Source: Gemmatimonadota bacterium (GTDB lineage: Bacteria > Gemmatimonadota > Gemmatimonadetes > Gemmatimonadales > GWC2-71-9). Taken from it: DNA of 64,000 nucleotides. Each line of letters opens with the position of its first letter. Within the stretch, counting starts at the first letter, position 1. The stretch lies in NCBI GenBank assembly GCA_031402225.1, contig JANNSD010000152.1, positions 395 to 64,394 on the forward strand. Reading direction: 5' to 3'. Of this stretch, positions 1 through 64,000 are shown piece after piece. The position numbers and the translations under genes were made by a program. The notes under the pieces are model-generated. The model worked only from the letters and a program-made list of their open reading frames with translations, was not told where the DNA came from and searched no databases.

Positions 1-492
1 TATCCGGAGCTCAAGCGTGCGCTGCAGACCGGCGAGACGGTGTTCATTGCCGATGCCGCCGACGACCCGGCCCTCAAGCATGTGCGCGGCCAGCTGCTCA
101 GTCGCCGGGTCAAGACCATCACCGTGGTGCCCATCACGTGGCGTGCGGTGGCCATCGGCGCGATTTTCCTGCGCACCTTCCGCGACGGACCTTCCTTCTC
201 CGAATCAGACATCCAGTTTTGCCGGGTCGTGGCCAACCTCACCGCCAAGGCCCTGCGCAACGCGCACCGGTTCGAGCGGCTGCAGGAACGCATGGGCGAC
301 GAGCCGGCCGGCCGTGCGCAGGACCGCGAGCGCGTCGCGATCCTGGGCTACCTGCGCCGACTGCTGGACACTTTCTCCGACAAGCAGGGACCGTGGAGCG
401 AGAGCCTCCTCGCCCGCGCGAGCGCCGAGGAAATCGACCGCCTCGTCGGGGTGACGATGACGGTGATTACGCAGGAGGCGACGGGCCGGTGA
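1..492 (+). CDS. GAF-domain-containing protein, 5'-truncated by the window edge
   Basis: Frame is open from base 1 (YPELKRALQTGETVFIAD...). GAF-like pattern TITVVPITWRAVAIGAIFL...FSESDIQFCRVVANLTAKALRNA. Stop overlaps the ligA start (GTGA). Confidence 0.7.
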   Translation, partial: YPELKRALQTGETVFIADAADDPALKHVRGQLLSRRVKTITVVPITWRAVAIGAIFLRTFRDGPSFSESDIQFCRVVANLTAKALRNAHRFERLQERMGDEPAGRAQDRERVAILGYLRRLLDTFSDKQGPWSESLLARASAEEIDRLVGVTMTVITQEATGR

Positions 493-2519
493 ACCCGCCG
501 GTGGCGGCGGCGGCACGACGCGAGCGTGCCGCCGCCCTTCGCCATCAGATCGACCAGGCGAACCACGCCTACTACGTCCTCGACGCGCCGACCATCTCCG
601 ACGCCGAGTACGACCAACTCTTCCGCGAGCTCCAGGCACTCGAAGCAGCGCATCCCGAGCTTCGCTCGCCCGACAGCCCCACCCTCCGCGTCGGCGCCGC
701 ACCCGCTACCTCCCTGGCCAAGCACGTGCATGCCCGTCCGATGCTCTCGCTGGCCAACGCCTTCACGCCCGAGGAGCTCGTGGCGTGGGAGGAGCGGAAC
801 GCCCGCCTCGCCTCCGCCGTGAAGACCGCCGGCTATGCCCTCGAGATCAAGATCGACGGGGCGGCGGTGAGCCTCACCTACGAAGCCGGGAGGTTCCTGC
901 GCGGCACTACCCGGGGCAACGGGCTGGTGGGCGAGGATATCACGCCCAACCTGCGCACCATCCACGACATTCCGCTCAAGCTCAAGGGATCGGGTCACCC
1001 CGCACTGATGGAAGTGCGGGGCGAGGTCTACCTGCCCTTCAAGAATTTCGAGCGCGTCAACCGGGAGCGCGAGGAGGCGGGAGAACCGGTGTTTGCCAAC
1101 CCGCGCAACTCGGCGTCCGGCGGGCTGCGCGCGCTCGACCCGGACATCACCCGCCGTCGCCGGCTGCGCATGTTCGCGTTCACCGCCGAGGTGATCGACG
1201 GGCCGGCGATCGCGGCTACGCAGCACGGGCTGCTGGAACAGCTCGAGCAGTGGGGCTTCCAGGTCGAGCCGCATCACTCCTGCGCGGCAACCATCGCCGG
1301 GGTTCAGGAGCAGGTCGCCGCTCTGGCGGACGCGCTGTCGTCCCTTCCTTTTGCGGCCGACGGGGTGGTGGTGAAGGTTGATCGCCTGTCCCTGCAATCG
1401 GAACTCGGCACCATCAGTGATCGCGAGCCGCGCTGGGCCATTGCGCGGAAGTTCGCGCCCGAGATCGCGGTGACGCAGCTGCGGAAGATTCACATCAACG
1501 TCGGCCGTACTGGTGCACTGAGCCCGTGGGCCGAACTGGAGCCAGTGGAGCTCGCCGGCGTCACGGTGTCCAGGGCGACGCTGCACAATGAGGATGTGAT
1601 CGCCCAGAAGGACATCAGGGAGGGTGACTGGGTGGAGGTGGTGCGCGCGGGTGAGGTGATCCCCCAGGTGCTGGGACCGGTCCGTGAGCGCCGAGTGGGC
1701 ACCGAGCAGCCGTTCATCATGCCGGACCATTGTCCGGTGTGTGGCACGCCAGCCCAGCGCTCGGAGGAAGAGGCCGTCCGCTTCTGCCCGAACATCGACT
1801 GCGCCGGACGCGTGCTGGAGGGCATCGTGCACTATGCCGGCCGCGGCGCGCTAGACATCCGGGGCCTGGGCTATGAGCGGGTCCGCCAGCTGCTCGATGC
1901 CGGGTTGATCCGCGATGTCGCTGACCTGTATGGCCTCGACGCCGGGCAATTGATGAAACTCGACCGGTTCGCCGCGCAATCGGCGGAGCAACTGGTCCAG
2001 GCGATCGCCACCTCGAAATCGCAGCCGCTCTCGCTGCTCCTGTTCGGCCTGGGCATCCGGCACGTGGGGAAGCAGGTGGCCCAGACCCTCGCGCGGCACT
2101 TCGGGACGCTCGACGCCCTGCTGGCGGCGCGCCAGGAGGATATCGACCAGGTGCGGGGCGTTGGCAGCGCCATTGGCGGAGCAGTGGCGGATTTCCTGGC
2201 GCAGCCGCGGAATCGTCAAGTCCTCGAGCGCCTGCGCGCCGCGGGTGTCAACTTCGCCGAGCCGCACGCGGCCGCGAGTGATGGCCCGCTCAGTGGCCTG
2301 ACGGTCGTCCTGACCGGTACCCTGCCCACGCTGAGCCGCGCGAGGGCCGCCGAACTGATCGAAGGCGCGGGGGGACGGATCGCGTCCGGCGTCAGCAAGA
2401 AGACCAGTTTCGTGGTGGCGGGAGAGGAAGCGGGCAGCAAGCTGGACAAGGCCAGGACGCTGGGCGTCGAAATACTCGATGAGGCGGAACTCTTGCGCCG
2501 CCTTGGGCCCACGCCGTAA
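489..2519 (+). CDS. ligA: NAD-dependent DNA ligase
   Basis: YYVLDAPTISDAEYD, KIDG adenylation motif, ANPRN, zinc finger CPVC...C...C, HhH region and C-terminal BRCT (SVSKKT-like). GTG start at 489. Confidence 0.98.
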   Translation: MNPPVAAAARRERAAALRHQIDQANHAYYVLDAPTISDAEYDQLFRELQALEAAHPELRSPDSPTLRVGAAPATSLAKHVHARPMLSLANAFTPEELVAWEERNARLASAVKTAGYALEIKIDGAAVSLTYEAGRFLRGTTRGNGLVGEDITPNLRTIHDIPLKLKGSGHPALMEVRGEVYLPFKNFERVNREREEAGEPVFANPRNSASGGLRALDPDITRRRRLRMFAFTAEVIDGPAIAATQHGLLEQLEQWGFQVEPHHSCAATIAGVQEQVAALADALSSLPFAADGVVVKVDRLSLQSELGTISDREPRWAIARKFAPEIAVTQLRKIHINVGRTGALSPWAELEPVELAGVTVSRATLHNEDVIAQKDIREGDWVEVVRAGEVIPQVLGPVRERRVGTEQPFIMPDHCPVCGTPAQRSEEEAVRFCPNIDCAGRVLEGIVHYAGRGALDIRGLGYERVRQLLDAGLIRDVADLYGLDAGQLMKLDRFAAQSAEQLVQAIATSKSQPLSLLLFGLGIRHVGKQVAQTLARHFGTLDALLAARQEDIDQVRGVGSAIGGAVADFLAQPRNRQVLERLRAAGVNFAEPHAAASDGPLSGLTVVLTGTLPTLSRARAAELIEGAGGRIASGVSKKTSFVVAGEEAGSKLDKARTLGVEILDEAELLRRLGPTP

Positions 2520-2539
2520 ACTCCCATTCGAATCCAGAC

Positions 2540-3097
2540 ATGAATCCAAGCTTCCTCGCCTCCAGCCACTGCGCCGGCATCGGCCGCCGCTTCTTCCAGC
2601 AGCTCCGCGCCACCCTCGAACGTGAGGTTGGTGTACAGACCGCCGCGTACCTGCAGGAAGCAGGGTTCGCTGGTGGCGCCGAGCTGTACGGTGCCTACGC
2701 CGCGTGGCTGAAGGAAACCTACCAGCTCGCCGATCCGGGCGACCTCGACCAGGCCTTCCTGAGCGAGGTGCTCTCACGCTTCTTCTCGGAAATCGGCTGG
2801 GGCCCATTGACGGCGCGCCCGCTGGGCGATGCCGTGCTGGCCCTCGATGCCATCGAGTGGGCGGAGGCCGGCGAGCCGGGCTCGAGCGAGTATCCCTCCT
2901 GTCATGTGAGTTGCGGCATGCTCGCGGAGTTCTTCGGCCGGCTGTCAGGCCAGGTCACCGCCGTCATGCAGGTTGAGTGTCCCTCCCGGGGGGACCCGCG
3001 AGCCCGGTTCCTGGCTGGCGCTCCCGAGACCCTGGGCGCGATCTACGACCGCATGTCGCAGGGCATGGCATACGGCGAGGCGCTGGGACTTGCGTGA
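2540..3097 (+). CDS. V4R (4-vinyl reductase) domain protein
   Basis: IGWG, SCHVSCGMLAEFF and VECPSRGDPRARF match the V4R small-molecule-binding domain pattern. Confidence 0.75.
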   Translation: MNPSFLASSHCAGIGRRFFQQLRATLEREVGVQTAAYLQEAGFAGGAELYGAYAAWLKETYQLADPGDLDQAFLSEVLSRFFSEIGWGPLTARPLGDAVLALDAIEWAEAGEPGSSEYPSCHVSCGMLAEFFGRLSGQVTAVMQVECPSRGDPRARFLAGAPETLGAIYDRMSQGMAYGEALGLA

Positions 3098-3167
3098 CGT
3101 GAGGACGTGAGGACGTGAGGACGTGAGGACGTGAGGACGTGAGGACGTGAGGACGTGAGGACGTGAG
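3096..3167 (+). repeat. Octamer tandem array (GACGTGAG)x9
   Basis: Nine perfect copies read directly; the first overlaps the TGA stop of the V4R gene. Confidence 0.98.
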
Positions 3168-3174
3168 CCAGAAT

Positions 3175-3202
3175 GTCATCCTGAGCGCAGCGAAGGATCT
3201 AC
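3175..3202 (+). repeat. REP-like short palindromic element GTCATCCTGAG...CGAAGGATCTAC
   Basis: ATCCT/AGGAT inverted repeat; a second copy lies at 14485-14520 on the minus strand. Confidence 0.75.
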
Positions 3203-3218
3203 CTGCAGGCGTTGGGAG

Positions 3219-4901
3219 ATGTCCTTGATCCGCCCGATCAGCCGACTGTCTTTCGCCGCTGTCCTCTTCCCCACCGTGATTGCCGCCCAGTCCCGTCCCG
3301 CCGATCTCGTCGTCACCAACGCTGTTATCTACACCGCCGATGCGGGTCGTCCCCGGGCCGAGGCGATTGCGACCCGCGGCGACCGCATCGTCTTCGTGGG
3401 TTCAAACGCCGAGGCTGTCGGGTTCGCGGGCGAGGGCACGACGCGGATCGACGCTGGCGGGCGACCCGTGTACCCCGGCTTTACCGACGCACATGCGCAC
3501 CTTCGCAACCTGAGCCTCATTCTCGCCACGCTCGACCTGCGCGGCGTGCCTTCGTATGACTCGGTGGTAGCACTCGTCGCGGCAAAGGCCACGGGAACAG
3601 CACCAGGCAGCTGGATCCGCGGTCGCGGCTGGGACCAGAATCTCTGGGGCACCAGGTTCCCCACCAATGCGCTGCTCTCGCGCGCCACGCCGGACAATCC
3701 GGTCTACCTGCGCCGGGTCGATGGTCACGCGGCCCTGGTGAACCAGGCCGCGCTGCGGCTGGCGGGCATCACCCGCACGACGCCGGACCCGCCGGGTGGC
3801 CGCATCATCCGGGACGCGGACGGCGAGCCCACCGGTGTCCTGATCGACCAGGCGTTCATGCTGGTCGAGCAGGTCATACCGCCGGACGATGCCGCCCGGA
3901 TGCAGGCGATGACGCTGCCGGCGATCGCCGAGGCGAATCGGTATGGACTGACGGCCATGCACGATGCCGGCGTCGGGCCAAGGGAGCTCGCCGCGTACGA
4001 GGCCCTGGCGCGCGACGGCAGGTTCAACCTGCGCAGCTACGCCATGATCGCGGGCGGCAGCGACACCAGCGCCTTCCTGGCACAGCAGTTCGCACTCGGA
4101 CCTCGCGAGGCGTTGTACGGCGGTCGACTCTGGATTCGCGCGATCAAGATCGAGTTCGACGGTGCCATGGGCAGCCGGGGGGCGGCGTTGCTGGAGCCGT
4201 ACTCCGACGACCCCGGCAACGTGGGCCTCTTCAGGATTCCGCCCGAGCAAGTCGAGCGCATTGCCGTGCGGGCACTGCAGCGCGGGTACCAGATGGCCAC
4301 GCACGCCATTGGCGACCGCGCCAACCGGGTGGCGCTCGACCTCTACGCTTCGGCGCTACGCCAGGTCCCCACCGCCGATCACCGGTTCCGCATCGAACAC
4401 GCACAACTTCTGTCGCCCCAGGACATCCCGCGGTTCACGGAACTTGGCGTGATTCCCTCGATGCAGGGCAGTCACCAGACGAGCGACATGCCGTGGATCG
4501 CAGACCGCATCGGGCCGTCGCGCGTGTACGGCGCCTATGTCTGGCGCTCGCTGCGGGAAACTGGCGTGATCATCCCGAACGGCTCCGATGCCCCAGTGGA
4601 GTCGATCAATCCGCTGATATCATTTCATTCCTTCGTGACGCGCCAGGACGCCAACAACAAGCCGGCAAGTGGATGGTTCCCGGCGCAGCGCCTGAGCCGG
4701 GAAGAGGCGCTGCTCGGCATGACGCTGTGGCCAGCCTACGCGTCATTCATGGAGAACGATGCGGGGAGCCTGACGGTCGGCAAGTACGCCGACTTCGTGA
4801 TCCTGGACCAGGACATCATGACGGTGCCGGTCGGGAAGATCCTTGCGACGAAAGTGGTGAAGACGGTGCTGGGTGGAAAGACGATATTTGAACGGAACTA
4901 G
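3219..4901 (+). CDS. Amidohydrolase 3 family (YtcJ-like) with signal peptide
   Basis: PGFTDAHAH, HAIGDRA, RIEHAQ, GSDAPVE and GKYADFVILD motifs. Confidence 0.92.
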   Translation: MSLIRPISRLSFAAVLFPTVIAAQSRPADLVVTNAVIYTADAGRPRAEAIATRGDRIVFVGSNAEAVGFAGEGTTRIDAGGRPVYPGFTDAHAHLRNLSLILATLDLRGVPSYDSVVALVAAKATGTAPGSWIRGRGWDQNLWGTRFPTNALLSRATPDNPVYLRRVDGHAALVNQAALRLAGITRTTPDPPGGRIIRDADGEPTGVLIDQAFMLVEQVIPPDDAARMQAMTLPAIAEANRYGLTAMHDAGVGPRELAAYEALARDGRFNLRSYAMIAGGSDTSAFLAQQFALGPREALYGGRLWIRAIKIEFDGAMGSRGAALLEPYSDDPGNVGLFRIPPEQVERIAVRALQRGYQMATHAIGDRANRVALDLYASALRQVPTADHRFRIEHAQLLSPQDIPRFTELGVIPSMQGSHQTSDMPWIADRIGPSRVYGAYVWRSLRETGVIIPNGSDAPVESINPLISFHSFVTRQDANNKPASGWFPAQRLSREEALLGMTLWPAYASFMENDAGSLTVGKYADFVILDQDIMTVPVGKILATKVVKTVLGGKTIFERN

Positions 4902-4907
4902 GCGTCC

Positions 4908-5915
4908 TCACGGCCTCTTCAGCAGCTTGACGTCGCCCGAGCCGGTGTCGATGTCGATCCGACCGGTGCCGGAACCAATCGTGCCGATCAGTTCGTCACC
5001 GCCGGTCTTGCGCACCTGAATCGGGAAATCCGTGGTGATGTCGCCGCTGCCGGTCTCGATCGCCACCTGCGCACTGAGCGTCGCCGGCACGGTAATGCTC
5101 ACGTCACCAGATCCGGTGTCCACCTGGAGCTGATCCACGGTGGCCATGAGCCCCAGGTTCACCGATCCGCTCCCGGTATCGATGGACACGTTCTCCGACG
5201 TCACGTCAGTGAGTGAGACGTCACCCGACCCGGTATCCACATTGAGGTCCGCCGTCTTGATACCGGTGCCCGTCACGTTGCCCGACCCGGTATCGATTGA
5301 CACCGCACGGCCGGATACGCGCGACACCTTTACGTCGCCTGACCCGGTGTCGATGCTGAGCTCGCCCGTGATACCGGTGACGTCGACGCCGCCGCTCGAG
5401 GTATCCAGCCGCAGGTTGCCGTTGACGTTGGAAGCAGTGATATCGCCGACACCGAGGTAAACGTTCACGCTCTTGCCCTCGGGAACGCTGATGACGAGGC
5501 TGGCGTGCGCCTCGAGCCCTGAACCAGATCCGGAGATCCGCACACGGCCACCCTGGTTGCGTTGGCGAGACTCGTCATCGCCGCCGAAGGTGCCGTCCTC
5601 ACGGACGGAGAGTTCGGTGCTGCTTCCCTTACCCATGTCGCCGAAGATGATCCGGTCGGAGGGATAGATCACGCGCAGTGCGTTCCGTCCCCGGACGCTG
5701 CCCTCCGCAAAGGTGAGCTTGGCGCCGTCACTGCCCCCTGGCGTCACGGCCACCGTCACTGAACTGCCGCTCCCGGCCGAAACCCTGACGGTCCCCGCGA
5801 GATTGTAGACCGCGACCTCGTCGCCTGAGAGGGTGAACTGCTTCTGGGCCTGGGCCAGCCCTGGGACGCACAGGGCAAGCGCCGCCAGTCCCATCGACGC
5901 GCGTGCGAATGACAT
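4908..5915 (-). CDS. DUF4097-type beta-strand repeat protein, secreted
   Basis: Signal peptide; repeated (I/V)DTGSGDV units; GGAGG RBS before ATG at 5915. Confidence 0.85.
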   Translation of the reverse strand: MSFARASMGLAALALCVPGLAQAQKQFTLSGDEVAVYNLAGTVRVSAGSGSSVTVAVTPGGSDGAKLTFAEGSVRGRNALRVIYPSDRIIFGDMGKGSSTELSVREDGTFGGDDESRQRNQGGRVRISGSGSGLEAHASLVISVPEGKSVNVYLGVGDITASNVNGNLRLDTSSGGVDVTGITGELSIDTGSGDVKVSRVSGRAVSIDTGSGNVTGTGIKTADLNVDTGSGDVSLTDVTSENVSIDTGSGSVNLGLMATVDQLQVDTGSGDVSITVPATLSAQVAIETGSGDITTDFPIQVRKTGGDELIGTIGSGTGRIDIDTGSGDVKLLKRP

Positions 5916-5978
5916 CGAACCTCCGGCCATTGTGGGTTACGGGGCCTTAGACGGGAGGGGGTGGTGAAAGGTTGCACG

Positions 5979-7274
5979 TCAGCGAGGTGCGACCGTCATC
6001 CCCTCCAGTAGCAGCGGGGGCAGCAACGAGCTGCCGACCCAGCGCGCATCGCGGCCAATACCCCCGATGGACCCGAGGGCGTCGAAGACATTTCCGGCGA
6101 TGACCACACCCTCGACGCGCCCGGTCACCTCCCCGCCCTGCACCCGGTAGCCGAGCACCACCGGATGGGTGAAGGCCCCGGAGCGGGAGCTGCCACCGGT
6201 TCCGCCGGCAACGGCATCGACGAGCAGGCCATCGCCCATGGCAGCGATGAGCGCCATCAGGTCATGCTCGCCTGCATGCAGGACCAGATTGGAGAAGGCG
6301 GGCTGAGTCTTGCCGAAGGTTGAACGGCGACCGTGGCCGGTGGATGGGCGCCCCGCGAGCGCGCCGGTCTCCAGGTCGTAGATGCAGCGGCGGATCACGC
6401 CGCCCTCGATGAGCGGTGCCCGGAAGCTCGGAACGCCCTCATCGTCAACCGGCCGGGAGCCCGCCTGCCCGTCGCGCAGCGGGTCGTCCGTCAGGAAGAG
6501 ACTCGGGTGCAGCACCTGTGCCCCGAGGCTCTCGGCGAGCGGCGAAGTGCCCAGGAGGCAGGCCTTTCCGACCAGTGCCTGCTGCACCGGCGCCAGCAGC
6601 ACTCGCACCGCTTCGGGAAGGAGCAGCACCGGCGCGGTGGCGGCGGGCGCTGGCGCCGACAGCTCGGCCCACGCGAGCCGCTGTTCGACGTCGGCCACGA
6701 GCACGTCGAGCGCCGCATCATCGGGCAGGTCAGCCCCCGCTACATGGGTGACGACCTGAACGCTGCCACCTTCCGATGGGCCTACCACGTCGATGTCGAG
6801 CGCCACCAGCGTCACCTGGTATTCCGTGTCTACACCGCGGGTATTGCCCACCTGCACTGATCCCACCGAGCGCTCCACATGTACTGTGACGCTGCGACCG
6901 CTCTGCCGCAGTCGATTGGTCAGCAGGCCGCCCAGCTGCCCCAGTTGCGTCACGGTGGCCGCCGCGGCCCGCGGCACATGGGTATGGACCTGCGGCAGCG
7001 GTGACGGGCTGGGCAACAGCAGCGGGGCCGCGTCGCCCGCGGCAGCCGATGCGAAAGCAGCGTCCAGCAGCGCGTCCGGATCGGTCACCGTGGTACCGGC
7101 CACGCCAACCCGCCCATCCACGACAACCCGCAGGCTGTGGCCCGCCTGTTCGGCGGTGTGCGCAGCGATGAGGTTGCCGTCGCGCAACCGCAGCGTGAGC
7201 GTTTCGTCGGTCTTGCTGACGGCGTCGGCCATCTGCACGCGCGCGCGCGCGGCGTCCAGCAGTCGTGCGATCAC
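5979..7274 (-). CDS. PmbA/TldE family metalloprotease subunit
   Basis: DDP...GSRPVDDEGVP, STGHG, SGAF; no HExxxH motif; directly downstream of tldD. Confidence 0.85.
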   Translation of the reverse strand: MIARLLDAARARVQMADAVSKTDETLTLRLRDGNLIAAHTAEQAGHSLRVVVDGRVGVAGTTVTDPDALLDAAFASAAAGDAAPLLLPSPSPLPQVHTHVPRAAAATVTQLGQLGGLLTNRLRQSGRSVTVHVERSVGSVQVGNTRGVDTEYQVTLVALDIDVVGPSEGGSVQVVTHVAGADLPDDAALDVLVADVEQRLAWAELSAPAPAATAPVLLLPEAVRVLLAPVQQALVGKACLLGTSPLAESLGAQVLHPSLFLTDDPLRDGQAGSRPVDDEGVPSFRAPLIEGGVIRRCIYDLETGALAGRPSTGHGRRSTFGKTQPAFSNLVLHAGEHDLMALIAAMGDGLLVDAVAGGTGGSSRSGAFTHPVVLGYRVQGGEVTGRVEGVVIAGNVFDALGSIGGIGRDARWVGSSLLPPLLLEGMTVAPR

Positions 7275-8647
7275 GGCGCCTGACCCCGCACTTCAGCGGT
7301 GCGCAGGCGGATGTGTGGCGCCCCCTCGGACACCGGCAGCGGCGACTGGCCACCCTTGCCACAACCGCCACCCGACTCATGCCAGCGGAAGTCCCCGGCC
7401 ACACGATCCACGGCACCGAGAATGTCCGTCACGAATCCCGCCAATACCACACCCTTGACCGGCTCGGCCAGCGCGCCGTCACGGATCATGTACCCGTGGC
7501 CAGCGGTGAACGAATAGCTGTCGCCGCGGTGCCGGCTGCCCACGGCATCACAGGCGTAGACCCCGAGCTTCACGTCGCGGATCAGGTCCGCAAAGGTGCC
7601 GGTGCCGTTGGCGACATAGGTATTGGTGAGCCGGACGAGCGGTACGTGGCGGAAGGACAGCGCGCGCGCATTGCCAGTGGGACGCTCACCGAACCGCGCG
7701 GCCGTTTCGCGGGAATGCAGGCGGCCGACCACGACGCCGTGCTGCACCAACAGGGTATTGCTGGGTGGCGTGCCCTCGTGGTCGAACGGGTGGGTGCCGC
7801 GCAGGCCCACGACACTGCCGTCATCCCCGATCGTCAGCAGGTCGCTGCCCAGTTGCCGCCCGAGGGCGGCGAGACCGGCGGCCACGGGATTCTCAAGCTG
7901 CGTGTCCGCCTCGCACAGGTGCCCGACCGTCTCGTGCGCCACCACGCCGGCGAGCCGGGGGTCAAGCACGACCGGGTAGCTCCCACTTCGCACCGGCCCG
8001 GCATCGAGCAGGCTCACCGCGCGCCGGGCGGCCGTTCGGAAGAGTTCCTCCTGGTCGCGCACCCGGGACCAGCCACCGCACGCACCCAGCGACTCCACGG
8101 CCCGCTCCAGCACGCCCCCGTCGCGCGCCACCGCGAGGGCCGCAAGGGTCACGTCGGGACGGAGCTCGTGCAGGGTCGTGCCGTCGGAGTTCACGAACCA
8201 GCACTCGGTGACCTCGTCCCGGTACGCCGCCTGGGTGTCCACAATCCGCCGGTCGAAGCGGAGCATCTCGGCGTTCAGGTGCTCCAGGTACCGCCGCTTC
8301 TCGAGCAGCGAGATGTCGCGCGGATCGTCGATCAGGGCCGGCCGGACGTGTCCTTCGCGCACCGGCGCCGGAGCCAGCTCGACCGGATCGGGCGGCCGCA
8401 CCGCAAGCGAAAGCTCATGCGCCTGCGCCATGCGGGCCACGAGATCGTCCAGCCGGTTGAAGCTGGCGACGCCCCAGCCATGGCCACGGTTGAGGCACCG
8501 CACCGTGCCACCCACGTCCGTCCCGGTGCTTGCCCCCTCCAGCCGCCGCCCCCTCCACGCAACGCTCGTGATAGACGAGCGTTCCAGGCGGATATCGGCA
8601 TAGTCGGCGCGGGAGCTCGTGATCGCGTCGAGGAGTCGTTCGAGCAC
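7271..8647 (-). CDS. tldD: TldD family metalloprotease
   Basis: YADIRLE, HETVGHLCEAD, FDHEGTP, TGNARA, RLTNTY, CGKGGQSPLPVSEGAPHIR. GTG start inferred. Confidence 0.9.
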   Translation of the reverse strand: MLERLLDAITSSRADYADIRLERSSITSVAWRGRRLEGASTGTDVGGTVRCLNRGHGWGVASFNRLDDLVARMAQAHELSLAVRPPDPVELAPAPVREGHVRPALIDDPRDISLLEKRRYLEHLNAEMLRFDRRIVDTQAAYRDEVTECWFVNSDGTTLHELRPDVTLAALAVARDGGVLERAVESLGACGGWSRVRDQEELFRTAARRAVSLLDAGPVRSGSYPVVLDPRLAGVVAHETVGHLCEADTQLENPVAAGLAALGRQLGSDLLTIGDDGSVVGLRGTHPFDHEGTPPSNTLLVQHGVVVGRLHSRETAARFGERPTGNARALSFRHVPLVRLTNTYVANGTGTFADLIRDVKLGVYACDAVGSRHRGDSYSFTAGHGYMIRDGALAEPVKGVVLAGFVTDILGAVDRVAGDFRWHESGGGCGKGGQSPLPVSEGAPHIRLRTAEVRGQAP

Positions 8648-8657
8648 GGCGCTATGA

Positions 8658-9164
8658 TCAGCCCAGGCGGGCGGCGTAATCAGGGCGGACGACGAGCTCC
8701 CCATTCTGCACGATTTCGCGGTCCCAGGGCAGGATGATGAAGTTCTCGGTCTCGAAGGCGTGATAGTCCGGCGCGTACGGGCCAGTCTTGAAGGACACGG
8801 CGGTATGTACCTCGGCGGGCCGGAGCGCGCGGACCTCGCTGAGGGCCAGGCGCATGGTGTGCCCTGTATCACACGTCTCGTCGACGATGAGCACCCGCCG
8901 GCCGCGAATGGAGGCAGGCGGGCCGGCCACCAGGACCGGATCCCCGCCCGCCTCCTGGCGCGTCACGATCATGGAAGCAAAGTCACACTGGAGGATGGAC
9001 GCGACCACGGCACCGGGAATGACGCCGGCCTTGGCGATGCCGAGCACGACCTCCGGCTGATACTCCCGGGCGACGTGCAGCGCGAGCGCCCGGCTGAGCT
9101 CGCCGAAGAACGCCCAGTCCACAACCAGGGTACCACGTGGGCCCGACGGCGGCGGCCGACGCAT
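8658..9164 (-). CDS. Phosphoribosyltransferase (type I PRTase)
   Basis: PRPP-binding loop RVLIVDETCDTGHT, plus GIAKAG and IILPW. Confidence 0.85.
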   Translation of the reverse strand: MRRPPPSGPRGTLVVDWAFFGELSRALALHVAREYQPEVVLGIAKAGVIPGAVVASILQCDFASMIVTRQEAGGDPVLVAGPPASIRGRRVLIVDETCDTGHTMRLALSEVRALRPAEVHTAVSFKTGPYAPDYHAFETENFIILPWDREIVQNGELVVRPDYAARLG

Positions 9165-9190
9165 AGAGACTCCGGGGAAGGTGACAGTGA

Positions 9191-9205
9191 GCAAGCAGGG
9201 TGCCG
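9191..9205 (-). promoter_or_regulatory. Putative sigma-54 (-24/-12) promoter for the PRTase-tldD-tldE operon
   Basis: Minus strand reads CGGCAC-CCTGC-TTGC against consensus TGGCAC-N5-TTGC, 26 bp upstream of the ATG. Confidence 0.65.
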
Positions 9206-9325
9206 GAAACCGGCCTGGGGGAGCGACCTGCGTTGCGGTGCTCCGCGCCCACGGACTACAATACTATCGGACGCAGCCACGCGCAGGCCAGTCTTTCACT
9301 TACACCCGGAAAACGCCCTTCCTTC

Positions 9326-9757
9326 ATGAGCATCTGGCGACGACTTTTCGGGGGCAAGGAGAATGTCAGCCCTCAGCGGCTGGATTACCTGAACGAGGCG
9401 CTCGCCCTGGAGCGTCAGGGGGACTACGAGGCGGCGCTCACCTCGTACCGGCTGGCGCATCGCGACAACCCGAACGACGCCCGCATCATGCTCAACATGG
9501 CGATCGCGTTCACCAAGACGGCGCAGCAGGAGGAGGCGATCCGGCTGTACCGTCGCGCGCTCGAGGTGGACCCGACGCTGGCGGGCGCCCACTATGGCCT
9601 CGCCTTCCTGTTGCTCAAGCGGGGGGAGACCGAGGCGGCGTCGGTGCACCTGCGTGAGTTCCTGGCCCGACCGCCCAAGGGCACCGATGCCGAGCGCTGG
9701 GTGCAGCATGCCGAGGAGGCGCTGCGCCAGGTTACGTCCGTGCCGGAGTCGCGATGA
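9326..9757 (+). CDS. Tetratricopeptide repeat protein
   Basis: TPR patterns (EAIRLYRRALEVDPTLAGAHYGLA). Confidence 0.85.
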   Translation: MSIWRRLFGGKENVSPQRLDYLNEALALERQGDYEAALTSYRLAHRDNPNDARIMLNMAIAFTKTAQQEEAIRLYRRALEVDPTLAGAHYGLAFLLLKRGETEAASVHLREFLARPPKGTDAERWVQHAEEALRQVTSVPESR

Positions 9758-10464
9758 AGGGTGTCCTGCGCGCGGCGGTGGCGGTGGGGCTGATGTCGTG
9801 CAGTAACGCGGGCGAACTGGCCGATGGCGTCATCGAGATCCAGGTGATTGCGCCCCAGCCCCCCATCATCGATTTTGGCGACACGACCCGGTACGTCGCC
9901 ATCCCGCTCAACCAGGCGGGCGACAGCGTCGCCGCTCCGGTCGTGTGGGTAACGCCGGACGACTCAACCATAAAGATCATCGACCCGGCCACGGGACTGG
10001 TCACGGGCGTCAAGCCGAACAGCAAGGGCCGACTGGCGGCGACGCTTGGTACCCTCACCACCGGCTTCTTCACGCTGACCATCGTGGCACGGGCAGACAC
10101 AATCGTCATTCCCACCGACACGGTCCTGTCGGTGCTGGTCGACGAACCGGCGAGCCTGCCGCTGCTCCCGGTACTCGCATCATTCAACCCGGCCGGCCCG
10201 GTGGTCGGGCGGCGGGTGGTGTTCACCGTTGTACGGCCAACGTTCGCCGACACGACCGGTGTCCAGAACGTGGCGCTCACGAACGGTCGGCTGGTGGACT
10301 CGGTGCTGACCACCGCGGACGGCACGCCGGCCATCTCGATCGTGGTGAGCCGCGTGGCCGGCCGCCCGGCGCCGGATTCAGTCCTGGTTGCCGTGACGGC
10401 GACACAGTCCTCCGGAAACTCGGTGCCCGGCTCCGGCCGGCAGTTCCTGGTTCTCTTCGAATAG
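9754..10464 (+). CDS. Putative lipoprotein with Ig-like (Big_2-like) domain
   Basis: Lipobox LMSC; VVWVTPD...IDPATGLVTGV. Confidence 0.6.
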   Translation: MKGVLRAAVAVGLMSCSNAGELADGVIEIQVIAPQPPIIDFGDTTRYVAIPLNQAGDSVAAPVVWVTPDDSTIKIIDPATGLVTGVKPNSKGRLAATLGTLTTGFFTLTIVARADTIVIPTDTVLSVLVDEPASLPLLPVLASFNPAGPVVGRRVVFTVVRPTFADTTGVQNVALTNGRLVDSVLTTADGTPAISIVVSRVAGRPAPDSVLVAVTATQSSGNSVPGSGRQFLVLFE

Positions 10465-10479
10465 CGGGAGGACATCGGC

Positions 10480-12318
10480 GTGACCACTGCCCCTCTGTCA
10501 CCCACCCAACCCGGTACGCTCAACGAACTGTTCGTTGGTGCGATCGCCCGGTATGGCGATCGGCCGGTCGCCATGCGCTGGAAGCCGGCGGGCGCCGGCT
10601 GGACGCCGATTTCCTTCCAGCAGCTGTTCGAGCGGGTACGCTCGGTGAGCCTCGCGCTCGCCAACCTCGGTGTGCGGAGCGGAGACCGGGTGGCCATCCT
10701 GTCGGAGAACCGGCCGGAGTGGGCCATCGTGGACTACGCGACGCTGGCCCTGGGGGCCGCCGACGTGCCTGTCTACCCCACGCTGCCGCCGACCCAGGTG
10801 GAGTACATCCTGCGCGACTCGGGTGCCACGGTGGCGCTCGCGTCCAGTCAGGCCCTGCTCGACAAGCTGCTGGAGGTGCGCTCGGCGCTGCCGGCGCTCC
10901 GTCATGTCGTGGCCTTTGATGCCACCGCCCAGGGTCCCGACGTGCTCGCCTTCAGTGAGCTGGAGGCGCTCGGGCGCGAGTTGCCGGTCGAGGGATGGGA
11001 GGCTGCGGCCCTGATGGCGAGGGCGCACGACCTCGCCACGATCATCTACACGTCGGGGACCACCGGCAATCCCAAGGGAGTGATGCTGACCCACGGCAAC
11101 ATCACGTCCAACGTGGTGTCAGCGCTCGCGCGCATCCCGATCCAGGACGACGTGACACAGCAGGAGTGCCTCTCGTTCCTGCCACTGTCGCACATCTTCG
11201 AGCGCATGGCGGGGCACTACCTCATGACGCACGCCGGCGCCATCATCAACTACGCCGGGAGCATCGACACCGTCTCCACCGACATGGGCGAGATTCGCCC
11301 GACCCTCATGTGTTCCGTGCCCCGCCTGTACGAGAAGATCTACGCGCGGGTGCAGGAGAACGCGATGGCCGGCTCGGCCGCGAAGCGGCAGGTCTTCCAG
11401 TGGGCCAAGCGGGTGGGCGAGACGTGCGTGGATCTGGCTCTGGCCGGAAAGCCGGTGCCGCTCGCGCTGGCCGCGCAGCGCGGCGTGGCGGACCGCCTGG
11501 TGTTCCGGAAGCTGCGTGAGCGCACCGGTAACCGGCTGCGCTTCTTCGTGTCGGGCGGGGCACCGCTCAACGCCGACATCGCGCGGTTCTTCCTGGCCGC
11601 GAGGCTTCCCATCCTCGAGGGATACGGCCTGACCGAAACGTCGCCCGTCATCACCGTCAATACGTTCCGCGACCTCCGGCTCGGCACCGTGGGCAAGCCG
11701 CTCCCGGGAGTCGAGGTGAAGATCGCGCCCGACGGGGAGATCCTGACGCGCGGGCCTCACGTCATGCAGGGCTACTTCAACCAGCCCGAGGCGACGCGAG
11801 AGGTGCTCGAGCCCGACGGCTGGTTCCACACCGGCGACATTGGCGAGATCGACGCCGACGGGTTCCTCCGCATCACCGATCGCAAGAAGGACCTCATCGT
11901 GACGGCAGGCGGCAAGAACATCGCGCCGCAGCCGATCGAGAATATCGTCAGGACCAGCAAGTGGGTCCTCAACGCCGTCATGCTGGGTGACCGCCGGGCC
12001 TACCCGATCATGCTGGTGGTGCCGAACCTCACGTTGCTGCGTGAATGGGCCCGGCGGCACGCGTACGACTTTGTCGACGACGATGCCCTGCTGGCGCGGG
12101 CCGAGACGCACGAGAAGGTGGAGCGCGAGGTGAAGCGGATGCTCCGCGACCTCGCCCGGTACGAGGTGCCGAAGCGGTTCGTGCTGGTGAAGGAGGACTT
12201 CAGCATCGAGGCGGGCGAGTTGACCCCCACGATGAAGGTGCGACGCCGCATCGTAGAGCAGCGGTACCACGACCGGATCGAGGCGGCGTATCTCGAAGCG
12301 CCGGTGAGCCCGGGCTAG
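10480..12318 (+). CDS. Long-chain fatty acid--CoA ligase
   Basis: IIYTSGTTGNPKG, EGYGLTET, GWFHTGDIG, DRKKDLI. Confidence 0.95.
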   Translation: MTTAPLSPTQPGTLNELFVGAIARYGDRPVAMRWKPAGAGWTPISFQQLFERVRSVSLALANLGVRSGDRVAILSENRPEWAIVDYATLALGAADVPVYPTLPPTQVEYILRDSGATVALASSQALLDKLLEVRSALPALRHVVAFDATAQGPDVLAFSELEALGRELPVEGWEAAALMARAHDLATIIYTSGTTGNPKGVMLTHGNITSNVVSALARIPIQDDVTQQECLSFLPLSHIFERMAGHYLMTHAGAIINYAGSIDTVSTDMGEIRPTLMCSVPRLYEKIYARVQENAMAGSAAKRQVFQWAKRVGETCVDLALAGKPVPLALAAQRGVADRLVFRKLRERTGNRLRFFVSGGAPLNADIARFFLAARLPILEGYGLTETSPVITVNTFRDLRLGTVGKPLPGVEVKIAPDGEILTRGPHVMQGYFNQPEATREVLEPDGWFHTGDIGEIDADGFLRITDRKKDLIVTAGGKNIAPQPIENIVRTSKWVLNAVMLGDRRAYPIMLVVPNLTLLREWARRHAYDFVDDDALLARAETHEKVEREVKRMLRDLARYEVPKRFVLVKEDFSIEAGELTPTMKVRRRIVEQRYHDRIEAAYLEAPVSPG

Positions 12319-12914
12319 GTCGGTCCTGCCGGCCGCCGCGTCGCGACCCACCAGCCCCCGGCAGTGGCGATCACGTCGACCAGCCCTGGGTCGGGCGCGG
12401 GGCCCTCGCCCACGACGCGAAGGCCCGGCAACAGCACCCTCGCGGCCTCGCGAACCCACGTCGCCTCACCGCCAAGCTTGCCGCTCAGCACCACACCACG
12501 CATCGATGCCGACTTGAGCGGCAAGCGCGCGCCGCGCAGCACACTCAGGCCCCGTGCATCCGCCAGCGCGGCGGGGCCGTTCACCGCCACGATTGACACG
12601 CCCGGCAGCACGCCTTCCACTTCCTGCCAGCGCCCGGCTACCGGTCCGGCAAGCACGAGGTAGCCACCGGGGCCGGCAAGGCCCGTCAGTGCTGCCACCG
12701 AGCCGCCGTCGAGCGATGGCGTGGATTCGTCGAGCGGGGGCGCGTCGCCAAAGTCGAGGATGCCGTCCCGGATGCGAAACGTGCGGTGACACACTGGACA
12801 GCCGAGCTCCCCGGCATGCACGGAGCGCTGCACGACGGAGTCGGGAAGGAGGACGAGGTACGCCTCCGCATGGTCCCCGGGACAGCGCAGGTGGTCCGTG
12901 AGTTCGATGAACAC
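12315..12914 (-). CDS. Hypothetical protein: Trm112-like zinc-ribbon N-terminus plus degenerate methyltransferase-like C-terminus
   Basis: LRCP...LGCPVCHRTFRIRDGILDF; LPLKSASMRGVV...EAARVLLPG. GTG start overlaps the upstream stop. Confidence 0.55.
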   Translation of the reverse strand: MFIELTDHLRCPGDHAEAYLVLLPDSVVQRSVHAGELGCPVCHRTFRIRDGILDFGDAPPLDESTPSLDGGSVAALTGLAGPGGYLVLAGPVAGRWQEVEGVLPGVSIVAVNGPAALADARGLSVLRGARLPLKSASMRGVVLSGKLGGEATWVREAARVLLPGLRVVGEGPAPDPGLVDVIATAGGWWVATRRPAGPT

Positions 12915-14470
12915 TACGGCCGGAAATCCACCCAGGTCATCTTGCCGGCCTCGACCCGGACGCGTCGCAGCACCGGCGCGCCGCCAATGTCGACGCCCAT
13001 GAGGTACTCGCCGGGCGGGACATCGCCCACGGCAAAGTCCTCCCCATAGAGGGGATTGGGATGGTTCTTGTCGCCATAGGTCTCGGCGTAGGCATACGGT
13101 GTCTCCCGCGGCGTCGGCTTCACGATGCCGTACACGCGCGCCTGCTTCACTCGCGCGCCCGACGCGTCGCGCACGACGCCAGCGACAATGCCGGTGCCCG
13201 GCAGCGGCTGGATCCACAGTTCCGGGTTGGTGGTGTAGCTGGGGTAGCGGTTGAGCGAATCGACGATGGCCTTCATGGTGGAATCGGGCGCAGCGTGCAC
13301 CTCGAGGTGCAGGTGATCATTGGTTGCCCGGCCGCTGTTGCCCACGCGCGCGATCGGCTGGCCGGCGCGGACCCGGTCGCCGACCTTCACGTCCAGCCCG
13401 CTGTTGTGGTAATACACGGAGAAGATGAGCAGTGTGTCGCCGTTCATCGGCAGCACCCGGTCGTGAAGAATCGACACCGTCAGGGCACCGGCCTCCGCAC
13501 GCCCGGCGTACACGACCAGTCCATCGCCGATCGCAAGCACCGGCGTGCCGTCGGGATTGTTGAACTCGACCCCCTGGTGCGGCTGGAAGAAGCCGCCCAT
13601 GGTGCTGCCGTAGCGATAGGTCTGGTCGATGTTGTCGTTGGCCGGAGGCGCAATCGGCCGGCCGAACCAGGTGGTCCTTGGTGCCGCCGGCGCGGACGCC
13701 GCCGACGGCGCGGACGACTTCATGCGGGGGCACGGGGGCGTGCCCTTGGCAAACCCGCAAGAGAGTGCCGTCCCCGTCACCACGGTGGCCACGCGGGCCG
13801 TCGGTGCCACCGGCACCGCTCCGCCACGGCGCCACGTCCCGCCCGACGCCGCGAGCACCATCGTGCCGGTGAGGGTCTGAACCGCCCAGCCGCCCTTCAC
13901 GGCCGTGAGCGACAACACGTATTCATCATCGAGGAGCACGAACGCCGTGTCCGCCGGCCCGCGCGCGGCGGGCCCCGTCGCATCAATGATGGCGGTCCAG
14001 TGCGCGCCGTTGTCGGTGGTCACCTGCACACCGTCGGCGGTACCGATGAGCGTGGTGTCGCCCTTCGTGCGGATGCCCTCCGGCGCCACGTACTGCCACT
14101 CTGGACCGAGCTGCTTGATGGTCCAGTTGCGCCAGGTGGCGCCGCCGTCCGTCGACAGGCCCCAGCCGTTTCCCACCGTGCCATACCACACTTCGCCCCG
14201 TGGACCGAACGCAATTGCGTTGATGAAGTCCATCGAGATCGAGGTGCCCGTCGTGTCGGTGCGGATCCGTTCCCACGTGTTCGCACCGCGCTTCAGCACG
14301 AAGATTCCCTCGGCGTAGGTACCGACCCAGCGAGAGCCGTCCGGTGCCGTCACGTCGGTGAGGACCTGGACACCCCAGCCGGACGAATCCGGCAGCATGG
14401 GGGCGGATTGAGCGAGCGCGGGAGTGGACGCGAGTGACAGGAGCAGGACTGCGCGGCGTACGGCGGGCAT
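12914..14470 (-). CDS. Secreted M23 family metallopeptidase with N-terminal beta-propeller/BNR-like repeats
   Basis: HQGVEF, YYHN, GNSG...HLHLEV; Asp-box STDGGATW and TTDNGAHW. Confidence 0.85.
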   Translation of the reverse strand: MPAVRRAVLLLSLASTPALAQSAPMLPDSSGWGVQVLTDVTAPDGSRWVGTYAEGIFVLKRGANTWERIRTDTTGTSISMDFINAIAFGPRGEVWYGTVGNGWGLSTDGGATWRNWTIKQLGPEWQYVAPEGIRTKGDTTLIGTADGVQVTTDNGAHWTAIIDATGPAARGPADTAFVLLDDEYVLSLTAVKGGWAVQTLTGTMVLAASGGTWRRGGAVPVAPTARVATVVTGTALSCGFAKGTPPCPRMKSSAPSAASAPAAPRTTWFGRPIAPPANDNIDQTYRYGSTMGGFFQPHQGVEFNNPDGTPVLAIGDGLVVYAGRAEAGALTVSILHDRVLPMNGDTLLIFSVYYHNSGLDVKVGDRVRAGQPIARVGNSGRATNDHLHLEVHAAPDSTMKAIVDSLNRYPSYTTNPELWIQPLPGTGIVAGVVRDASGARVKQARVYGIVKPTPRETPYAYAETYGDKNHPNPLYGEDFAVGDVPPGEYLMGVDIGGAPVLRRVRVEAGKMTWVDFRP

Positions 14471-14484
14471 CACAAGACCTTTGC

Positions 14485-14520
14485 GTAGATCCTTCGGGCG
14501 CTGCGCGCCCTCAGGATGAC
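14485..14520 (-). repeat. REP-like palindromic element, second copy
   Basis: Minus strand GTCATCCTGAGGGCGCGCAGCGCCCGAAGGATCTAC has the same ends as 3175-3202 and a longer inner stem. Confidence 0.75.
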
Positions 14521-14528
14521 GGTGGTGC

Positions 14529-14584
14529 CTCACGTCTTCACGTCCTCACGTCCTCACATCCTCACGTCCTCACGTCCTCACGTC
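14529..14584 (-). repeat. Octamer tandem array, 7 copies (CTCACGTC on +)
   Basis: Read directly, with two single-base variants; overlaps the SDR stop codon. Confidence 0.97.
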
Positions 14585-15278
14585 AGACCGGCCCCAGCCG
14601 CAGCCAGTCCACATGGACGTTCGCCGGGCGCGTCGCGACGAACAGCACCGCCTCCGCTACGTCGCCCGGCCGCAGCATGCTGGCCCGATCGGGAAGGTGG
14701 GGCTGGCGATCGGGATCGATGGGATCCCACACGCCGGTGTCGGTGGGGCCGGGAGACACCAGGCAGAGCCGAACGCCGCTGCCCCGGAACTCGGCCGCCA
14801 GGACCTCGTGCAGCCCGCGCAACCCGAACTTGGACGCGGCGTAGGCGGCATTGTCCGGAAACGCCGAGTGATCGGCGACACTGCCGATGTGCACGAAGGT
14901 GCCGCGCCCGGCCGCGCGCATGGCCGGCAGCAGTGCCCGGGCCACGGCGAACGGTGCCCGCAGGTTGATGTGCACCTGCGCGTCGAAGTCGTCCTGCGTC
15001 GTGTCGTGGAGCGGCTTCATGATGAATGCGCCGGCATTGCTGACCACGATATGGGGGGGACCCAGCTCGGTGAGGAGGCGCGTGGCCGCGGCGTGCCAGG
15101 CGGCGGCATCGGTCAGGTCGCAGGGAACGTCATGGAAGACGCTGCCGCGCACTGCGGGCAGCGACCGGGCAATGCGCACCACCCGGGCGCCGGCGCTCGC
15201 GAGCACGGCCGCTATCGCGGCACCGATGCCGCGCGAGGCACCGGTGACGACGGCAACCTGTCCCGCGAGGTCGCTCAC
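14583..15278 (-). CDS. Short-chain dehydrogenase/reductase (candidate sepiapterin-reductase-like)
   Basis: [17 protein letters not shown]; translationally coupled to folE. Confidence 0.9.
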
Positions 15279-15859
15279 TCGCCCCGGGGGGCGTGTGCCA
15301 GCCTCAGGAATTCGTCCCGGGTCCGCTGATCGTCGCGGAAGATGCCCCGGAGCGCACTGGTGACGGTGCGCGAGCTCTGCTTCTCGACGCCCCGCATCAT
15401 CATGCAGAAATGGGCTGCCTCGATGACCACGCCGACGCCATGCGGATGCAGCGCGTCCATGAGCGCGTCGGCGATCTGGTCGGTGAGTCGCTCCTGGACC
15501 TGCAGGCGTCGCGCAAACATGTCCACGATGCGGGCCGCCTTGGAGAGGCCCATGATGCGGCCGTGGGGCACGTACGCCACGTGCGCGCGCCCGAAGAACG
15601 GCAGCATGTGGTGCTCACAGAGCGAGTACAGCTCGATGTCGCGCACGAGGATCATGCTTTCGTGCGCCTCCTCGAACAACGCGTCGCCGATGACCTCGGC
15701 CACCGTCTGGCCGTATCCACGCGTCAGGAAGCGGAGCGACTTGTCCACCCGCTCCGGCGTCTTGAGAAGCCCATCGCGATCCGGGTCCTCGCCCAGTTCG
15801 GCGAGCATGGCCCGCACGTGGGGCGCGATGGTGAGGTCAGGCGCCGGCGTATTCGACAT
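15275..15859 (-). CDS. folE: GTP cyclohydrolase I
   Basis: [38 protein letters not shown]. Confidence 0.97.
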
Positions 15860-16250
15860 AGTTCCTCGGAGTTTCCCAGAGACGAACACTCAGCGCCAGC
15901 TCGGCGGGCACGGCCTCGCGCAGCTGGCGCCAGATCACGACGGCGAGATTCTCGGAGGTCGGGTTGAGGTTCACAAACCAGGCGACGTCGAGATTGAGGT
16001 TCTTGTGGTCGAGGTGCCGCAGCACCCGATCCTCCGTCACCTGCTTCAGCGTATTCAGGTCCAGCACGTAGCCCGAGTCGGGGTTGATCTCGCCCTCGAC
16101 GCTGATATCCAGCTCGTAATTGTGCCCGTGAAAATTGGGATTGTTACAGACACCGAACGTCGCCACGTTCCAGGCGTCCGATCGGTCAGGATTGTGCAGG
16201 CGATGAGCGGCATTGAAGTGCACACGGCGCGTCACGCGGCATCTCGGCAT
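15837..16250 (-). CDS. 6-pyruvoyl-tetrahydropterin synthase family (PTPS-II-type CX5HGH motif)
   Basis: [39 protein letters not shown]. Confidence 0.92.
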
Positions 16251-16259
16251 GGAGCAGCC

Positions 16260-16325
16260 TCGGCGTTTGAGTATGCAGTAGGCACCCCGTGGTGCCCATC
16301 AAGTTCCCCGGAAAGCAAACGCCGA
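16260..16325 (-). promoter_or_regulatory. Candidate structured 5' leader (three-way junction) of the PTPS-folE operon
   Basis: Perfect 10-bp stem TCGGCGTTTG/CAAACGCCGA encloses a GGCACC/GGTGCC hairpin and a TTCC/GGAA mini-stem; the 3' arm abuts the GAGG RBS. Confidence 0.4.
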
Positions 16326-16351
16326 CCCCGCATGGAGCCGGCGCTTACCTG

Positions 16352-16510
16352 AAGAAACGGCGACGGAGAGGGTTACTGAAGCCCAACCGGAATGCTCGGC
16401 ACCCTCGTCATGGCTTTTGTCTTCCCCCGAGGGGCATGGCAGCAGCCACAATATCTGGGCCCTGGGCCTAACTTATCGGCTCGATAACGTAGATCCCCGC
16501 CACCGACACC
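16352..16510 (-). ncRNA. ssrS: Probable 6S RNA
   Basis: Long rod-like fold: closing stem CGGTGGCGGGGA/TCTCCGTCGCCG (G-U pairs work only on this strand), GTTAT/GTAAC, GAGCC/GGCTT, central bubble, TGTGGCT/AGCCATG. GAGCCGATA as in enterobacterial 6S. Own sigma-70 promoter. Confidence 0.65.
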
Positions 16511-16514
16511 AACT

Positions 16515-16543
16515 AAGTTAGGACACGAAGCCCAGACCGTCAA
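16515..16543 (-). promoter_or_regulatory. Sigma-70 promoter TTGACG-N17-TAACTT
   Basis: Near-consensus -35/-10 with 17-bp spacing immediately upstream of the ncRNA. Confidence 0.75.
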
Positions 16544-16559
16544 CACAGGAACCAATCTC

Positions 16560-16733
16560 ATGAATCCCCTGCCGTCGCTGGTGGCTGCCGTGGTGGCCCT
16601 GATCGCCTGGACCTTTCTGGTGTTCGTGCGGCAAGTGCCAAGCGGGCTCCCGCACGGGCTGTACGCGGTGGGGATCCTGCTTCTGGTACGGTGGCTGGTG
16701 CTGCGGCCAGGAGGTGAGGACGTCAGGACGTGA
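16560..16733 (+). CDS. Small 57-aa membrane protein (absent from ORF track)
   Basis: MNPLPSLVAAVVALIAWTFLVFVRQVPSGLPHGLYAVGILLLVRWLVLRPGGEDVRT; AGGA RBS; two hydrophobic segments. Confidence 0.65.
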   Translation: MNPLPSLVAAVVALIAWTFLVFVRQVPSGLPHGLYAVGILLLVRWLVLRPGGEDVRT

Positions 16734-16833
16734 GGACGTGAGGACGTGAAGTGACTAGCGGACTGGTGCCCCGTGCCCTCACGTCTTCACGTCTTCACGT
16801 CTTCACGTCTTCACGTCTTCACTTCCTCACGTC
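16711..16833. repeat. Inverted pair of octamer arrays (5 copies +, 27-bp spacer, 7 copies -)
   Basis: 16711-16750 GACGTGAG-type and 16778-16833 YTCACGTC-type, between convergent genes. Confidence 0.95.
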
Positions 16834-17782
16834 ATATTTCCCAGTTCGACATCAAGATCCCGTCCGTCTCCGGCTCCGGCGCATCGGACAGGGTCATCCG
16901 CAGGTCGGTCCAGTGCACGCGGAAGCCCCGCCCAACGAGATGCGCGTACGCGCTGCTGGCGGCGGTCTGGCAGCGAATGGCGACGCGCCGCAAGCGTGCC
17001 GCAATGGCGTCGGCCTGGAGTCCGTCGACCAGGCGCTCGAACGCCGCGGCATCGGTGGCCACGAGCTTGAGCACGCGCTGTTCATCGCGCGGGCGACCGG
17101 CCGCGAGCGGCGTCGACTGCCACAGCGCGAAGGCGACCAGCCGGCTGCCACGGCGCACCATCGTGGTATCTCCCAGGGCCATCTCGTGGGTCAGCAGGAG
17201 TTCGCGGGAAAAGTCGATTCCCGGCGCCACGCGCGCCGTAAGCTCGGCACATTCCGCGACCCCGGCGGCGAGATCGCCGGTCGAGAGCCGGGACGCATCC
17301 CGTGCGACCGCGCGTACGGCGTCGCGCAGCAGCGTGATCGTGAGGTGCCGCGGCACGAACCCCAGGGTGCCGTAGAACCCGATGTTGTCGGTCGTGCGCG
17401 GCATGGTCTCGAGGCCGATGGTCGTAGCTCCGCGAGCGCGGAGCAATTCGATGCCGGCCTGGACGATCGCGCTTCCCACGCCAGCGCCCTGCCGGTCGGG
17501 GCGGACTGCAATCGGGCCCATCCAGCCCTCGGTGCCCGACTGGTGCACCATGTTGAAGGCCGCGAGCTGGCCATCGGAATCGCGCCACAACATGGCGCCC
17601 TCGGCGGCATCCTCGATGGCGTAGCGCCACACCGCCGCCGTGAGCGGCGGCACCCGGACACCGGACAGGCCATCGCGCGCATAGCGATCGGTGAAGGCCT
17701 CGGTGAACAGCCGGTTGAGCGGCTCCACGTCGTCACCCGTGGCCCGGTCGGGCCCGTGCACGCTGCGGTCAGGCCGCCACAT
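16832..17782 (-). CDS. GNAT family N-acetyltransferase
   Basis: IAVRPDRQGAGVG acetyl-CoA motif and NIGFYGTLGF; overlaps the rad50 3' end. Confidence 0.85.
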   Translation of the reverse strand: MWRPDRSVHGPDRATGDDVEPLNRLFTEAFTDRYARDGLSGVRVPPLTAAVWRYAIEDAAEGAMLWRDSDGQLAAFNMVHQSGTEGWMGPIAVRPDRQGAGVGSAIVQAGIELLRARGATTIGLETMPRTTDNIGFYGTLGFVPRHLTITLLRDAVRAVARDASRLSTGDLAAGVAECAELTARVAPGIDFSRELLLTHEMALGDTTMVRRGSRLVAFALWQSTPLAAGRPRDEQRVLKLVATDAAAFERLVDGLQADAIAARLRRVAIRCQTAASSAYAHLVGRGFRVHWTDLRMTLSDAPEPETDGILMSNWEI

Positions 17783-20192
17783 CGTGCCCGCCCAGGGGTT
17801 CGTCGGCGACAACCGCGGAGCCGCGGCGCGCATCGTACGTGACGCGAACGATGCGGTCGAAACCGTCGCGCACCGAATCGATATGGGTGATGAGGATCAC
17901 CTGCGGGAAGCGGTCGGCGAGGCTGCGGAGCAGCTCCACCACGGCGGCGCGATGATCGTCGTCCAGGGAGCCGAAGATCTCGTCGAGAATCAGGAGGGAG
18001 AGCGGCTGCCCGGCGCGCTCGGCGATCATCTGGCTGATGGCCAGCCGCAGGGCCAGGTTGGCGATGTCCTCCTCGCCGCCCGAAATGACACCCTTGGGCT
18101 CACCCTCATCCAGCAGCGTGGTCACATAGTCCTCATCGAGCTCGAGCTCGGTATAGCGTCCATTGGTCAGGTCGCGCAGGAACACCGAGGCCAGTTCCGA
18201 CAGGTCGGGACGCAGCGCGGCGTTCAACTCGTTTCGCAGGTCGCCCAGGGCGCGATCCAGCTCCTGGTTCGTCTTCAACGACAGCGCCACCGCATCGGCC
18301 TCGCGCGCGCGACGCGCCCGGTCCTCGATCCGTCGTGCCGCCTGGAGCGTGGCCTCCTTCGCCGCGGTCGCCTCGCCCTCGTCGCGCACCAGCGTGAGCG
18401 CGGCGGCCTGCCGCGCCGCCTCCGACGCCCGCCACTCGCGCTCCACCGTGCGGAAACCCTCCTCGCTGAAGCCCAGGGCGGCCAGCGCCGTCCGCATGCC
18501 GTCATGACGCGATTCGGCCTCGAGCCGCGCCGTGTCCGCGCCGGCCTGCTGGTCCCTGAGCAGCGGAAGCCGATCGGCCCCGACCCGCTGGCGTTCGAGC
18601 TCCAGTGCCAGCGGATCGAGCCGCTTCAGCTCGGACTGTACCTGCTCATGGCGTGACTGATCGTACACCGTGCCGGGGAGCGCCGCGAGATCCACCTCAA
18701 TTCCCGCCAGCCGGGCGTCCAGCTTCTGGACTTCCTCTCGCCAGCGCGCCGTTTCGGCCAGCGATGCCGCCAGCCGGGCCTGCGCCGCGTTCCCCTCCTC
18801 GAGCTGGCGCTTGAGCGCCTGCATCTGTTCCTCGAGCTGCACGACCTCCGGCGGCACATCTTTCAGCTGCTCGATGCGCTGCTTGTAGAAGCTGCCGTTG
18901 AAGGTGACCTCCTCGATCTGCCGGTCGAGCACGCCCAGCACCGACTCGAACTCCTGGCCCAGCGGCCGCGCGCACGTGGGGCACGCACCCTCCTGGCCGG
19001 CCTCCACGATTCGCTCACGCTGCTCGACCAGTTCCCGGTACTGGTCGGCCAGGCCCTCGCGCTTGGTGGTCGCCGCCTGGGCGTCCTGCACCCAGAGCGT
19101 GCGTCGCGCCTCCAGCGCCTCGAGGCTGAAGTCCAGCGCCTGTCGCACGGTGATGATGGACGCCTGGGCCCGCTCCAGCGTCTCCGCCTCCGGTGCCTTC
19201 TTGATCTGCTTCGCCAGCTCGGCCTTGCGCTGCGTCACTTCCTTACGCTGCGCACCCAGTGCCGCGCGGCGCGCGTTGCCCTCCGCGTCGCGCGTGAGGG
19301 CGCCCGCCTCCTCACGCAGCGACAGCCGCGGTGCCAGTGCCACTTCCAGTTCCGCCACTCGTTGCGCCGCTGCTGCCGCCGCCGCCAGGTCTGCCGTCAG
19401 CCGCGCCAGTGTCTGCCGGGTGGTCTCCGCGACCTGTTCCGCCAGGCGCAGGTCGCTCTCCAGTGTCGCGGCCGCCACCTTCTGCTGCTGGGCCATCTCC
19501 CAGCGCGGGCCCAAGGCGGCAGCCTGGGACTCGGCCGCCTTCACCTGCGTCCGGGCCAGCGTCACTCGTGCGTCGGCGGTGGCCAGCCGCTCGGCGGCCG
19601 CCTTCACCGCCGCCTCGAGCACGTCGGGATCCGGCAGCCCGGCGCGGAGCGCGTCGAGCTGGGCGCGCAGGCTGGCGCGCTCGACCTTGAGCCGATCCTG
19701 GCCAACGCGCAACCGCTCGTACCCCAGCACCCGCGACAGGAACGTGGCGCGCTCGGAGGCGGTCATCGCCGCCATGACCGCGAGCTCCTTCTGTCCGGTG
19801 AAGTAGGTATTGAAGAACTCGTCCCGGCTCATGCCAATGAGCCGCGTGACGCGTTCCGTCACGCTGCCGATGCTGTTGGCGATCGGCGCCGCCTCACTGT
19901 CCTGATACAGCTCGGCCCCGCCCAGGGTGCGCAGGATGCGGTAGTTGTGGGCACCGAGCGAGAAATCCAGCTCCACCTCGACCTTCGAACGGGGTGTCGC
20001 GCCGCGGCGGCGGATGGTTTCGCGGTTGCCGCGAGCGGCCGGCATGCCATACATCGCCCAGGCAATGGCCTCGAGCAGCGTGGTCTTGCCCGCTCCGTTG
20101 GGCCCCACGATCCCGGTCAGCCCGCTGCCGAACACCAGTTCGGTGGACTCGTGCTGCCGGAAGTTCTGCAGCCGCAGGCGGTGGATGATCAC
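17769..20192 (-). CDS. Rad50/SbcC-type SMC ATPase
   Basis: LRLQNFRQH, Walker A GPNGAGKTT, zinc hook CPTC, signature ISGGE, Walker B LILDE, ITH. Confidence 0.95.
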   Translation of the reverse strand: MIIHRLRLQNFRQHESTELVFGSGLTGIVGPNGAGKTTLLEAIAWAMYGMPAARGNRETIRRRGATPRSKVEVELDFSLGAHNYRILRTLGGAELYQDSEAAPIANSIGSVTERVTRLIGMSRDEFFNTYFTGQKELAVMAAMTASERATFLSRVLGYERLRVGQDRLKVERASLRAQLDALRAGLPDPDVLEAAVKAAAERLATADARVTLARTQVKAAESQAAALGPRWEMAQQQKVAAATLESDLRLAEQVAETTRQTLARLTADLAAAAAAAQRVAELEVALAPRLSLREEAGALTRDAEGNARRAALGAQRKEVTQRKAELAKQIKKAPEAETLERAQASIITVRQALDFSLEALEARRTLWVQDAQAATTKREGLADQYRELVEQRERIVEAGQEGACPTCARPLGQEFESVLGVLDRQIEEVTFNGSFYKQRIEQLKDVPPEVVQLEEQMQALKRQLEEGNAAQARLAASLAETARWREEVQKLDARLAGIEVDLAALPGTVYDQSRHEQVQSELKRLDPLALELERQRVGADRLPLLRDQQAGADTARLEAESRHDGMRTALAALGFSEEGFRTVEREWRASEAARQAAALTLVRDEGEATAAKEATLQAARRIEDRARRAREADAVALSLKTNQELDRALGDLRNELNAALRPDLSELASVFLRDLTNGRYTELELDEDYVTTLLDEGEPKGVISGGEEDIANLALRLAISQMIAERAGQPLSLLILDEIFGSLDDDHRAAVVELLRSLADRFPQVILITHIDSVRDGFDRIVRVTYDARRGSAVVADEPLGGHDVAA

Positions 20193-21370
20193 GTGCCGTC
20201 CCCGCCATCGCTCTCGACCTGCTCGATCAGTTCCACGCCACGCGAGACGAACCGCTCGCGGTCGATCTCGCCCGGCAGCACCCGGTGCACGAGCCAGTCG
20301 TGCACCAGCTCGGGCAGCGTCTGGCGGCGCCCCGGCGCCCCGGAACCCACGAGGCGAATGCGCGCGGGACGCCGCAGGTCGAGGTGGAAGTGCAGCGCCG
20401 AGGCCTTCCACGCGCGGATCTGCGCGTGATTGACCTCGCGGGCGACCGGACGCGGGACGTCATGCACGACGAGCCGGACGATCTGCTGGACGATGCCACC
20501 CTCCACCGATGCGACCCGGTCGGCGATCGCCGCATCGAGCTGCGAGGCGTCGAGACCGTCGGCATAGATGGGTGGCAGGTCGATCACGCGCCGGGCGTGC
20601 TGCACGAGGTGCGGCGTCACCTCGCCAGTGGCCACGTCCACCAGGAGCCATCCCTTCCCGGGAATGCCGTTCGCTTCCTCCTCGGCGCGTTCGCCCCAGA
20701 TGTTGGTGCTCGTGTACTCCAGCGACCCGGGGTACCACTCCTTCGGACGCACCTGATGCCGCACGTGATAGTGCCCCCACGCGACGTAACTCCAGCCTCC
20801 CGACCCGACCTGTTCCGGGGTCACGATCACGCCGCCGTACTCGAGCGAGGGCCGGTCCGGCGGCAGGAGGCCCTGCACCTCGGCGTGAATCGCGAGCACC
20901 TGGTACTTCGCGGGTCCGTCGGGCCTGATCTGGAGCTCGGCCGGATCGACCAGGGCCTGATGTGGCACCGCCAGGACGCTCAGGTCGAGTTGGGGGAACT
21001 CGAACCGCCGCGCCACGTCCGCGGCGACTGAGACGCCCAGCTCCTCGAAGAGCCTGAGAATGCTGCCGGTCTCGGACGAGCGTGGCGTGTCGTGGTTGCC
21101 GGCGACCAGGATAACCGGTGCCTTGGGCAGGGCCTCGCGCAGGCGCTGGAACTGCCGGAACGCGAAGACGATGGCGGCATTGGTGGGGCGCACCGAGTGA
21201 AACAGGTCGCCGGCGATCACGACCACGTCGGGTCGCTGCGCGATGACGTCGTCGATCACGCCCCGGAAGGCATTGGCGACGTCGGCTTCCCGCTGGTTGA
21301 TGCCCGTGGGGGTCTGGCGGTGGTACTGGCGGATCCCCAGGTGGGAATCCGCGATGTGCGCGAGTTTCAC
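20189..21370 (-). CDS. Mre11/SbcD-type nuclease
   Basis: HIADSHLG, IAGDLFH, AGNHD, WGHYH, YPGSLE. Confidence 0.95.
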   Translation of the reverse strand: MKLAHIADSHLGIRQYHRQTPTGINQREADVANAFRGVIDDVIAQRPDVVVIAGDLFHSVRPTNAAIVFAFRQFQRLREALPKAPVILVAGNHDTPRSSETGSILRLFEELGVSVAADVARRFEFPQLDLSVLAVPHQALVDPAELQIRPDGPAKYQVLAIHAEVQGLLPPDRPSLEYGGVIVTPEQVGSGGWSYVAWGHYHVRHQVRPKEWYPGSLEYTSTNIWGERAEEEANGIPGKGWLLVDVATGEVTPHLVQHARRVIDLPPIYADGLDASQLDAAIADRVASVEGGIVQQIVRLVVHDVPRPVAREVNHAQIRAWKASALHFHLDLRRPARIRLVGSGAPGRRQTLPELVHDWLVHRVLPGEIDRERFVSRGVELIEQVESDGGDGT

Positions 21371-21424
21371 GAGTAGAGAATGGAGGACCGGGACCGGTGG
21401 GGCAAGCGGTGCACCGGGGCGACG

Positions 21425-23359
21425 CTACGAGTAGGGGTCGACCCCGCTGGGGACGGGGCGGATGGTGCTTCGGGGCGTCACCACTTCCCCGCCGATACGC
21501 CGCCCGAGCTTCGCGGTGAAGAACGCGAGCACGTCATCGGGGCGGGTACGCCGGGTCAGTGCGAGGGCACGACGCACGTCGAGCTCCGGCCGACCCTCCA
21601 CCAGCGCGCGCACCGCGTCGGCGGTGACCCGGCGGTCCAGCTGCTTGAGCTGGCGCGCCACGGCGTCCGCGAAGGGCAGCTCCGCCCCGGGGGGGAAGCG
21701 CTCGACACCCTCCCGTCCGCTCAGCATGGCGGGACGGGGAAAGCGCGCAAAGATCGGCTGGGTGAAGTGTGGGTGCCGCAGCATCAACTCGCCCTTGGGC
21801 AGCGTGGCCAGCTTGATCTTGATCGCCGGTGAGAGGGTGGCATACGCCGGCGTGGCGAGCTCGTCCATGTCCATGCGCCCGAACACCGACGTGCCAGCGT
21901 TGCCCACGATACGCCGCTGTACCTGGGAGCGGAACTGCTGGGCCGAGAACAGCACGAGACCGAGGTATCGCCCGCGCTCCGCCAGGTCGAGCAGCATCTT
22001 GCGCACGTAGGTGTCGGGCCCGTCGGCTGGTGCGTACTTGTTGAGTTCGTCCACGAACACCACGACGTGATCGACACCGAGGTCACGACGCTCGAGGTGC
22101 TCCCTGAGCTTCGACACACAGCGGGCGAACACGAGGTCCTGCGCCAGGGGATCCACGCCGGCCACGTCAACGACGTAGACGGTACGGTCCTCGAACGTGC
22201 CCCACGGCAGGTCGTTGGGGGCGCCGTCATCGATGACGAGCCCCTTGGCGCGGGTGCTGATGTTGCCGAGTCGGTTGCGCACCTTGCGAATGGTGGCGAC
22301 ATGATGCGTGCGCCACACCTCACCGCCGCGGCCCATCGCCTCCATGAAGTCGAAGATCGCGCGAAAGAACTCCTCCAGGTCGGCGAAGCTCTCGACCCGG
22401 AACGGCTTGCTTCGCAGGAGGTCGTCCGTGAACTCGCGGCCCACCACGCGCTCACCGAGGAAATCGATGAAGGCGTCGGCCTTGGCATCGATATCGTCGC
22501 GGTTCATCACGACTTCAGCGTAGTCCAGCACTTCGCGCAGCCCCCACACCAGCGGCTCGGTGTTGTGCTGCAGCGACTCGTGCGTGCGCAGCGTGTTGAG
22601 GTTAACCCCGTCGGCCTTGAAGGGCGCGAAATACCGGGCCGAGGTCAGCGGCTCGGCGACGAGCCCGAGCTTGGCGTACAGCGCATGATCCCGCTCGGAG
22701 ATCTCGCCCGGTTGGTCGAGGAAGCAGAGATCGGGGCCCTTCACGTTGAAGCATACGGCGGCGATGGACCCGCGATGGGCCGGGAAGGTCTGGAAGATGC
22801 TCGAGAGCAGGAACTCGACCGCGCTGGTCTTGGTGGCCAGGCCGGACACACCAGTAATGTTGAGGTGGGCCGCCTCAGGGCCGAGCAGGAAGTCGGCGTC
22901 CAGCAGGACGGGCGACTCGTGCCCGCCCAGCGCGTAGACACCCACCGGAATGCCGGTGGGGCGCTCGGAGCGGGTGTACGCGTCCATGCGGAGGGCCAGC
23001 TCGACGTCGGCGTCACTCGCCAGGTGCACGGCGCCGAGCGGCACCGGCTGCAGCGGCTCCTCGGGGATCTGGCGAAGCACGGCGGCCAGAAAGAGGCGAA
23101 CCTCGGTGCGGGCGGTGGGTTCGTTCGCCACCACCGAGGGGTCGCCCTCGGCGCCGATCACGGCGTGCAGCGGCGACGCGAGGTCGGCGTAGGCCATGCC
23201 GTCCGTCACGACGCCGTACACCGTCCTTCCCGGATGATCGACGCGCACGATGGCGCCGATACCGACGGCCGACTCCGTCGCCGTCCAGAAGTAGAACTGG
23301 TGCGGGGTGCTGGGCTTGAGTTCGGTGGCGACGACTCGACCGATGGGAGGGGCGGACAT
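21425..23359 (-). CDS. herA: HerA-like ATPase/DNA translocase
   Basis: N-terminal HAS-barrel-like region, HLNITGVSGLATKT (variant Walker A), VFVDELNKYAP, ERGRYLG...AQQ. Confidence 0.85.
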   Translation of the reverse strand: MSAPPIGRVVATELKPSTPHQFYFWTATESAVGIGAIVRVDHPGRTVYGVVTDGMAYADLASPLHAVIGAEGDPSVVANEPTARTEVRLFLAAVLRQIPEEPLQPVPLGAVHLASDADVELALRMDAYTRSERPTGIPVGVYALGGHESPVLLDADFLLGPEAAHLNITGVSGLATKTSAVEFLLSSIFQTFPAHRGSIAAVCFNVKGPDLCFLDQPGEISERDHALYAKLGLVAEPLTSARYFAPFKADGVNLNTLRTHESLQHNTEPLVWGLREVLDYAEVVMNRDDIDAKADAFIDFLGERVVGREFTDDLLRSKPFRVESFADLEEFFRAIFDFMEAMGRGGEVWRTHHVATIRKVRNRLGNISTRAKGLVIDDGAPNDLPWGTFEDRTVYVVDVAGVDPLAQDLVFARCVSKLREHLERRDLGVDHVVVFVDELNKYAPADGPDTYVRKMLLDLAERGRYLGLVLFSAQQFRSQVQRRIVGNAGTSVFGRMDMDELATPAYATLSPAIKIKLATLPKGELMLRHPHFTQPIFARFPRPAMLSGREGVERFPPGAELPFADAVARQLKQLDRRVTADAVRALVEGRPELDVRRALALTRRTRPDDVLAFFTAKLGRRIGGEVVTPRSTIRPVPSGVDPYS

Positions 23360-23376
23360 GGCACCAAAGCTAACTA

Positions 23377-23502
23377 CGTGAGGAGGAACGACGACTGCGT
23401 GAGGAGGAACGGCAACGGCGTGAGGAGGATCTGAAACTGCGGGGGATCCCCGCCGTCGCCGTTCCTCCTCACGCCGTTGCAGTTCCTCCTTACGCCGTTG
23501 CC
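23377..23502. repeat. Inverted pair of 21-bp tandem repeats around a short palindrome
   Basis: Three CGTGAGGAGGAACGGCAACGG-like units (23377-23439), CGGGGGATCCCCG, then about 2.4 reverse-complement units (23453-23502). Confidence 0.9.
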
Positions 23503-24413
23503 TTGAGAAACTCCTCCACACTCCGGATCCCGTACAGCATCCGATCCCAGCGCGGGTCGGGAGCACTGATCGGCGCCCGCTCGGCCAGGAGCCAGCGGGA
23601 GATCTGGTCGGCCATCGCCGGAGTGCCGTTGACCGGGGCCACCTCCACCCGGATGAGCCCGTGCAGCAGGTCCTTCCCTTCCCAGGGCCAGAGGCGCACC
23701 GCCCACGCACGCACCGGGGCGAGGCGCCGCGACGCCGGCGCGAAGATGGGAGAGCGATGCCCCACGGGGAGCCGCAGGTAGGCCTCGAGGTCGCTGCCGT
23801 CGAACGGGAGCGAGCTGTGACTCTTCGCCACCCCGATCATCCGGGGATCCTGGGCCCACACCGGGCTCTCGGCCAGCGAGCCATCCACCACCAGCCACCC
23901 GCGGCTCCCTTCCCGATACGCAATTCCGACGGACACCTCGAGCGCGCCACGCGCGTCGTCGAGCGCCGCGCCCGCCTGGGCCAGCTCGCGAATGGGGTGG
24001 GGCGGGTCCGCATCGGACAGTTCGATGTGCTCCAGCGACTCGAGCGCCGCGCCCGCCGCGTCCAGCGCCGCGCGACGACCGATCACCAGATCGCGCCGTC
24101 GAACCACCCGGGTGGCGAGCACCCGATCCGTGCGTTCCCGGACGGCCGCCGCCACCGACGCCACGACGATCGGCGATGACCCGGCATAGCCGACGACCTG
24201 GGAATGCTGGACCCCGTCCAGAAAGGCGACCGGTTCGGGCCAGCCGGTGGGTGCTCCAACCGGCCGCGCCGCCACGTGGTCGCCTTCGAGCAACTGTGCG
24301 AGGTGGATCTCGGCTGCCTCGCGCCGGCCAGCACTGGCGGGAGGGATGATGGATGCGGGGGTAATGCCTGCAGCGGCCAGCGCGCGACGAAGGGCGGTGA
24401 GGTCGTTAGTCAT
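23490..24413 (-). CDS. nurA: NurA-like 5'-3' nuclease
   Basis: AFLDG, LVVDGSL, IGVAKS, C-terminal ...EEFLK; adjacent to herA. Confidence 0.75.
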   Translation of the reverse strand: MTNDLTALRRALAAAGITPASIIPPASAGRREAAEIHLAQLLEGDHVAARPVGAPTGWPEPVAFLDGVQHSQVVGYAGSSPIVVASVAAAVRERTDRVLATRVVRRRDLVIGRRAALDAAGAALESLEHIELSDADPPHPIRELAQAGAALDDARGALEVSVGIAYREGSRGWLVVDGSLAESPVWAQDPRMIGVAKSHSSLPFDGSDLEAYLRLPVGHRSPIFAPASRRLAPVRAWAVRLWPWEGKDLLHGLIRVEVAPVNGTPAMADQISRWLLAERAPISAPDPRWDRMLYGIRSVEEFLKATA

Positions 24414-24924
24414 CCAGGCTGGGAAACGGCGGCACGCCCATGAGCCAGCAGCCCACCAGGGCGTCCTCGGCGTCGAGCTCGACCAGCAGCTGATCGGCGA
24501 CCCGCACTGCACGCGCCGCCGGCGAGCCACCGAGTTTGAGGTGGTACAGGCTTTCCCCCGGATTGGTCTGGACGGTCAGCACCGACTCGATCTCGACCGA
24601 GGTGGTCCGATCGGCCCGGGGGCCGCGCAGCACGACGCGCCCCATTTCCACGTTCGACGGAAGCGCCAGTCCCCTGGTGGAGGTGACCTCCGGCCATACC
24701 ACCATGTCGAGCCCGGCGACCGCTCCATCCGCCACATCCAGCACGGCGATGGCGCCCTCGGCATCCGTGAGTTCGATGGTGCCGTCGAGGCGCGAACTCC
24801 CCGAGCTCCGGAACGTCCCGGAGAGGATGTCCGTCTCGGGATCCCAGCGCCACGAAATAGCTGGCAGCGAGCCGGTCAGGCGCTCCACGGTGAACCGCGG
24901 TCCCAGGGATGTCTCAGGCGGCAC
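24406..24924 (-). CDS. Hypothetical protein
   Basis: Coding-like composition; overlaps both neighbours in the operon. Confidence 0.65.
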   Translation of the reverse strand: MPPETSLGPRFTVERLTGSLPAISWRWDPETDILSGTFRSSGSSRLDGTIELTDAEGAIAVLDVADGAVAGLDMVVWPEVTSTRGLALPSNVEMGRVVLRGPRADRTTSVEIESVLTVQTNPGESLYHLKLGGSPAARAVRVADQLLVELDAEDALVGCWLMGVPPFPSLDD

Positions 24925-26125
24925 GGGCAGCTCCCATCGTGCGGATGACGCGGACGATGCGATCCACCGCGGCCTCCAGTTCCTTGTCGGACACCGCATA
25001 GCTCATCCGTACCCAGCGGTCATCGCCGAAGGCCGCACCGGGCACGAGGGCCACGCCCTCTCGCTGCATGAGCTCGTCACAGAACCTGGTGCCGGTGGCA
25101 CCATCGTGAATGCCGTCAACCCGGAAGAAGAAGTAGAACGCGCCATGCGGTTCCACGAACTCGATGCCGGGCACTTCGGCACGAAAACGACTCACCAGCA
25201 GGTCGCGACGCCGGCGGAACGCCGCCACCATCTTCGTGACGTCCTGATCCACCCGCTCATCGCTGAACGCGGCGACCGCCGCCCACTGCGCCGGGTGATT
25301 GGCGCCGGTCGTGGTGTGGGACTGCAGCGCCGCCATCGCCTTGGCGATGTGCGGTGGCGCCAGCGCCGCCCCAATGCGCCAGCCGGTCATCGCGTAGGCC
25401 TTGGAGGCGCCGTAAATCAGCACGGTGCGCTCGAGCAGGTCGTCGGGCAGGTCGAGCATCGACGCCGCCGGCCCCGGCCCGTAGTTGATGCGGCGATAGA
25501 TCTCGTCGGAGATGATCCATACCTGGTGCTTGTGCGCCCACTCCGCGATCCCCTTGAGCTCGGCCAGGGTATACACGGCGCCGGTCGGGTTGCAGGGCGA
25601 GCAGAGGATCAGGCCCTTCACCGACTTGCTATAGGCGGCATCCAGGTCGCGTACGCTCACCTTGAGGCCCCACTCGATATCGCCGGGCACGAGCACCGGC
25701 TCGGCCCGTGACAGGTGCACGATCTGCGGATAGGACACCCACGCCGGCCCAGGAATGAGCACCCGCTGGCCGGGACCGAAGAGCGTGAAGCAGGCATTGA
25801 ACAGCGACTGCTTGGACCCGGAGCTCACCACCATGTGGTCGGGGTTGATCGCGCGGCCACCCGACATGATCGAGAGCGTGCGCGCGATCGCCGTGCGCAA
25901 CTCCAGCAGGCCGATGTTGGGCGGGTAGCGTGTCATGCCCTTGTTGATGGCCTCAATGGCCGCCTGGCGGATGGGTGCCGGCGTGTCGAAGTCGGGCTCG
26001 CCCACGCTCAGATCGTAGACGTCCTCACCGGCCGCCTTGCGCCGCTTGGTCTCCGCGCTGATCGCGACGGTTTCGGACGCCTTCAGGTGCGCCAGGTTGA
26101 TCGAAAGCGGGTCGGGCATGGCCAA
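24914..26125 (-). CDS. PLP-dependent class I aminotransferase (aspartate aminotransferase-like)
   Basis: GEPDFDTP, SPCNPTG, SDEIY, SKAYAMTGWRIG. Confidence 0.95.
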   Translation of the reverse strand: MAMPDPLSINLAHLKASETVAISAETKRRKAAGEDVYDLSVGEPDFDTPAPIRQAAIEAINKGMTRYPPNIGLLELRTAIARTLSIMSGGRAINPDHMVVSSGSKQSLFNACFTLFGPGQRVLIPGPAWVSYPQIVHLSRAEPVLVPGDIEWGLKVSVRDLDAAYSKSVKGLILCSPCNPTGAVYTLAELKGIAEWAHKHQVWIISDEIYRRINYGPGPAASMLDLPDDLLERTVLIYGASKAYAMTGWRIGAALAPPHIAKAMAALQSHTTTGANHPAQWAAVAAFSDERVDQDVTKMVAAFRRRRDLLVSRFRAEVPGIEFVEPHGAFYFFFRVDGIHDGATGTRFCDELMQREGVALVPGAAFGDDRWVRMSYAVSDKELEAAVDRIVRVIRTMGAARAA

Positions 26126-26280
26126 TCCGGAGTTAGGGCGAAAGCACGGCGACGCGGACCGGGAAGGTTCGTTCGCGACCTGCTCCCTGTCAACGCCATA
26201 CGCCCTTGGCCCCCGCCACTGGCCGGGCTAGCTTGATTTCCCGCGACAGTCGCGACCGCTATTTGAGAATCGAGGAGCCC

Positions 26281-27759
26281 GTGTCGGAGCTTGAGCTGCA
26301 CCTGAGCGCGCCCGTGGCGCGCACCCTGGAGTCGTGGGACTGGCAGGCGTCCGACCCGCTCATGCGCGATGCCGTACCCACCGTGGCCCGGGGTCACAAC
26401 CTGGTGGCCGTCCTGCCGCCGTCGCCGGCGGCGGCCGCCCCCCTCATCGGGGCAGTGCTCGGTCGCCTGGGCGGCGGGGTGCGAGGGCTCATGGTGGTGC
26501 CGCCCGGCATGCTGGCCGAGTGGGCCGGCGTCGTGTTCGGGGTCGCCGCCGGCACCGGTCTCAAGGTGGGCGCCGCGCTCGCCTCCGCCCGCGCACTCCG
26601 CGAACTCCGCACCGGCTCCCTCGATCTCCTTGTGGCCTCCCCATCGGTCATCCAGGAACTCATGACCAGTTCCGCCCTCAAGGCGGATGGCCTCGGCGTG
26701 ATTGTGCTCGCCCAGCCCGAGGCCTGGGCCGATCACGCCGCCGTCGCGCCGCTGATGCAGGACCTGCCCCTCGAGGCGCAACGGGTCATCCTCACCGCGA
26801 ACCCGGCGGCGGCGGCCGAAGTGGTGGAGCGGTATGCCCGGAAGGCGCTGGTGCTCGGCGTGCCGCCGACCGAAGCACCGCCCATGCAGCCGGTCGGCCC
26901 GGTGCGCACGGTAAGCGTGGCGTGGTCGCGTCGCGCGGCGGCGCTGGGCGAGCTGTTGCAGCTCCTCGATCCAGCCACCGTCTCCATCTGGGCGCACGAC
27001 CGGAGTGCCGCCGCGGAGATCGCGCGAGCAGTCCCCATCGACGGCGAGTCCATCCGTCTGGTCACCGGCGATGCACCGAAGTCCAGCCTTGTCATCGCGT
27101 TCGACCTCCCCTCACATGAGCGGCTCGCGCAGCTGGTCCAGGCGGGTGATACGGTGCTCCTCGTGCCACCGGGCACCGAGTCGTACGTGGCGGGCATCGC
27201 CCGGCCGACGCGAGCCCTGCGCCTCCCGGGCCTGCTGGAGGAGCATGCGGCCATCTCCACCGCCGACCGAGCTCGTATTCGCGCCGAGCTCGAGTCGGGC
27301 GACGGGTCGGCAGCGCTCCTTGCCCTCGCACCGCTGTTCGAGCGGCATGACCCGACGAGGGTGGCCGCGGCACTCTATGCGCTCTGGAAGGGACAAGAGC
27401 GGCAGGAGCGGCAAGGCGGCAAGGCGGCAGGGCGGCAGGAGGAAGCGACAGCTCCCGCGCCGGCGCCGGCGATTGCGAAGGTGTGGGTTTCGATCGGGAA
27501 GAAGGACGGGGTGACACCCGCCGACCTCGTTGGCGCCCTGACCAAGGAGTTGCGGGTGGACCGGACCGCGATCGGACGGGTTGAACTGCGCGACGGGTTC
27601 TGCCTGATCGACCTGCCCGCAGCGGATGCCGACCGGATTGCTCAGGCGCTGAGCGGGAAGATGATCCGGAAGGTCCGGGTGACGGCGCGGCTCGACCGGG
27701 TGCCCGGGGCGAGCACGGACCGCCGGCCTAGGAGCGGCGCCGGACGACCGCGTCCTTGA
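26281..27759 (+). CDS. Degenerate DEAD-box-helicase-like protein with C-terminal DbpA RNA-binding domain
   Basis: C-terminal IGKKDGVTPADLVGAL...IGRVEL; N-terminus colinear with the DeaD RecA1 domain but lacking motifs; GAGGAG RBS. Confidence 0.75.
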   Translation: MSELELHLSAPVARTLESWDWQASDPLMRDAVPTVARGHNLVAVLPPSPAAAAPLIGAVLGRLGGGVRGLMVVPPGMLAEWAGVVFGVAAGTGLKVGAALASARALRELRTGSLDLLVASPSVIQELMTSSALKADGLGVIVLAQPEAWADHAAVAPLMQDLPLEAQRVILTANPAAAAEVVERYARKALVLGVPPTEAPPMQPVGPVRTVSVAWSRRAAALGELLQLLDPATVSIWAHDRSAAAEIARAVPIDGESIRLVTGDAPKSSLVIAFDLPSHERLAQLVQAGDTVLLVPPGTESYVAGIARPTRALRLPGLLEEHAAISTADRARIRAELESGDGSAALLALAPLFERHDPTRVAAALYALWKGQERQERQGGKAAGRQEEATAPAPAPAIAKVWVSIGKKDGVTPADLVGALTKELRVDRTAIGRVELRDGFCLIDLPAADADRIAQALSGKMIRKVRVTARLDRVPGASTDRRPRSGAGRPRP

Positions 27760-28021
27760 GGCGCTTCCCTGCCTTGAAGGCCGGCATGACGGACGCGGGG
27801 AGCGTGATCGTCTTGCCGGTTCGCGGATTGCGCATGGAGCGGCCGGCGCGGCGGCGCACCTCAAAGTTGCCAAACCCGGTGATCTGGACCCGGCCGCTCT
27901 TGCGCAGCTCGGACGCAATCAGTCCGTCGCTGGCGAAGAGCGCATCCACGATTTCAGATGCACGTGCCTTGGACACCTCGAGGCGCTGCGCGAGCGCCAC
28001 AATCAATTGTTGCTTGGTCAC
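27728..28021 (-). CDS. hup: HU family DNA-binding protein
   Basis: TKQQLI, VQITGFGNF, RNPRTG, PAFKAGKRLKDAV. Confidence 0.93.
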   Translation of the reverse strand: MTKQQLIVALAQRLEVSKARASEIVDALFASDGLIASELRKSGRVQITGFGNFEVRRRAGRSMRNPRTGKTITLPASVMPAFKAGKRLKDAVVRRRS

Positions 28022-28151
28022 CGGGCGACGATAGCCGCGACCAACCCCGTCCCGCAAGCACCGCTGGCGGGGACGCGTCCCCGCCCCGTACATTGGGCAG
28101 CCCACCGTTGGTCGGTCCTCCGCCCCGCATGTCGTAGCCGGAGACGCATCG

Positions 28152-28757
28152 ATGTATCAGGGATCGCGCACCGGATGGCTCGAGGTGGTCTCGGGGGTCA
28201 TGTTCAGCGGCAAGAGCGAAGAGCTCATCCGCCGGGTCCGCCGCGCCATCATTGCCCGCCGCACCGTGCAGGTCTTCAAGTCCCACCTCGACAGCCGGTA
28301 CGCCGGCGTCTATAGCGTCAGTAGCCACGACGGCACCGAGCTCGAGGCGATCCCCGTCGATTCCTCGGACGAGATTCTGCGACAGGTGCGGCCTGCCACG
28401 GAGATCGTCGCGATCGACGAGGCGCAGTTTCTCGACCGCGATATCGTCGCGGCGACAGCACTCCTGGCACAGCGCGGGGTACGCGTCATCCTGGCGGGCA
28501 CCGATACCGACTTCCGGGGGGAGCCGTTCGGTGCCATGGGCGACCTGATGGCCGTGGCCGAGCTGGTGGACAAGCTCCGCGCCATCTGCATGGTGTGCGG
28601 CGGCGAGGCGTGCCGGAACCAGCGACTGGTGGACGGTCGCCCGGCGCGCTGGGATTCCCCAACCATCATGGTGGGCGGCCGCGAGTCGTACGAGGCCCGT
28701 TGCCGGCATTGTCATCGGGTGCCGAGGGCGGACGAAGATCAGACGGCGTTGCTGTAG
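28152..28757 (+). CDS. tdk: Thymidine kinase
   Basis: [33 protein letters not shown]. Confidence 0.97.
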
Positions 28758-28781
28758 GACGTGAGGACGTGAGGACGTGAG
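28758..28781 (+). repeat. Octamer array (GACGTGAG)x3, left boundary of the four-helix-bundle cassette
   Basis: Begins immediately after the tdk TAG. Confidence 0.95.
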
Positions 28782-28793
28782 GCGTGGAGATTG

Positions 28794-29180
28794 CTAGTTC
28801 AGTGGCCGGACGCCACCAAGACTGCGAAACAAGCCCCACACCAAGCGACCGGCGTGGTCGACCGCCGCGGTTAGTTCGGCGATGCCTTCAGGAGGCAGAT
28901 ACCCGAGCTCCTCGCACAGGCGGATCTGGTACCTGAGTTCGTTGAATGAGGCGAGCGCAATTCCGAGGAACCGTCGAAATTCCTGCTTGCCCGGCCGCAT
29001 TGAACCCTCCACAATATTCGAGGCGATCGAGACTGCGGCTCGGCGCATTTGCGAAGTGAGCCCGAACCGTTCATCGGACGGCAACATCTTGGTAGTTTGA
29101 TAGACGCAAAGCGCTAGCTGGTGCGAGGCCCGCCATGCCTCGAGCTTCTCAAAGCGAGGGGATAATGCGTTGGCTGACAT
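28794..29180 (-). CDS. Four helix bundle protein (23S rRNA IVP / TIGR02436 family, Avd-like fold)
   Basis: FEKLEAW, LPSDERFGLTSQMRRAAVSIASNIVEG, EFRRFLGIALASFNEL, LGYL. Confidence 0.95.
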   Translation of the reverse strand: MSANALSPRFEKLEAWRASHQLALCVYQTTKMLPSDERFGLTSQMRRAAVSIASNIVEGSMRPGKQEFRRFLGIALASFNELRYQIRLCEELGYLPPEGIAELTAAVDHAGRLVWGLFRSLGGVRPLN

Positions 29181-29242
29181 GGGACCAATCTGGGGCCGGA
29201 CGGGTGGAGGCGCAGCATCATTCGCACCCAGAGCGTGGTGTA

Positions 29243-29298
29243 TTCACGTCCTCACGTCCTCACGTCCTCACGTCCTCACGCCCTCACGTCCTCACGCC
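29243..29298 (-). repeat. Octamer array, 7 copies (CTCACGTC on +), right boundary of the cassette
   Basis: Ends exactly at the inferred TTG start of coaE. Confidence 0.96.
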
Positions 29299-29904
29299 TT
29301 GCTAAACGTCGCCCTTACCGGCAACGTCGCCGCTGGCAAGTCCACGGTCGCGAACCTGTTTCGGCGCTGGGGCGCGGTGGTCATCGACGCCGACCAGCTG
29401 GTGCGCGAGGTCCAGTCGCCAGGGCATCCGGTGCTCGGCGCCATCGTGCGCCGGTTCGGCCCCGGCGTGCTGCGCCCAGATGGCACCCTCGACCGCGGCC
29501 AGCTGCGTGCGGTGGTGCTGGCCTCGCCCGAGGCACTCGCGGAACTGAACGCGATGGTCCACCCAGCGGTCAGCCGACTCCGCACCGCGCGGGTGGCCGA
29601 AGCCCGCGAGGCCGGCGCACAGGTGGTCGTCACCGACATCCCGCTGCTGTTCGAGGCCGCCGACCCCGACTCGTTCGATGTGGTGGTGCTGGTCGATGCA
29701 CCCGATGACCTGCGCCGCCAGCGGCTTTTCGAGCGGAGTGGCCTGCCGCGCCACGAATCCGATCGCCTCATGGCGACGCAATTGCCGGCCGCAGTCAAGC
29801 GCCCGCGTGCCGACTATGTGATCGATAACGACAGCGATATCGCTGCCCTCGAGGCCCGCACCGCCGAGATCTGGGCCTCGCTGGCGGCCCGCGCGGTTCC
29901 TTGA
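29299..29904 (+). CDS. coaE: Dephospho-CoA kinase
   Basis: VALTGNVAAGKSTV, IDAD, LDRGQL, DIPLLFE, ADYVIDN. TTG start inferred. Confidence 0.96.
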   Translation: MLNVALTGNVAAGKSTVANLFRRWGAVVIDADQLVREVQSPGHPVLGAIVRRFGPGVLRPDGTLDRGQLRAVVLASPEALAELNAMVHPAVSRLRTARVAEAREAGAQVVVTDIPLLFEAADPDSFDVVVLVDAPDDLRRQRLFERSGLPRHESDRLMATQLPAAVKRPRADYVIDNDSDIAALEARTAEIWASLAARAVP

Positions 29905-29959
29905 CCCGCCCCTCAGCTTCCAGTATTCTTGCCCCCGATCGCCTCCCCCTGGAGCATTC

Positions 29960-30346
29960 ATGTCGAACATCCCCGCCGACCTTCGTTACACGACCGACCA
30001 TGAATACGTAAAGGTGCTCGGCAAGGGCCTGGTCCAGATCGGCGTCACCGATTACGCCCAGGGCGAACTCGGCGACATTGTATTCGTCAACCTGCCAAAG
30101 GTTGGAGACAGCTTCGATGAACATGGCGTCTTCGGCGTGGTCGAGGCGGTCAAGGCGGTGTCCGACTTGTTCTCGCCGCTCGCGGGCGAGGTGACCGAGG
30201 TAAACGGTGCGCTGGACGCCGACCCCGGCCTCATCAATCGTGACCCCTATGATACGGGCTGGATGGTCAGGCTCCGGATCAAGGATCCTGACAGTGTCAC
30301 CGCCCTGCTCACGCCTGAGGCCTACAAGGCTCAGATCGGCGAGTAG
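29960..30346 (+). CDS. gcvH: Glycine cleavage system H protein
   Basis: GVTDYAQGELGDIVFV, VEAVKAVSD lipoyl-lysine motif. Confidence 0.97.
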   Translation: MSNIPADLRYTTDHEYVKVLGKGLVQIGVTDYAQGELGDIVFVNLPKVGDSFDEHGVFGVVEAVKAVSDLFSPLAGEVTEVNGALDADPGLINRDPYDTGWMVRLRIKDPDSVTALLTPEAYKAQIGE

Positions 30347-30371
30347 GATCGCCTGGGTGATCCATCGTGTC

Positions 30372-30408
30372 GTGCGCTCCGGACATCCGTCCGGGGCGCA
30401 CTTCATTT
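30372..30408 (+). terminator. Intergenic 13-bp hairpin between gcvH and gcvP (partial terminator or stabiliser)
   Basis: GTGCGCTCCGGAC-ATCC-GTCCGGGGCGCAC followed by TTCATTT. Confidence 0.45.
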
Positions 30409-30449
30409 GACCTCGCACGTTTTTTCACGAGTTGGAGCAAGAGGATAGC

Positions 30450-33413
30450 ATGACTGCCACCCATCGCCCCCCCGCTGGCGCCGCGCCCGAACCGGTGGAC
30501 GCCGCGGACGAGATTCGCTCGCACCGGATGCCCTCCTTCGAGGTGATGCATCCGAATCACTTCGCCTACCGCCACATCGGGCCACGCAAGGACGATGTGG
30601 CCGAGATGGTGAAGCTCCTGGGCTACGGGTCGCTCGATGACCTGATCGACGCGGTCGTGCCGGAGGATATTCGCCTGCGTCGGCCGCTTGACCTGCCGCC
30701 GGGCCGCGGCGAGCGGGAGGTACTGCAGGCGCTGCGCGGCATGGCCGACCAGAACCGGATCTTCCGCACGCACATCGGGATGGGGTACTACGGTACCTTC
30801 GTGCCGCAGGTGATCCAGCGGAATATTCTCGAGAATCCCGGCTGGTACACCGCCTATACGCCGTACCAGGCCGAGATCGCGCAGGGGCGCCTGGAAGCAC
30901 TGCTCAACTTCCAGACGATGGTCGCGGACCTGACCGGCTTGCCCATCGCGAATGCCTCGCTGCTGGATGAAGCGACGGCCGCCGCGGAGGCGATGGCGCT
31001 GACCCACGCGGTGGCGCCGCGGCACGACGCACCGGTGTATCTGGTCGACGCCGACTGCCATCCGCAGACCGTCGCGGTGGTGGTGACGCGCGCTGAGGCC
31101 CGCGGCGTGGCGGTAAAGGTGCAGTCGCCGGACCAGTTCGAGTTCGGGCCCGGGGTCATCGGCTGCCTCGTGCAATATCCGTCCACCGACGGCGCGCTGC
31201 GGGATTTCCGCGCAACTTGTTCCGCGGCGCACAGCGCGAAGGCGGTGGTGACCGCCGCCACCGACTTGCTCGCGCTGACGCTGCTCGTGCCGCCCGGCGA
31301 GTGGGGTGCCGACATCGCCGTCGGCAACAGCCAGCGCTTCGGCGTGCCGATCGGGTACGGCGGCCCGCACGCGGCGTTCTTCGCCACGAAGGACGAGTAC
31401 AAGCGGCATTTGCCTGGCCGTATCATCGGCGTGTCGAAGGACCGCGATGGGCACCCTGCGCTCCGCATGGCGCTGCAGACGCGGGAGCAGCACATCCGCC
31501 GCGAAAAGGCAACGAGCAATGTCTGCACGGCGCAGGTGCTGCTGGCGGTCATGGCCAGTATGTATGCCGTGTACCACGGGCCGGACGGCCTCCGCCGCAT
31601 CGCCGAACGGACGCATAACCGGGCCGTGATCCTCGCCAATGCCCTGCGCCGCCTGCGCTACCGGATCGTGCACGAGCATTTCTTCGACACGCTCTGTGTC
31701 GAACTGGAGCGCTGGGCGGTGCCGCGCATCGTGGATGCGGCACGATCGCGCCAGATCAACCTCCGGGTCATTTCACCGACCCGACTGGGCGTGGCCCTCG
31801 ACGAGACCACGAGCCTCGGCGACGTGGCCGACCTGATCGCGATCTTCTCGCTCAATGAGGCGCTGCCGTTCATGCTCGAGGATATCGGCGCTCCCGCGGA
31901 GCGCGCGATTCCCGCACCGCTGGCACGCACGAGTGCCTACCTCGCCCATCCCGTGTTCCACCAGCACCATTCAGAAACGGAGATGCTGCGGTACATCAAG
32001 CGACTCGAGGCGCGCGACCTCTCGCTGTGCCATGCGATGATCCCGCTCGGCAGCTGCACCATGAAGCTCAACGCCACCACCGAGATGATGCCGGTCAGCT
32101 GGCGCGGCTTCAACCGGATCCACCCCTTTGCCCCGCGCGACCAGGCCCAGGGCTACCAGGAGCTGTTCCGCCAGCTCGAGTACCAGCTCGACGAGATCAC
32201 CGGCTTCGCGCGGGTGTCACTGCAGCCCAATGCCGGCTCGCAGGGCGAGTACGCCGGCCTCATGGTGATCCGCGCCTACCATCACAGCCGCGGCGCCACC
32301 AACCGCACAATCTGCCTCATCCCCATGTCGGCGCATGGCACCAACCCGGCCAGTGCCGCGATGGTGGGCATGACCGTGGTGCCGGTGAAGAGCGATGTCG
32401 CCGGCAACATCGACATCGATGATCTCCGCGCCAAGGCGGCACAGCACGCCGACCACCTCGCGGCCCTGATGGTCACGTATCCGTCGACCCACGGCGTCTT
32501 CGAGTCGGGCATCCGCGAAATCTGCCGGATCGTGCACCAGCACGGCGGCCAGGTCTACATGGACGGGGCCAACATGAACGCGCAGGTGGGCCTCTGTCGC
32601 CCAGGCGACATCGGTGCGGATGTGTGCCACCTCAACCTGCACAAGACGTTCGCCATTCCGCACGGCGGCGGCGGGCCGGGCATGGGCCCGATCGGCGTGG
32701 CGGCTCACCTGGGCGCCTTCCTGCCGGATCACCCGGTGGTCGCCCTTGGTCACGACGCCAGCTGCGGCACGATCTCGGCGGCCCCATGGGGCAGCGCCGG
32801 TATCCTGCCCATCTCCTGGGCGTACATCAACCTGCTCGGGTACGATGGCCTGGCGGAATCGACCAAGGTCGCGATCCTCAACGCGAACTACATCGCCGCG
32901 CGGCTGGCACCGCACTATCCGGTGCTGTATTCCGGGCAGTATGGACTGGTGGCGCACGAGTGCATCATCGATACGCGCGGGTTCAAGCAGTCGGCGGGCA
33001 TTGAGGTCGAGGATATCGCCAAGCGGCTGATCGACTACGGGTTCCATCCGCCAACCGTCTCGTTCCCCGTTGCCGGCACGCTGATGATCGAGCCGACGGA
33101 GAGTGAATCGCTCGAGGAGCTCGATCGCTTCTGCGACGCGATGATCGCCATCCGCCAGGAGATCCGCGAGATCGAGGAGGGCGCGGCGCAGCGGGACAAC
33201 AACCTGCTCACCAATGCCCCGCACACCCTGCAGCAGGTGATCGGCGACCTCTGGAACCGGCCGTATCCGCGCGAACGGGCCGGGTTCCCGTCGGCCGCCG
33301 TGCGCGAATCGAAGGTGTGGCCCACGGTGGGCCGGATCGACGGGGCGTATGGGGACAGGAACTTGATCTGTACATGCGTTGGGATGGATGAGCTCGAAGA
33401 CGTGAAGACGTGA
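30450..33413 (+). CDS. gcvP: Glycine dehydrogenase (P protein, single chain)
   Basis: [54 protein letters not shown]. Confidence 0.98.
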
Positions 33414-33470
33414 GGACGTGAGGACGTGAAGAACTCCCCTCACGTCCTCACGTCCTCACGTCCTCACGCT
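33399..33470. repeat. Inverted pair of octamer arrays (4 copies +, 8-bp spacer, 4 copies -)
   Basis: 33399-33430 and 33439-33470; overlaps the gcvP end and the next gene's start. Confidence 0.95.
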
Positions 33471-34229
33471 TGGTTCTTGTGGCTCGACCGCACTCCCCGT
33501 CCCGGCTGGCAGCACATGGCGCTGGACATGTGCCTGCATGCGCGCGCGGCCCGGGTGGGAACCGGCTACCTCCGGTTCTACCGCTGGGCGCCCCAGTGCC
33601 TCTCCTTCGGGCGACACGAGCCGGCGGCACGGCGCTACGATCGCGCGCGGATCGAGCGGCTCGGGCTCGACACCGTGCGCCGGCCCACCGGCGGCCGTGC
33701 CGTGTGGCATGCCGCGGAGCTCACCTACGCCGTCGCGGCACCCGAGACGACCATGGGTTCGCTGCGCGACACCTACCATCACATTCATGCCACCATCGCC
33801 GCCGCGCTGCGGACCCTCGGGGCCGGGGTGCAGCTCGCCCCGGCGCGCCGTACCGCACCCCTCGATGCCGGCGCATGTTTTGCCGCGGCGGTCGGGGGTG
33901 AGGTGGTGCTGGACAGCAGCAAGGTCGTGGGCAGTGCCCAGATGCGATCGCACGGGGCCCTGCTGCAACATGGTTCCGTGCTCCTGAGCGACGACCAGTC
34001 ACGCCTTGGCCACGTCACCACGGGCGGCGCGGCGCCGCCCGACGTGCGGACACTCTCCGACATTATCGGTCGCCCGGTGGACTGGGAGGAGGTGGCACTG
34101 GCCATCGGCGATGCCGCCCGGCCGTGGAGCGACCGGTGGGCCGCGTTCAATGACGAGGAGCACCTGCTCGCGGACGCCGAAATTCCCGCGGTGCGGTTTC
34201 GTGATCCCGCCTGGACCTGGCAGCGCTGA
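33426..34229 (+). CDS. Lipoate-protein ligase A / LipM-like octanoyltransferase
   Basis: MALD, LRFYRW, VRRPTGGRAVWH, KVVGSAQ, LQHGSV; follows gcvHP. Confidence 0.9.
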   Translation: MKNSPHVLTSSRPHAWFLWLDRTPRPGWQHMALDMCLHARAARVGTGYLRFYRWAPQCLSFGRHEPAARRYDRARIERLGLDTVRRPTGGRAVWHAAELTYAVAAPETTMGSLRDTYHHIHATIAAALRTLGAGVQLAPARRTAPLDAGACFAAAVGGEVVLDSSKVVGSAQMRSHGALLQHGSVLLSDDQSRLGHVTTGGAAPPDVRTLSDIIGRPVDWEEVALAIGDAARPWSDRWAAFNDEEHLLADAEIPAVRFRDPAWTWQR

Positions 34230-34326
34230 GCGCTGCCCTCGCCTGAGCTGTTGTCGTATTATTCCTCGTCCGCTCGGCACCCGAACCTCGCCCCGTCATC
34301 ACATCCACCGTCACGTGTGAGGCTTC

Positions 34327-35928
34327 ATGCTCCGTCACTGCGGGCGCCTCCTGCTCCTGATGACGGCCTGCGCCACGGCACCGGTCGCGGCGCAGGCGGG
34401 GCCCCGTCGCCTGGTCATCGCCATCGGCCAGTCGGTGACGAACATTGTGCCGACCCTCAATCGCACCACGGCGGTGGCACAGATCAGCGACCTCGTCTTC
34501 CTGCGCCTGGGTCGCTATGGCGGCACCTCCTTCGGTGATCATGCCGCGCTGCCGGAACTGGCGAAGAGCTGGACGCGACGCGACTCGCTCACGCTGGCCT
34601 TCGACCTGGATCCCCGTGCCCGCTGGCACGATGGTACGCCGGTCACCTCGCGCGATGTCGTGTTCAGCTTCGCGCGGGCCCGGGACCCGAAGGTCGTCGC
34701 GTCGCTTGCCGCGGTGCTCGTCGACGTCGTGGCCGTCGAGGCGGAGAGTGAGAGCCGCGTCGTCGTTCGCTTCGCCCGGGCGTATGGCGAGCAACTGTAC
34801 GACGCGACGTTCTACGTGCAGATCCTCCCGGCGCACCTGGTGGCACCCATTCCGTCCGACAGCCTGGTCAGCAGCGCCTTTGCCCGCACCCCGGTCGGCA
34901 GCGGTCCCTACCGCTGGGACAAGCTGGAGCCCGCCGACTACCTGCAGCTTCGCTCCGTTCCCGGCTTCTTCCTGGGTACCCCCGCCATCGAGCAGCTGGT
35001 CTGGCGCTTTACCACGTCCCCGGAGTCGCGCCTCAACCTGCTGCTGAGCGGCGAGGCGGATGTGCAGGAGGACATCATTCCACCGGTGACCAACCTGGCG
35101 CGGCTGGCGGAGCGCCCAGCGCTCCGGCTGGCGCACTTTCCCTCGATGGCGGTGAACTACCTGCTGTTCAACGAGCGGTCGCCAGGCGACACCAGCCGTC
35201 CCCACCCGATCTTCTCGGACGCGGATGTACGGCGGGCCCTCGCCATCGGGCTCGATCGCGCGACGATATCGAAGGCCATTTTCGGGAAGTATGCGAGCCC
35301 CGCCTCGAGTCCGGCGGCACCGGCGGCCTGGTTTGGCGGCTTGGCGCCGACACCGGCCCCTTTTGATCCGAAGCAGGCCGCGCGCCTGCTCGCCGCTCGC
35401 GGGTGGAAGGACAGTGATGGCGACGGCGTGCTCGACAAGGGCGGCGTACCGCTCGCGTTCAGCCTGATCGTGCCCAGATCCGGCGTCGCCCGGATGCAGA
35501 TGGCCCTGATCGTTCAGGAGCAGTGGCGCAAGCTCGGTGTGCACGCCGAGGTCGTGCCCCTCGATCTTGGCCAGTACCTTGCCCGCCGCCCGCCGGGAAA
35601 TTTTGACATCGCCGCGGAGAGCTACAGCAGCGATCCGTCGCCCTGGAGCCTGCTCGATCGCTGGGGGTGCGGCGCCGAGGCGAACTACGGTCGCTACTGC
35701 AACCCCACCGCCGACTCCTTGCTGCGTGCAGCGCACCTCGCCCGGCGCGACCCGGCGCCGCCCATTCGCGCCTGGCTCCGGACGGTGGCACAGGATTTCC
35801 CCGCGGTGTTCCTCTTCTCGCCCGAAAAGGTTTTCGCGATGCCGGCCGGCTACGGCAACGTGACCTTTTCAGTAGAGTCGGCATGGCAGCGGGTGTGGAC
35901 ATGGACCCTGGACGGCGCGGGTCGTTGA
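34327..35928 (+). CDS. Peptide ABC transporter substrate-binding protein (family 5)
   Basis: PELAKSW, WHDGTPVTSRDVVFS, PVGSGPY, VRRALAIGLDR. Confidence 0.92.
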   Translation: MLRHCGRLLLLMTACATAPVAAQAGPRRLVIAIGQSVTNIVPTLNRTTAVAQISDLVFLRLGRYGGTSFGDHAALPELAKSWTRRDSLTLAFDLDPRARWHDGTPVTSRDVVFSFARARDPKVVASLAAVLVDVVAVEAESESRVVVRFARAYGEQLYDATFYVQILPAHLVAPIPSDSLVSSAFARTPVGSGPYRWDKLEPADYLQLRSVPGFFLGTPAIEQLVWRFTTSPESRLNLLLSGEADVQEDIIPPVTNLARLAERPALRLAHFPSMAVNYLLFNERSPGDTSRPHPIFSDADVRRALAIGLDRATISKAIFGKYASPASSPAAPAAWFGGLAPTPAPFDPKQAARLLAARGWKDSDGDGVLDKGGVPLAFSLIVPRSGVARMQMALIVQEQWRKLGVHAEVVPLDLGQYLARRPPGNFDIAAESYSSDPSPWSLLDRWGCGAEANYGRYCNPTADSLLRAAHLARRDPAPPIRAWLRTVAQDFPAVFLFSPEKVFAMPAGYGNVTFSVESAWQRVWTWTLDGAGR

Positions 35929-35929
35929 G

Positions 35930-36895
35930 GTGAACTGGCTCGCGCGCCGGGCGCTGCAGGCGGCGGGCACCGCGCTCATCGCGCTGACGCTGCTTTTCTT
36001 TCTGGTGCGAAGCCTGCCCGGCGACCCGCTGGCCATCCTGAGCGAGGATCGCCCACTCACCAGCGAGCAGGTGCGCGATCTGCAGCGGCGCTACCAGCTC
36101 GACCAGCCCCTCGGCAGCCAGTTCGTCGCGTTCGTCGGCGGGGCGCTGCAAGGCGACTTCGGCACGTCGATCCAGTACGGCCGACCAGTCCGGCAACTCG
36201 TGCTCGAGCGGCTGCCCCGGACATTGCTGCTTGGCGCCGCCGTGCTCCTCATCAACTTCACGCTCGGGCTCTGGCTTGGTGTGCAGCAGGCATTACACCG
36301 CGGCCGTCCCATCGACCGGGTCCTCACCACACTCTCACTGGCCGGCTACGCGACCCCGTCGTTCTGGCTGGGCCTGATGCTGGTGCTGCTGTTTGCCGTG
36401 CGGCTGCATTGGCTGCCCGCGGCCGGATCCCTGGATCCCGGCCTCGAGAGCGCCGGTGTCGCTTCCGTGTTCGGGGACCGCTTGCGGCACCTCGTCCTCC
36501 CCGCGCTCACGCTGGCCGCCGTCAGCATTGCCTCCAGCATGCGCTACCAGCGCGCCGCGATGCTGGACGCCCTGCGGCAGCCGTACGTCATCGCGGCGCG
36601 CGCGCGTGGCCTCACGGACCGTCGCGTCGTCTGGGGCCACGCATGGCGGTCCGCGCTGCCATCGGTGCTCACCCTGTTCGGGCTCTGGCTGCCTATCCTG
36701 GTGGTGGGCGCCGTCTTCGTGGAACAGGTCTTCGCGTGGCAGGGGCTCGGCAGCCTCACCGCCGGGGCCGCCGCCGCGAGGGACTATCCCCTCCTGATGG
36801 GTACCGCCGTCCTGGCGACGGCCGCCGTGGTCACCGGCAGCTTCCTGAGCGATGTGCTGCACGCGCTGCTGGACCCCAGGGCCCGGGCGGAGTGA
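35930..36895 (+). CDS. Peptide ABC transporter permease (OppB/DppB-like)
   Basis: LPGDP, GDFGTS, AARARGL, VEQVFAWQGLG, RDYPLL. Confidence 0.93.
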   Translation: MNWLARRALQAAGTALIALTLLFFLVRSLPGDPLAILSEDRPLTSEQVRDLQRRYQLDQPLGSQFVAFVGGALQGDFGTSIQYGRPVRQLVLERLPRTLLLGAAVLLINFTLGLWLGVQQALHRGRPIDRVLTTLSLAGYATPSFWLGLMLVLLFAVRLHWLPAAGSLDPGLESAGVASVFGDRLRHLVLPALTLAAVSIASSMRYQRAAMLDALRQPYVIAARARGLTDRRVVWGHAWRSALPSVLTLFGLWLPILVVGAVFVEQVFAWQGLGSLTAGAAAARDYPLLMGTAVLATAAVVTGSFLSDVLHALLDPRARAE

Positions 36896-37737
36896 CCGCG
36901 CCTGCCGTCGCCCTCGTGCAGGCGGTGTGGAAGCGTCCTGGTGGACGCGTCGGCACCATCGCGCTCGTGCTGCTCGCCCTGCTCGCCCTGGGCGGCCCCC
37001 TGCTGCTGCCGAGTCCAACGGCGCAGGGCGACCTGCTCCACGAGGCGCTGTTGCCACCGGGCGTCGGCCATCTGCTGGGCACTGACCAGTTGAGCCGCGA
37101 CGTCCTGTCGCGCATCGTGAGTGGCCTCCGCTTGTCCCTCGTCATCGGTCTCGCCTCGGCGCTCCTGGCCGTGGTACTTGGCGCCGCGGTCGGGCTCGTC
37201 GCCGGCACCAGGGCGGGGCTGGTCGACGCCGTGCTGATGCGGACGGTGGATGCGCTGCTCGCCATTCCCCGCCTCTTCGTCCTGCTCCTCGTGCTCGCGG
37301 TCTGGGACCGGGTGCCGCTCCCGGCGCTGGTCCTCCTGCTCGCACTCACCGGATGGTACGGTACCAGCAGGCTGGTGCGAGCCGAGACCGTCCGGCTCCG
37401 GGGCGAGGACTTCGTGCGCGCCGCCGAGGCGCTCGGGGCCGGGCGGATGCGCATCGCGCTCCGGCACCTGCTGCCGAATGTGGCGGCACCGATCCTCGTG
37501 GCCGGCACCCTGGGGGTGGGAGACGTGATCCTGCTGGAGGCCGGCCTGACCTATCTGGGGCTCGGCATCCGCCCGCCGACGCCATCGCTGGGCGGGATGG
37601 TGCTCGACAGCCGATCGGTCTTCGTCACGGCGCCGTGGACCAGCATCTTCCCCGGCCTCGTCATCGTGCTGACCGTGCTGTCCGTCAACCTGGTCGGCGA
37701 CGCGCTGCGCGAAGCCCTCGATCCCCGGAGCACATGA
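36892..37737 (+). CDS. Peptide ABC transporter permease (OppC/DppC-like)
   Basis: HLLGTDQLSRD, FVRAAEALGA, HLLPN, GDALREALDP. Confidence 0.93.
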   Translation: MTAPAVALVQAVWKRPGGRVGTIALVLLALLALGGPLLLPSPTAQGDLLHEALLPPGVGHLLGTDQLSRDVLSRIVSGLRLSLVIGLASALLAVVLGAAVGLVAGTRAGLVDAVLMRTVDALLAIPRLFVLLLVLAVWDRVPLPALVLLLALTGWYGTSRLVRAETVRLRGEDFVRAAEALGAGRMRIALRHLLPNVAAPILVAGTLGVGDVILLEAGLTYLGLGIRPPTPSLGGMVLDSRSVFVTAPWTSIFPGLVIVLTVLSVNLVGDALREALDPRST

Positions 37738-38708
37738 CACCGCTGCTCGAAGTGCGCGACCTCCGCGTCAGCTTTCCCGCCAGTGGCGGCGGCACCATCC
37801 ATCCGGTGGACGGCGTGAGCTTCACGCTCGAGCGGGGACGCACCCTCGCGCTGGTGGGCGAGTCCGGTTGCGGCAAGAGCCTGACCGGCCTGGCCCTGCT
37901 GCGCCTCGTGCCTTCACCAGGCCGGGTAGACACATCCAGCGCCATAAGGCTCGCAGGCAAGGACCTGATGTCGCTCGATGAGACGGCGATGCGCGCGGTG
38001 CGGGGCGGCCGCATCGGGATGGTGTTCCAGGATCCGATGACCAGCCTGAACCCGGTGCTGACAGCGGGCGACCAGATCGCCGAGGCGATACGCGCACATC
38101 GCGCCGTGGCCCGGCGCGACGCGCGGGCACGGGCCGAGGCGCTGCTGGGCGAGGTTGGCATCGCCGATCCGGCACGGCGGATCGACGAGTACCCCCACCA
38201 GTTGAGCGGCGGCATGCGCCAGCGCGTCATGATCGCGATCGCGCTCGCCGCGGAGCCCGAGATCATCATCGCCGATGAGCCAACCACGGCACTCGACGTC
38301 ACGGTGCAGGCCCAGATCCTCGAGCTGCTCGACCGGCTGCGCCAGGAGCGCGGCATGGCGGTGCTGCTCATCACGCACGACCTCGGGGTGGTGGCCGGGC
38401 GGGCCGACGACATGTGCGTCATGTACGCCGGCCAGATCGTCGAGCGGGCCTCCACCCGCCAGGTGTTCGAGGCACCCGCGCATCCGTATACTCGCGGATT
38501 GTTCGGATCGGTACCGACGATCACCGGCCCCCGGGAGCGACTGACGCCGATTGCCGGCTCGGTGCCGCCGCCGAACGCGTGGCCCGGCGGCTGCCGCTTC
38601 GGCCCCCGCTGCCCCGCGCGTTTTGCGCGCTGCGACCAGATGCCGTCGCTTCGGCGCGGGGCACCGGGGCACGAGGCACGCTGCTGGCTCACCGGAGATG
38701 ATGCATGA
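37734..38708 (+). CDS. Peptide ABC transporter ATP-binding protein (OppD-like)
   Basis: GESGCGKS, YPHQLSGGMRQR, ADEPTTALD. Confidence 0.95.
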   Translation: MTPLLEVRDLRVSFPASGGGTIHPVDGVSFTLERGRTLALVGESGCGKSLTGLALLRLVPSPGRVDTSSAIRLAGKDLMSLDETAMRAVRGGRIGMVFQDPMTSLNPVLTAGDQIAEAIRAHRAVARRDARARAEALLGEVGIADPARRIDEYPHQLSGGMRQRVMIAIALAAEPEIIIADEPTTALDVTVQAQILELLDRLRQERGMAVLLITHDLGVVAGRADDMCVMYAGQIVERASTRQVFEAPAHPYTRGLFGSVPTITGPRERLTPIAGSVPPPNAWPGGCRFGPRCPARFARCDQMPSLRRGAPGHEARCWLTGDDA

Positions 38709-39697
38709 CGGCGCCGGCCGCGGTGGCACCGTTGCTCGAGGTCCGCGACCTGGTGAAGCACTACGGCGCGCGGTCGATGCTCGGTCGCCGTTCGCCGCCT
38801 GTACGCGCCGTGGACGGCGTGTCGCTCACCCTCGGCCGGGGCGAGACGCTTGGCCTGGTGGGTGAGTCGGGATGCGGCAAGACCACCGTGGGACGGACCA
38901 TCATCCGCCTGCAGGAACCAACCTCGGGCCAGGCGCTCCTCGACGGCACCGACATCTTCACGCTGGGTCCTGATGCGCTGCGCGCCTTCCGGCGGCGGGT
39001 ACAGATGATTTTTCAGGATCCGTATGGCTCGCTCAACCCGCGCATGACCGTGGGTGACGCCATCGCGGAGGGCATGGACATTCACCACCTCGGTACCCGT
39101 CCGCAGCGCCGCGGCCGGGTGGCGACCTTGCTCGAGGAGGTCGGCCTCGATGCCGGCTATGCCGCCCGCTACCCGCACGAATTCTCGGGCGGCCAGCGGC
39201 AGCGGATCGGCATCGCGCGCGCCCTCGCGGTGGAACCGGACCTGATCATCTGCGACGAACCGGTGTCGTCGCTCGACGTCTCGGTACAGGCCCAGGTGCT
39301 CAACCTCCTCTCCGATCTTCAGCAGGCGCGACGCCTGTCATACCTGTTCATTGCGCATGACCTGGCCGTGGTGCGCCAAGTCGCGGATCGCATCGCGGTG
39401 ATGTACCTCGGGCGCATCGTCGAGACCGGTGCCGCCCAGGATGTGCTCGGCGCACCCCGTCATCCCTACACCGTGGCGCTCCGCTCCGCGGTGCCCGAGG
39501 CCAGCATGGCGCCGGCGGTTGGGCGCATTGTACTGCACGGTGACCCGCCGAGTCCCGCCGCCCCGCCGCCGGGATGCGCATTCCACACCCGCTGCTTCCA
39601 CCCGAAGCGCGACGAACGCTGTCGCACCGAGCGTCCCGAGCTGCGGCCGCTTGCCCGTGTGCAGGTAGCATGTCACTACGCCGAGACACCCCCCTGA
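38705..39697 (+). CDS. Peptide ABC transporter ATP-binding protein (OppF-like)
   Basis: [29 protein letters not shown]. Confidence 0.95.
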
Positions 39698-39711
39698 ATG
39701 CGAGAGTCGGC

Positions 39712-40104
39712 ATGCGACAATTGGTAAGCTCCGGCGCACCCTGGGAATCAGTCGTGGGCTACTCCCGCGCGGTGCGGACTGGCAACCTGGTGTTCGTGGC
39801 CGGCACGACGGCCACCGGCGCCGACGGTAAGGTGATTGGTGAGGGCGATGCCTATGCGCAGGCGCGGCAGGCACTCCTCACCATCGAGCTGGCACTCAAG
39901 GCGGTGGGCGCCGGGTTACGGGATGTGGTGCGGACCCGGATGTTCGTGACCGATATTTCGCGCTGGGAGGAAATCGGCCGCGCGCATGGCGAATTCTTCC
40001 GCGACATTCGCCCGGCCGCCACCATGGTCGAGGTGCGCCGGCTCATCGACCCGGCGCACCTGGTGGAAATCGAGGTCGACGCCATCATCGAGGCGGGCCA
40101 GTGA
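39712..40104 (+). CDS. RidA/YjgF/UK114 family protein
   Basis: [29 protein letters not shown]. Confidence 0.92.
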
Positions 40105-40895
40105 CGATTCCCCTGTTCCAGGTCGATGCGTTCACCGACCGGCCCTTTCACGGCAACCCTGCTGCGGTGTGCCTGCTCGACGCCGCCCGCGACGAGGACT
40201 GGATGCAGTCCGTGGCGGCGGAGATGAACCTCGCCGAGACGGCATTTGTGTCGCCCCGCGAAGGCGACTATGACCTGCGGTGGTTCACCCCCACCTGCGA
40301 AGTGGATCTCTGCGGCCACGCCACGCTGGCCAGTGCCCACGCGCTCTGGGAGTCGAAGCGACTTCGAGCGGGCACCACGGCGCGCTTCCACACGAAGAGT
40401 GGTTGGCTCACGGCCAGCCAGCGCGAGGGCCTCATCGAACTCGACTTTCCCGCGACGCCGGCCGAGGCTGCGCCCGCCTTCGCGGCCCGCCTCGCGGCCG
40501 CGGTGCGTGCGCCGGTCGAGTGGGCCGGCCGTTCGCGCTTTGACCTGGTCGCCCGGCTCGCGCACGCCGACCTCGTGCGCGGCGCGTCACCTGACCTGGC
40601 GCTCGTCGGCGCCCTTCCCTGCCGCGGCGTGATCGTCACCGCGCCCGGGGACGACGGCGTACACGACTTCGTCTCCCGGTTTTTCGGGCCGCAATCGGGC
40701 GTCGACGAAGACCCCGTGACCGGCTCGGCGCACTGCGCCCTGGCACCGTACTGGGCCGGGGAACTCGGCCGCACCGCACTAGTGGGATACCAGGCATCGC
40801 CTCGCGGTGGCACCGTCCGAACGCACCTCGCCGGTGCCCGGGTACTGCTCAGCGGTCACGCCGTTACCGTGCTTCGCGGAGAGTTGCTCACATGA
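40101..40895 (+). CDS. PhzF family epimerase/isomerase
   Basis: QVDAFT...[26 protein letters not shown]. Confidence 0.93.
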
Positions 40896-40932
40896 CCACA
40901 CCGCTCGACGCCTTCGGCGGACGGGAATTCTC

Positions 40933-41757
40933 ATGAACGTCTACATCTCGGTCGACATGGAGGGCGTCGCTGGTGTGGCACACGAGGACCAGACCGACCC
41001 CATCAACCCCGCTCACGCCGTGGAGTACGCCCGCTTCCGCCGGCTCATGACCGACGAGGCCAACGCCGCGATCCAGGGCGCCGCCAGCGCCGGCGCAAGC
41101 CGGATCCTCGTCAGTGACTCGCACTGGCTGATGCGAAATCTCCTGGCGGAGGAACTGCACGAGGCCGCCGAACTCATTTCCAGCGGCCCCAGGCGGCTTT
41201 CGATGATGGAGGGCGTGGACGGCGGCTTCGATGCGGTGTTCTGCGTCGGCTATCACGCCATGGCCGGAACCCGTCACGCCACGATCGACCATACCTACAC
41301 CGACCGGATCCACGGGGTGACGCTGAACGGCCGCCCGGTCGGCGAACTCGGGCTCAATGCCGCCGTCGCGGGCTGCTTCGGTGTGCCCGTGGCAATGGTA
41401 TCGGGCGATCAGGCGCTGGCGGCGGAAGCGCGCGCCTTGCTGGGCAATGAGGTGGAGACGGTGGTGGTGAAGGAGGCACTGGGTCGGTTCTCCGCCCGCA
41501 GCGTGTCACCAGCCGAGTCGTGCCGGCGCATCCGGGCCGGGGCCACGCGCGCCCTGCAAAGAAAGCACGCGCCGTTCACCCTCGCGTCCCCGGCAACGCT
41601 CGAGGTCGAGTTCACGCTGACCCAGCACGCCGATAACGCGGAACTGGTTCCGGGCTCGGAGCGCCGCGATGGACGCACCGTGGCGTATGCACATGCCGAC
41701 TATCGCGAGGTGTTTCGTGCCTTCCGCGCGATGTACAACCTCGCCTCCGTTTCCTGA
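40933..41757 (+). CDS. D-aminopeptidase, peptidase M55 (Bacillus DppA-like)
   Basis: ISVDMEG, DSH, GYHA, HTY, GELGLNA, VSGD. Confidence 0.92.
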   Translation: MNVYISVDMEGVAGVAHEDQTDPINPAHAVEYARFRRLMTDEANAAIQGAASAGASRILVSDSHWLMRNLLAEELHEAAELISSGPRRLSMMEGVDGGFDAVFCVGYHAMAGTRHATIDHTYTDRIHGVTLNGRPVGELGLNAAVAGCFGVPVAMVSGDQALAAEARALLGNEVETVVVKEALGRFSARSVSPAESCRRIRAGATRALQRKHAPFTLASPATLEVEFTLTQHADNAELVPGSERRDGRTVAYAHADYREVFRAFRAMYNLASVS

Positions 41758-41764
41758 CCGGCGC

Positions 41765-42394
41765 CTACTGGGGAGGCACCCGGTACAGCGCCGGGTACGC
41801 CTTGCGCAGATATTCCAGCTTTGGCGCATCGTTGATGATGATGTACGGCTGGTCGGGATGCCGCTCCAGGTAGCCCTGGTGGTACGACTCTGCCGGGTAG
41901 AACACATCGAGCGGCACGACCTCCGTGACGATCGGCTGCGGAAACGCCTTCTTCTGGGCCAGCGCGGCGACGTACGCCTGCGCCGCTTTCTGCTGGGTCG
42001 CGTCCTGGTAGAAGATGGCCGACCGGTACTGGGTGCCGACGTCCGGTCCCTGCCGATTGCGCTCCGTCGGGTCGTGCGCCACCATGAAGAACACCTGCAG
42101 CAGTTCCTCCAGGCTCACCTGCGCCGGATCGAACACCACCTGCACTGCCTCCGCATGGCCTGTGCGCCCCGAGCTGACCTGCTCATACGTCGGTGAGCGC
42201 GTGCTCCCGCCGGCATAGCCGGATACCGCCGAGCTCACGCCCTTCACATGTTCGAACACCGCTTCGACGCCCCAGAAACACCCGCCCGCAAAGACGACCG
42301 CCTGCTCCTTCGGCGCGCCCGAACGGGTGGAGGACGCGAGGAGCAGCGGCAATGCCGCCGCGAGAGTGATAGTGCCCAGCCATCGCTTGATCAT
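41765..42394 (-). CDS. msrA: Peptide-methionine (S)-S-oxide reductase with signal peptide
   Basis: GGCFWGVE, GHAEAV, RQGPDVGTQYRS, AESYHQ. Confidence 0.96.
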   Translation of the reverse strand: MIKRWLGTITLAAALPLLLASSTRSGAPKEQAVVFAGGCFWGVEAVFEHVKGVSSAVSGYAGGSTRSPTYEQVSSGRTGHAEAVQVVFDPAQVSLEELLQVFFMVAHDPTERNRQGPDVGTQYRSAIFYQDATQQKAAQAYVAALAQKKAFPQPIVTEVVPLDVFYPAESYHQGYLERHPDQPYIIINDAPKLEYLRKAYPALYRVPPQ

Positions 42395-42587
42395 CGAGAC
42401 TTTCCAGTGGTAGTCAGCATAGTAACGTCGCTCAGGCTCCATCGGATCCGGGCAGGGGGCTGTCCGAAACCCGCAGGGTGCCATGTCAATACTTGCGACG
42501 GAGCCACCTTAGTGTCTACCGTTGCGGACCTGATTTGTTCGCTGGCGCAGCGGCAACGGTTTTCAGCGTCCCGTTTCGGAGATCCGC

Positions 42588-44480
42588 ATGAGTTCGGTCC
42601 GCTCGCTCCTTCGCTGTCTTGCGCCTGCCACCTCCATGATTGCCGTGATCCTCTCCGCGTGTGGGGGCGGCAGCGACGGCCCCGCGGCTCCCCAGGCGCC
42701 AATCGTCACTGGCATGGTCATCGTCGCCGGAAACTTCCAGGTGGCGAGGTACGGCACACCGCTCGTCACCGCGCCAAGCGTGAAGCTGACCAACACCGCC
42801 GGACCGGTGCCGGGCGCGCAGGTGGTGTTCGCCCCGGCCACCGGTTCGGGCTCGGTCACCGGCGCAACCGTCACCACCGACGCGAACGGTGTCGCGACGG
42901 TCGGCAGCTGGACCCTCGGCGCTGCCCCGGGCATCAACACCCTCAAGGTCACCTCCGGCCCCATCACTGTGAGCATCTCCGCGACCGCAACGCCAGGTCC
43001 TGCCGCCGTGATCACGATGGCGCAGGGCAATGACCAGTCTGGCGTCGAGCGCTCGCGGGTGCAGACGCCGCCGCAGGTGCTGGTCACCGATGGTACGTAC
43101 CCCATTCGCGGGGCACAGGTCGACTTCGCGGTGGCGTCGGGCGGCGGATCGCTTGACGTGCCGAACCAGACCACCAATTTCGACGGTATCGCCACACTCG
43201 GGGGATGGAGGCTCGGCACGGCGGGCGCAAACTCCGTCACCGCCACGGTGCGTGGCACGGCGTTGACCACCACGTTCAATGCGACGGCTGCCGCGCTCCA
43301 GGTCTCCAGCTTCACCAAGCTGGACGGCGACAACCAGACCGGGTTCTACGGCAACGTGGCTTCCCGTCGCGCCACCGTCGAGGTCCGGAACCAGTTCAAT
43401 GACCCCGCCGAGGGCGTGGTGGTCACCTTCGCCGTGGCGTCGGGCGGCGGCACCATCGTGAAGGCCGTTGACACCACTGCCGCCAACGGGCGGGCCGAGA
43501 TTGGCACTTGGCGCCTGGGCAACGGCAGCTCGCAGTCGGTCACGGCGTCGGCGGCCGTCGCCGCACCGCCGGCACCGGTCACCTTCGCGGCCACCGCCAC
43601 CGCGGTGCCGGCGTCGGCATTCAAGGTCGATGTACGGTACCCCGATGGCGAACCGAGCGCGGCCGTGAAGGAGGCATTTGACTCAGCCGCCGCCAAGTGG
43701 GGCCGGGTCGTGGTCGGCGACCTCGAGGATATCGTGCTGGCGGGGACGGATACCATCGGCCCGGTGGTCCTCGACGGAATCCCCTGTATTCCGGTGGTGA
43801 AGAACCAGACGCTCGATGACGTGGTCATCTTCGCGTACATCAGGCCGATCGACGGTGCGCGCAACATCCTTGGTTTCGCGACGCCGATCTATACCCGCGA
43901 CAACGACACCACGACCGTGTCGGGCTGCATGGTGTTCGACGAGGCCGACATGGCGGAACTCGCGACCGAGGGGCTGCTTGAGGCCACGATTACCCACGAG
44001 ATGGGTCACGTGCTGGGTATCGGAACGCTGTGGACGGAAAAGGGCAAGACGGTGGGTACCTGTGGCACCAGCAGCGCCTCCAACAAGCCCTACTTCACCG
44101 GTGGCTCCGCCCGGCAAGCATTTCGGGGCGCACTGGGTACCGGTGTGGCGTGGACTGACTCGATGGTGCCATTGGAGGGACAAGGGGCCTGCTTCAACGG
44201 AACGAGGGATGGACATCCGAGCGAGGAGATATTCAAGAATGAGCTGATGACGGGCTTCATCGACCGTATTTCCAACCCGCTCAGTGCCGTCACGGCGGCG
44301 ATGCTCCGTGACCTTGGGTTGACGGTCAATGACCTCGCGGCCGATGCCTACACGGTGCCCTTCGGCCTCCCCGCGCTGCGCACCGGTGCCGGCGGCCGAG
44401 CGCTCAACGAAATGCAGGTCGATGAGCCGATCCGCGTGATCGACCGAAATGGCCGGACCAGAACCGTCATCGAGCGTTGA
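42588..44480 (+). CDS. Lipoprotein with Ig-like repeats and C-terminal leishmanolysin-like (M8-like) zinc metalloprotease domain
   Basis: Lipobox LSAC; three repeats (TTDANGVATVGSWTLG-like); HEMGHVLG...H...NELMTG. Confidence 0.8.
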   Translation: MSSVRSLLRCLAPATSMIAVILSACGGGSDGPAAPQAPIVTGMVIVAGNFQVARYGTPLVTAPSVKLTNTAGPVPGAQVVFAPATGSGSVTGATVTTDANGVATVGSWTLGAAPGINTLKVTSGPITVSISATATPGPAAVITMAQGNDQSGVERSRVQTPPQVLVTDGTYPIRGAQVDFAVASGGGSLDVPNQTTNFDGIATLGGWRLGTAGANSVTATVRGTALTTTFNATAAALQVSSFTKLDGDNQTGFYGNVASRRATVEVRNQFNDPAEGVVVTFAVASGGGTIVKAVDTTAANGRAEIGTWRLGNGSSQSVTASAAVAAPPAPVTFAATATAVPASAFKVDVRYPDGEPSAAVKEAFDSAAAKWGRVVVGDLEDIVLAGTDTIGPVVLDGIPCIPVVKNQTLDDVVIFAYIRPIDGARNILGFATPIYTRDNDTTTVSGCMVFDEADMAELATEGLLEATITHEMGHVLGIGTLWTEKGKTVGTCGTSSASNKPYFTGGSARQAFRGALGTGVAWTDSMVPLEGQGACFNGTRDGHPSEEIFKNELMTGFIDRISNPLSAVTAAMLRDLGLTVNDLAADAYTVPFGLPALRTGAGGRALNEMQVDEPIRVIDRNGRTRTVIER

Positions 44481-45432
44481 TTCTGGGGTATTGCGGCGAG
44501 GCAATCGGGAGGCCCCGGTGCGTCAAGGTGAAGAGCGGGAGCTCGGCCGGGCAGCGGAATCGCGCGCGGATGTTGGTGGTACCGACGCCACGTGACACAT
44601 AGAGCGGCGCGGCCGGTGTATCGTACCAGCCCTCCAGGAACCGGCCCGAACCGTATGGCCTGATCGCCGGGAGCAGCGGCAGCCTGATCTGCCCCCCATG
44701 GGTATGCCCACCGAGCACCAGCGCTGCGGGCGCGTCCGCAGGAATCAGGTCGGCGAAACCGGGGGCATGAAGCGCCCACACCATCGCGTCGGCACCATCC
44801 GCATGCTGGAGCGCCTTCACGACATCGGGCTGCCCTCCCAACCAGTCGTCGAGGCCCACGATGCCGAGCCGCCCGGAGCCGACCTTGAGTACTGCCGTCT
44901 CGTTGCAGAGGAACTGCACGCCCGCCGCTGCGTATGCGCGGCGGGCATCGCCCGGTTGGATACCGCCGGACCGTTCCCAGTTTCCCATGACGGCGTAGGT
45001 GCCCACCGTCCCGCGCGCGCGCCGCGCAAACTCGATGAGGACGTCCAGCGCCTGATACCGCTCGACAATGTCACCCGTCAGGATGACCACCTCGGGCCGC
45101 TCCGCCTCCAGCAGCGCCAAGGCGTGACGTACCGCCCCCTCGTTCGCCGGAAGGTGCACGTCGGACACATGCGCGATGCGCAGGCCCCGGAGCGCCGGTG
45201 CAAGACCGGGCACCTGCAGGTCGTGGCGCGTCAGTTCCACCGTGGTCGCCGCCGGCCCAAAGGCGTAGGCGGACAGGCCAAGGCCCACGGCACCGGCGCC
45301 CGCGGTCGCCGCGAGGAAGTGGCGTCGGGAGAGGAGCCCGTGACCGCCCGGCTCGTCAGTCAGTGCGTGCCCAGCGATTGGTCGATGAAGGGAGCGCGAC
45401 GTTGGCTTCATGCTGGGCTGAATGATACGCAC
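44467..45432 (-). CDS. Metallophosphoesterase (YkuE/YaeI-like) with Tat-like signal
   Basis: SRRHFL, SDVH, TGD, GNWE, GHTHGGQ; start codon uncertain. Confidence 0.88.
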   Translation of the reverse strand: MRIIQPSMKPTSRSLHRPIAGHALTDEPGGHGLLSRRHFLAATAGAGAVGLGLSAYAFGPAATTVELTRHDLQVPGLAPALRGLRIAHVSDVHLPANEGAVRHALALLEAERPEVVILTGDIVERYQALDVLIEFARRARGTVGTYAVMGNWERSGGIQPGDARRAYAAAGVQFLCNETAVLKVGSGRLGIVGLDDWLGGQPDVVKALQHADGADAMVWALHAPGFADLIPADAPAALVLGGHTHGGQIRLPLLPAIRPYGSGRFLEGWYDTPAAPLYVSRGVGTTNIRARFRCPAELPLFTLTHRGLPIASPQYPRINAR

Positions 45433-45433
45433 G

Positions 45434-46909
45434 TCAGGTATGACCCTTCAGCTGGCAGGCCGTATCGACTCCCCGTCGCAGTTGCTCGAGCAGCGGGCCG
45501 GTTGCTCGCCAGCGCTCGATGGTCCAGGTTCGCTGTGGCCCGGTTGCCACCGCACTCCATCGCTCGTCGAGCCGTCTCGCCGCGTCGCACCGGGTGCTGG
45601 TCGGAAGGCCCTCGAGCACGCCCAGCGCCGCTGGTACGGCGCCGGCGCCAAGACTCGCGAGATACGGCGCGTCGAATGGCCGGCCCCGCTCGGCACGCCA
45701 CGCATTGACCCGCACGATCACCTGTTCCGGCCCCGCCACGTTCAGCAGCAGCAGCGTCGCGAGCGCTGCGCCAAGCGCGCCCGCGGAGAAACGGTCCCGG
45801 CGCGACCGCAGTACGCTCGCCGCGAACCATGCGAAGACGAACGCCAGCCACGCCATGAATACCGTGGTGAACAGCCGCTGCTCGGTGAGGCCGTACTCGC
45901 TGGTATAGATCGCCATCCGGAGCAGTGCCGATCCCAGAAGCCCTGTCAGGAGCATGAGCAGGCTGCGCGCCAGGAAGCGGAACCTTCGCCGGTCCCGCTC
46001 CGCCTGCTGGTCGGCAGCCCAGTCCGCCACGAGCAGCACCGGCAGCATGGCCGCCGACACCGTCACCAGCTCGAAGAAGCCGCGACGCGCATACTCCGAG
46101 AAGCTGAGGTCTGCCGTGCCGAGCACCACCGCGCGGCCGCCGAAGAGGTAGCGCGATTGGACCATGAGGAAGGCAAGAAAGAGGAGGGCGATAGGCGCCA
46201 GCGCCCCGACGATGAATGGCGAACTGGTCCGCCCGCCGGCAGGTGCCACCTCGGTGGGCGATGGCGCGCGCGTCAGGGCCCAGAGCAGGCCCGCACCGAA
46301 CCAGGAGAAGAGCAGGACTGGCAGGACATGCTGAACGACCAGCTCAGGATTGAAGAGACGCCCGAGGAGTTGCTCGAACACCGGGTCGGCGCTGCCAAGC
46401 AGAAGGCTGAACAAGAGCAACACCGGTGAGATGGCCACGATGCCGAATCCGGCGGCCCACGTCGATCTCGGCGAACGAGTCGGCGCAGGTCCGCGAACAG
46501 CGCCGAGGAGCGGCCATGCACCAAGGAGCGTTCCGCGCCCGGCGTGCAGCAGGCGGCGGACGAGATCACCGGTGTCACTGTCCAGAACGCGCGCCAGCAG
46601 GCCAACGCGAACGGGGCGGGCAAAGCCGACGAGACCGGCGAGCGCCAGCAGGTTGACGGCAAACAGCGCCTCCGAATCCCGCCAGATCAGCGCGATCATC
46701 AGCAGGATGGCGGGGACGCCCAGCAGGACCCGGTCGGATTCGGGAACATGCAGGAGACCGCGGCGGCTCACGACCGCCAGCACGATGAATAGCAGCCCGA
46801 ATCCGAGCGCCACGTCCAGGCGCCCCGGCACCGACTGCTGCAACATCCGCCAGCCGACGCCCAGCACGATGCCGCCTCCCAGGAGGAACGGCGCGACCCG
46901 GCCGCGCAT
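45434..46909 (-). CDS. DUF4153/DUF4173 family membrane protein
   Basis: LLGSADPVF, SEYARRGFFEL, YGLTEQR, D..YL..L. Confidence 0.8.
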   Translation of the reverse strand: MRGRVAPFLLGGGIVLGVGWRMLQQSVPGRLDVALGFGLLFIVLAVVSRRGLLHVPESDRVLLGVPAILLMIALIWRDSEALFAVNLLALAGLVGFARPVRVGLLARVLDSDTGDLVRRLLHAGRGTLLGAWPLLGAVRGPAPTRSPRSTWAAGFGIVAISPVLLLFSLLLGSADPVFEQLLGRLFNPELVVQHVLPVLLFSWFGAGLLWALTRAPSPTEVAPAGGRTSSPFIVGALAPIALLFLAFLMVQSRYLFGGRAVVLGTADLSFSEYARRGFFELVTVSAAMLPVLLVADWAADQQAERDRRRFRFLARSLLMLLTGLLGSALLRMAIYTSEYGLTEQRLFTTVFMAWLAFVFAWFAASVLRSRRDRFSAGALGAALATLLLLNVAGPEQVIVRVNAWRAERGRPFDAPYLASLGAGAVPAALGVLEGLPTSTRCDAARRLDERWSAVATGPQRTWTIERWRATGPLLEQLRRGVDTACQLKGHT

Positions 46910-47532
46910 CAGCTCGACACCGAGTCGGACGTCAGGGCAATACCACTGCGCCGCTGGACGAAAATGTTGTCGGGCCCGGGGATGGCATACGCCGGCCATC
47001 CCTGCCAGGTACCGACGAGGCGCAGCCCGGTGGCGGATGCCGGCACGGCGAAGTGGAGCGTGCGCTCGTAGGAGTCGCCCGGACCGAGCGGTGTATTGAG
47101 CGTCATCGAATCGGCGGGATATCGCGTGCCGTTCGCGTCGACCACCGACAGCGTCACGTAGCGCGGATCCTCCAGCGCCTCGCGCGCATCGCTGCGCGCA
47201 CGCATGGTCACGTCGACCCCACCATTGCGGGCCACGTGCGTGGCCGTGAGGTGGAGGTGGCAGTCGAAGCCACAGAAGGCGAGCTCCTGTCCCGGCGTGA
47301 GGGCGCGCCGGCCGAGCAGCGGCGGACCGGCGAGGAGCAGTGCTCCGTAGACGCCCAGCAGCGCCAGTCCGATCATCCCCGATCGACGGGCCAACTCGGC
47401 ATTGCCCCGCACGAGGCCGAAGGCCGCGACCAGCAGCGCGCCGGTGATGGAGGCAGCGAGCGTAAGGAATGCCGCGAGGCCCCCGAGTCGCAACAGCAGT
47501 CCCAGCGTGGTATCCGGATCGATTCGCAGCAT
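46909..47532 (-). CDS. Hypothetical membrane-anchored protein
   Basis: Two TM segments then a beta-rich domain with CGFDCH; GAGGAGG RBS. Confidence 0.65.
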   Translation of the reverse strand: MLRIDPDTTLGLLLRLGGLAAFLTLAASITGALLVAAFGLVRGNAELARRSGMIGLALLGVYGALLLAGPPLLGRRALTPGQELAFCGFDCHLHLTATHVARNGGVDVTMRARSDAREALEDPRYVTLSVVDANGTRYPADSMTLNTPLGPGDSYERTLHFAVPASATGLRLVGTWQGWPAYAIPGPDNIFVQRRSGIALTSDSVSS

Positions 47533-47553
47533 GACGACCTCCTCAGCAAGTAC

Positions 47554-47601
47554 TTCACGTCCTCACGTCCTCACGTCCTCACGTCCTCACGTCTTCACGT
47601 C
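47554..47601 (-). repeat. Octamer array, 6 copies (YTCACGTC on +)
   Basis: Read directly; contains the regulator's stop codon. Confidence 0.96.
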
Positions 47602-47981
47602 TTCCTCGTCGCCCGGATCAGCGCCTCCATGTGGGAGAGATACCGCTCCAGCGCCTGGCGACCGCTGCCAGTGAGTTCGTAGTCCGTCCGCGGTGTGCGC
47701 CCCTCGAAGCGCTTGGTACAGCGCACATAACCCGCATCCTCGAGCTTTCGGGCATGCACGCTCAGGTTACCGTCGGTCGTCTCGAGCAGCTGCTTCAGTT
47801 CGTTGAAGCTCAGTGCCGGGTTCACCGCGAGCGCGCTCACGATGGCGAGACGCATGCGCTCATGAATGACGCGATCGAGGTCGAGCGCCTCGCTGGCGGC
47901 GCCTGGCACCGTTCCGAGCGATGCGGGGCGCGCGGCGGGAACGGCGTGGTCGATGCGGCGCGCGTGGGAATGCCTAGCCAC
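47595..47981 (-). CDS. Winged-helix transcriptional regulator (HTH_34, MarR/ArsR-like)
   Basis: LDRVIHERMRLAI, TDGNLSVHARKLEDAGY, KRFEGRTPRT. Confidence 0.9.
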   Translation of the reverse strand: MARHSHARRIDHAVPAARPASLGTVPGAASEALDLDRVIHERMRLAIVSALAVNPALSFNELKQLLETTDGNLSVHARKLEDAGYVRCTKRFEGRTPRTDYELTGSGRQALERYLSHMEALIRATRKT

Positions 47982-48570
47982 CGTACCTCCGCGCGATCAG
48001 GAAACCGAATATCAGGTGCAGCCCGCCGAATCCGAGACCCATCCACAGGCTCCCCAGTGAAGGCGAGGTGAACAGCGCCACCGCACCCAGCGCCATGAAA
48101 CAGGCGCCCATGATGGGAACGACCCGGATCGAGAAGACCCCGCCGGTCACCAGGCCGGTGCCGTACAGCAGGAGCCAGGTGCCGGCGAGCGCCCCGTAGA
48201 CCTCGTGCCGCACGAGCACCAGGGTGAGCAGCATGCCGACACCGATCGGCGGCAGGTAGCCCAGGAAGAACCGCCGTGCCTTGCTGCTGAGCACGTCTCC
48301 TTCCTCCCGGCGGGCCTTCAGCACCATGGTCACGGCGCCGATGGCGCTCGCGATCGCGGCCACACCGAGCCAGGTCATCGTCCATGCGCGCGGTGTGGTG
48401 GCGCGCGCCGATGCCAGGCTGCCGGCCACGGCGGTGACACCCATCGCCATGCCCCCCCACCCCGGCACGGCGGTGAACGCCGACGCCCGCTCCATCGCAC
48501 GGCGGATGAAGCTGAGGTTGTCCATGGCCCGGGAATGCAGGGCGGGCGGGTCCGAGCCGGGTTCTGTCAA
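47974..48570 (-). CDS. Hypothetical membrane protein
   Basis: About six hydrophobic segments; AMDNLSFIR...FGGLHLIFG; start uncertain (TTG 48570 or ATG 48525). Confidence 0.7.
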
Positions 48571-48590
48571 AGTACTTTGTACTGTAAAGC
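48568..48590 (-). promoter_or_regulatory. Putative operator: CAAAGTACTTTG palindrome overlapping a CTTT-N7-AAAG inverted repeat
   Basis: AT-rich dyad at the start of the wHTH regulator operon; the AAGTACTT core recurs at 47548-47555. Confidence 0.55.
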
Positions 48591-48766
48591 TCCACTCGAT
48601 CCGGCGCAAGTGCTGCAACCCCAACCGGAGAACCCACCGTGAGAAAGGTGGTCCTGGTCGACAAGTTCGCCGCCGTACGTGCATCCCTAGGAGAAGGCCA
48701 CCTGGCACAACATCTTTCGGGCGCGGCAGCCTGCCTCGCCACTTTTCTCAGCCAGGAGCAACACCC

Positions 48767-49189
48767 ATGGGCATGGTTCAGGAATTCAAGGAGTTCGCCC
48801 TCAAGGGCAGCGTGATGGACCTTGCCGTTGGCGTCATCATCGGCGGCGCGTTCGGCAAGATCGTCGATTCCGCGGTGAACGACCTGATCATGCCGCTGGT
48901 CGGCCGCCTGACCGGCGGGCTCGATTTCTCCAGCCTGTTCATTCCGCTTGCCGCGGTTCCACCTGACCTGCCCCACACGCTCGACGCAGTGCGGAAGGCT
49001 GGCGTCCCGGTGTTCGCCTACGGGAACTTCATCACGGTGGCCATCAATTTCGCCATCCTCGCGTTCATCATCTTCCAGATGGTCACGGCGATGAACCGGC
49101 TCAAGAAGTCGGCACCGCCCGCCCCCCCGGCGCCAGCCGAAGACGTGATCCTGCTTCGGGAAATCCGCGACGCGCTGAAGGTCAGGTAA
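48767..49189 (+). CDS. mscL: Large-conductance mechanosensitive channel
   Basis: [32 protein letters not shown]. Confidence 0.97.
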
Positions 49190-49193
49190 GTCG

Positions 49194-49550
49194 ATGACGC
49201 TCATCCTCATCGCGATCGGCCTGGCGGCAGGAGTGCTGGCCGGCCTCTTTGGCATCGGTGGCGGCATCCTCATCGTTCCGGCACTGGCACAGTTTGCGAA
49301 GATGCCCTTCAAGCAGGCCGTCGGCACCTCGCTCGGCGCACTACTGCTGCCGGTGGGACTGCTCGGCGCGATTACCTACTATCGCAGCGGCAACCTCGAC
49401 CCTCGCGCCTCCCTGCTGGTGGCGCTCGGGATCGTATTCGGTGCCTTGGGGGGTGCCAGGCTGGCGGCACTCATTTCCTCCTCCACGCTTCAGCGGGCAT
49501 TCGCCGTATTTCTCGTCCTGGTTGCGGTGAAGCTCTGGTTCAAGTCCTAG
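49194..49550 (+). CDS. TauE/SafE (TSUP) family, half-size membrane protein
   Basis: GLFGIGGGILIVP, AVGTSL. Confidence 0.8.
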   Translation: MTLILIAIGLAAGVLAGLFGIGGGILIVPALAQFAKMPFKQAVGTSLGALLLPVGLLGAITYYRSGNLDPRASLLVALGIVFGALGGARLAALISSSTLQRAFAVFLVLVAVKLWFKS

Positions 49551-49730
49551 TACGGTGGTGCGGTACCGGCGCACGTGCGGCGCCTCAACGACAGGGGAGT
49601 TGACGCGTCAGCTCCCCCCCCCCGGCCTCTCGCCGCTGCCGGTCACAAAGCGTTCCTGACCATCGCGTTAGCACGCTGCGGCAGGGCGCCGGCTGTCGAA
49701 GACCTTGGCGCTGTCGCGAATCGCGACGCG

Positions 49731-49747
49731 ACGGCATGGGCCCTGCT
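49731..49747 (+). promoter_or_regulatory. Putative sigma-54 promoter of the PEP-CTERM gene
   Basis: CGGCATGGGCCCTGC (GG-N10-GC), with dyad TGTCGCGAATCGCGACG just upstream. Confidence 0.4.
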
Positions 49748-49810
49748 TCTGAAGGGCGTGCGCGGACCGGACTGCAGAGGTCTGCGCTTCCATTCCTCTG
49801 AAGCTGGAGA

Positions 49811-50533
49811 ATGCCTGTGCGTACGCTTCGCCTTGCCCTGATCGCTGTCGCCCTCGCGAGCTGTGTCGGTACCGCGTGGGCCGATGATCCGGAGACCACA
49901 AGCCTCCGAATGACCGGTGTCAACGGCCGCGCCTCCGGCGGCGTCTATGTCGGTCCCTATCAAGCGGTGCTTGGCAGCGTGCCCGGCGCACCGGCCATCG
50001 ACATCTTCTGTGTCGACTACCTGAATCACTCATACATCGGCCAGACGGCGACGGTCGCGATGACGAGCCTCGTCGACGGTGCAGACCTGAGCCATACGCG
50101 CATCGGCGGTAGTGGCTCACTCACGCTCCGTGGCACCGACTACTCGGCGCTCGACCGGTATCGCATGGCGGCGCTCCTCACCGACCAGTTCGCCCTCACC
50201 GCCGCGACCACGCCGCCCAACATGGTTTCCCAGGAGTGGGGCAACATTCACCGCGCCATCTGGAACATCACGGCCGGCCCGGGCAGCGGCGTGCCGGCAG
50301 CCGGTGCCGATGCCTGGCTCACGTGGGTGACCGACTGGTACAACAACAACGGGGCGACCCATGACTGGAACGGCTACATCGTGCTGTCCGACGTCACGAT
50401 GCAGCCAGGGGGCCCCATGGTCGGCGGCATGCAGGAGTTCATTACCACGACCCCGGAACCCGCCGCCATGATGCTCATGGGCACCGGACTCCTGGTCCTG
50501 TTAGCTTTCGTGCGAACCCGAGGCAACGCATAA
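49811..50533 (+). CDS. PEP-CTERM sorting domain protein
   Basis: Signal peptide; C-terminal TTPEP, hydrophobic helix and basic tail RTR; IFCVD motif. Confidence 0.88.
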   Translation: MPVRTLRLALIAVALASCVGTAWADDPETTSLRMTGVNGRASGGVYVGPYQAVLGSVPGAPAIDIFCVDYLNHSYIGQTATVAMTSLVDGADLSHTRIGGSGSLTLRGTDYSALDRYRMAALLTDQFALTAATTPPNMVSQEWGNIHRAIWNITAGPGSGVPAAGADAWLTWVTDWYNNNGATHDWNGYIVLSDVTMQPGGPMVGGMQEFITTTPEPAAMMLMGTGLLVLLAFVRTRGNA

Positions 50534-50546
50534 CGAGGAGCGCCCT

Positions 50547-51068
50547 TTGACGTCCGCCCTGGGGCCCTACGGGGCCCCATTTCGCAAGATCAGTGGCGCG
50601 CTGTATCTCATCAGCGCGCTTCTCATTCTGCTCCCATTGATCGATTTCCTGACCAGTGTCGTGCCGTACCTGCCGTCGTCGACCAAGTGGCGTTTCGCGT
50701 CGAGCTCCCTCTTCGCCGGTTTCCTGCTGACGCCGCTCCTGGGCATTGCGCTTGCCATGGTGGTGGCGGGCCTGATGAACCACCGGTTCGTGCTGCGCTG
50801 GATCGGGATCCTGAGCCTCATTGCGGCGCTGGCGCTTCTCGCCGCCAGCGCGTTGCTCGCCCTCGACATCATCGAGCTGCGCGCGACCGCCGATGCCGAG
50901 GTGCAGATGGCCATCGTGCTCTCGGGCGCCCGCGCGGTGTTCAAGAACCTGGTCATAGCGGGTTCACTGGTGTACATCGGGCTGGCTTGCCGCGCCGCCA
51001 CCGGCGGCATGGAGCCGCCTCGGAGTGCGGAGCCGATGGCGCCGATCGTGGGTTCCCCCCGGCGATAG
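50547..51068 (+). CDS. Hypothetical 4-TM membrane protein
   Basis: Four hydrophobic segments; GAGGAG RBS. Confidence 0.7.
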   Translation: MTSALGPYGAPFRKISGALYLISALLILLPLIDFLTSVVPYLPSSTKWRFASSSLFAGFLLTPLLGIALAMVVAGLMNHRFVLRWIGILSLIAALALLAASALLALDIIELRATADAEVQMAIVLSGARAVFKNLVIAGSLVYIGLACRAATGGMEPPRSAEPMAPIVGSPRR

Positions 51069-51085
51069 GCGGAGCTCCCCTGGGT

Positions 51086-52648
51086 GTGAACGCCCCACGC
51101 ATGGATCCCCGCCCCAGGGTTGCCTGGCCCCTCCTCCTGCCGATCGTCCTGGTGGCGCTCGGGATCCACGCATTGCCCCAGCCAGGCTTTGGTTTCCAGC
51201 GCGACGAGTTGCTCTACTTCGCGATGGGCGATCACCTCGACCTCTTCCGAATGCAGTTCCCGCCGCTCATAGCCGCGGCCGCCCGGCTCATGAAAGCACT
51301 CTTCGGTGATCAGGTTGCTGGCGCGCGCCTGCTGCCGGCCCTGCTCCACGCCACGCTCATCATCCTGGCCGCGGCGATGGCACGCGCCATGGGCGGCGCT
51401 GGGCCCGCCCAGTTGCTCGCGGGACTCGCGCTGCTGGTGGCCCCGGTGTTCGTGCGCGCCGGGACGTTGTTCCAGCCGGTGGTGTTCGAGTTGACCTGGT
51501 CCTCGCTTGCCCTCCTCGCGCTGCTCGAGCTGCTCGCTCGGCAGGCGGACGCCGTTCGAGCACGCGCCGGCTGGTGGTGCGTCCTGGGAATGGCGCTCGG
51601 CCTGGGTGCCATGACCAAGTTCAGCATCGCGTTCCTGGTACTCGGCATCAGTGTGGCCATGCTCCTGTCACCGCTGCGTCGTGACCTGCTCACGCGCTGG
51701 CCATGGATCGCCGCCCTCATCGTTGCCGTGCTGGCCCTGCCGAGCGTGAGTGGCCAGGTCACGTGGCACTGGCCATTCCTGGCCCAGATGGCGGCGCTGC
51801 GCGAAACACAACTCCAGCGCGTGACGCCGGGCGCTTTCCTCTCGGCACAGCTGCTGATGCTTGGGCCCGCCGCCGCCGTCATGCTTGTCGGTGCCTGGTC
51901 CCTGGTGTTCGGTACGCGCGCCCGCCCCTTCCGGCCGGCAGCTTTCGCCGGGGTCGCCGTCCTGGTTGTCCTGCTCATCCTGCACGGCAAGGACTACTAC
52001 TTCGCCCCGGTGCACCCCCTGCTCCTGGCCGCCGGTTCGGTGGCGCTTGCGCGCATGAGTGAACGGACCGGCAGGGCCTGGCTCGTGCCCGCGGTGGCCG
52101 CAATGCTGCTGGTCGGCGGAGCGCTGCTGCTGCCTATGGGTGCCCCCATCCTTCCGCGCGAGGCGCTCGCGCGGTATGCAGCGCAGCTCGGCGTCTCAAG
52201 AGCCGTCGCCACGAACTACGGCACGGTCCTGTCGCTCCCGCAGGACTTCGCCGACATGATCGGGTGGGAAGAACTCACGATGGCAGTCGCCGCGGTGTAC
52301 CGCTCGCTCCCCGACGCGGAGCGGGCGCACGCGGTGATCGTCGGCGGTAATTATGGACGCGCCGGTGCCCTGGCGATCTACGCGAAACGGTATGGGCTGC
52401 CCTATCCGGTCAGCCGCAGCGGGGATTTCTACAACTGGGGCCTGCCCGCGCAGCCCATCAGCACGCTGATCATCGTTGGCGGGACGATGGCCGACCTGCA
52501 ACCGCTGTGCGGGAACGTCACGGAGGTGGCCCGAACCTCCAATCCCTGGGGTGTCGAGGAGGAGCAGGAGGTACCCATCCACGTGTGCCGAGACCTGAAG
52601 CAGGCGCCCGACGTGATCTGGCGCCGGCTTGGTCCCGACTGGGGCTAG
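51086..52648 (+). CDS. GT-C glycosyltransferase (family 39 / ArnT-PMT_2-like)
   Basis: GFQRDELLY, PPL, LGLGAMTK, GKDYY, NYGRAGA. Confidence 0.85.
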   Translation: MNAPRMDPRPRVAWPLLLPIVLVALGIHALPQPGFGFQRDELLYFAMGDHLDLFRMQFPPLIAAAARLMKALFGDQVAGARLLPALLHATLIILAAAMARAMGGAGPAQLLAGLALLVAPVFVRAGTLFQPVVFELTWSSLALLALLELLARQADAVRARAGWWCVLGMALGLGAMTKFSIAFLVLGISVAMLLSPLRRDLLTRWPWIAALIVAVLALPSVSGQVTWHWPFLAQMAALRETQLQRVTPGAFLSAQLLMLGPAAAVMLVGAWSLVFGTRARPFRPAAFAGVAVLVVLLILHGKDYYFAPVHPLLLAAGSVALARMSERTGRAWLVPAVAAMLLVGGALLLPMGAPILPREALARYAAQLGVSRAVATNYGTVLSLPQDFADMIGWEELTMAVAAVYRSLPDAERAHAVIVGGNYGRAGALAIYAKRYGLPYPVSRSGDFYNWGLPAQPISTLIIVGGTMADLQPLCGNVTEVARTSNPWGVEEEQEVPIHVCRDLKQAPDVIWRRLGPDWG

Positions 52649-52715
52649 CGACCCGAAAGGCGGCGGCGGGGTACTTTCACCAAGCCATGACCGTACTCCC
52701 TGGAGCCATCAGCGC

Positions 52716-54056
52716 ATGAACGACCTCCTCGCGGCCCGCTCCCAGATGGGCATGTCGCTGGCATTCCACATCATCTTCGCGGTGGTGGGTATCGGCATGC
52801 CCCTGCTCATGGTGGTGGCCGAGCGCCGCTGGCTGGTGACCGGTGACCCGGTGTACCTCGAGCTGGCCAAGCGCTGGTCCAAGGGCACGGCGATCATGTT
52901 CGCCGTCGGCGCCGTGTCCGGCACGGTGCTCTCCTTCGAGCTGGGGCTGCTGTGGCCTCATTTCATGGAGTTCGCCGGCCCCATCTTCGGGATGCCGTTC
53001 TCGCTCGAGGGCCTCGCCTTCTTCGTGGAGGCGATCTTCCTCGGGATCTATCTCTATGGCTGGGACCGCCTGTCGAGCCGCGCGCACCTCTGGGCGGGCA
53101 TCGTCGTCGCCCTGAGCGGCGCCCTGTCAGGCATCTTCGTGGTCATCGCCAACGCCTGGATGAACACCCCCACCGGCTTCACCATGGCGGGCGGCGTCCC
53201 GACGGACATCGATCCCATCGCCGCGATCCTGAACCCGGCGGCGCTGACCCAGACCATTCACATGACGCTGGCTGCCTACGCGGCGACCGGCTTCGGCGTG
53301 GCCGGTGTTCACGCGTTCCTGCTGCTGCGCAAGCCGATGAACACCTTTCATCGACGCGCCCTCATGGTGGCCCTGCTGGTGGGCGGGCCAGCCGCCCTGC
53401 TGCAGCCGATCTCGGGTGATCGCAGCGCCAAGATGCTGGCCCGGCACCAGCCGGCCAAGTTCGCGGCGATGGAGGGACACTTCCGCACCGAGTCCGCCGC
53501 GCCGCTCATCATCGGTGGCATCCCCGACGAAGCGACCGGCCAAACGAGATATGCCATCCGGGTACCCTATCTGCTCTCGGTACTGGCGTATGGTGATCCC
53601 CTGGCCGAAGTCACGGGACTCGATCGCGTGCCTCGCGACGAATGGCCCAACGTCATGCTGGTGCACCTGTCATTCGAACTGATGATCGCGCTGGGCACCT
53701 TCCTGATGGCGATCACGGCGTGGGCCGCATGGCTCGCCTGGCGGGGCCGGGAGCTCGCCGAGAACCGGGCGTTCCTCCGGGCCGTGGCGCTCGCCACCCC
53801 GATGGGGTTCCTCGCGGTCGAGGCGGGATGGATGGTGACCGAACTCGGGCGGCAGCCGTGGATCATCCATGGCGTGATGCGCACCGCCGACGCCGTGACG
53901 CCGATGCCCGGCCTGATCGTACCCTTCACCTTCTTCACGCTGCTGTACTGCCTGCTGTCGGTCGCTGTGGTGTGGCTCATGTACCGGCAGATCGCGAAGA
54001 GCCCGAGCGCCGAAGACTGGCAGCGGATCTACACCCCGGTACTGCGTGATGCCTGA
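52716..54056 (+). CDS. cydA: Cytochrome bd ubiquinol oxidase subunit I
   Basis: FHIIF, GAVSG...FE, NAWMNTP, QPAKFAAMEG, GWMVTELGRQPW. Confidence 0.96.
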   Translation: MNDLLAARSQMGMSLAFHIIFAVVGIGMPLLMVVAERRWLVTGDPVYLELAKRWSKGTAIMFAVGAVSGTVLSFELGLLWPHFMEFAGPIFGMPFSLEGLAFFVEAIFLGIYLYGWDRLSSRAHLWAGIVVALSGALSGIFVVIANAWMNTPTGFTMAGGVPTDIDPIAAILNPAALTQTIHMTLAAYAATGFGVAGVHAFLLLRKPMNTFHRRALMVALLVGGPAALLQPISGDRSAKMLARHQPAKFAAMEGHFRTESAAPLIIGGIPDEATGQTRYAIRVPYLLSVLAYGDPLAEVTGLDRVPRDEWPNVMLVHLSFELMIALGTFLMAITAWAAWLAWRGRELAENRAFLRAVALATPMGFLAVEAGWMVTELGRQPWIIHGVMRTADAVTPMPGLIVPFTFFTLLYCLLSVAVVWLMYRQIAKSPSAEDWQRIYTPVLRDA

Positions 54057-55065
54057 CATCACGCCCGCACTGCTCGTCGCCGGGGGCCTGTTCACCGCGC
54101 TGGCGGCCTATCTCGTGATGGCGGGCGCCGATTTCGGCGGCGGCGTGTGGGACCTTTTCGCCACCGGCCCGCGCCGGAAGCGCCAGCGCGCCCTCATCGC
54201 TGACGCGATCGGTCCGATCTGGGAAGCCAACCATGTGTGGCTGATCCTGGCGGTCGTGCTGCTCTTCGTCTGCTTTCCGTCGGCCTTCGCGCGGCTCTCG
54301 GTCACGCTGCACATCCCGCTCACGCTCATGCTCGTGGGTATCGTGCTGCGCGGCTCGGCATTCACGTTCCGCAGCTACGACAGCCAGCGTGATGACGTGC
54401 AGCGGCGCTGGGGCCTGCTGTTCTCCTGGGCCAGCCTGATCACCCCGCTGCTGCTTGGCGTGGTGGCGGGCACCGTCGCCGCCGGCGCCATCCCGGTGCG
54501 ACCCTCGGGCACGTTCGTTGATGCCTTCGTCCGGCCCTGGCTGCAGCCGTTCCCGCTCGCGATCGGCGCGCTGACACTGGCCCTCTGTGCCTACCTCGCG
54601 GCGGTGTACCTCACCGTGGAAACTGACGACCCCGCCCTGCAGGACGACTTCCGGCTCCGCGCCTTTGGCGCCGGCGTCGGGGTCTTCGTCGCGGCGATGG
54701 TCGCCCTGTTGCTGGCCTGGCGGCACGTACCGCTGGTGTGGCACGGCCTCACCGCCAGTGGATGGGCGCTGGGCTACCAGGTGGTCGTGGGCGCGCTGGC
54801 GCTGCTCACCTTCACCGCCCTGTGGCAGCGACGGTTCCGGCTGGCGCGGGTCGCGGCACCGATCCAGGCGGTGCTCATCCTGTCGGGATGGGCGCTGTGC
54901 CAGTTCCCCTACCTGCTCCCACCCGACCTCACGATTGCCGCCGCCGCGGCGCCCAACGTCACGCTGCAGCTGGTCCTTGGCGCGCTGGCACTCGGGTTCG
55001 TGGTACTCGTTCCGTCGCTCATCTACCTCTTTCGCGTGTTCAAGGGCCGACCCCAGCGCGTCTGA
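54049..55065 (+). CDS. cydB: Cytochrome bd ubiquinol oxidase subunit II
   Basis: GADFGGG, IGPIWEANHVWLI, RGSAFTFR. Confidence 0.95.
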   Translation: MPDITPALLVAGGLFTALAAYLVMAGADFGGGVWDLFATGPRRKRQRALIADAIGPIWEANHVWLILAVVLLFVCFPSAFARLSVTLHIPLTLMLVGIVLRGSAFTFRSYDSQRDDVQRRWGLLFSWASLITPLLLGVVAGTVAAGAIPVRPSGTFVDAFVRPWLQPFPLAIGALTLALCAYLAAVYLTVETDDPALQDDFRLRAFGAGVGVFVAAMVALLLAWRHVPLVWHGLTASGWALGYQVVVGALALLTFTALWQRRFRLARVAAPIQAVLILSGWALCQFPYLLPPDLTIAAAAAPNVTLQLVLGALALGFVVLVPSLIYLFRVFKGRPQRV

Positions 55066-55127
55066 CGCCGAGCAGGCCATGAATCCGTAGGGGGGATATG
55101 CTTCAGGATCCCCCGCAACGACACACC

Positions 55128-57749
55128 ATGGATGACCCGCTCGAACGCCTGCGCTCCGCCCTCGCCGGCCGTTATGCGGTCGAGTGGGAAGTGGGCCGGG
55201 GCGGCATGTCGCGGGTGTATGCGGCCAGGGACCTCCGCCATGGACGCCGGGTCGCGATCAAGGTGCTGCGCCCCGACCTCGCCTCCATCCTCGGTGCCGA
55301 CCGGTTCCTGCTGGAAATAGAAATTGCCGCCCGCCTGCAGCATCACCACATCCTGCCGCTCTTCGATTCGGGGGAAGCGGACGGACTGCTCTTCTACGTC
55401 ATGCCGTTCGTGACCGGCGAGACGCTGCGGGCGCGGCTGACCCGGACGGGCCGGCTCACGATCCCGGATGCCGCGCGCATTGCACGCGAGATCACCGACG
55501 CGCTCGGCTATGCCCATGGCGAGGGCGTCGTCCACCGGGACGTCAAGCCGGAGAACGTCATGCTCGGCGCGGGGCATGCCTATGTCATGGACTTCGGCAT
55601 TGCCAAGGCGCTGAGCGAGGCGACCGACCACGGCGCCGGCACCGGTGCGGGCCTCACGCTCGGGACCCCGGCGTACATGGCGCCGGAACAGGCCGCCGCG
55701 GCACCCGATGTTGACCATCGCGCCGACATTTATGCCATCGGCATCGTGCTGTACGAGATGCTCGCCGGCCACCCGCCGTTCTCGGACTCGACCGCGCAGC
55801 GGATCTTCGCGCGGCAAATGACCGAGATCCCGTCTCCAGTGCGGCATGAGCGGCCGGACATGCCGGCTGCCATGGCGCAGGGCATAGCGCGCGCGCTCGA
55901 GAAGGATCCCGACCGGCGCTGGCAGACCGCCGCCGAGTTGCTCCCGGCTATCGAGTCAGGCCTGGCAGACGGACCGGCCGCGGTGGGCCTGTCCGGCCGC
56001 CGTCGCTGGTGGCTGGCTGCTTCGGGCATGGCGGCGGGTGCGGCAATCGTGGCCGCGCTCCTGCTCCGGCCCCGCGCGCCGCATGGCCAGCTGGAAGCAG
56101 GGCAGACCAAACAGCTCACCTTCGAGGCTGGCCTCGAGCTCGACCCCGCCCTGTCGCCCGATGGACAGATGCTGGCGTACATCGTCGGCGGCCCCGACGC
56201 AGGCGAACTCGTCGTGAAGCAGCGTGACGGTGATCGACCGATTCGGCCCGCGCCGACGCTGCCACGGCCGCAGCGATCACCCACGTGGTCTCCCGACGGC
56301 ACCCGGATCGCGCTGCAGACCCCCACCGGCATTTTCGTGATCCCATCGCTTGGCGGTGCGCCGCGGCTCGTGCCCGGCAGCGACTCGGTCGGCCCGCTGT
56401 TCGGGCTGGACTGGTCGCCCGATGGCTCGCAGCTGGCCTATTCGAGCGGCGGCAAGCTCTACCTGGCCGATGTGGTGAAGGGCGGCCGGCGGCTGCTGCA
56501 CGAGGGGCGCTGGGACATTCGCGGCGCGTCCGCGCCGGCGTGGTCGCCCGATGGCCAGTTCATCGCGTTCGTGGTGGAGAACGCCGACTTCGTGTTCGGC
56601 AGCGTGGGCAATTTCGCCAACTTCGCCCCGACGCGACTGGCCCTCGTGTCGCTCGCCGACAGCACCGAAACGACCCTGGTCGATGACGGCGCGATGAACC
56701 TGAGCCCACAGTGGATGCCGGATGGGCGGGGCCTCCTCTTCGTGTCGAACCGGGAGGGACAACGGGACATCTACCGCCTGCCGCTTACACGCGCGGGAGC
56801 GCCATTTGATTCGGCGGAGCGGGTGACGACCGGACTCGGAGCCCAGACCATCAGCCTTGATCGCGCCGGGACGCTCCTGGTGTACAGCCGGCTCGAGCTG
56901 CGCTCCAACGTCTACAGCACGCCGATCCCGCGCTCCCTCACGGTACTCGGCTCCTTGACCGCGGTCACGTCCGGCACGCAGGTGATCGAAGGATTCGATC
57001 TTTCGCCGGACGGCAAGTGGCTCGCCCTCGACTCTGATCGCGAGGGCAACCAGGACATCTACCGCCTGTCGCTGGAAACGGGAGAACTGGTACGCCTCAC
57101 GTCGGACAGCCGGGATGATTTCCTCCCAACCTGGTCGCCGGACGGACAGTGGCTCTCATTCCACAGCATCCGGCAAGGCACGCGTGACGTGTTCATCATG
57201 CCATCGGCGGGCGGTACCACGCAGCAGCTCACCAACGACCCGGGCCAGGACCGCAGCCCGCGCTGGTCACCCGATGGCCGCGAGATCGTGTTTGAGTCGA
57301 CGCGCGAGGACGAACGGCGGGAGATCTACGTCATGCAGCGCGATTCCCTTGCGCGCTGGGGATACATACGCCGGCTGACGCACAATGGCGGACGCTGGCC
57401 CGACTGGTCGCCCGATGGACGCCGCGTCGCCTATCTCAACTCGCGGGGCATCTGGAGCATACCGGCCAGCGGCAGCGGACCGCCACGGCTGGTCACCGCC
57501 ACGCCGGCGCAGCACGTGCGCTGGTCGGACGATGGGCGGGCGATCTACTTCGTGTCCAACGCCAACGACTCGACGGCGGGTTTCTGGAGCATCCCGGCGC
57601 GCGGAGGGCCCGAGCGCCAGCTGGTCCGGTTTGCCCCCGACGGACCGAGAGTCCGCCGGGCGTTCTTCGAGGCACGCCAGGACCGGTTCTACTTCACCGT
57701 CATGGAACACCAGAGCGATATCTGGTCGCTCAGTCTCGGCGTACGCTGA
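55128..57749 (+). CDS. Hanks-type Ser/Thr protein kinase with TM segment and TolB-like (PD40) beta-propeller
   Basis: GRGGMSRVY, VAIK, HRDVKPEN, DFG, GTPAYMAPE; many WSPDG repeats. Confidence 0.93.
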   Translation: MDDPLERLRSALAGRYAVEWEVGRGGMSRVYAARDLRHGRRVAIKVLRPDLASILGADRFLLEIEIAARLQHHHILPLFDSGEADGLLFYVMPFVTGETLRARLTRTGRLTIPDAARIAREITDALGYAHGEGVVHRDVKPENVMLGAGHAYVMDFGIAKALSEATDHGAGTGAGLTLGTPAYMAPEQAAAAPDVDHRADIYAIGIVLYEMLAGHPPFSDSTAQRIFARQMTEIPSPVRHERPDMPAAMAQGIARALEKDPDRRWQTAAELLPAIESGLADGPAAVGLSGRRRWWLAASGMAAGAAIVAALLLRPRAPHGQLEAGQTKQLTFEAGLELDPALSPDGQMLAYIVGGPDAGELVVKQRDGDRPIRPAPTLPRPQRSPTWSPDGTRIALQTPTGIFVIPSLGGAPRLVPGSDSVGPLFGLDWSPDGSQLAYSSGGKLYLADVVKGGRRLLHEGRWDIRGASAPAWSPDGQFIAFVVENADFVFGSVGNFANFAPTRLALVSLADSTETTLVDDGAMNLSPQWMPDGRGLLFVSNREGQRDIYRLPLTRAGAPFDSAERVTTGLGAQTISLDRAGTLLVYSRLELRSNVYSTPIPRSLTVLGSLTAVTSGTQVIEGFDLSPDGKWLALDSDREGNQDIYRLSLETGELVRLTSDSRDDFLPTWSPDGQWLSFHSIRQGTRDVFIMPSAGGTTQQLTNDPGQDRSPRWSPDGREIVFESTREDERREIYVMQRDSLARWGYIRRLTHNGGRWPDWSPDGRRVAYLNSRGIWSIPASGSGPPRLVTATPAQHVRWSDDGRAIYFVSNANDSTAGFWSIPARGGPERQLVRFAPDGPRVRRAFFEARQDRFYFTVMEHQSDIWSLSLGVR

Positions 57750-57752
57750 GCC

Positions 57753-58871
57753 CTACTCGCCCATCGCGTCCTGGTAGTAGCGGTCGAACGCCGCGCTCAG
57801 GCTCTCTCGCCGGCTGTAGGGGCCCGGCCGATACGCCCGGCTTTGCACCCCCGCCTGTGCCATCTCGCAGATGTGCCAATCCTCGCGATTCACCGTGTCC
57901 CAGAAGCCGGCCCCGTCGTCGGGATCGAATGCGGGGTTGGAGAGAGTGTCGGGATGAAAGAGGAATTCGCAGGCAATGCGGGTGCGATCGGGCGCCACCG
58001 GCTGGAAGGTATGCACCATGACATAGTCGTGGTGCAGGCTCAGCAGCATGCCGGGAAAGATCGAGTAGTAGTACACTCGCTGACGGTCGTCGGCGGAGAG
58101 GTCTCCCACCGGGACGCCGCAGGCCCGGCCGCTCAGGGTCATGCTGCCACCCTCCCCGGTGATCGTCATGAAGCCGCCGAGGATCGGCCCCTCGATGAGG
58201 TCATTCTCGCCGCTCGTCGGCGGCGAGAGCTTGACCAGCGACGGATGCAGGGGCGAGCAGTGGTAGCACTCGGAGTAGTTCTGGAACAGCAGCTTCCAGT
58301 TGGCGCGGACATCGTACTCGAAGCGCCGGCCCACCTGGAGCGCCGACAGGTTCCACCGGGCCACCCGACCGATGAGCCCCGCGAACGCCTCGGCGAAGGG
58401 CTCGGGCTCCTCCGCCAGGTTGACGAACAGGAACCCTTCCCACGTCGCGATGTGCGCCTGCAGGAGCGGATAGTCCGCCTTGTCGAATCCCTCCAGTTCA
58501 CGCTGGTCGGGCACCCCGATGAGTCGACCGTCGAGGGCATAGGTCCAGGCGTGGTAGGGACACTGGATGGTTTCGGACATCTCGCCGCAGGGCGCTTCGC
58601 ACAGGCGCGTGCCGCGATGCCGACAGACGTTGTACAGCGCGCGCACGATGCCGGTGCGATCACGAACGATGATCAGGCTCTCGGCGCCGATCTCCACGAG
58701 CACGTACCGGCCCGGCGTCGCCACCTGGTCCTCCCGCCCGATGCAGAGCCACCGGTTCGCAAAGAGGCGCTCCTGCTCTTCACGGAACACCGCCGTGCTG
58801 ACGTAATCGCGCTGGGGCAGCGTACGCGCGCCATGCGTGGGCAGCGCTGTGGTCTTGAGGAAGGTGGTCAC
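57753..58871 (-). CDS. Rieske non-heme iron oxygenase alpha subunit (choline monooxygenase/GbcA-like)
   Basis: CRHRG...CPYHAW, NWK, ECYHCSPLH, EDWHICE. Confidence 0.9.
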   Translation of the reverse strand: MTTFLKTTALPTHGARTLPQRDYVSTAVFREEQERLFANRWLCIGREDQVATPGRYVLVEIGAESLIIVRDRTGIVRALYNVCRHRGTRLCEAPCGEMSETIQCPYHAWTYALDGRLIGVPDQRELEGFDKADYPLLQAHIATWEGFLFVNLAEEPEPFAEAFAGLIGRVARWNLSALQVGRRFEYDVRANWKLLFQNYSECYHCSPLHPSLVKLSPPTSGENDLIEGPILGGFMTITGEGGSMTLSGRACGVPVGDLSADDRQRVYYYSIFPGMLLSLHHDYVMVHTFQPVAPDRTRIACEFLFHPDTLSNPAFDPDDGAGFWDTVNREDWHICEMAQAGVQSRAYRPGPYSRRESLSAAFDRYYQDAMGE

Positions 58872-58944
58872 GGTAGTCCTCCAAGGCGTATACTATGTCC
58901 TGACGAATGTACGCCATGGCCTTTCCCCCGAGAAGCTTGCCGCG

Positions 58945-59481
58945 ATGCCCCTCCCGACGATCCGTACCGAACGCCTGACCCTGACCGTCTTCACCCCGGA
59001 TGCGATTGACGCCCTGCTGGCCGGCAACGCGCTGCGCCTCAACGCGATTACCGCCAGCGCGTTTCCCTTGCCGCTGGCACCGCCTCCCCTCATGGAAGAC
59101 ATGCTGCCCGACCTGCGGGACCGGCTCCGCAAGGATCCGTCGCAGATCGGCTGGTGGAGCTGGGTGGTCACCCGGCGCGACACCGGCCAGGCGATCGGCT
59201 CCGTTGGGCTCGGCGGTCCACCCAACGCGGAGGGGACGGTCATCATTGGCTACGCGACCTACCCCGGCTTCGAGGGAAAGGGCTACGCCAGCGAGGCGGC
59301 CCAGGGGCTGCTGGAGTGGGCGCTCCAGCAGCCGGGCGTGGTGCGGGTGGCCGCCACCATCCCCCCGTGGAACGAGAAGTCGATCCGGATCGCGGAGCGG
59401 ATCGGTATGCACCGCATCGGCACGACCTGGGACGAAGAGGTGGGCGACGTCTACCTGTTTGCGGTCGAGCGACCACTATAA
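58945..59481 (+). CDS. GNAT acetyltransferase (RimJ/RimL-like)
   Basis: IRTERLTL, GKGYASEAA, NEKSIRIAERIG. Confidence 0.88.
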   Translation: MPLPTIRTERLTLTVFTPDAIDALLAGNALRLNAITASAFPLPLAPPPLMEDMLPDLRDRLRKDPSQIGWWSWVVTRRDTGQAIGSVGLGGPPNAEGTVIIGYATYPGFEGKGYASEAAQGLLEWALQQPGVVRVAATIPPWNEKSIRIAERIGMHRIGTTWDEEVGDVYLFAVERPL

Positions 59482-59554
59482 CCATCAAAATTGTTATTGA
59501 CAGTTACTAAATAACCAGTACATGATTAACCTTCTACTAATACTTTGAGGGTTA
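59479..59554 (+). promoter_or_regulatory. AT-rich promoter with two 28-bp TAACC...(A/G)GTTA dyad boxes
   Basis: 59479-59506 and 59527-59554; TTGACA lies inside box 1. Confidence 0.7.
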
Positions 59555-59556
59555 TC

Positions 59557-60144
59557 ATGTCAGAGATCCTCTGCATCGACTTCGTCAACACCGTCATCTG
59601 GGACGGGCCGGACATGATCCGCGGCGAACAGATCCGCGGATACGGCAATCTCCTCGATTGGGCGGGCGACCGGGGGGCGCTGGCTGAAGCTGAGGTGGAG
59701 GAGTTGAGGGAGGTGGCCGCCGCGGACGCCGATGCACGGCGTCGGGCCCTGGGCCGGGCGTGGGCCTTTCGTCGGGCCCTGCATGATTGCCTGAGGGCCG
59801 TGGCGCGACACGAGCCGCCGCCGGAGGCCGGCGTGGCACTCGTCAACGCGTCGATCGCCGAGGCGCCTGCCGCGTTCGTGCTTGCGCCAAGGGCCGACGG
59901 TATCGCGCTCACGATACCCGCCGGCCCTCACCCTGACCTGCTGCGCCCCATCCTGCGCTCCGCGCTGCACCTGTTCGCCTCGCCCGACCTCGCGCGCCTG
60001 CGTGAGTGTGATGCCGAACGCTGCGGCCGGCTCTATCTCGACTTCACCAGGAACCAGTCCCGCCGATGGTGCGACATGGGCACCTGCGGCAACCGCGCCA
60101 AGGCGCGGCGGCACCACGCGAAGCGGCGCGCGACGGCGGGCTAG
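59557..60144 (+). CDS. ABATE / CGNR zinc-finger domain protein
   Basis: LCIDFVNT; CDAERC...RRWCDMGTCGNRAK. Confidence 0.92.
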   Translation: MSEILCIDFVNTVIWDGPDMIRGEQIRGYGNLLDWAGDRGALAEAEVEELREVAAADADARRRALGRAWAFRRALHDCLRAVARHEPPPEAGVALVNASIAEAPAAFVLAPRADGIALTIPAGPHPDLLRPILRSALHLFASPDLARLRECDAERCGRLYLDFTRNQSRRWCDMGTCGNRAKARRHHAKRRATAG

Positions 60145-61520
60145 CCGCGGCCGTGGATGAGGCGCTTCAGCGTCGGCATCAGCGTGAAGAGGAGCACGCA
60201 GGCCGTGAACGACGTGACCACGAAGATCAGGAAGAAGTCGGCCTGCCCTCCCAGCAGCGTGAACACCTCGCCACGCGCCACCTTCTGGACCGTGCCGGCG
60301 AGGTAGCCGCCCGCCAGGTTCGCCGTGAAGTTGGAGAGGAACCAGACCCCCATCATCATGGACGCGATCTTGATCGGGGCCACCTTGGTCACGAATGACA
60401 ATCCCACCGGCGACACGAGCAGTTCACCGCAGGTGTGCAGGAAGTAGAGCGAGATGAGGAAGCCCGGGCTCGCCAGCCCGCCCAGGTCGGACACGCGCGC
60501 ACCGAGCACGATGACCAGGAAGCCGAGCCCGAGGAAGCACAATCCCCAGGCCATCTTCACGGGCGTGCTGGGCTGCCGCGATCCCATCTTCTTCCACAGC
60601 AGGGCGAACAGCGGCGCCAGCGTGACGATGAAGAAGGCGTTGACCGACTGGAACCAGGCGGCGGGTATCTCGCCGTTGGGCAGCACACCGCCGAGCCAGC
60701 CGCCGACGGCACGCTGGGTCTTCTGCTGGGCGAAGACGTTGAGGGACGAGCCCGCCTGCTCGAACGCGAGCCAGAAGAAGGCCACGAAGAACACCACGAT
60801 GAAGATGGCGAGGACGCGGTCCTTCTCTTCCTTCGTCAGCGGCTCGGCTGACGCCTTGCCACCGTCCGCCATGCGCATCTGGCCCATCGGTATCATGCCA
60901 GTGTCGCCGAGGTACCGCTGGCGCAGCAGCATGAAGCAGATCACGCCGAGCGTCATGCCGACACCGGCGGCGCCGAACCCCCAGGACCAGCCGTACTTCG
61001 GGTTGGCCGCCAGCCAGCCGCAGACCAGCGGACCCAGGAACGCGCCGCTGTTGATGCCGATGTAAAAGATCGTGAACCCGGCATCGCGCCGCGGATCGTG
61101 GTCCCGGTAGAGCTGCCCCACCAGCGTGGACACGTTCGCCTTGAAGAAGCCGGTGCCGACGATGATGAGGAGCAAGCCGAGGAAGAAGGTGACCCGCGTG
61201 TCGGCCGCCATGGTGAAGTGGCCGAGGGCGATCACGATGCCGCCGATGACAAGCGACCTCGCGGTGCCGAGGTAGCGGTCGGCGAGCCACCCGCCGATGA
61301 TCGGCGTCAGGTAGACGAGGCCGGTGTACCACCCGTAGAGCTGGCTCGCCTTTTCCTGCGTCCACCCGAAGCCCCCCGTCGTCGTATCGATGAGGAAGAG
61401 GATCAGCAGGGCCCGCATGCCGTAGTAGGAGAACCGCTCCCACATCTCGGTGAAGAACAGCAGCGCGAGCCCGCGCGGCTGCGTCGTGGGAAATGCGTCA
61501 GGCACGGTTGCGGCAGTCAC
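60141..61520 (-). CDS. POT/PTR family proton-dependent peptide transporter
   Basis: EMWERFSYYGM, GTGFFKAN, FYIGINSG, FEQAGS, GELLVSPVG. Confidence 0.93.
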   Translation of the reverse strand: MTAATVPDAFPTTQPRGLALLFFTEMWERFSYYGMRALLILFLIDTTTGGFGWTQEKASQLYGWYTGLVYLTPIIGGWLADRYLGTARSLVIGGIVIALGHFTMAADTRVTFFLGLLLIIVGTGFFKANVSTLVGQLYRDHDPRRDAGFTIFYIGINSGAFLGPLVCGWLAANPKYGWSWGFGAAGVGMTLGVICFMLLRQRYLGDTGMIPMGQMRMADGGKASAEPLTKEEKDRVLAIFIVVFFVAFFWLAFEQAGSSLNVFAQQKTQRAVGGWLGGVLPNGEIPAAWFQSVNAFFIVTLAPLFALLWKKMGSRQPSTPVKMAWGLCFLGLGFLVIVLGARVSDLGGLASPGFLISLYFLHTCGELLVSPVGLSFVTKVAPIKIASMMMGVWFLSNFTANLAGGYLAGTVQKVARGEVFTLLGGQADFFLIFVVTSFTACVLLFTLMPTLKRLIHGRG

Positions 61521-61552
61521 GGGAGCCTTGGGTAAGCGGTGGCCAGGGCAGG

Positions 61553-62581
61553 CTACGGATGCTTCGACAGGATGTCGGCCAGCACCACCTGATCGATCAA
61601 GCCGTCCATGCGCACACGGACGTCGTAGTTCTCCCAGTACATGAAATTGCGGAGCGCATCGAGAAAGGTCCGGTTCGCCGCGCCCTGTGGCTTCGCCAGC
61701 CATTTCTCCGGCTGATTCACGGGCTCGCGGAGCAGGATGGGCTCGAGTTGGGCCACGATGGCGGGCGTGATCACCACCAGGTCGGACGGCTGGCTGGAAA
61801 AGAAGAAGAGCACGTGCAGCGCGAGGAGTCGCTCGAGTTCGGCGATCGGATCAGCAGCGTCATAGACCCGGATATCGATGAAGCGATCGTTGGCGCCCAG
61901 GTAGCCGGCGTTCTTCCGCACCACCAGGAGCGCGGCCGACTGCATGCTCCGCTTGTCCCCGCCGCCAGCCTGGCCTGCCTTGAGCGCGGCCATGAGCCGC
62001 GTGCTGAGGTCGCCGGTCGTGCGCTCGAATGTCTCGGCCAGGTTTCGTACGGTCTGGTCGGACACCATGATGTTGGCCTGCGCCGCATAGCCGTGACCAA
62101 CGATGACCACACCCTTCCCGCCCAGCGTGCCGCCGGGCGACCCGGGCTTCCCCACCCGACCGCCAGCCCAATCGAAGGTCCTCGTTCCGGTAAAGCTTGC
62201 GGCGCCACCCCGTGCGTCGACCATGCCCACTTGCCGGTCCTGCAGCATGGTGTCCGAGCGCATCACGATGCGCATCGCCTCCTCCGCGCTCGCACCCGTG
62301 GCAATGAGTTCCAGGCCACGCTCGCCAAAGGCGGTGTTGCTCAGGCTCTGCGTCGCCACGGCGCCGACGCCGGCCCTGGCCCACGGCACGATGCCCCCGA
62401 CGTTGGGAAACTTCGACTCGACCGCGATCCCAAGATCTCCGGTCACCGAATCCCAGGCGACGATGCTGTAGGTGTGGGCGAGCTTGGCAAAGTGCGGGGG
62501 AGCAGTGACTGGCTGTTGCGCCGCGAGCAGCGCCGGAAGGAACAGCGTGACCAGGGAACAGGAAACGGGGAGCGGCCTCAT
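61553..62581 (-). CDS. DUF1028 family Ntn-hydrolase-like protein, secreted
   Basis: HTYSIVA, GAVATQ, RQVGMVD, GGDKR..QSAAL. Confidence 0.85.
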   Translation of the reverse strand: MRPLPVSCSLVTLFLPALLAAQQPVTAPPHFAKLAHTYSIVAWDSVTGDLGIAVESKFPNVGGIVPWARAGVGAVATQSLSNTAFGERGLELIATGASAEEAMRIVMRSDTMLQDRQVGMVDARGGAASFTGTRTFDWAGGRVGKPGSPGGTLGGKGVVIVGHGYAAQANIMVSDQTVRNLAETFERTTGDLSTRLMAALKAGQAGGGDKRSMQSAALLVVRKNAGYLGANDRFIDIRVYDAADPIAELERLLALHVLFFFSSQPSDLVVITPAIVAQLEPILLREPVNQPEKWLAKPQGAANRTFLDALRNFMYWENYDVRVRMDGLIDQVVLADILSKHP

Positions 62582-63135
62582 TCCTTCCCCATCTTCTTCT
62601 TGAGGAAGGCCAGCTGCTCGTCGACGGCGGCCTTGCGACGCGCCTGGTCCATCTCGGCTTCGAGGAGCGCGTCGGCCACATCCGTCTCCGGCCGGGCACC
62701 GCCTGCGCGCTCGAGGTCACGCCACGCATCGCGGACACTGTCTCCCGCGGCATCGCCTGGCGCCGCTCGGAGCGCTTCGGTCATTTCCGTCACCTCGCGC
62801 TCGGCCAGCATGAGTTCCTCCCGCTGCACGGTGATCCTCCGCTCAACCACGGCGAGCCGCTCGCGGTGCCGGGTGGCGAATTTCTCGGCCACCGCCACCG
62901 TCTCCAGGTCGCCGATGTCACCGGCCAGCTTGCCGCGGCGCTCGGCGTCGTCGGCCTGGCGTCGCTCCATCTCCAGCTGGCGCTCACTCGCGGTCAGGGC
63001 ATCGCGCATGGCGACCACCGCGACCTTGGCCTCGACGATGGCCGACCGGAGCGCACCCGCCTGGGCCCGCCGGTCGGCGGGTGGCGTGGCATCGGCAAAA
63101 AAGCGCTCCATACGTGCCTTGAGGCCCTCGAACAT
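62578..63135 (-). CDS. PspA/IM30-like coiled-coil protein
   Basis: Coiled coil; AERRGKLA...; C-terminal VDEQLAFLKKKMG. Confidence 0.55.
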   Translation of the reverse strand: MFEGLKARMERFFADATPPADRRAQAGALRSAIVEAKVAVVAMRDALTASERQLEMERRQADDAERRGKLAGDIGDLETVAVAEKFATRHRERLAVVERRITVQREELMLAEREVTEMTEALRAAPGDAAGDSVRDAWRDLERAGGARPETDVADALLEAEMDQARRKAAVDEQLAFLKKKMGKE

Positions 63136-63249
63136 GGTGGCTCCTGTTGCGCTGGAGTGCGCAGGACGCGGAACACTAGGCCCCGGGACTTGAGCGCGTC
63201 AAGCGACCACGTGCTGCCGTGGCCCGTCGGCCGTCGTATCTTGCAGGCG

Positions 63250-63909
63250 ATGCGAATCCTGCGGCCGCAACCACGCTCCCGCTTCATCCTGCTTGTCTTC
63301 CTGACCGTCGCCCCTGCCGTGGCGGCAGCGCAGCGGGACCGGACGGTGGTCGGCGGCCAGGTGGGCTATGCCCGCAGCTGGATCTCCACCAACAACGACA
63401 GCCTGAATGCGCTGTCGGAGGATCGACAGGGAGCCTCGGTCGGCCTGTTCCTGCGCACGCGAGTGTTCAAGGCGGTCTCGCTGCAGCCCGAAATCGACCT
63501 GACGATCAAGGGCGGGACCTTCCCGCTGCCGGGCACGCCGCCCGGGTCCAGCACCACGCTCGAGTTCGGGTACCTGCAAGTGCCCCTTCTCGTGCGATTC
63601 GCGCCGAGCCTGAACGGCCGCGGTCGCGGCATCCGGCCAGTGGTGTTTGCCGGCGTAAGCGCCGGCTTTGACCTGGGTTGCAGTGTTACCACGTCGAATC
63701 CGGTGGACTCCCTGGCGGTCTCCGGGTGCGACGAGGCCTTCCGTTCCGCCGAGTGGGGCTGGCTCGTGGGCGGCGGGGTGCAATGGAATCTGCAGGGGGT
63801 AAGCCTGGGCCTGGAGGCGCGCTACATGAAGGCCTTCAACAGCTTCCTGGATTCGCCACTGGAGCCGAAGAACAACCTGTTCGCGATCCTGCTCGTCCTC
63901 ACCATCTAG
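63250..63909 (+). CDS. Outer-membrane beta-barrel (porin-family) protein
   Basis: Signal peptide; LQPEI...KG, YLQVPLL, LEARY. Confidence 0.75.
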   Translation: MRILRPQPRSRFILLVFLTVAPAVAAAQRDRTVVGGQVGYARSWISTNNDSLNALSEDRQGASVGLFLRTRVFKAVSLQPEIDLTIKGGTFPLPGTPPGSSTTLEFGYLQVPLLVRFAPSLNGRGRGIRPVVFAGVSAGFDLGCSVTTSNPVDSLAVSGCDEAFRSAEWGWLVGGGVQWNLQGVSLGLEARYMKAFNSFLDSPLEPKNNLFAILLVLTI

Positions 63910-63934
63910 CGGCATGTTCCGGGAGAACCACGTC

Positions 63935-64000
63935 ATGCGCCGGATCCTGTTGGCAACGCTCCTGGTTTCGTCCGCCTGCACCGGACGCGGCGACGGCCGC
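63935..64000 (+). CDS. Probable lipoprotein, 3'-truncated by the window edge
   Basis: GGAGA RBS; MRRILLATLLVSSAC lipobox-like start. Confidence 0.5.
   Translation, partial: MRRILLATLLVSSACTGRGDGR

Follow-up and report, generated by a model that had tools for sequence, protein, structure and literature searches.

Octamer arrays and the genes that carry them

The window, the entire 64-kb stretch of Gemmatimonadales DNA that was analysed, is approximately 95% coding according to our own ORF calls and contains nine tandem arrays of a single 8-nt unit, four on the + strand and five on the − strand. A1 (3096..3167, +) consists of nine perfect GACGTGAG units, the first of which overlaps the TGA stop of a V4R gene (2540-3097, +), and an amidohydrolase gene starts 51 nt 3' of the array. 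Unit 1 of A2 (14529..14584, −; seven units) overlaps the stop (tGA) of an SDR gene (14583-15278, −), with an M23 peptidase gene downstream on the same strand. A3 (16711..16750, +; five units) and A4 (16778..16833, −; seven units, most of them GACGTGAA) form an inverted pair. A3 contains the stop codon (16731-16733) of a small ORF (16560-16733, +) that has no Pfam match and whose same-place ORF in a relative also ends within the orthologous array, and A4 begins at the native TGA of a GNAT gene (16832-17833, −). A5 (28758..28781, +; three units) lies immediately 3' of the TAG of tdk (28152-28757, +) and 12 nt past the stop of a convergent 23S_rRNA_IVP-family gene. A6 (29243..29298, −; seven units) occupies a divergent spacer, presents CTCACGTC on the coaE strand and abuts the coaE TTG start codon (29299). 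A7 (33399..33430, +; four units) codes for the final four residues (DVKT) and the TGA of gcvP (30432-33413, +), and is separated by an 8-nt loop from its inverted partner A8 (33439..33470, −; four units), which presents CTCACGTC on the mRNA strand, its end lying approximately 6 nt 5' of the lipB/LplA start. The TGA of a winged-HTH gene (47595-47981, −) falls within unit 1 of A9 (47554..47601, −; six units), and the following gene starts 21 nt downstream of this array behind a GAGGAGG motif. The V4R, SDR, GNAT, tdk, gcvP and winged-HTH genes were assigned by Pfam, and the array-bearing genes share no functional theme.

These nine intervals, already listed in the initial annotation, were recovered independently. 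A two-unit probe allowing up to two mismatches gave 42 matches in the window, all 42 of which lay within the nine arrays (0.10 expected from shuffled controls, maximum 2), and TRF reported period-8 arrays of 3.9 to 9.0 copies in the same nine places. Outside the arrays, units occur in the window at the chance rate (GACGTGAG, three observed and 2.8 expected; GACGTGAA, two observed and 1.8 expected), indicating that the octamer family exists as arrays only. Solitary proto-units were consequently rejected, given that isolated units are at the chance rate and none is found at any gene end. Arrays occupy 7 of the 28 window junctions that are at least 30 nt long.

Together with 48 long-flank loci from Gemmatimonadales/Gemmatimonadota relatives, the window provided at least 66 arrays of the same unit. 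These comprise 348 units, of which 51 are GACGTGAA, confirming its earlier designation as the main variant. The consensus unit is GRCGTGAR with an invariant CGTGA core. Arrays span 3-16 units with a sharp peak at the modal size of four units (32 nt; 30 of 66 arrays), against 8 arrays with three units and 5 with five; in RNA form a four-unit array reads (GACGUGAG)4, or (CUCACGUC)4 in the other direction. Among the matches listed, 53 of 87 loci belong to Gemmatimonadales/Gemmatimonadota and derive from 12 assemblies, and two relatives' assemblies carry at least 21 and at least 13 array loci, respectively. That one unit fills at least 66 arrays, with 12 such assemblies among the matches listed, upholds the original argument that independent slippage cannot explain the loci.

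Orientation and contact with stop and start codons

All seven window arrays in contact with a stop codon present GACGTGAG on the sense strand of the gene concerned, as first reported, and six of these seven genes have a Pfam domain. The accompanying observation that the TGA overlaps or lies within a unit in six of the seven cases is also correct: the V4R, SDR and GNAT stops overlap unit 1 (tGAC), those of the small ORF, gcvP and the winged-HTH gene fall inside a unit, and in tdk a TAG directly precedes unit 1. This orientation rule is partly built in through the stop-codon content of the unit. The GACGTGAG strand carries TGA in all three frames, whereas the CTCACGTC strand is open in all frames and contains no start codon. 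Because the TGA of an 8-nt unit comes round in all three frames over 24 nt, any ORF entering in this orientation ends there, and 12 of the 39 arrays in the sense class are indeed sense by construction.

A genuine polarity is left over beyond this built-in part. The 66 arrays were classified by the coding strand of their flanks, with gene calls in relatives taken from our own codon-usage caller and supported in part by Pfam, and comprised 29 sense-only, 13 antisense-only, 10 both and 14 neither (29 vs 13, binomial p = 0.02). The bias is modest when orthologues are collapsed and all antisense-only cases are kept (26 vs 13, p = 0.053), and becomes strong (26 vs 5) only once coding copies, pair partners and a single miscalled case are taken out. 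The sense bias persists among arrays lying entirely past native stops. In total, 39 of the 66 arrays follow a gene 3' end. Their stop distances fall at −2 to 0 nt in 17 cases (exactly 0 in 11) and at +2 to +8 in eight, with the stop inside the array in 12 and farther away in two. Thirteen of the 17 flush arrays follow a native TAG or TAA that is not supplied by the array. The antisense class gave 18 positive stop distances ranging from 3 to 63 nt, none below 3. Pfam-supported genes end at or in an array in sense in 40 of 81 ORFs (28 Gemmatimonadales and 12 other-phylum arrays), compared to five that face an array in antisense alone.

Where an array follows the end of a gene, its purine-rich strand is usually that gene's sense strand; the pyrimidine-rich orientation is found at start codons and, in frame, inside genes. 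Of the nine window arrays, two (A6 at coaE and A8 at lipB) are opposite-oriented at start codons; in relatives such arrays lie 0-19 nt 5' of five more starts, and in-frame copies are present in kinase linkers (L009, L016, L050 and L073), in an Fpg loop (L072) and in a glycosyltransferase (L054). A further 8-nt unit inside an ORF would shift the frame, and the coding copies are fixed in size.

Three other accounts were set aside. Orientation set by replication is contradicted by the presence of both orientations inside one cumulative-GC-skew domain, and by convergent gene pairs in which both genes carry own-sense arrays. A general purine-rich trend after stop codons was rejected because the 16 array-less window genes that have 40 nt or more downstream show a mean GC skew of −0.12 and 46% purine. 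Nonsense trimming of randomly inserted arrays cannot be the whole story, as the three entry frames were used unequally (approximately 18, 7 and 4 times in our own tally of the stop distances) and the GNAT stop is native.

Conservation, gain and loss of arrays

The window is approximately 82% identical in DNA to a syntenic relative, and identity at four-fold sites is 50-68% (eight genes), whereas orthologous arrays are approximately 95% identical. The arrays are thus maintained at orthologous junctions across nearly saturated synonymous divergence, although their high identity could stem from concerted evolution that drew the arrays to one consensus, instead of selection acting locus by locus. 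A6 and its orthologue in L061 both have seven units, differ at three positions in 56 nt and have GGCGTGAG variants in common, and the A6 array is identical in L062, an independent 2.2-kb contig that is 99.8% identical to the window.

Comparison of orthologous junctions, which the initial annotation had suggested, revealed that arrays persist at similar copy number. A3 has five units both in the window and in L052, A5 has three in the window and four in L061, further orthologous pairs have 4 vs 4 and 4 vs 6 units, and kinase paralogues and orthologues contain 4, 4, 4 and 4 + 3 units. The persistence is incomplete: A2 has seven units in the window and three in L051, and A4 is missing at the orthologous site of a relative that retains an identical ...SNWEI-TGA-C gene end. 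The presence or absence of A4 and the copy-number change in A2 indicate that arrays are gained, lost and resized.

In L051 a hairpin element has entered the gap between the SDR gene and the array that follows it, such that the protein runs through the element and stops at the internal TGA of the array. GcvP terminates in ...ELAGA in near relatives, ...ELEDVKT in the window, and ...ELEDVKA or ...MEDVART elsewhere, the boundary between array and CDS moving over the last codons among close relatives. Both cases may be viewed as a fail-safe stop in action.

The identical octamer is also present in Bacteroidota, Acidobacteriota, Proteobacteria and Actinomycetota, where it follows Pfam-supported gene ends, and these other-phylum arrays include sequenced isolates.

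Folding and neighbouring elements

A1 and A2, taken as single arrays, are no more stably folded than shuffled sequences (z 0.12 and −1.29), in contrast to the inverted array pairs, which fold strongly (z −8.9 and −8.6); the A7/A8 hairpin reaches −64 kcal/mol (z −8.9). Inverted pairs number two in the window and occur at 6 of the 48 relative loci. A strong, terminator-like hairpin often follows on the side of the array away from the stop codon; for approximately 12 of the 66 arrays, one of −17 kcal/mol or lower comes within 27 nt. Another small hairpin element adjoins arrays in all four of its copies. Rfam returned no family at gathering score over the whole window, and at E ≤ 1 gave only spurious matches to microRNA-precursor hairpins around A3/A4. 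Two Pfam scans of the window proteins (25 and 41 proteins, respectively) revealed no transposase, reverse transcriptase, recombinase or RAYT-like gene. By eye, the aligned flanks of the 66 arrays at both boundaries showed no shared motif or target duplication, and comparison of the filled and empty A4 sites likewise gave no target duplication.

Comparison with known repeat families

The octamer array family seems to be unreported, with the cyanobacterial STRR sequences and the REP elements as its closest analogues. Literature searches with the octamer, two-unit 16-mers and general terms returned nothing on such a family, and the accessible part of a survey of short tandem repeats makes no mention of Gemmatimonadota, octamers or stop codons.

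The short tandemly repeated repetitive (STRR) sequences of heterocystous cyanobacteria were reportedly described by Mazel et al. in 1990. Similar to the octamer arrays, they consist of one short head-to-tail unit in many small, dispersed and mostly extragenic arrays, and the present family likewise has the same unit in many separate arrays (nine in 64 kb). The STRR unit is, however, a heptamer of other sequence in another phylum, unlike the octamer of Gemmatimonadales, and we know of no description of gene-sense polarity, stop or start contact, or conservation at orthologous junctions for STRR. REP, BIME and REPIN elements are abundant proteobacterial repeats outside genes, located at gene 3' ends or in the gaps separating cistrons. 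They often occur as inverted pairs, giving long hairpins, and can influence mRNA 3' ends; Liang, Rudd and Deutscher are said to have found in 2015 that the closeness of a REP to the stop codon matters for translation. The octamer arrays share the 3'-end, intercistronic and inverted-pair placement. A REP unit is nevertheless an imperfect palindrome of 20-40 nt, mobilised by RAYT and lineage-specific in sequence, whereas the octamer is a non-palindromic 8-nt tandem word that recurs across phyla and whose single arrays (A1 and A2) do not self-fold.

The DUS/USS of Neisseriaceae and Pasteurellaceae are also short words over-represented genome-wide, often found as inverted-pair terminators after genes and in permissive frames inside genes, but as single copies or one inverted pair rather than tandem arrays of 3-16 units. 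Contingency-locus SSRs are short tandem repeats whose copy number can likewise change by slippage. They are strain-variable and lie in promoters or 5' coding regions, whereas the octamer arrays lie at 3' ends (39 of 66) and in spacers, with copy numbers of 7/7, 5/5, 3/4, 4/4, 4/6 and 7/3 between species-level relatives. Rickettsia palindromic elements are dispersed and can sit in frame within protein-coding genes, as the octamer arrays do, but are palindromes of approximately 100-150 nt that are not known to show the stop-codon polarity seen here. The contiguous 8-nt units differ from CRISPR repeats (23-50 nt with unique spacers), and, unlike MITEs and transposons with their defined ends, terminal inverted repeats and target-site duplication, the arrays have flanks in which no common motif or duplication was seen by eye. 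With respect to intrinsic terminators, the inverted pairs form very stable hairpins and a distinct strong hairpin lies downstream of many single arrays, but the single arrays are not hairpins themselves.

Possible basis of array placement

The reading that we tentatively prefer, with a confidence a little short of even, is that the family represents maintained, strand-asymmetric, transcribed spacers whose placement reflects the constraints of translation and the compaction of the genome. From the sequence alone, the arrays would take up the small amount of transcribed non-coding sequence that a very compact genome leaves and be retained as unstructured, strand-asymmetric mRNA spacers. The TGA in three frames of the sense strand may serve as a fail-safe stop pad, making deletions in the spacer, insertions nearby and encroachment on the last codons harmless, and a deletion bias would then push the array flush against the stop codon. 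The complementary strand has neither stop nor start, so only that strand fits against a start codon or within a reading frame. The leftover 3'-end sense bias may arise because the two asymmetric strands behave differently as RNA: sense RNA, G-rich and C-poor, would be inert, and antisense RNA, C-rich and G-poor, would resemble a Rho-loading (rut-like) site, which would do harm in operon transcripts and help to block read-through from convergent or antisense transcription. Spread may have proceeded by recombination or template switching between arrays together with slippage, with no dedicated transposase.

A selfish or neutral dispersed repeat with no host function, either REP/MITE-like or microsatellite-like, is the foremost alternative, and we consider it possible but rather unlikely. 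Copies would arise anywhere in either orientation, and purifying selection would leave sense copies at gene ends and open-frame copies inside genes or before starts. The in-frame copies in kinase, Fpg and glycosyltransferase genes, the presence or absence of A4, the copy-number change in A2 and the lack of a functional theme among array-bearing genes are all in line with such a repeat. The same is true of the hairpin element found beside arrays in four of four copies, as if arrays were permissive landing sites, and of short-read assembly contigs that end in arrays. It is less compatible with the retention of the same junctions at similar copy number across near-saturated synonymous divergence, the size peak at four units (30 of 66), the sense bias past native stops, the identical octamer in several phyla and the absence of a transposase or RAYT-like gene from the window.

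The preferred spacer reading itself gives no reason for this particular octamer or for its recurrence in Bacteroidota and other phyla. The recurrence might be accommodated if the array were a directional RNA signal for a universal machine (Rho, RNA polymerase or the ribosome), acting at the end of a gene as a one-way insulator that is inert in sense with stops in all frames and that provides in antisense a C-rich loading or pause site halting convergent or antisense transcription. This is a speculative proposal to which we would give roughly one chance in a handful. If it were true, a 95%-coding genome could pack its genes tightly, and the cross-phylum recurrence would reflect a conserved recognition rule and not chance.

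It is improbable, in our estimation, that the arrays are periodic mRNA or DNA binding sites for a conserved machine or protein, either the 16S rRNA 3' tail, with Shine-Dalgarno-like pads holding post-termination ribosomes, or a TRAP/HutP-like ring reading one triplet per 8 nt. Set in the phase AGGACGTGA, the unit fits the ideal extended Shine-Dalgarno 9-mer at eight of nine positions, and its duplex with a generic anti-SD tail is predicted at −11.5 kcal/mol. That value ranks only 11th among 105 units of the same composition, and most of this pairing is gone from the main variant GACGTGAA (−5.3 kcal/mol), which nonetheless builds whole arrays (A4); Shine-Dalgarno mimicry was kept as a minor rival. 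SD-like motifs precede only 18 of 60 called window genes, against a 15% background. A universal partner would account for the cross-phylum recurrence, the invariant core and the preferred four-unit size fit a binding site, and a second repeat family (23360-23505) that likewise starts at a stop codon speaks for this reading; no candidate protein was found in this analysis, and conservation is just as good for the opposite-orientation copies within genes and at starts.

The initial annotation had offered strong selection or placement targeted at stop codons, by insertion or by templated addition, as the two possible causes. The analysis supports maintenance of the arrays (approximately 95% identity, against 50-68% at four-fold sites) and the flush junctions of 17 of 39 sense arrays. 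Targeting, whether by insertion or by a templated, telomerase-like addition, appears decidedly improbable. It would fit the flush junctions, 13 of them with native TAG/TAA, and the GNAT end ...SNWEI-TGA-C, which carries an array in the window and none in the relative, the array beginning at the pre-existing stop with GAC microhomology. Flushness can be accounted for by compaction and the triple-frame stop. The proposal is further opposed by the opposite-polarity arrays at start codons (A6 and A8) and inside genes, left flanks that show neither a conserved motif nor a target duplication, boundary shifts among close GcvP relatives, and a window in which no reverse transcriptase, transposase or recombinase gene was found. 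An assembly or sequencing artefact can practically be dismissed: some short-read contigs do end in arrays (L004, L026, L027, L036 and L071) and long arrays may be mis-sized, but independent assemblies, some with multi-megabase contigs, have the same arrays in the orthologous places, L062 matches the window at 99.8% identity, and arrays are present in sequenced isolates of other phyla.

Implications and further observations

Dispersed short repeats of the REP and STRR types have been known for decades, most of them with no agreed function. The octamer family offers clean handles on this problem: a single 8-nt word, a measurable gene polarity, exact stop contact in one orientation and start contact in the other, preservation at orthologous junctions over near-saturated divergence, and presence in further phyla. 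Should the polarity stem from an RNA-level function, the arrays would provide a simple and portable element for studying gene insulation in compact bacterial genomes, as well as the tolerance of junction changes and the termination of stray translation and transcription. The practical effects include short protein tails encoded by arrays, low-complexity linkers in proteins, misled ORF callers and broken short-read assemblies.

Two further observations concern the window. The idea that the IVP-family gene is a cassette bounded by the inverted arrays A5 and A6 was set aside, as just two independent cases were seen. The second repeat family at 23360-23505 starts at a stop codon, with TAA followed by GGAGGAAC, and has the same inverted-pair architecture as the octamer arrays.

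Polar octamer arrays in the window

Nine tandem octamer arrays (A1–A9), with GACGTGAG as sense unit and CTCACGTC as opposite-strand reading, had been proposed in the initial annotation, and both a two-unit probe and TRF confirmed all nine. The probe (≤2 mismatches) gave 42 matches, 42/42 within the nine array intervals (shuffle expectation 0.10), and TRF returned period-8 arrays of 3.9–9.0 copies with identical coordinates. Elsewhere in the window the unit occurs at chance level (3 observed versus 2.8 expected; GAA variant, 2 versus 1.8), and therefore the family exists solely as arrays. The window has a G+C content of 68% and is ~95% coding by our own ORF calls; of its 3,266 intergenic bases, 11% belong to the arrays, which are found at 7 of its 28 junctions of ≥30 nt (convergent 2/2, co-directional 4/18, divergent 1/8). 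Among 348 units from 66 arrays, including those of relatives, 231 are GACGTGAG, 51 GACGTGAA and 20 GGCGTGAG; CGTGA (unit positions 3–7) is ≥97% invariant, and positions 2 and 8 vary as R. The modal size is four units (30/66 arrays; three units in 8/66, five in 5/66), the low end of this distribution being affected by the search criterion of three perfect units.

Gene context was assigned by Pfam. A1 (3096–3167, +) and A2 (14529–14584, −) lie downstream of a V4R and an SDR gene, respectively, whose TGA overlaps unit 1; A3 (16711–16750, +) includes the stop codon of a small ORF that a relative shares; A4 (16778–16833, −) begins at the TGA of a GNAT gene; A5 (28758–28781, +) begins directly after the TAG of tdk; A7 (33399–33430, +) codes for the final four residues and the stop of gcvP; and unit 1 of A9 (47554–47601, −) holds the stop of a winged-HTH gene. 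The claim that these seven stop-touching arrays read in gene sense, with TGA involved in six, is thus correct for the window. The other two have opposite polarity: A6 (29243–29298, −), between a 23S_rRNA_IVP-family gene and coaE, is flush with the coaE TTG start, and A8 (33439–33470, −), the inverted partner of A7, ends ~6 nt upstream of the lipB/LplA start. The remaining genes are ordinary chromosomal ones (ligA, tldD/pmbA, sbcCD-like, an opp-type transporter, cydAB and others).

The small ORF ending in A3 (16560–16733, +; 57 codons) has a hydrophobic core and no Pfam match. The relative has an ORF in the corresponding position that likewise terminates in the orthologous array, and the window ORF probably encodes a genuine small membrane protein. 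The IVP gene (28794–29180, −; 23S_rRNA_IVP/bAvd-like four-helix bundle) lies between the mutually inverted A5 and A6, an arrangement repeated in the relative (L061), and a fragment of another IVP-family gene adjoins an array at an unrelated locus (L011, ~1757–2386). The gene might form an array-associated cassette.

Distribution and conservation

A genome scan for three perfect units gave at least 87 loci. Among the matches listed, at least 53 loci in at least 12 assemblies are Gemmatimonadales/Gemmatimonadota, with at least 21 loci on one 3.5-Mb contig and at least 13 in another genome. At least 34 listed loci carry other labels, including Streptomyces, other Actinomycetota, Roseateles, Paraburkholderia, Marinobacterium, three Bacteroidota MAGs (two with at least three loci each), Akkermansia, Thermoanaerobaculia, Kofleriaceae and others. 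One of these 34, L062 (a 2,190-nt contig of an Actinomycetes MAG), is 99.8% identical to window 28849–29455 and probably belongs to the window's Gemmatimonadales species, mis-binned.

The window and the 3.5-Mb contig are syntenic, with ~82% DNA identity; four-fold degenerate sites in eight common genes are only 50–68% identical, a value near saturation at this base composition. Even so, A6 and its ortholog have seven units each, with three differences in 56 nt and common variant units at the coaE end; unlike A6, the adjoining spacer is not alignable. At the other orthologous junctions, A2, A3 and A5 are kept, with window/relative copy numbers of 5/5 (A3), 3/4 (A5) and 7/3 (A2, resized), and A4 is missing, the same GNAT end (...SNWEI, TGA, C) being followed by eight unrelated bases. 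Further orthologous pairs among relatives have same-junction arrays of 4/4 and 4/6 units. Five short-read contigs (L004, L026, L027, L036 and L071) begin or end within an array; assemblies break at the arrays, and the unit counts given for long ones in MAGs of this type may be unreliable.

The octamer array family is real, conserved and polar. Its closest known kinds are cyanobacterial STRR arrays, likewise dispersed short tandem repeats but a heptamer family, and REP/BIME, which share the 3′-end position and inverted pairs but are defined by a palindromic unit, whereas single octamer arrays are unstructured. Contingency repeats are hypervariable and promoter-proximal, and the octamer arrays are neither. 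Full-text literature searches, related terms included, found no description of the octamer or its two-unit 16-mers.

Polarity relative to genes

Part of the polarity is dictated by the unit. TGA and GTG are among the eight trinucleotides of (GACGTGAG)n, and since 8 and 3 are coprime every reading frame meets a TGA within 24 nt; the trinucleotides of (CTCACGTC)n, and likewise of the GAA variant, include no stop, ATG, GTG or TTG. An ORF running into an array in the GACGTGAG direction must terminate, and in the opposite direction it stays open, so that the sense rule for stop-touching arrays is partly built in, as follows directly from the sequence.

The rule was re-examined in 66 arrays, nine from the window and 57 from 48 Gemmatimonadales loci with 2-kb flanks (the short loci L081–L084 and L087 and the window duplicate L062 were excluded), scoring flank coding strand by codon usage and ignoring ORF ends; genes in relatives are our own calls, backed in part by Pfam. 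Thirty-nine arrays lie downstream of a gene in sense and 23 are antisense to a gene 3′ end, ten being both because they lie between convergent genes. The counts are thus 29 sense-only versus 13 antisense-only (p = 0.02), or 26 versus 13 (p = 0.053) with three orthologous duplicates collapsed. The 13 antisense-only arrays comprise three within kinase genes, three inverted-pair partners, five clean intergenic cases, one that actually precedes a start codon and one that faces an uncalled small ORF. Sense-oriented gene ends at or in an array have Pfam backing at 28 Gemmatimonadales and 12 other-phylum arrays (40/81 ORFs tested); a Pfam-backed gene faces an array in antisense alone in five cases (73 ORFs tested). 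The orientation rule is therefore a strong tendency and no law.

Contact with stops and starts

For the 39 sense arrays, the best coding frame was traced to its first stop. This stop lies at −2 to 0 of the array start in 17/39 (11 at 0, of which 8 TAG and 3 TAA; 2 at −1; 4 at −2), within the array (−7, −15, −23 or −31) in 12/39, at +2 to +8 in 8/39 and more distantly in 2/39. The array's own TGA cannot account for the 13 flush TAG/TAA stops. Antisense arrays show no pile-up, their 18 positive distances spanning 3–63 with 0/18 at 0–2.

Opposite-orientation arrays lie 0–19 nt upstream of start codons whose positions are fixed by Pfam alignments (coaE, twice, and aceK, 0 nt; adenosine deaminase, 3; lipB, ~6; ABC ATPase, 8; trigger factor, 19); sense arrays are 12–69 nt from the next start. 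The CTCACGTC reading is also found in frame within genes, in the linker after the kinase domain of four related Ser/Thr kinases (L009, L016, L050 and L073), in an enlarged loop of Fpg (L072) and in a glycosyltransferase (L054). These arrays encode low-complexity-type stretches (one of 12 residues, for example), and the four-unit size is retained across several genomes and in a pair of paralogues separated by 7 kb.

Proposed origin of the pattern

In the relative, insertion of a small hairpin element has separated the SDR gene from its array, and the protein reads through the element and stops at the array's internal TGA. GcvP, compared with 120 best homologues, ends in ...ELEDVKT in the window and in ...ELEDVKA and ...MEDVART in two relatives, versus ...ELAGA or similar in the nearest clade; the changed tails appear array-encoded, replacing the last codons, as judged for the homologues at the protein level. 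In both cases the array acts as a fail-safe stop.

We propose that three factors act together: the array is maintained, the compact genome is biased toward deletion, and the array offers a stop in every frame. These would press sense arrays against the gene end and put some of them a few codons into it, which antisense arrays cannot do. Having neither start nor stop codons, the CTCACGTC orientation alone would be tolerated against start codons and within genes. Since these three factors would explain flushness, the stop-targeting insertion suggested initially is unneeded; neither the array flanks nor the window genes gave positive evidence for it, and Pfam found no transposase or reverse transcriptase among the latter. 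The three factors do not account for the choice of this octamer, the spread of copies or the residual sense bias among arrays lying entirely past native stops; the bias may, in our preferred explanation, reflect RNA-level strand asymmetry: sense array RNA is G-rich and C-poor, and antisense array RNA, with 50% C and 12.5% G, would by analogy resemble a Rho-loading site. A Shine-Dalgarno-like role is possible but weak, as the unit matches an ideal extended SD at 8/9 positions but its SD pairing ranks just 11 of 105, the main variant loses this pairing, and the SD motif is found in 18/60 window genes.

Folding and neighbouring elements

Folding gave no structure for single arrays (z 0.12 and −1.29) and extended hairpins for inverted pairs (−64 kcal/mol, z −8.9; −84 kcal/mol, z −8.6). 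A near-perfect hairpin of −17 to −36 kcal/mol, in several cases with a T-rich tail, lies within 27 nt 3′ of about 12 of the 66 arrays. These arrays would therefore be 3′-UTR sequence between stop and terminator-like hairpin; the others are intercistronic. Three convergent loci (L014, L018 and L069) share the order stop, sense array, hairpin, inverted array, stop.

The small hairpin element consists of GTCATCCTGAG, a variable GC stem and GAAGGATC (0.01 exact occurrences expected by chance in the window). Both window copies (3173–3201, +; 14483–14520, −) and two clear copies in relatives (L051, ~2024–2046; L023, ~1978–2000) lie 3–14 nt from an octamer array, in all four with the GTCATCC end toward the array. 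The element is on opposite sides of the orthologous SDR array in window and relative, so it seems mobile and array-seeking.

A second repeat family (window 23360–23505, − strand sense) has the same architecture: the TAA of gene 23490–24413 is directly followed by GGAGGAAC-containing 21-mers and then by inverted copies reaching ~12 nt upstream of the next gene's ATG (hairpin −94 kcal/mol, z −11). Other G-rich short tandem repeats (GCGGGTGG, GGGGTGAG, GACGTAGA, GGGACGTG and GGGAAGAG-like units, in left or right flanks) adjoin octamer arrays on the same strand at seven loci (L015, L025, L032, L034, L037, L059 and L065), suggesting that purine-rich repeats following genes form a broader class. The non-coding segment 16236–16550, upstream of queD/folE, is almost identical in the relative, with flanking genes ~80–85% identical; it folds on the minus strand (z −4.2 versus −0.4 on the plus strand), matches no Rfam family even at E ≤ 1, and is a candidate for a structured RNA or leader not yet described. 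A different period-8 repeat, CAAGGCGG/GCGGCAGG (27394–27439, ~5 copies), lies within gene 26233–27759, which carries a DbpA RNA-binding domain.

Follow-up and report, generated by a model that had tools for sequence, protein, structure and literature searches.

What kind of unit is a small gene that lies, tightly enclosed by short tandem repeats, between two conserved host genes: a mobile element, a host regulator with its target sites, or a gene around which repeats happened to grow? The case arises in the Gemmatimonadota assembly GCA_031402225.1 (here G000; 201 contigs, 99.9% complete by markers), in a window of 64,000 nucleotides, the whole stretch of contig JANNSD010000152.1 that was analysed. 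A first-pass annotation of these letters had described a four-helix-bundle (4HB) gene enclosed by inward-facing octamer arrays that run from the tdk stop codon to the TTG start of coaE, and had proposed that it is a repeat-bounded mobile cassette. The arrangement itself is plain in the sequence. The cassette consists, in our reading, of a PF05635 gene with terminal inverted repeats, each arm of which is a short tandem array of 7- or 8-nt units. Short tandem repeats found all over this genome appear to have this cassette as their parent copy, and similar cassettes seem to play that part in many other bacterial genomes. The coordinates of the features are collected in Table 1.

Table 1. Features of the window discussed in the text, in order of position.
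Feature	Position	Strand	Evidence
Solo array, (GACGTGAG)x9, begins at a TGA stop	3096..3167	+	TRF
Solo array, 7 units, beside a terminator-like hairpin	14528..14584	-	TRF
Gene-less inverted pair, cassette's unit, 29-bp loop	16709..16833		TRF
tdk (thymidine kinase), left host gene	28152..28757	+	PF00265 167 bits, NF003296 263 bits
Left (5') arm, (GACGTGAG)x3 + GCGTGGAG	28756..28789	+	sequence read; TRF
4HB gene, 128 aa	28794..29180	-	PF05635, TIGR02436
63-nt leader, right-hand array to 4HB ATG	29181..29243	-	sequence read
Right (3') arm, ~6.6 copies of CTCACGTC, two degenerate	29244..29298	+	TRF
coaE (dephospho-CoA kinase), right host gene	29299..29904	+	PF01121 166.6 bits, TIGR00152 143 bits
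Gene-less inverted pair, 5-bp loop, overlaps last gcvP codons	33396..33468		TRF
Solo array, ~6 units	47555..47601	-	TRF

The cassette and its junction

The TAG stop codon of tdk (28755–28757, as read from the sequence) provides the first AG of the left arm, in which three copies of GACGTGAG at 28758–28781 are followed by the degenerate unit GCGTGGAG at 28782–28789; TRF reports 28756–28786 with a period of 8 and 4.0 copies. AG recurs at 28756, 28764, 28772, 28780 and 28788, that is, five times in exact 8-nt phase. The right arm is the reverse complement of the left and abuts the coaE TTG at 29299, a codon that in the junction alignment matches the ATG of relatives having abutting tdk and coaE. 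TRF places the right array at 29244–29296 (6.6 copies, 95% matches), from where it extends to 29298; the (CTCACGTC)x7 of the first-pass annotation was correct in position, but two of its seven units read CTCACGCC. The 4HB gene is the sole long ORF of the cassette and is antisense to both neighbours, and its GC content (59.4%) is, as had been remarked, lower than that of tdk (67.5%) and coaE (70.5%). The cassette arms pair with each other in both the minimum-free-energy and the centroid RNA folds (−252.3 kcal/mol, z −4.5). The 16-mer GACGTGAGGACGTGAG occurs 21 times in the 64-kb window and not once in 100 shuffles of it. Rfam gave no matches in the window or the cassette, and PADLOC gave none.

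The gene product belongs to a very large family whose members are called 'four helix bundle protein' or 'S23 ribosomal protein', and it scores 116.3 bits against PF05635 (cut-off 33.8) and 108.4 bits against TIGR02436 (cut-off 24). The conserved motif of PF05635 has been quoted as GxxRxxxSxxxNxxE (PMC3936711), and the family motif R..S...N..E is present in the window protein within RRAAVSIASNIVEG. Residues Q34, N45, E48, S68 and E71 are invariant among 30 aligned 4HB sequences, and R37 and S41 are at least 90% conserved. Ratios of dN/dS against orthologues lie between 0.07 and 0.32, and the gene is under purifying selection. The protein matches PDB entry 2gsc (E 3.9e-22), which has five chains, as does a further relative, 2rld; an excerpt of PMC4990558 describes XCC0516 as a toroidal homopentamer. 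By analogy with these solved relatives, the window protein would also be a toroidal homopentamer.

The adjacency of tdk and coaE is kept in all 41 genomes searched, and the empty site that the first-pass annotation had suggested looking for exists: in two genomes of the same genus (G008 and G005) the two genes are 1 and 0 bp apart, with neither repeats nor a gene between them. The junction measures 0–2 bp in L012, L007 and L017 and 13–32 bp, again free of repeats, in four further loci, whereas L001–L005 and L008 have a 4HB cassette there and L016, L018 and L020 have inverted arrays of other units that are empty. These comparisons show an insertion of the cassette, in part of the genus, at the exact boundary of tdk stop and coaE start. 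They also show the junction to be a hot spot, which at least three different 4HB lineages occupy across genomes: the G001 cassette lies in the opposite orientation and has the unit GGCGGCAA, that of G009 has the unit GGCGTCAG, and both are only 43–52% identical to the window cassette. Synonymous divergence of the cassette from its counterpart in G003 is low (dS 0.20, against 0.59–0.63 for the flanking genes) and from that in G010 high (1.64, against 0.55–0.73). The tdk|coaE junction shows no target-site duplication. Metagenome-contig joints that skip about 469 bases were considered as examples of an empty tdk-coaE site and rejected; they are taken as other array loci because only 20–26 letters on each side are available, all of them array sequence. 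The sequence sets compared with the cassette were all contigs, and the single RNA set among them does not extend over the 4HB gene.

Arrays flanking 4HB genes

All five 4HB genes of this genome lie between inverted arrays, each with its own unit, compared with a background of 11 of 2838 other genes with flanking arrays. The enrichment of arrays around 4HB paralogues that the first-pass annotation had proposed to test for is thus present, albeit in a different form, in that the other four paralogues lack GACGTGAG but have inverted arrays of different units. Across 34 related genomes, which because of kinship are non-independent samples, 108 of 115 4HB genes have adjoining arrays: inverted arrays flank 50 on either side, another 31 are flanked on either side by arrays that the pairing rule does not match, 27 have an array on one side only, and seven have none. 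Most of 80 loci from many phyla are also array-flanked; one peptide pattern gave at least 593 matches, of which these are the 80 best, so that they sample one subfamily. In this set, arrays reach a density of 3.41 per kb up to 200 bp from the gene and 0.144 per kb beyond that distance. One arm is the reverse complement of the other, with at most two mismatches, in 34 of 36 loci, and in L140 they are exact 30-nt reverse complements with even the order of variant units included. The same layout is found on plasmids of Nostoc punctiforme, Calothrix and Anabaena PCC 7120.

A typical arm contains about five 7–8-nt repeats that share a phased AG, and is about 31 nt long. AG occurs in 54 of 59 units of the 5' arm and CT in 17; the modal arm has five AGs (19 of 56) and a length of 30–31 nt, and both the AG phase and the preference for five units persist across phyla and over GC contents of 32–71%. 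Five of the 59 units have no AG, which is also true of the Xanthomonas unit GGGAATC as given in an excerpt of PMC4692102. The G-rich arm is the 5' arm in all 49 short-spacer pairs of this genome. As a cause of this polarity we considered the presence of stop codons in all frames, which is true for GACGTGAG but fails for units of other phyla such as AGCTGTC, and rejected it as a general cause.

Repeat unit and protein lineage go together, as the first-pass annotation had suggested they might. Same-unit cassettes in different genomes are 70–94% identical and different-unit cassettes 22–56%, and protein similarity follows unit similarity (Mantel r −0.142, p ≤ 0.0005). No single rule of orientation covers the cross-phylum and the order-level cassettes: 70 of 79 cross-phylum cassettes, all from the set of 80 best matches, point the same way as the gene upstream of them, and within this order 63 of 80 downstream neighbours lie on the opposite strand. 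A search for other cargo between arrays of G000 with spacers of 200–3000 bp yielded no second kind; judged by eye from their translations, the genes bracketed by such pairs are ordinary ones (the C-terminal part of MutL, TatD, a Ser/Thr kinase, XerC, MiaA, Tgt and a DUF503-like ORF).

Gene-less arrays in this genome and its relatives

There are 330 arrays of period 7 or 8 in this genome and 49 short-spacer inverted pairs, and the unit of the cassette alone is found in over 100 arrays and hairpin pairs that have no gene. Both empty inverted pairs that the first-pass annotation had noticed in the window exist, although their spacers measure 29 and 5 bp when bounded as in TRF, and not the 27 and 8 bp given there. 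The sites of such arrays vary among relatives. At the orthologues of 16709–16833 there is one arm in G006, about two units in G003 and nothing in G010; at those of 33396–33468 there are both arms in G006, three units in G003, and in G010 the site is absent; the arrays at this site appear to have grown partly in place from the gene's own end. The orthologues of 3096–3167 in G003, G006 and G010 have no array or other units, the array at 14528–14584 is missing at the orthologous site of G003, and the orthologue of 47555–47601 in G010 has the heptamer array (TGTTCCC)n instead. The loops within the 49 empty pairs are mutually unrelated and often hold native terminator hairpins, so that these gene-less pairs are not plain copies of a MITE.

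The number of arrays goes with the matching cassette; the first-pass annotation had proposed to correlate paralogue and array numbers across taxa. Counts of each of the five units tested peak in the genomes whose 4HB gene carries that unit (five of five), and in G005, G016 and G019, which lack a 4HB gene, arrays with a unit of 7 or 8 nt number 2 (in 208 kb), 0 (149 kb) and 0 (170 kb), compared with a density of 9.2 per 100 kb in G000. Exceptions to the matching rule are G010, with 79 AGGGAAC matches, and G001, with 22 GACGTGAG matches; no matching 4HB gene was found in either of these assemblies, which are 83% and 90% complete, respectively. Dispersal is not universal: in a Pontibacter genome and a Ruminococcus MAG the unit is confined to the cassette, and in a Bacteroidota MAG and a deltaproteobacterial MAG it has dispersed beyond it. 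These counts show that gene-less arrays of the window cassette's unit are essentially limited to genomes with a matching cassette, and the dependence of the repeat population on the 4HB gene is a correlation only.

What kind of element the cassette is

We think it probable that this is one copy of a widespread selfish cassette, similar to an intervening sequence (IVS), whose pentamer binds phased repeats and is coupled to their spread, in the manner of REPINs but without a transposase. The first-pass annotation had named two outcomes that would speak against its mobile reading, fixation of the gene in relatives without repeats and a lack of array enrichment among 4HB paralogues, and neither occurred.

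ORF-bearing rRNA IVSs have been suspected of mobility since 1993. An excerpt of PMC4990558 describes a Coxiella 23S rRNA IVS with an S23p ORF, a 28-bp terminal stem that RNase III cuts and tandem heptamers, which lie upstream of the ATG and differ in number between strains; there the ORF-bearing rRNA IVS is regarded as a selfish element. The first-pass annotation had suggested that our cassette may be the cargo-bearing form of an undescribed element, of which the cassette stands but 'undescribed' was too strong, as an rRNA IVS has the same architecture in that excerpt (PMC4990558). Like the 23S rRNA IVSs described for Leptospira and Coxiella, the cassette has a PF05635 ORF in the loop of a terminal-repeat stem of about 28–31 bp. 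Unlike them, it lies between two protein-coding genes, antisense to both and outside helix 25/45 of 23S rRNA, and it has an 8-nt unit, expanded arms and more than 100 gene-less copies in the genome.

A REPIN-RAYT system consists of a single gene flanked by a repeat that populates the intergenic regions of the genome; one genome has several such families side by side, each with a gene of its own, and where the gene is missing the repeats are lost too. The parallel to such systems without a transposase, drawn in the first-pass annotation, fits: the 4HB gene is flanked by a dispersed repeat and there are several gene-matched families per genome, and the genome has no Y1 transposase and no reverse transcriptase. 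The differences are the absence of a Y1/HUH transposase (PF01797, no matches in the genome), tandem 7–8-nt units in place of REP palindromes, and paired-array loops that are unrelated. The cassette differs also from a transposon or MITE, with no target-site duplication at its junction and gene-less copies that share no internal sequence.

Many bacteria have an excess of intergenic heptamer and octamer repeats, which serve in strain fingerprinting. Excerpts of PMC4692102 and PMC4679880 describe the heptamers GGGAATC of Xanthomonas, GGGGA(T/C)T of Nostoc, TAACTGA of Beggiatoaceae and the cyanobacterial STRR, as well as 70 convergent plus/minus pairs in X. campestris, and say of the origin of such arrays that 'no mechanism is evident'. 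The arrays described here resemble STRR-type heptamers in being tandem, of non-triplet period and intergenic, in forming convergent pairs and in abutting start and stop codons, and differ from the published repeats in being tied to a matching PF05635 cassette. The main text of these two papers, as distinct from their supplementary tables, has no mention of S23p or 4HB genes in the parts available. A published link between the PF05635 family and bacterial heptamer arrays was not found in the openly accessible main texts searched, where only the Coxiella IVS paper (PMC4990558, in excerpt) mentions heptamers beside this family, and then only locally.

On the reading that we prefer, the 4HB protein probably binds the repeats. 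The pentamer would take up the AG-phased repeats of the 5' arm, five in number, with one bound by each protomer or in each crevice between protomers, and the bound form would most likely be RNA or otherwise single-stranded; (AGGACGUG)5 or its DNA equivalent is a candidate ligand. As the AG arm is 5' on both strands and ends beside the ribosome-binding site, binding there may compete with the inter-arm stem of about 30 bp (an RNase III substrate in rRNA IVSs), and in this way the cassette would control how its own RNA is processed and translated. Such binding could also stabilise or seed matching repeats elsewhere, producing a REPIN-like population without a transposase, and the gene-bearing cassette might itself move by recombination between its arms and existing array pairs. 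We note the analogy to TRAP, a homo-oligomeric ring in which every subunit reads one short motif of a phased tandem RNA repeat, in competition with an alternative stem; it is an analogy only, since TRAP has an unrelated fold and subunit number and is a host regulator without a link to a mobile cassette.

A bolder version, which we regard as possible but clearly less probable than the cassette itself being selfish, is that the PF05635 pentamer reads phased AG-N5/6 sequence-specifically, with each protomer taking one repeat, and itself drives the birth, expansion and homogenisation of matching arrays throughout the genome. Stop codons and terminator hairpins would be the places where this happens, perhaps because the protein stabilises intermediates that are slipped or single-stranded. 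It would account together for ORF-bearing rRNA IVSs, for the 4HB family that has no assigned role and for the decades-old excess of STRR-type heptamers in bacteria, and such protein-directed seeding of repeats would need neither transposase nor reverse transcriptase. If the preferred reading is true, one testable system joins the function of PF05635, ORF-bearing rRNA IVSs and the origin of heptamer and octamer repeats, and here is a selfish element whose sole gene product is a small pentameric nucleic-acid binder and not a recombinase; a programmable 7–8-nt specificity read five times over could then also serve as a scaffold for RNA or single-stranded DNA binding. Such cassettes and arrays occur within operons, cas loci and rRNA genes, and annotation should treat them there as insertions and not as parts of those systems.

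A different explanation is that the protein is a domesticated regulator, a host RNA-binding pentamer whose regulon would be the arrays behind stop codons and ahead of start codons and whose own flanking arrays would be autoregulatory sites, with nothing mobile today. Purifying selection on the gene speaks for it, as does the position of many arrays: of 167 G-rich arrays downstream of a same-strand gene, 122 begin within 5 bp of its stop codon, and the upstream arm ends beside the ribosome-binding site in many loci. A translational role has also been proposed for TAACTGA repeats in an excerpt of PMC4679880. However, we consider it unlikely. The gene is present in some congeners and absent from others, and three protein lineages share one junction; arrays are present, absent or of another family at six orthologous sites, and there is therefore no conserved regulon. 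PF05635 relatives also sit inside rRNA genes and cas operons, some genomes have arrays at the cassette only, and three relatives have neither the gene nor arrays.

No more probable is an independent origin of the arrays by slippage and hairpin-templated strand switching at terminators, a protein-free process in which 4HB genes would be passive cargo that ends up, or persists best, in the loops. The terminator hairpins, unrelated to each other, in the loops of many empty pairs fit such a process, as do the separate homogenisation of the two arms, the apparent growth of arrays in place from a gene's end and the heptamer excess reported without a link to a protein (PMC4692102, in excerpt). It does not explain why there are almost no such arrays in genomes without 4HB genes, why unit families track the matching 4HB lineage in all five tests, or why the cassette keeps its own arms in genomes without dispersed arrays; the exact arms of L140, variant order included, and an AG phase and five-unit mode kept across phyla and over GC contents of 32–71% also argue against it.

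It is very improbable that the gene is a remnant of a diversity-generating retroelement (DGR), an Avd that has lost its reverse transcriptase and its template and variable repeats. An excerpt of bioRxiv 10.1101/2023.10.23.563531 describes Avd as a pentameric barrel of four-helix bundles, 'similar to S23 ribosomal proteins', and a DGR ribonucleoprotein in which five Avd protomers touch one RNA element via the same residues. The window protein gives weak matches to bAvd (PF22296, 27.1 bits) and DivGenRetAVD (NF033474, 31.5 bits), but these are below the respective cut-offs of 40 and 80, and PF05635 and TIGR02436 score far higher. The presumed 4HB ligand is a phased tandem repeat, unlike the stem-loop with flipped bases that Avd binds; the flanks are short tandem arrays and not a template/variable repeat pair; and a reverse transcriptase partner is lacking, with no RVT_1 match in the 99.9%-complete genome. 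Y1_Tnp (PF01797) and PDDEXK_3 likewise have no matches in the whole genome, and the DGR, RAYT and PD-(D/E)XK readings were all rejected, each of these families being absent. That the cassette is an assembly artefact or a chance repeat is the least credible explanation of all: cassettes and arrays do break assemblies, repeats can break contigs and this assembly is fragmented, but the repeat has no matches in shuffles, independent metagenome contigs span the cassette, and it stands at the same junction in four other assemblies, some of them nearly closed.

The cassette between tdk and coaE

Direct reading of the window sequence bears out the layout described in the first-pass annotation, in which a gene for a four-helix-bundle protein (4HB; PF05635/TIGR02436) lies between tdk and coaE with an arm of short tandem repeats on each side. 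Five AG dinucleotides of the left arm, at 28756, 28764, 28772, 28780 and 28788, are in exact 8-nt phase, the first being supplied by the tdk stop codon. A 16-mer of the repeat has 21 copies across the window and none in shuffled sequence, so the repeat is beyond chance, and in the predicted RNA fold of the cassette the arms pair into a long stem. The 4HB ORF has a GC content of 59.4% (neighbours, 67.5% and 70.5%) and matches PF05635 (116 bits) and TIGR02436 (108 bits) far above the cut-offs; Avd profiles score below the family cut-offs. Its dN/dS of 0.07–0.32 shows that the protein is under selection, and helices 2 and 3 bear polar residues that do not vary across the family alignment.

Features of the tdk–coaE region in the window
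Feature	Position	Strand	Remarks
tdk	28152-28757		stop codon TAG
Left arm	28758-28781		GACGTGAG x3 directly after the tdk stop, then one degenerate unit
4HB ORF	28794-29180	minus	128 aa
Right arm	29244-29298		~6.6 copies, unit complementary to the left-arm unit
coaE start	29299		TTG, aligned with ATG in relatives

The genome containing the window (G000) yielded no RVT_1, Y1 transposase or PDDEXK_3 in whole-genome profile searches, and readings as a DGR or as a RAYT fail because the first two are absent. PADLOC and Rfam gave no matches.

tdk and coaE are adjacent in all 41 genomes searched (G000 and 40 relatives), and the junction sequences were compared at 19 loci. Three of these are empty sites at which only 0–2 bp separate the tdk stop from the coaE start: L012 (G005) and L007 (G008) in the same genus, and L017 (G030) in another family of the order. 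Junctions of 13–32 bp without repeats occur at L010, L011, L013 and L019; 4HB cassettes at L001–L005 and L008; empty inverted arrays of other heptamers at L016, L018 and L020; an array on a single side at L015; and a 130-bp spacer bearing a hairpin at L009. L014 (G016) carries an unrelated 472-bp insert with an arginine-rich ORF, in which neither a PF05635 match nor arrays were found. The window cassette is thus an insertion at a hot spot.

Both arms have changed in concert among the junction cassettes. The unit is GACGTGAG in G000, G003 and G006, GACTTGAG-like in G010 and GGCGTCAG in G009, and the G001 cassette lies in the opposite orientation with the unit GGCGGCAA. The 4HB proteins of G001 and G009 are only 43–52% identical to that of the window, whereas tdk in the same genomes is 82–96% identical, so a single genus has at least three 4HB lineages at this junction. 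The cassette and its flanks disagree in synonymous divergence, that of the cassette being lower relative to G003 (dS 0.20 against 0.59–0.63) and higher relative to G010 (1.64 against 0.55–0.73). No target-site duplication was seen in the junction alignment. In all six genomes with a cassette, coaE begins with TTG regardless of 4HB lineage; its start is ATG in five of six cassette-free loci of the genus (L007, L009–L011 and L013; in L012 the ORFs overlap and the start is unclear). The shared TTG hints at one ancestral insertion, in which the three cassette lineages later succeeded each other.

Arrays beside other 4HB genes

G000 (3.6 Mb in 201 contigs, 99.9% complete by markers) has five PF05635 matches. 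The enrichment of arrays anticipated at the other four was found, albeit with other units: GACGTGAG is absent from their vicinity, and all four are flanked by inverted tandem arrays, of AGTCGTG-type on contig C66 (at the contig end), AGGCGTT on C161, AGACGGG on C136 and a 15-mer on C95. By an automatic rule, which recovers three of the five 4HB genes (all five qualify by eye), 11 of 2838 other called genes lie between inverted same-unit arrays. The four flanking units of 7 and 8 nt are also the commonest dispersed array families in G000 by whole-genome TRF, with canonical units ACGTCCTC (82 arrays plus 21 of a variant), ACGACTC (62), ACGGGAG (45), ACGCCTC (14) and AACGCCT (7); TRF thresholds and gene calls are rough.

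Two further arrangements were observed. At window 23372-23502 a GGGGATCCCC hairpin lies between inverted arrays of a 21-nt unit related to the C95 15-mer; the orthologous site has heptamer arrays in G006, single units in G003 and nothing in G010. Beside the C161 cassette, an fpg/mutM-like ORF contains an in-frame heptamer array, (CGCCTCA)n, translated RLTPHASRPTPHASRPTPHAQ, at 6360-6428, and a second, shorter one further in at 6798-6821. The frame remains open, and arrays can therefore occur within coding sequence if their length is a multiple of three.

PF05635 matches are present in 33 of the 41 genomes of the order-level set. Among 115 hits analysed (two second pieces of split hits left out; relatives are not independent samples), arrays within 300 bp of the gene were inverted on both sides in 50, on both sides but unmatched by rule in 31, on a single side in 27 and absent in 7. 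A pattern search across phyla, one genome per species, gave at least 593 relatives, of which the best 80, sampling one subfamily, were analysed. These span 32–71% GC and include Planctomycetota, Chloroflexota, Acidobacteriota, Bacteroidota, Verrucomicrobiota, Patescibacteria, Clostridia, Actinobacteria, Proteobacteria and others. Heptamer arrays lie on both sides at 36 of these 80 loci and on one side at 23, with octamer cases additional; within 200 bp of the gene there are 3.41 arrays per kb, against 0.144 in the remainder of these loci. The two arms are reverse-complementary with at most two mismatches in 34 of the 36 two-sided loci, whereas arms of different loci mostly show 3–4 differences; in L140 they are perfectly complementary over 30 nt, with the variant units in corresponding order. 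Read in the sense of the 5' arm, units contain AG in 54/59 cross-phylum and 81/108 order-level cases, and CT in only 17/59 and 18/108. The unit consensus is AG-Y-N-R-T-Y, and the modal arm has 4.25–4.75 copies, 30–31 nt and five AG (19/56), which recur in constant phase. The same two-arm layout surrounds 4HB genes on Nostoc punctiforme pNPUN02 and one Calothrix plasmid; plasmid alpha of Nostoc PCC 7120 has the 3' arm only.

Coupling of arrays to the matching gene and a possible mode of action

Units were counted as three-unit patterns with up to two mismatches. GACGTGAG is most frequent where it flanks a 4HB gene (G000, 250; G006, 188; G010, as a variant unit, 114; G003, 32), and genomes lacking such a flank have 22 (G001), 2 (G008), 1 (G004) or 0 (34 others). 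GGGAGAC gave 237 in G000 and 74 in G007, both with the matching flank, 0 in remaining genus members, 43 in G022, whose 4HB gene is flanked by the related GACGGGG, and 19 in G018. Likewise, AGGGAAC (G008, 139; G010, 79; others at most 4), GGCGGCAA (G001, 38; others at most 11) and CGGGACGG (G009, 60; 0 in all 11 others) peak in genomes with the matching flank, as did all five units tested. Reverse-read controls gave 0 in most genomes and up to 17 per genome for GGGAGAC and CGGGACGG. The matching of unit and gene has two exceptions, AGGGAAC arrays in G010 (83% complete) and GACGTGAG arrays in G001 (90% complete), where no matching 4HB gene was found.

Between genomes, 4HB proteins of same-unit cassettes are 70–94% identical and those of different-unit cassettes 22–56%. 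The suggested correspondence of repeat unit and protein relatedness extends across phyla, identity correlating with unit distance (Mantel r −0.142, p ≤ 0.0005, n = 59). Where PF05635 has no match in a genome, arrays of 7- or 8-nt units are almost absent: G005 (99% complete) has two weak arrays in 208 kb, and G016 and G019 have none in 149 and 170 kb. G021 (six 4HB genes) has two in 95 kb and G023 (four) six in 167 kb, including each genome's own 4HB unit; G000 has 9.2 per 100 kb. Results beyond this lineage are mixed: a Bacteroidota MAG (49 matches on 13 contigs) and a deltaproteobacterial MAG (28 at about 25 places) have scattered gene-less arrays of the matching unit, whereas the unit is confined to the cassette in a Pontibacter genome and in a Ruminococcus MAG. 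The constant feature is therefore the two-armed cassette, and gene-less proliferation is a lineage-specific extra.

Heptamer arrays, including convergent pairs, are described as unexplained in PMC4692102 and PMC4679880, and stray 4HB genes have been reported within cas loci and within the rRNA genes of CPR bacteria (PMC3936711; bioRxiv 10.1101/2024.02.27.582315). In the main text of openly available papers, we found no published report that inverted arrays of heptamers or octamers flank PF05635 genes in general, or that dispersed arrays are linked to a matching 4HB gene. PMC4990558 regards ORF-bearing intervening sequences (IVSs) of 23S rRNA as possible mobile elements; in Coxiella, a 28-bp terminal stem, an RNase III cleavage site, encloses the PF05635 ORF (S23p), with two or three tandem heptamers upstream of the ATG. 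The Xanthomonas homologue is a toroidal homopentamer according to the same paper, and both relatives in the PDB have five chains. In the DGR particle described in bioRxiv 10.1101/2023.10.23.563531, the five Avd protomers all use the same residues to contact a single RNA element, with bases in the inter-protomer crevices.

A 4HB pentamer probably binds the 5' arm at its five phased repeats; this arm comes first in a transcript of either strand and ends beside the ribosome-binding site. Binding there would decide stem formation and cutting, and would thereby control expression of the cassette itself; binding to matching repeats elsewhere could stabilise or expand them. Exchange via the arms, with existing array pairs as landing sites, is a candidate for cassette movement that would agree both with the discordant dS values and with the succession of different cassettes at a single junction.

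Gene-less arrays in G000

G000 contains 121 arrays of GACGTGAG; arrays of period 7 or 8 total 330. Inverted pairs number 49 with spacers under 100 bp and none with spacers of 100–200 bp, and the G-rich, AG-bearing arm is 5' in all 49. Their loops are mutually unrelated, several having textbook terminator hairpins, and the two arms of a pair are often homogenised to slightly different variants. Among G-rich arrays following a same-strand gene, 122/167 start within 5 bp of its stop codon (rough gene calls). When six window sites were compared with orthologous intergenic regions of G003, G006 and G010 (~80% nucleotide identity), the orthologues ranged from the absence of an array through a single arm to a complete pair, or carried an array of a different family. 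Arrays therefore turn over rapidly, and particular sites are repeatedly reoccupied.

A motif, GTCATCCTGAGCG(C/G)AGCGAAGGA, adjoins octamer arrays at window 3168-3203 and about 14505-14527, and in G006 at the site orthologous to window 14528; a related tandem repeat between arrays on C154 translates as VILSEAF repeats. It may be a second dispersed element travelling with the arrays. An octamer array of the GGCGGCAA family at window 27394-27439 (the GGCGGCAA pattern match at C152:27801-27832) lies within a 517-aa ORF (26206-27759) and is read as a QERQERQGGKAAGRQ-like stretch. The only other small G000 gene tightly enclosed by inverted heptamer arrays is a 92-aa ORF, DUF503-like as assigned by eye, in a 288-bp spacer at C134:165-516.
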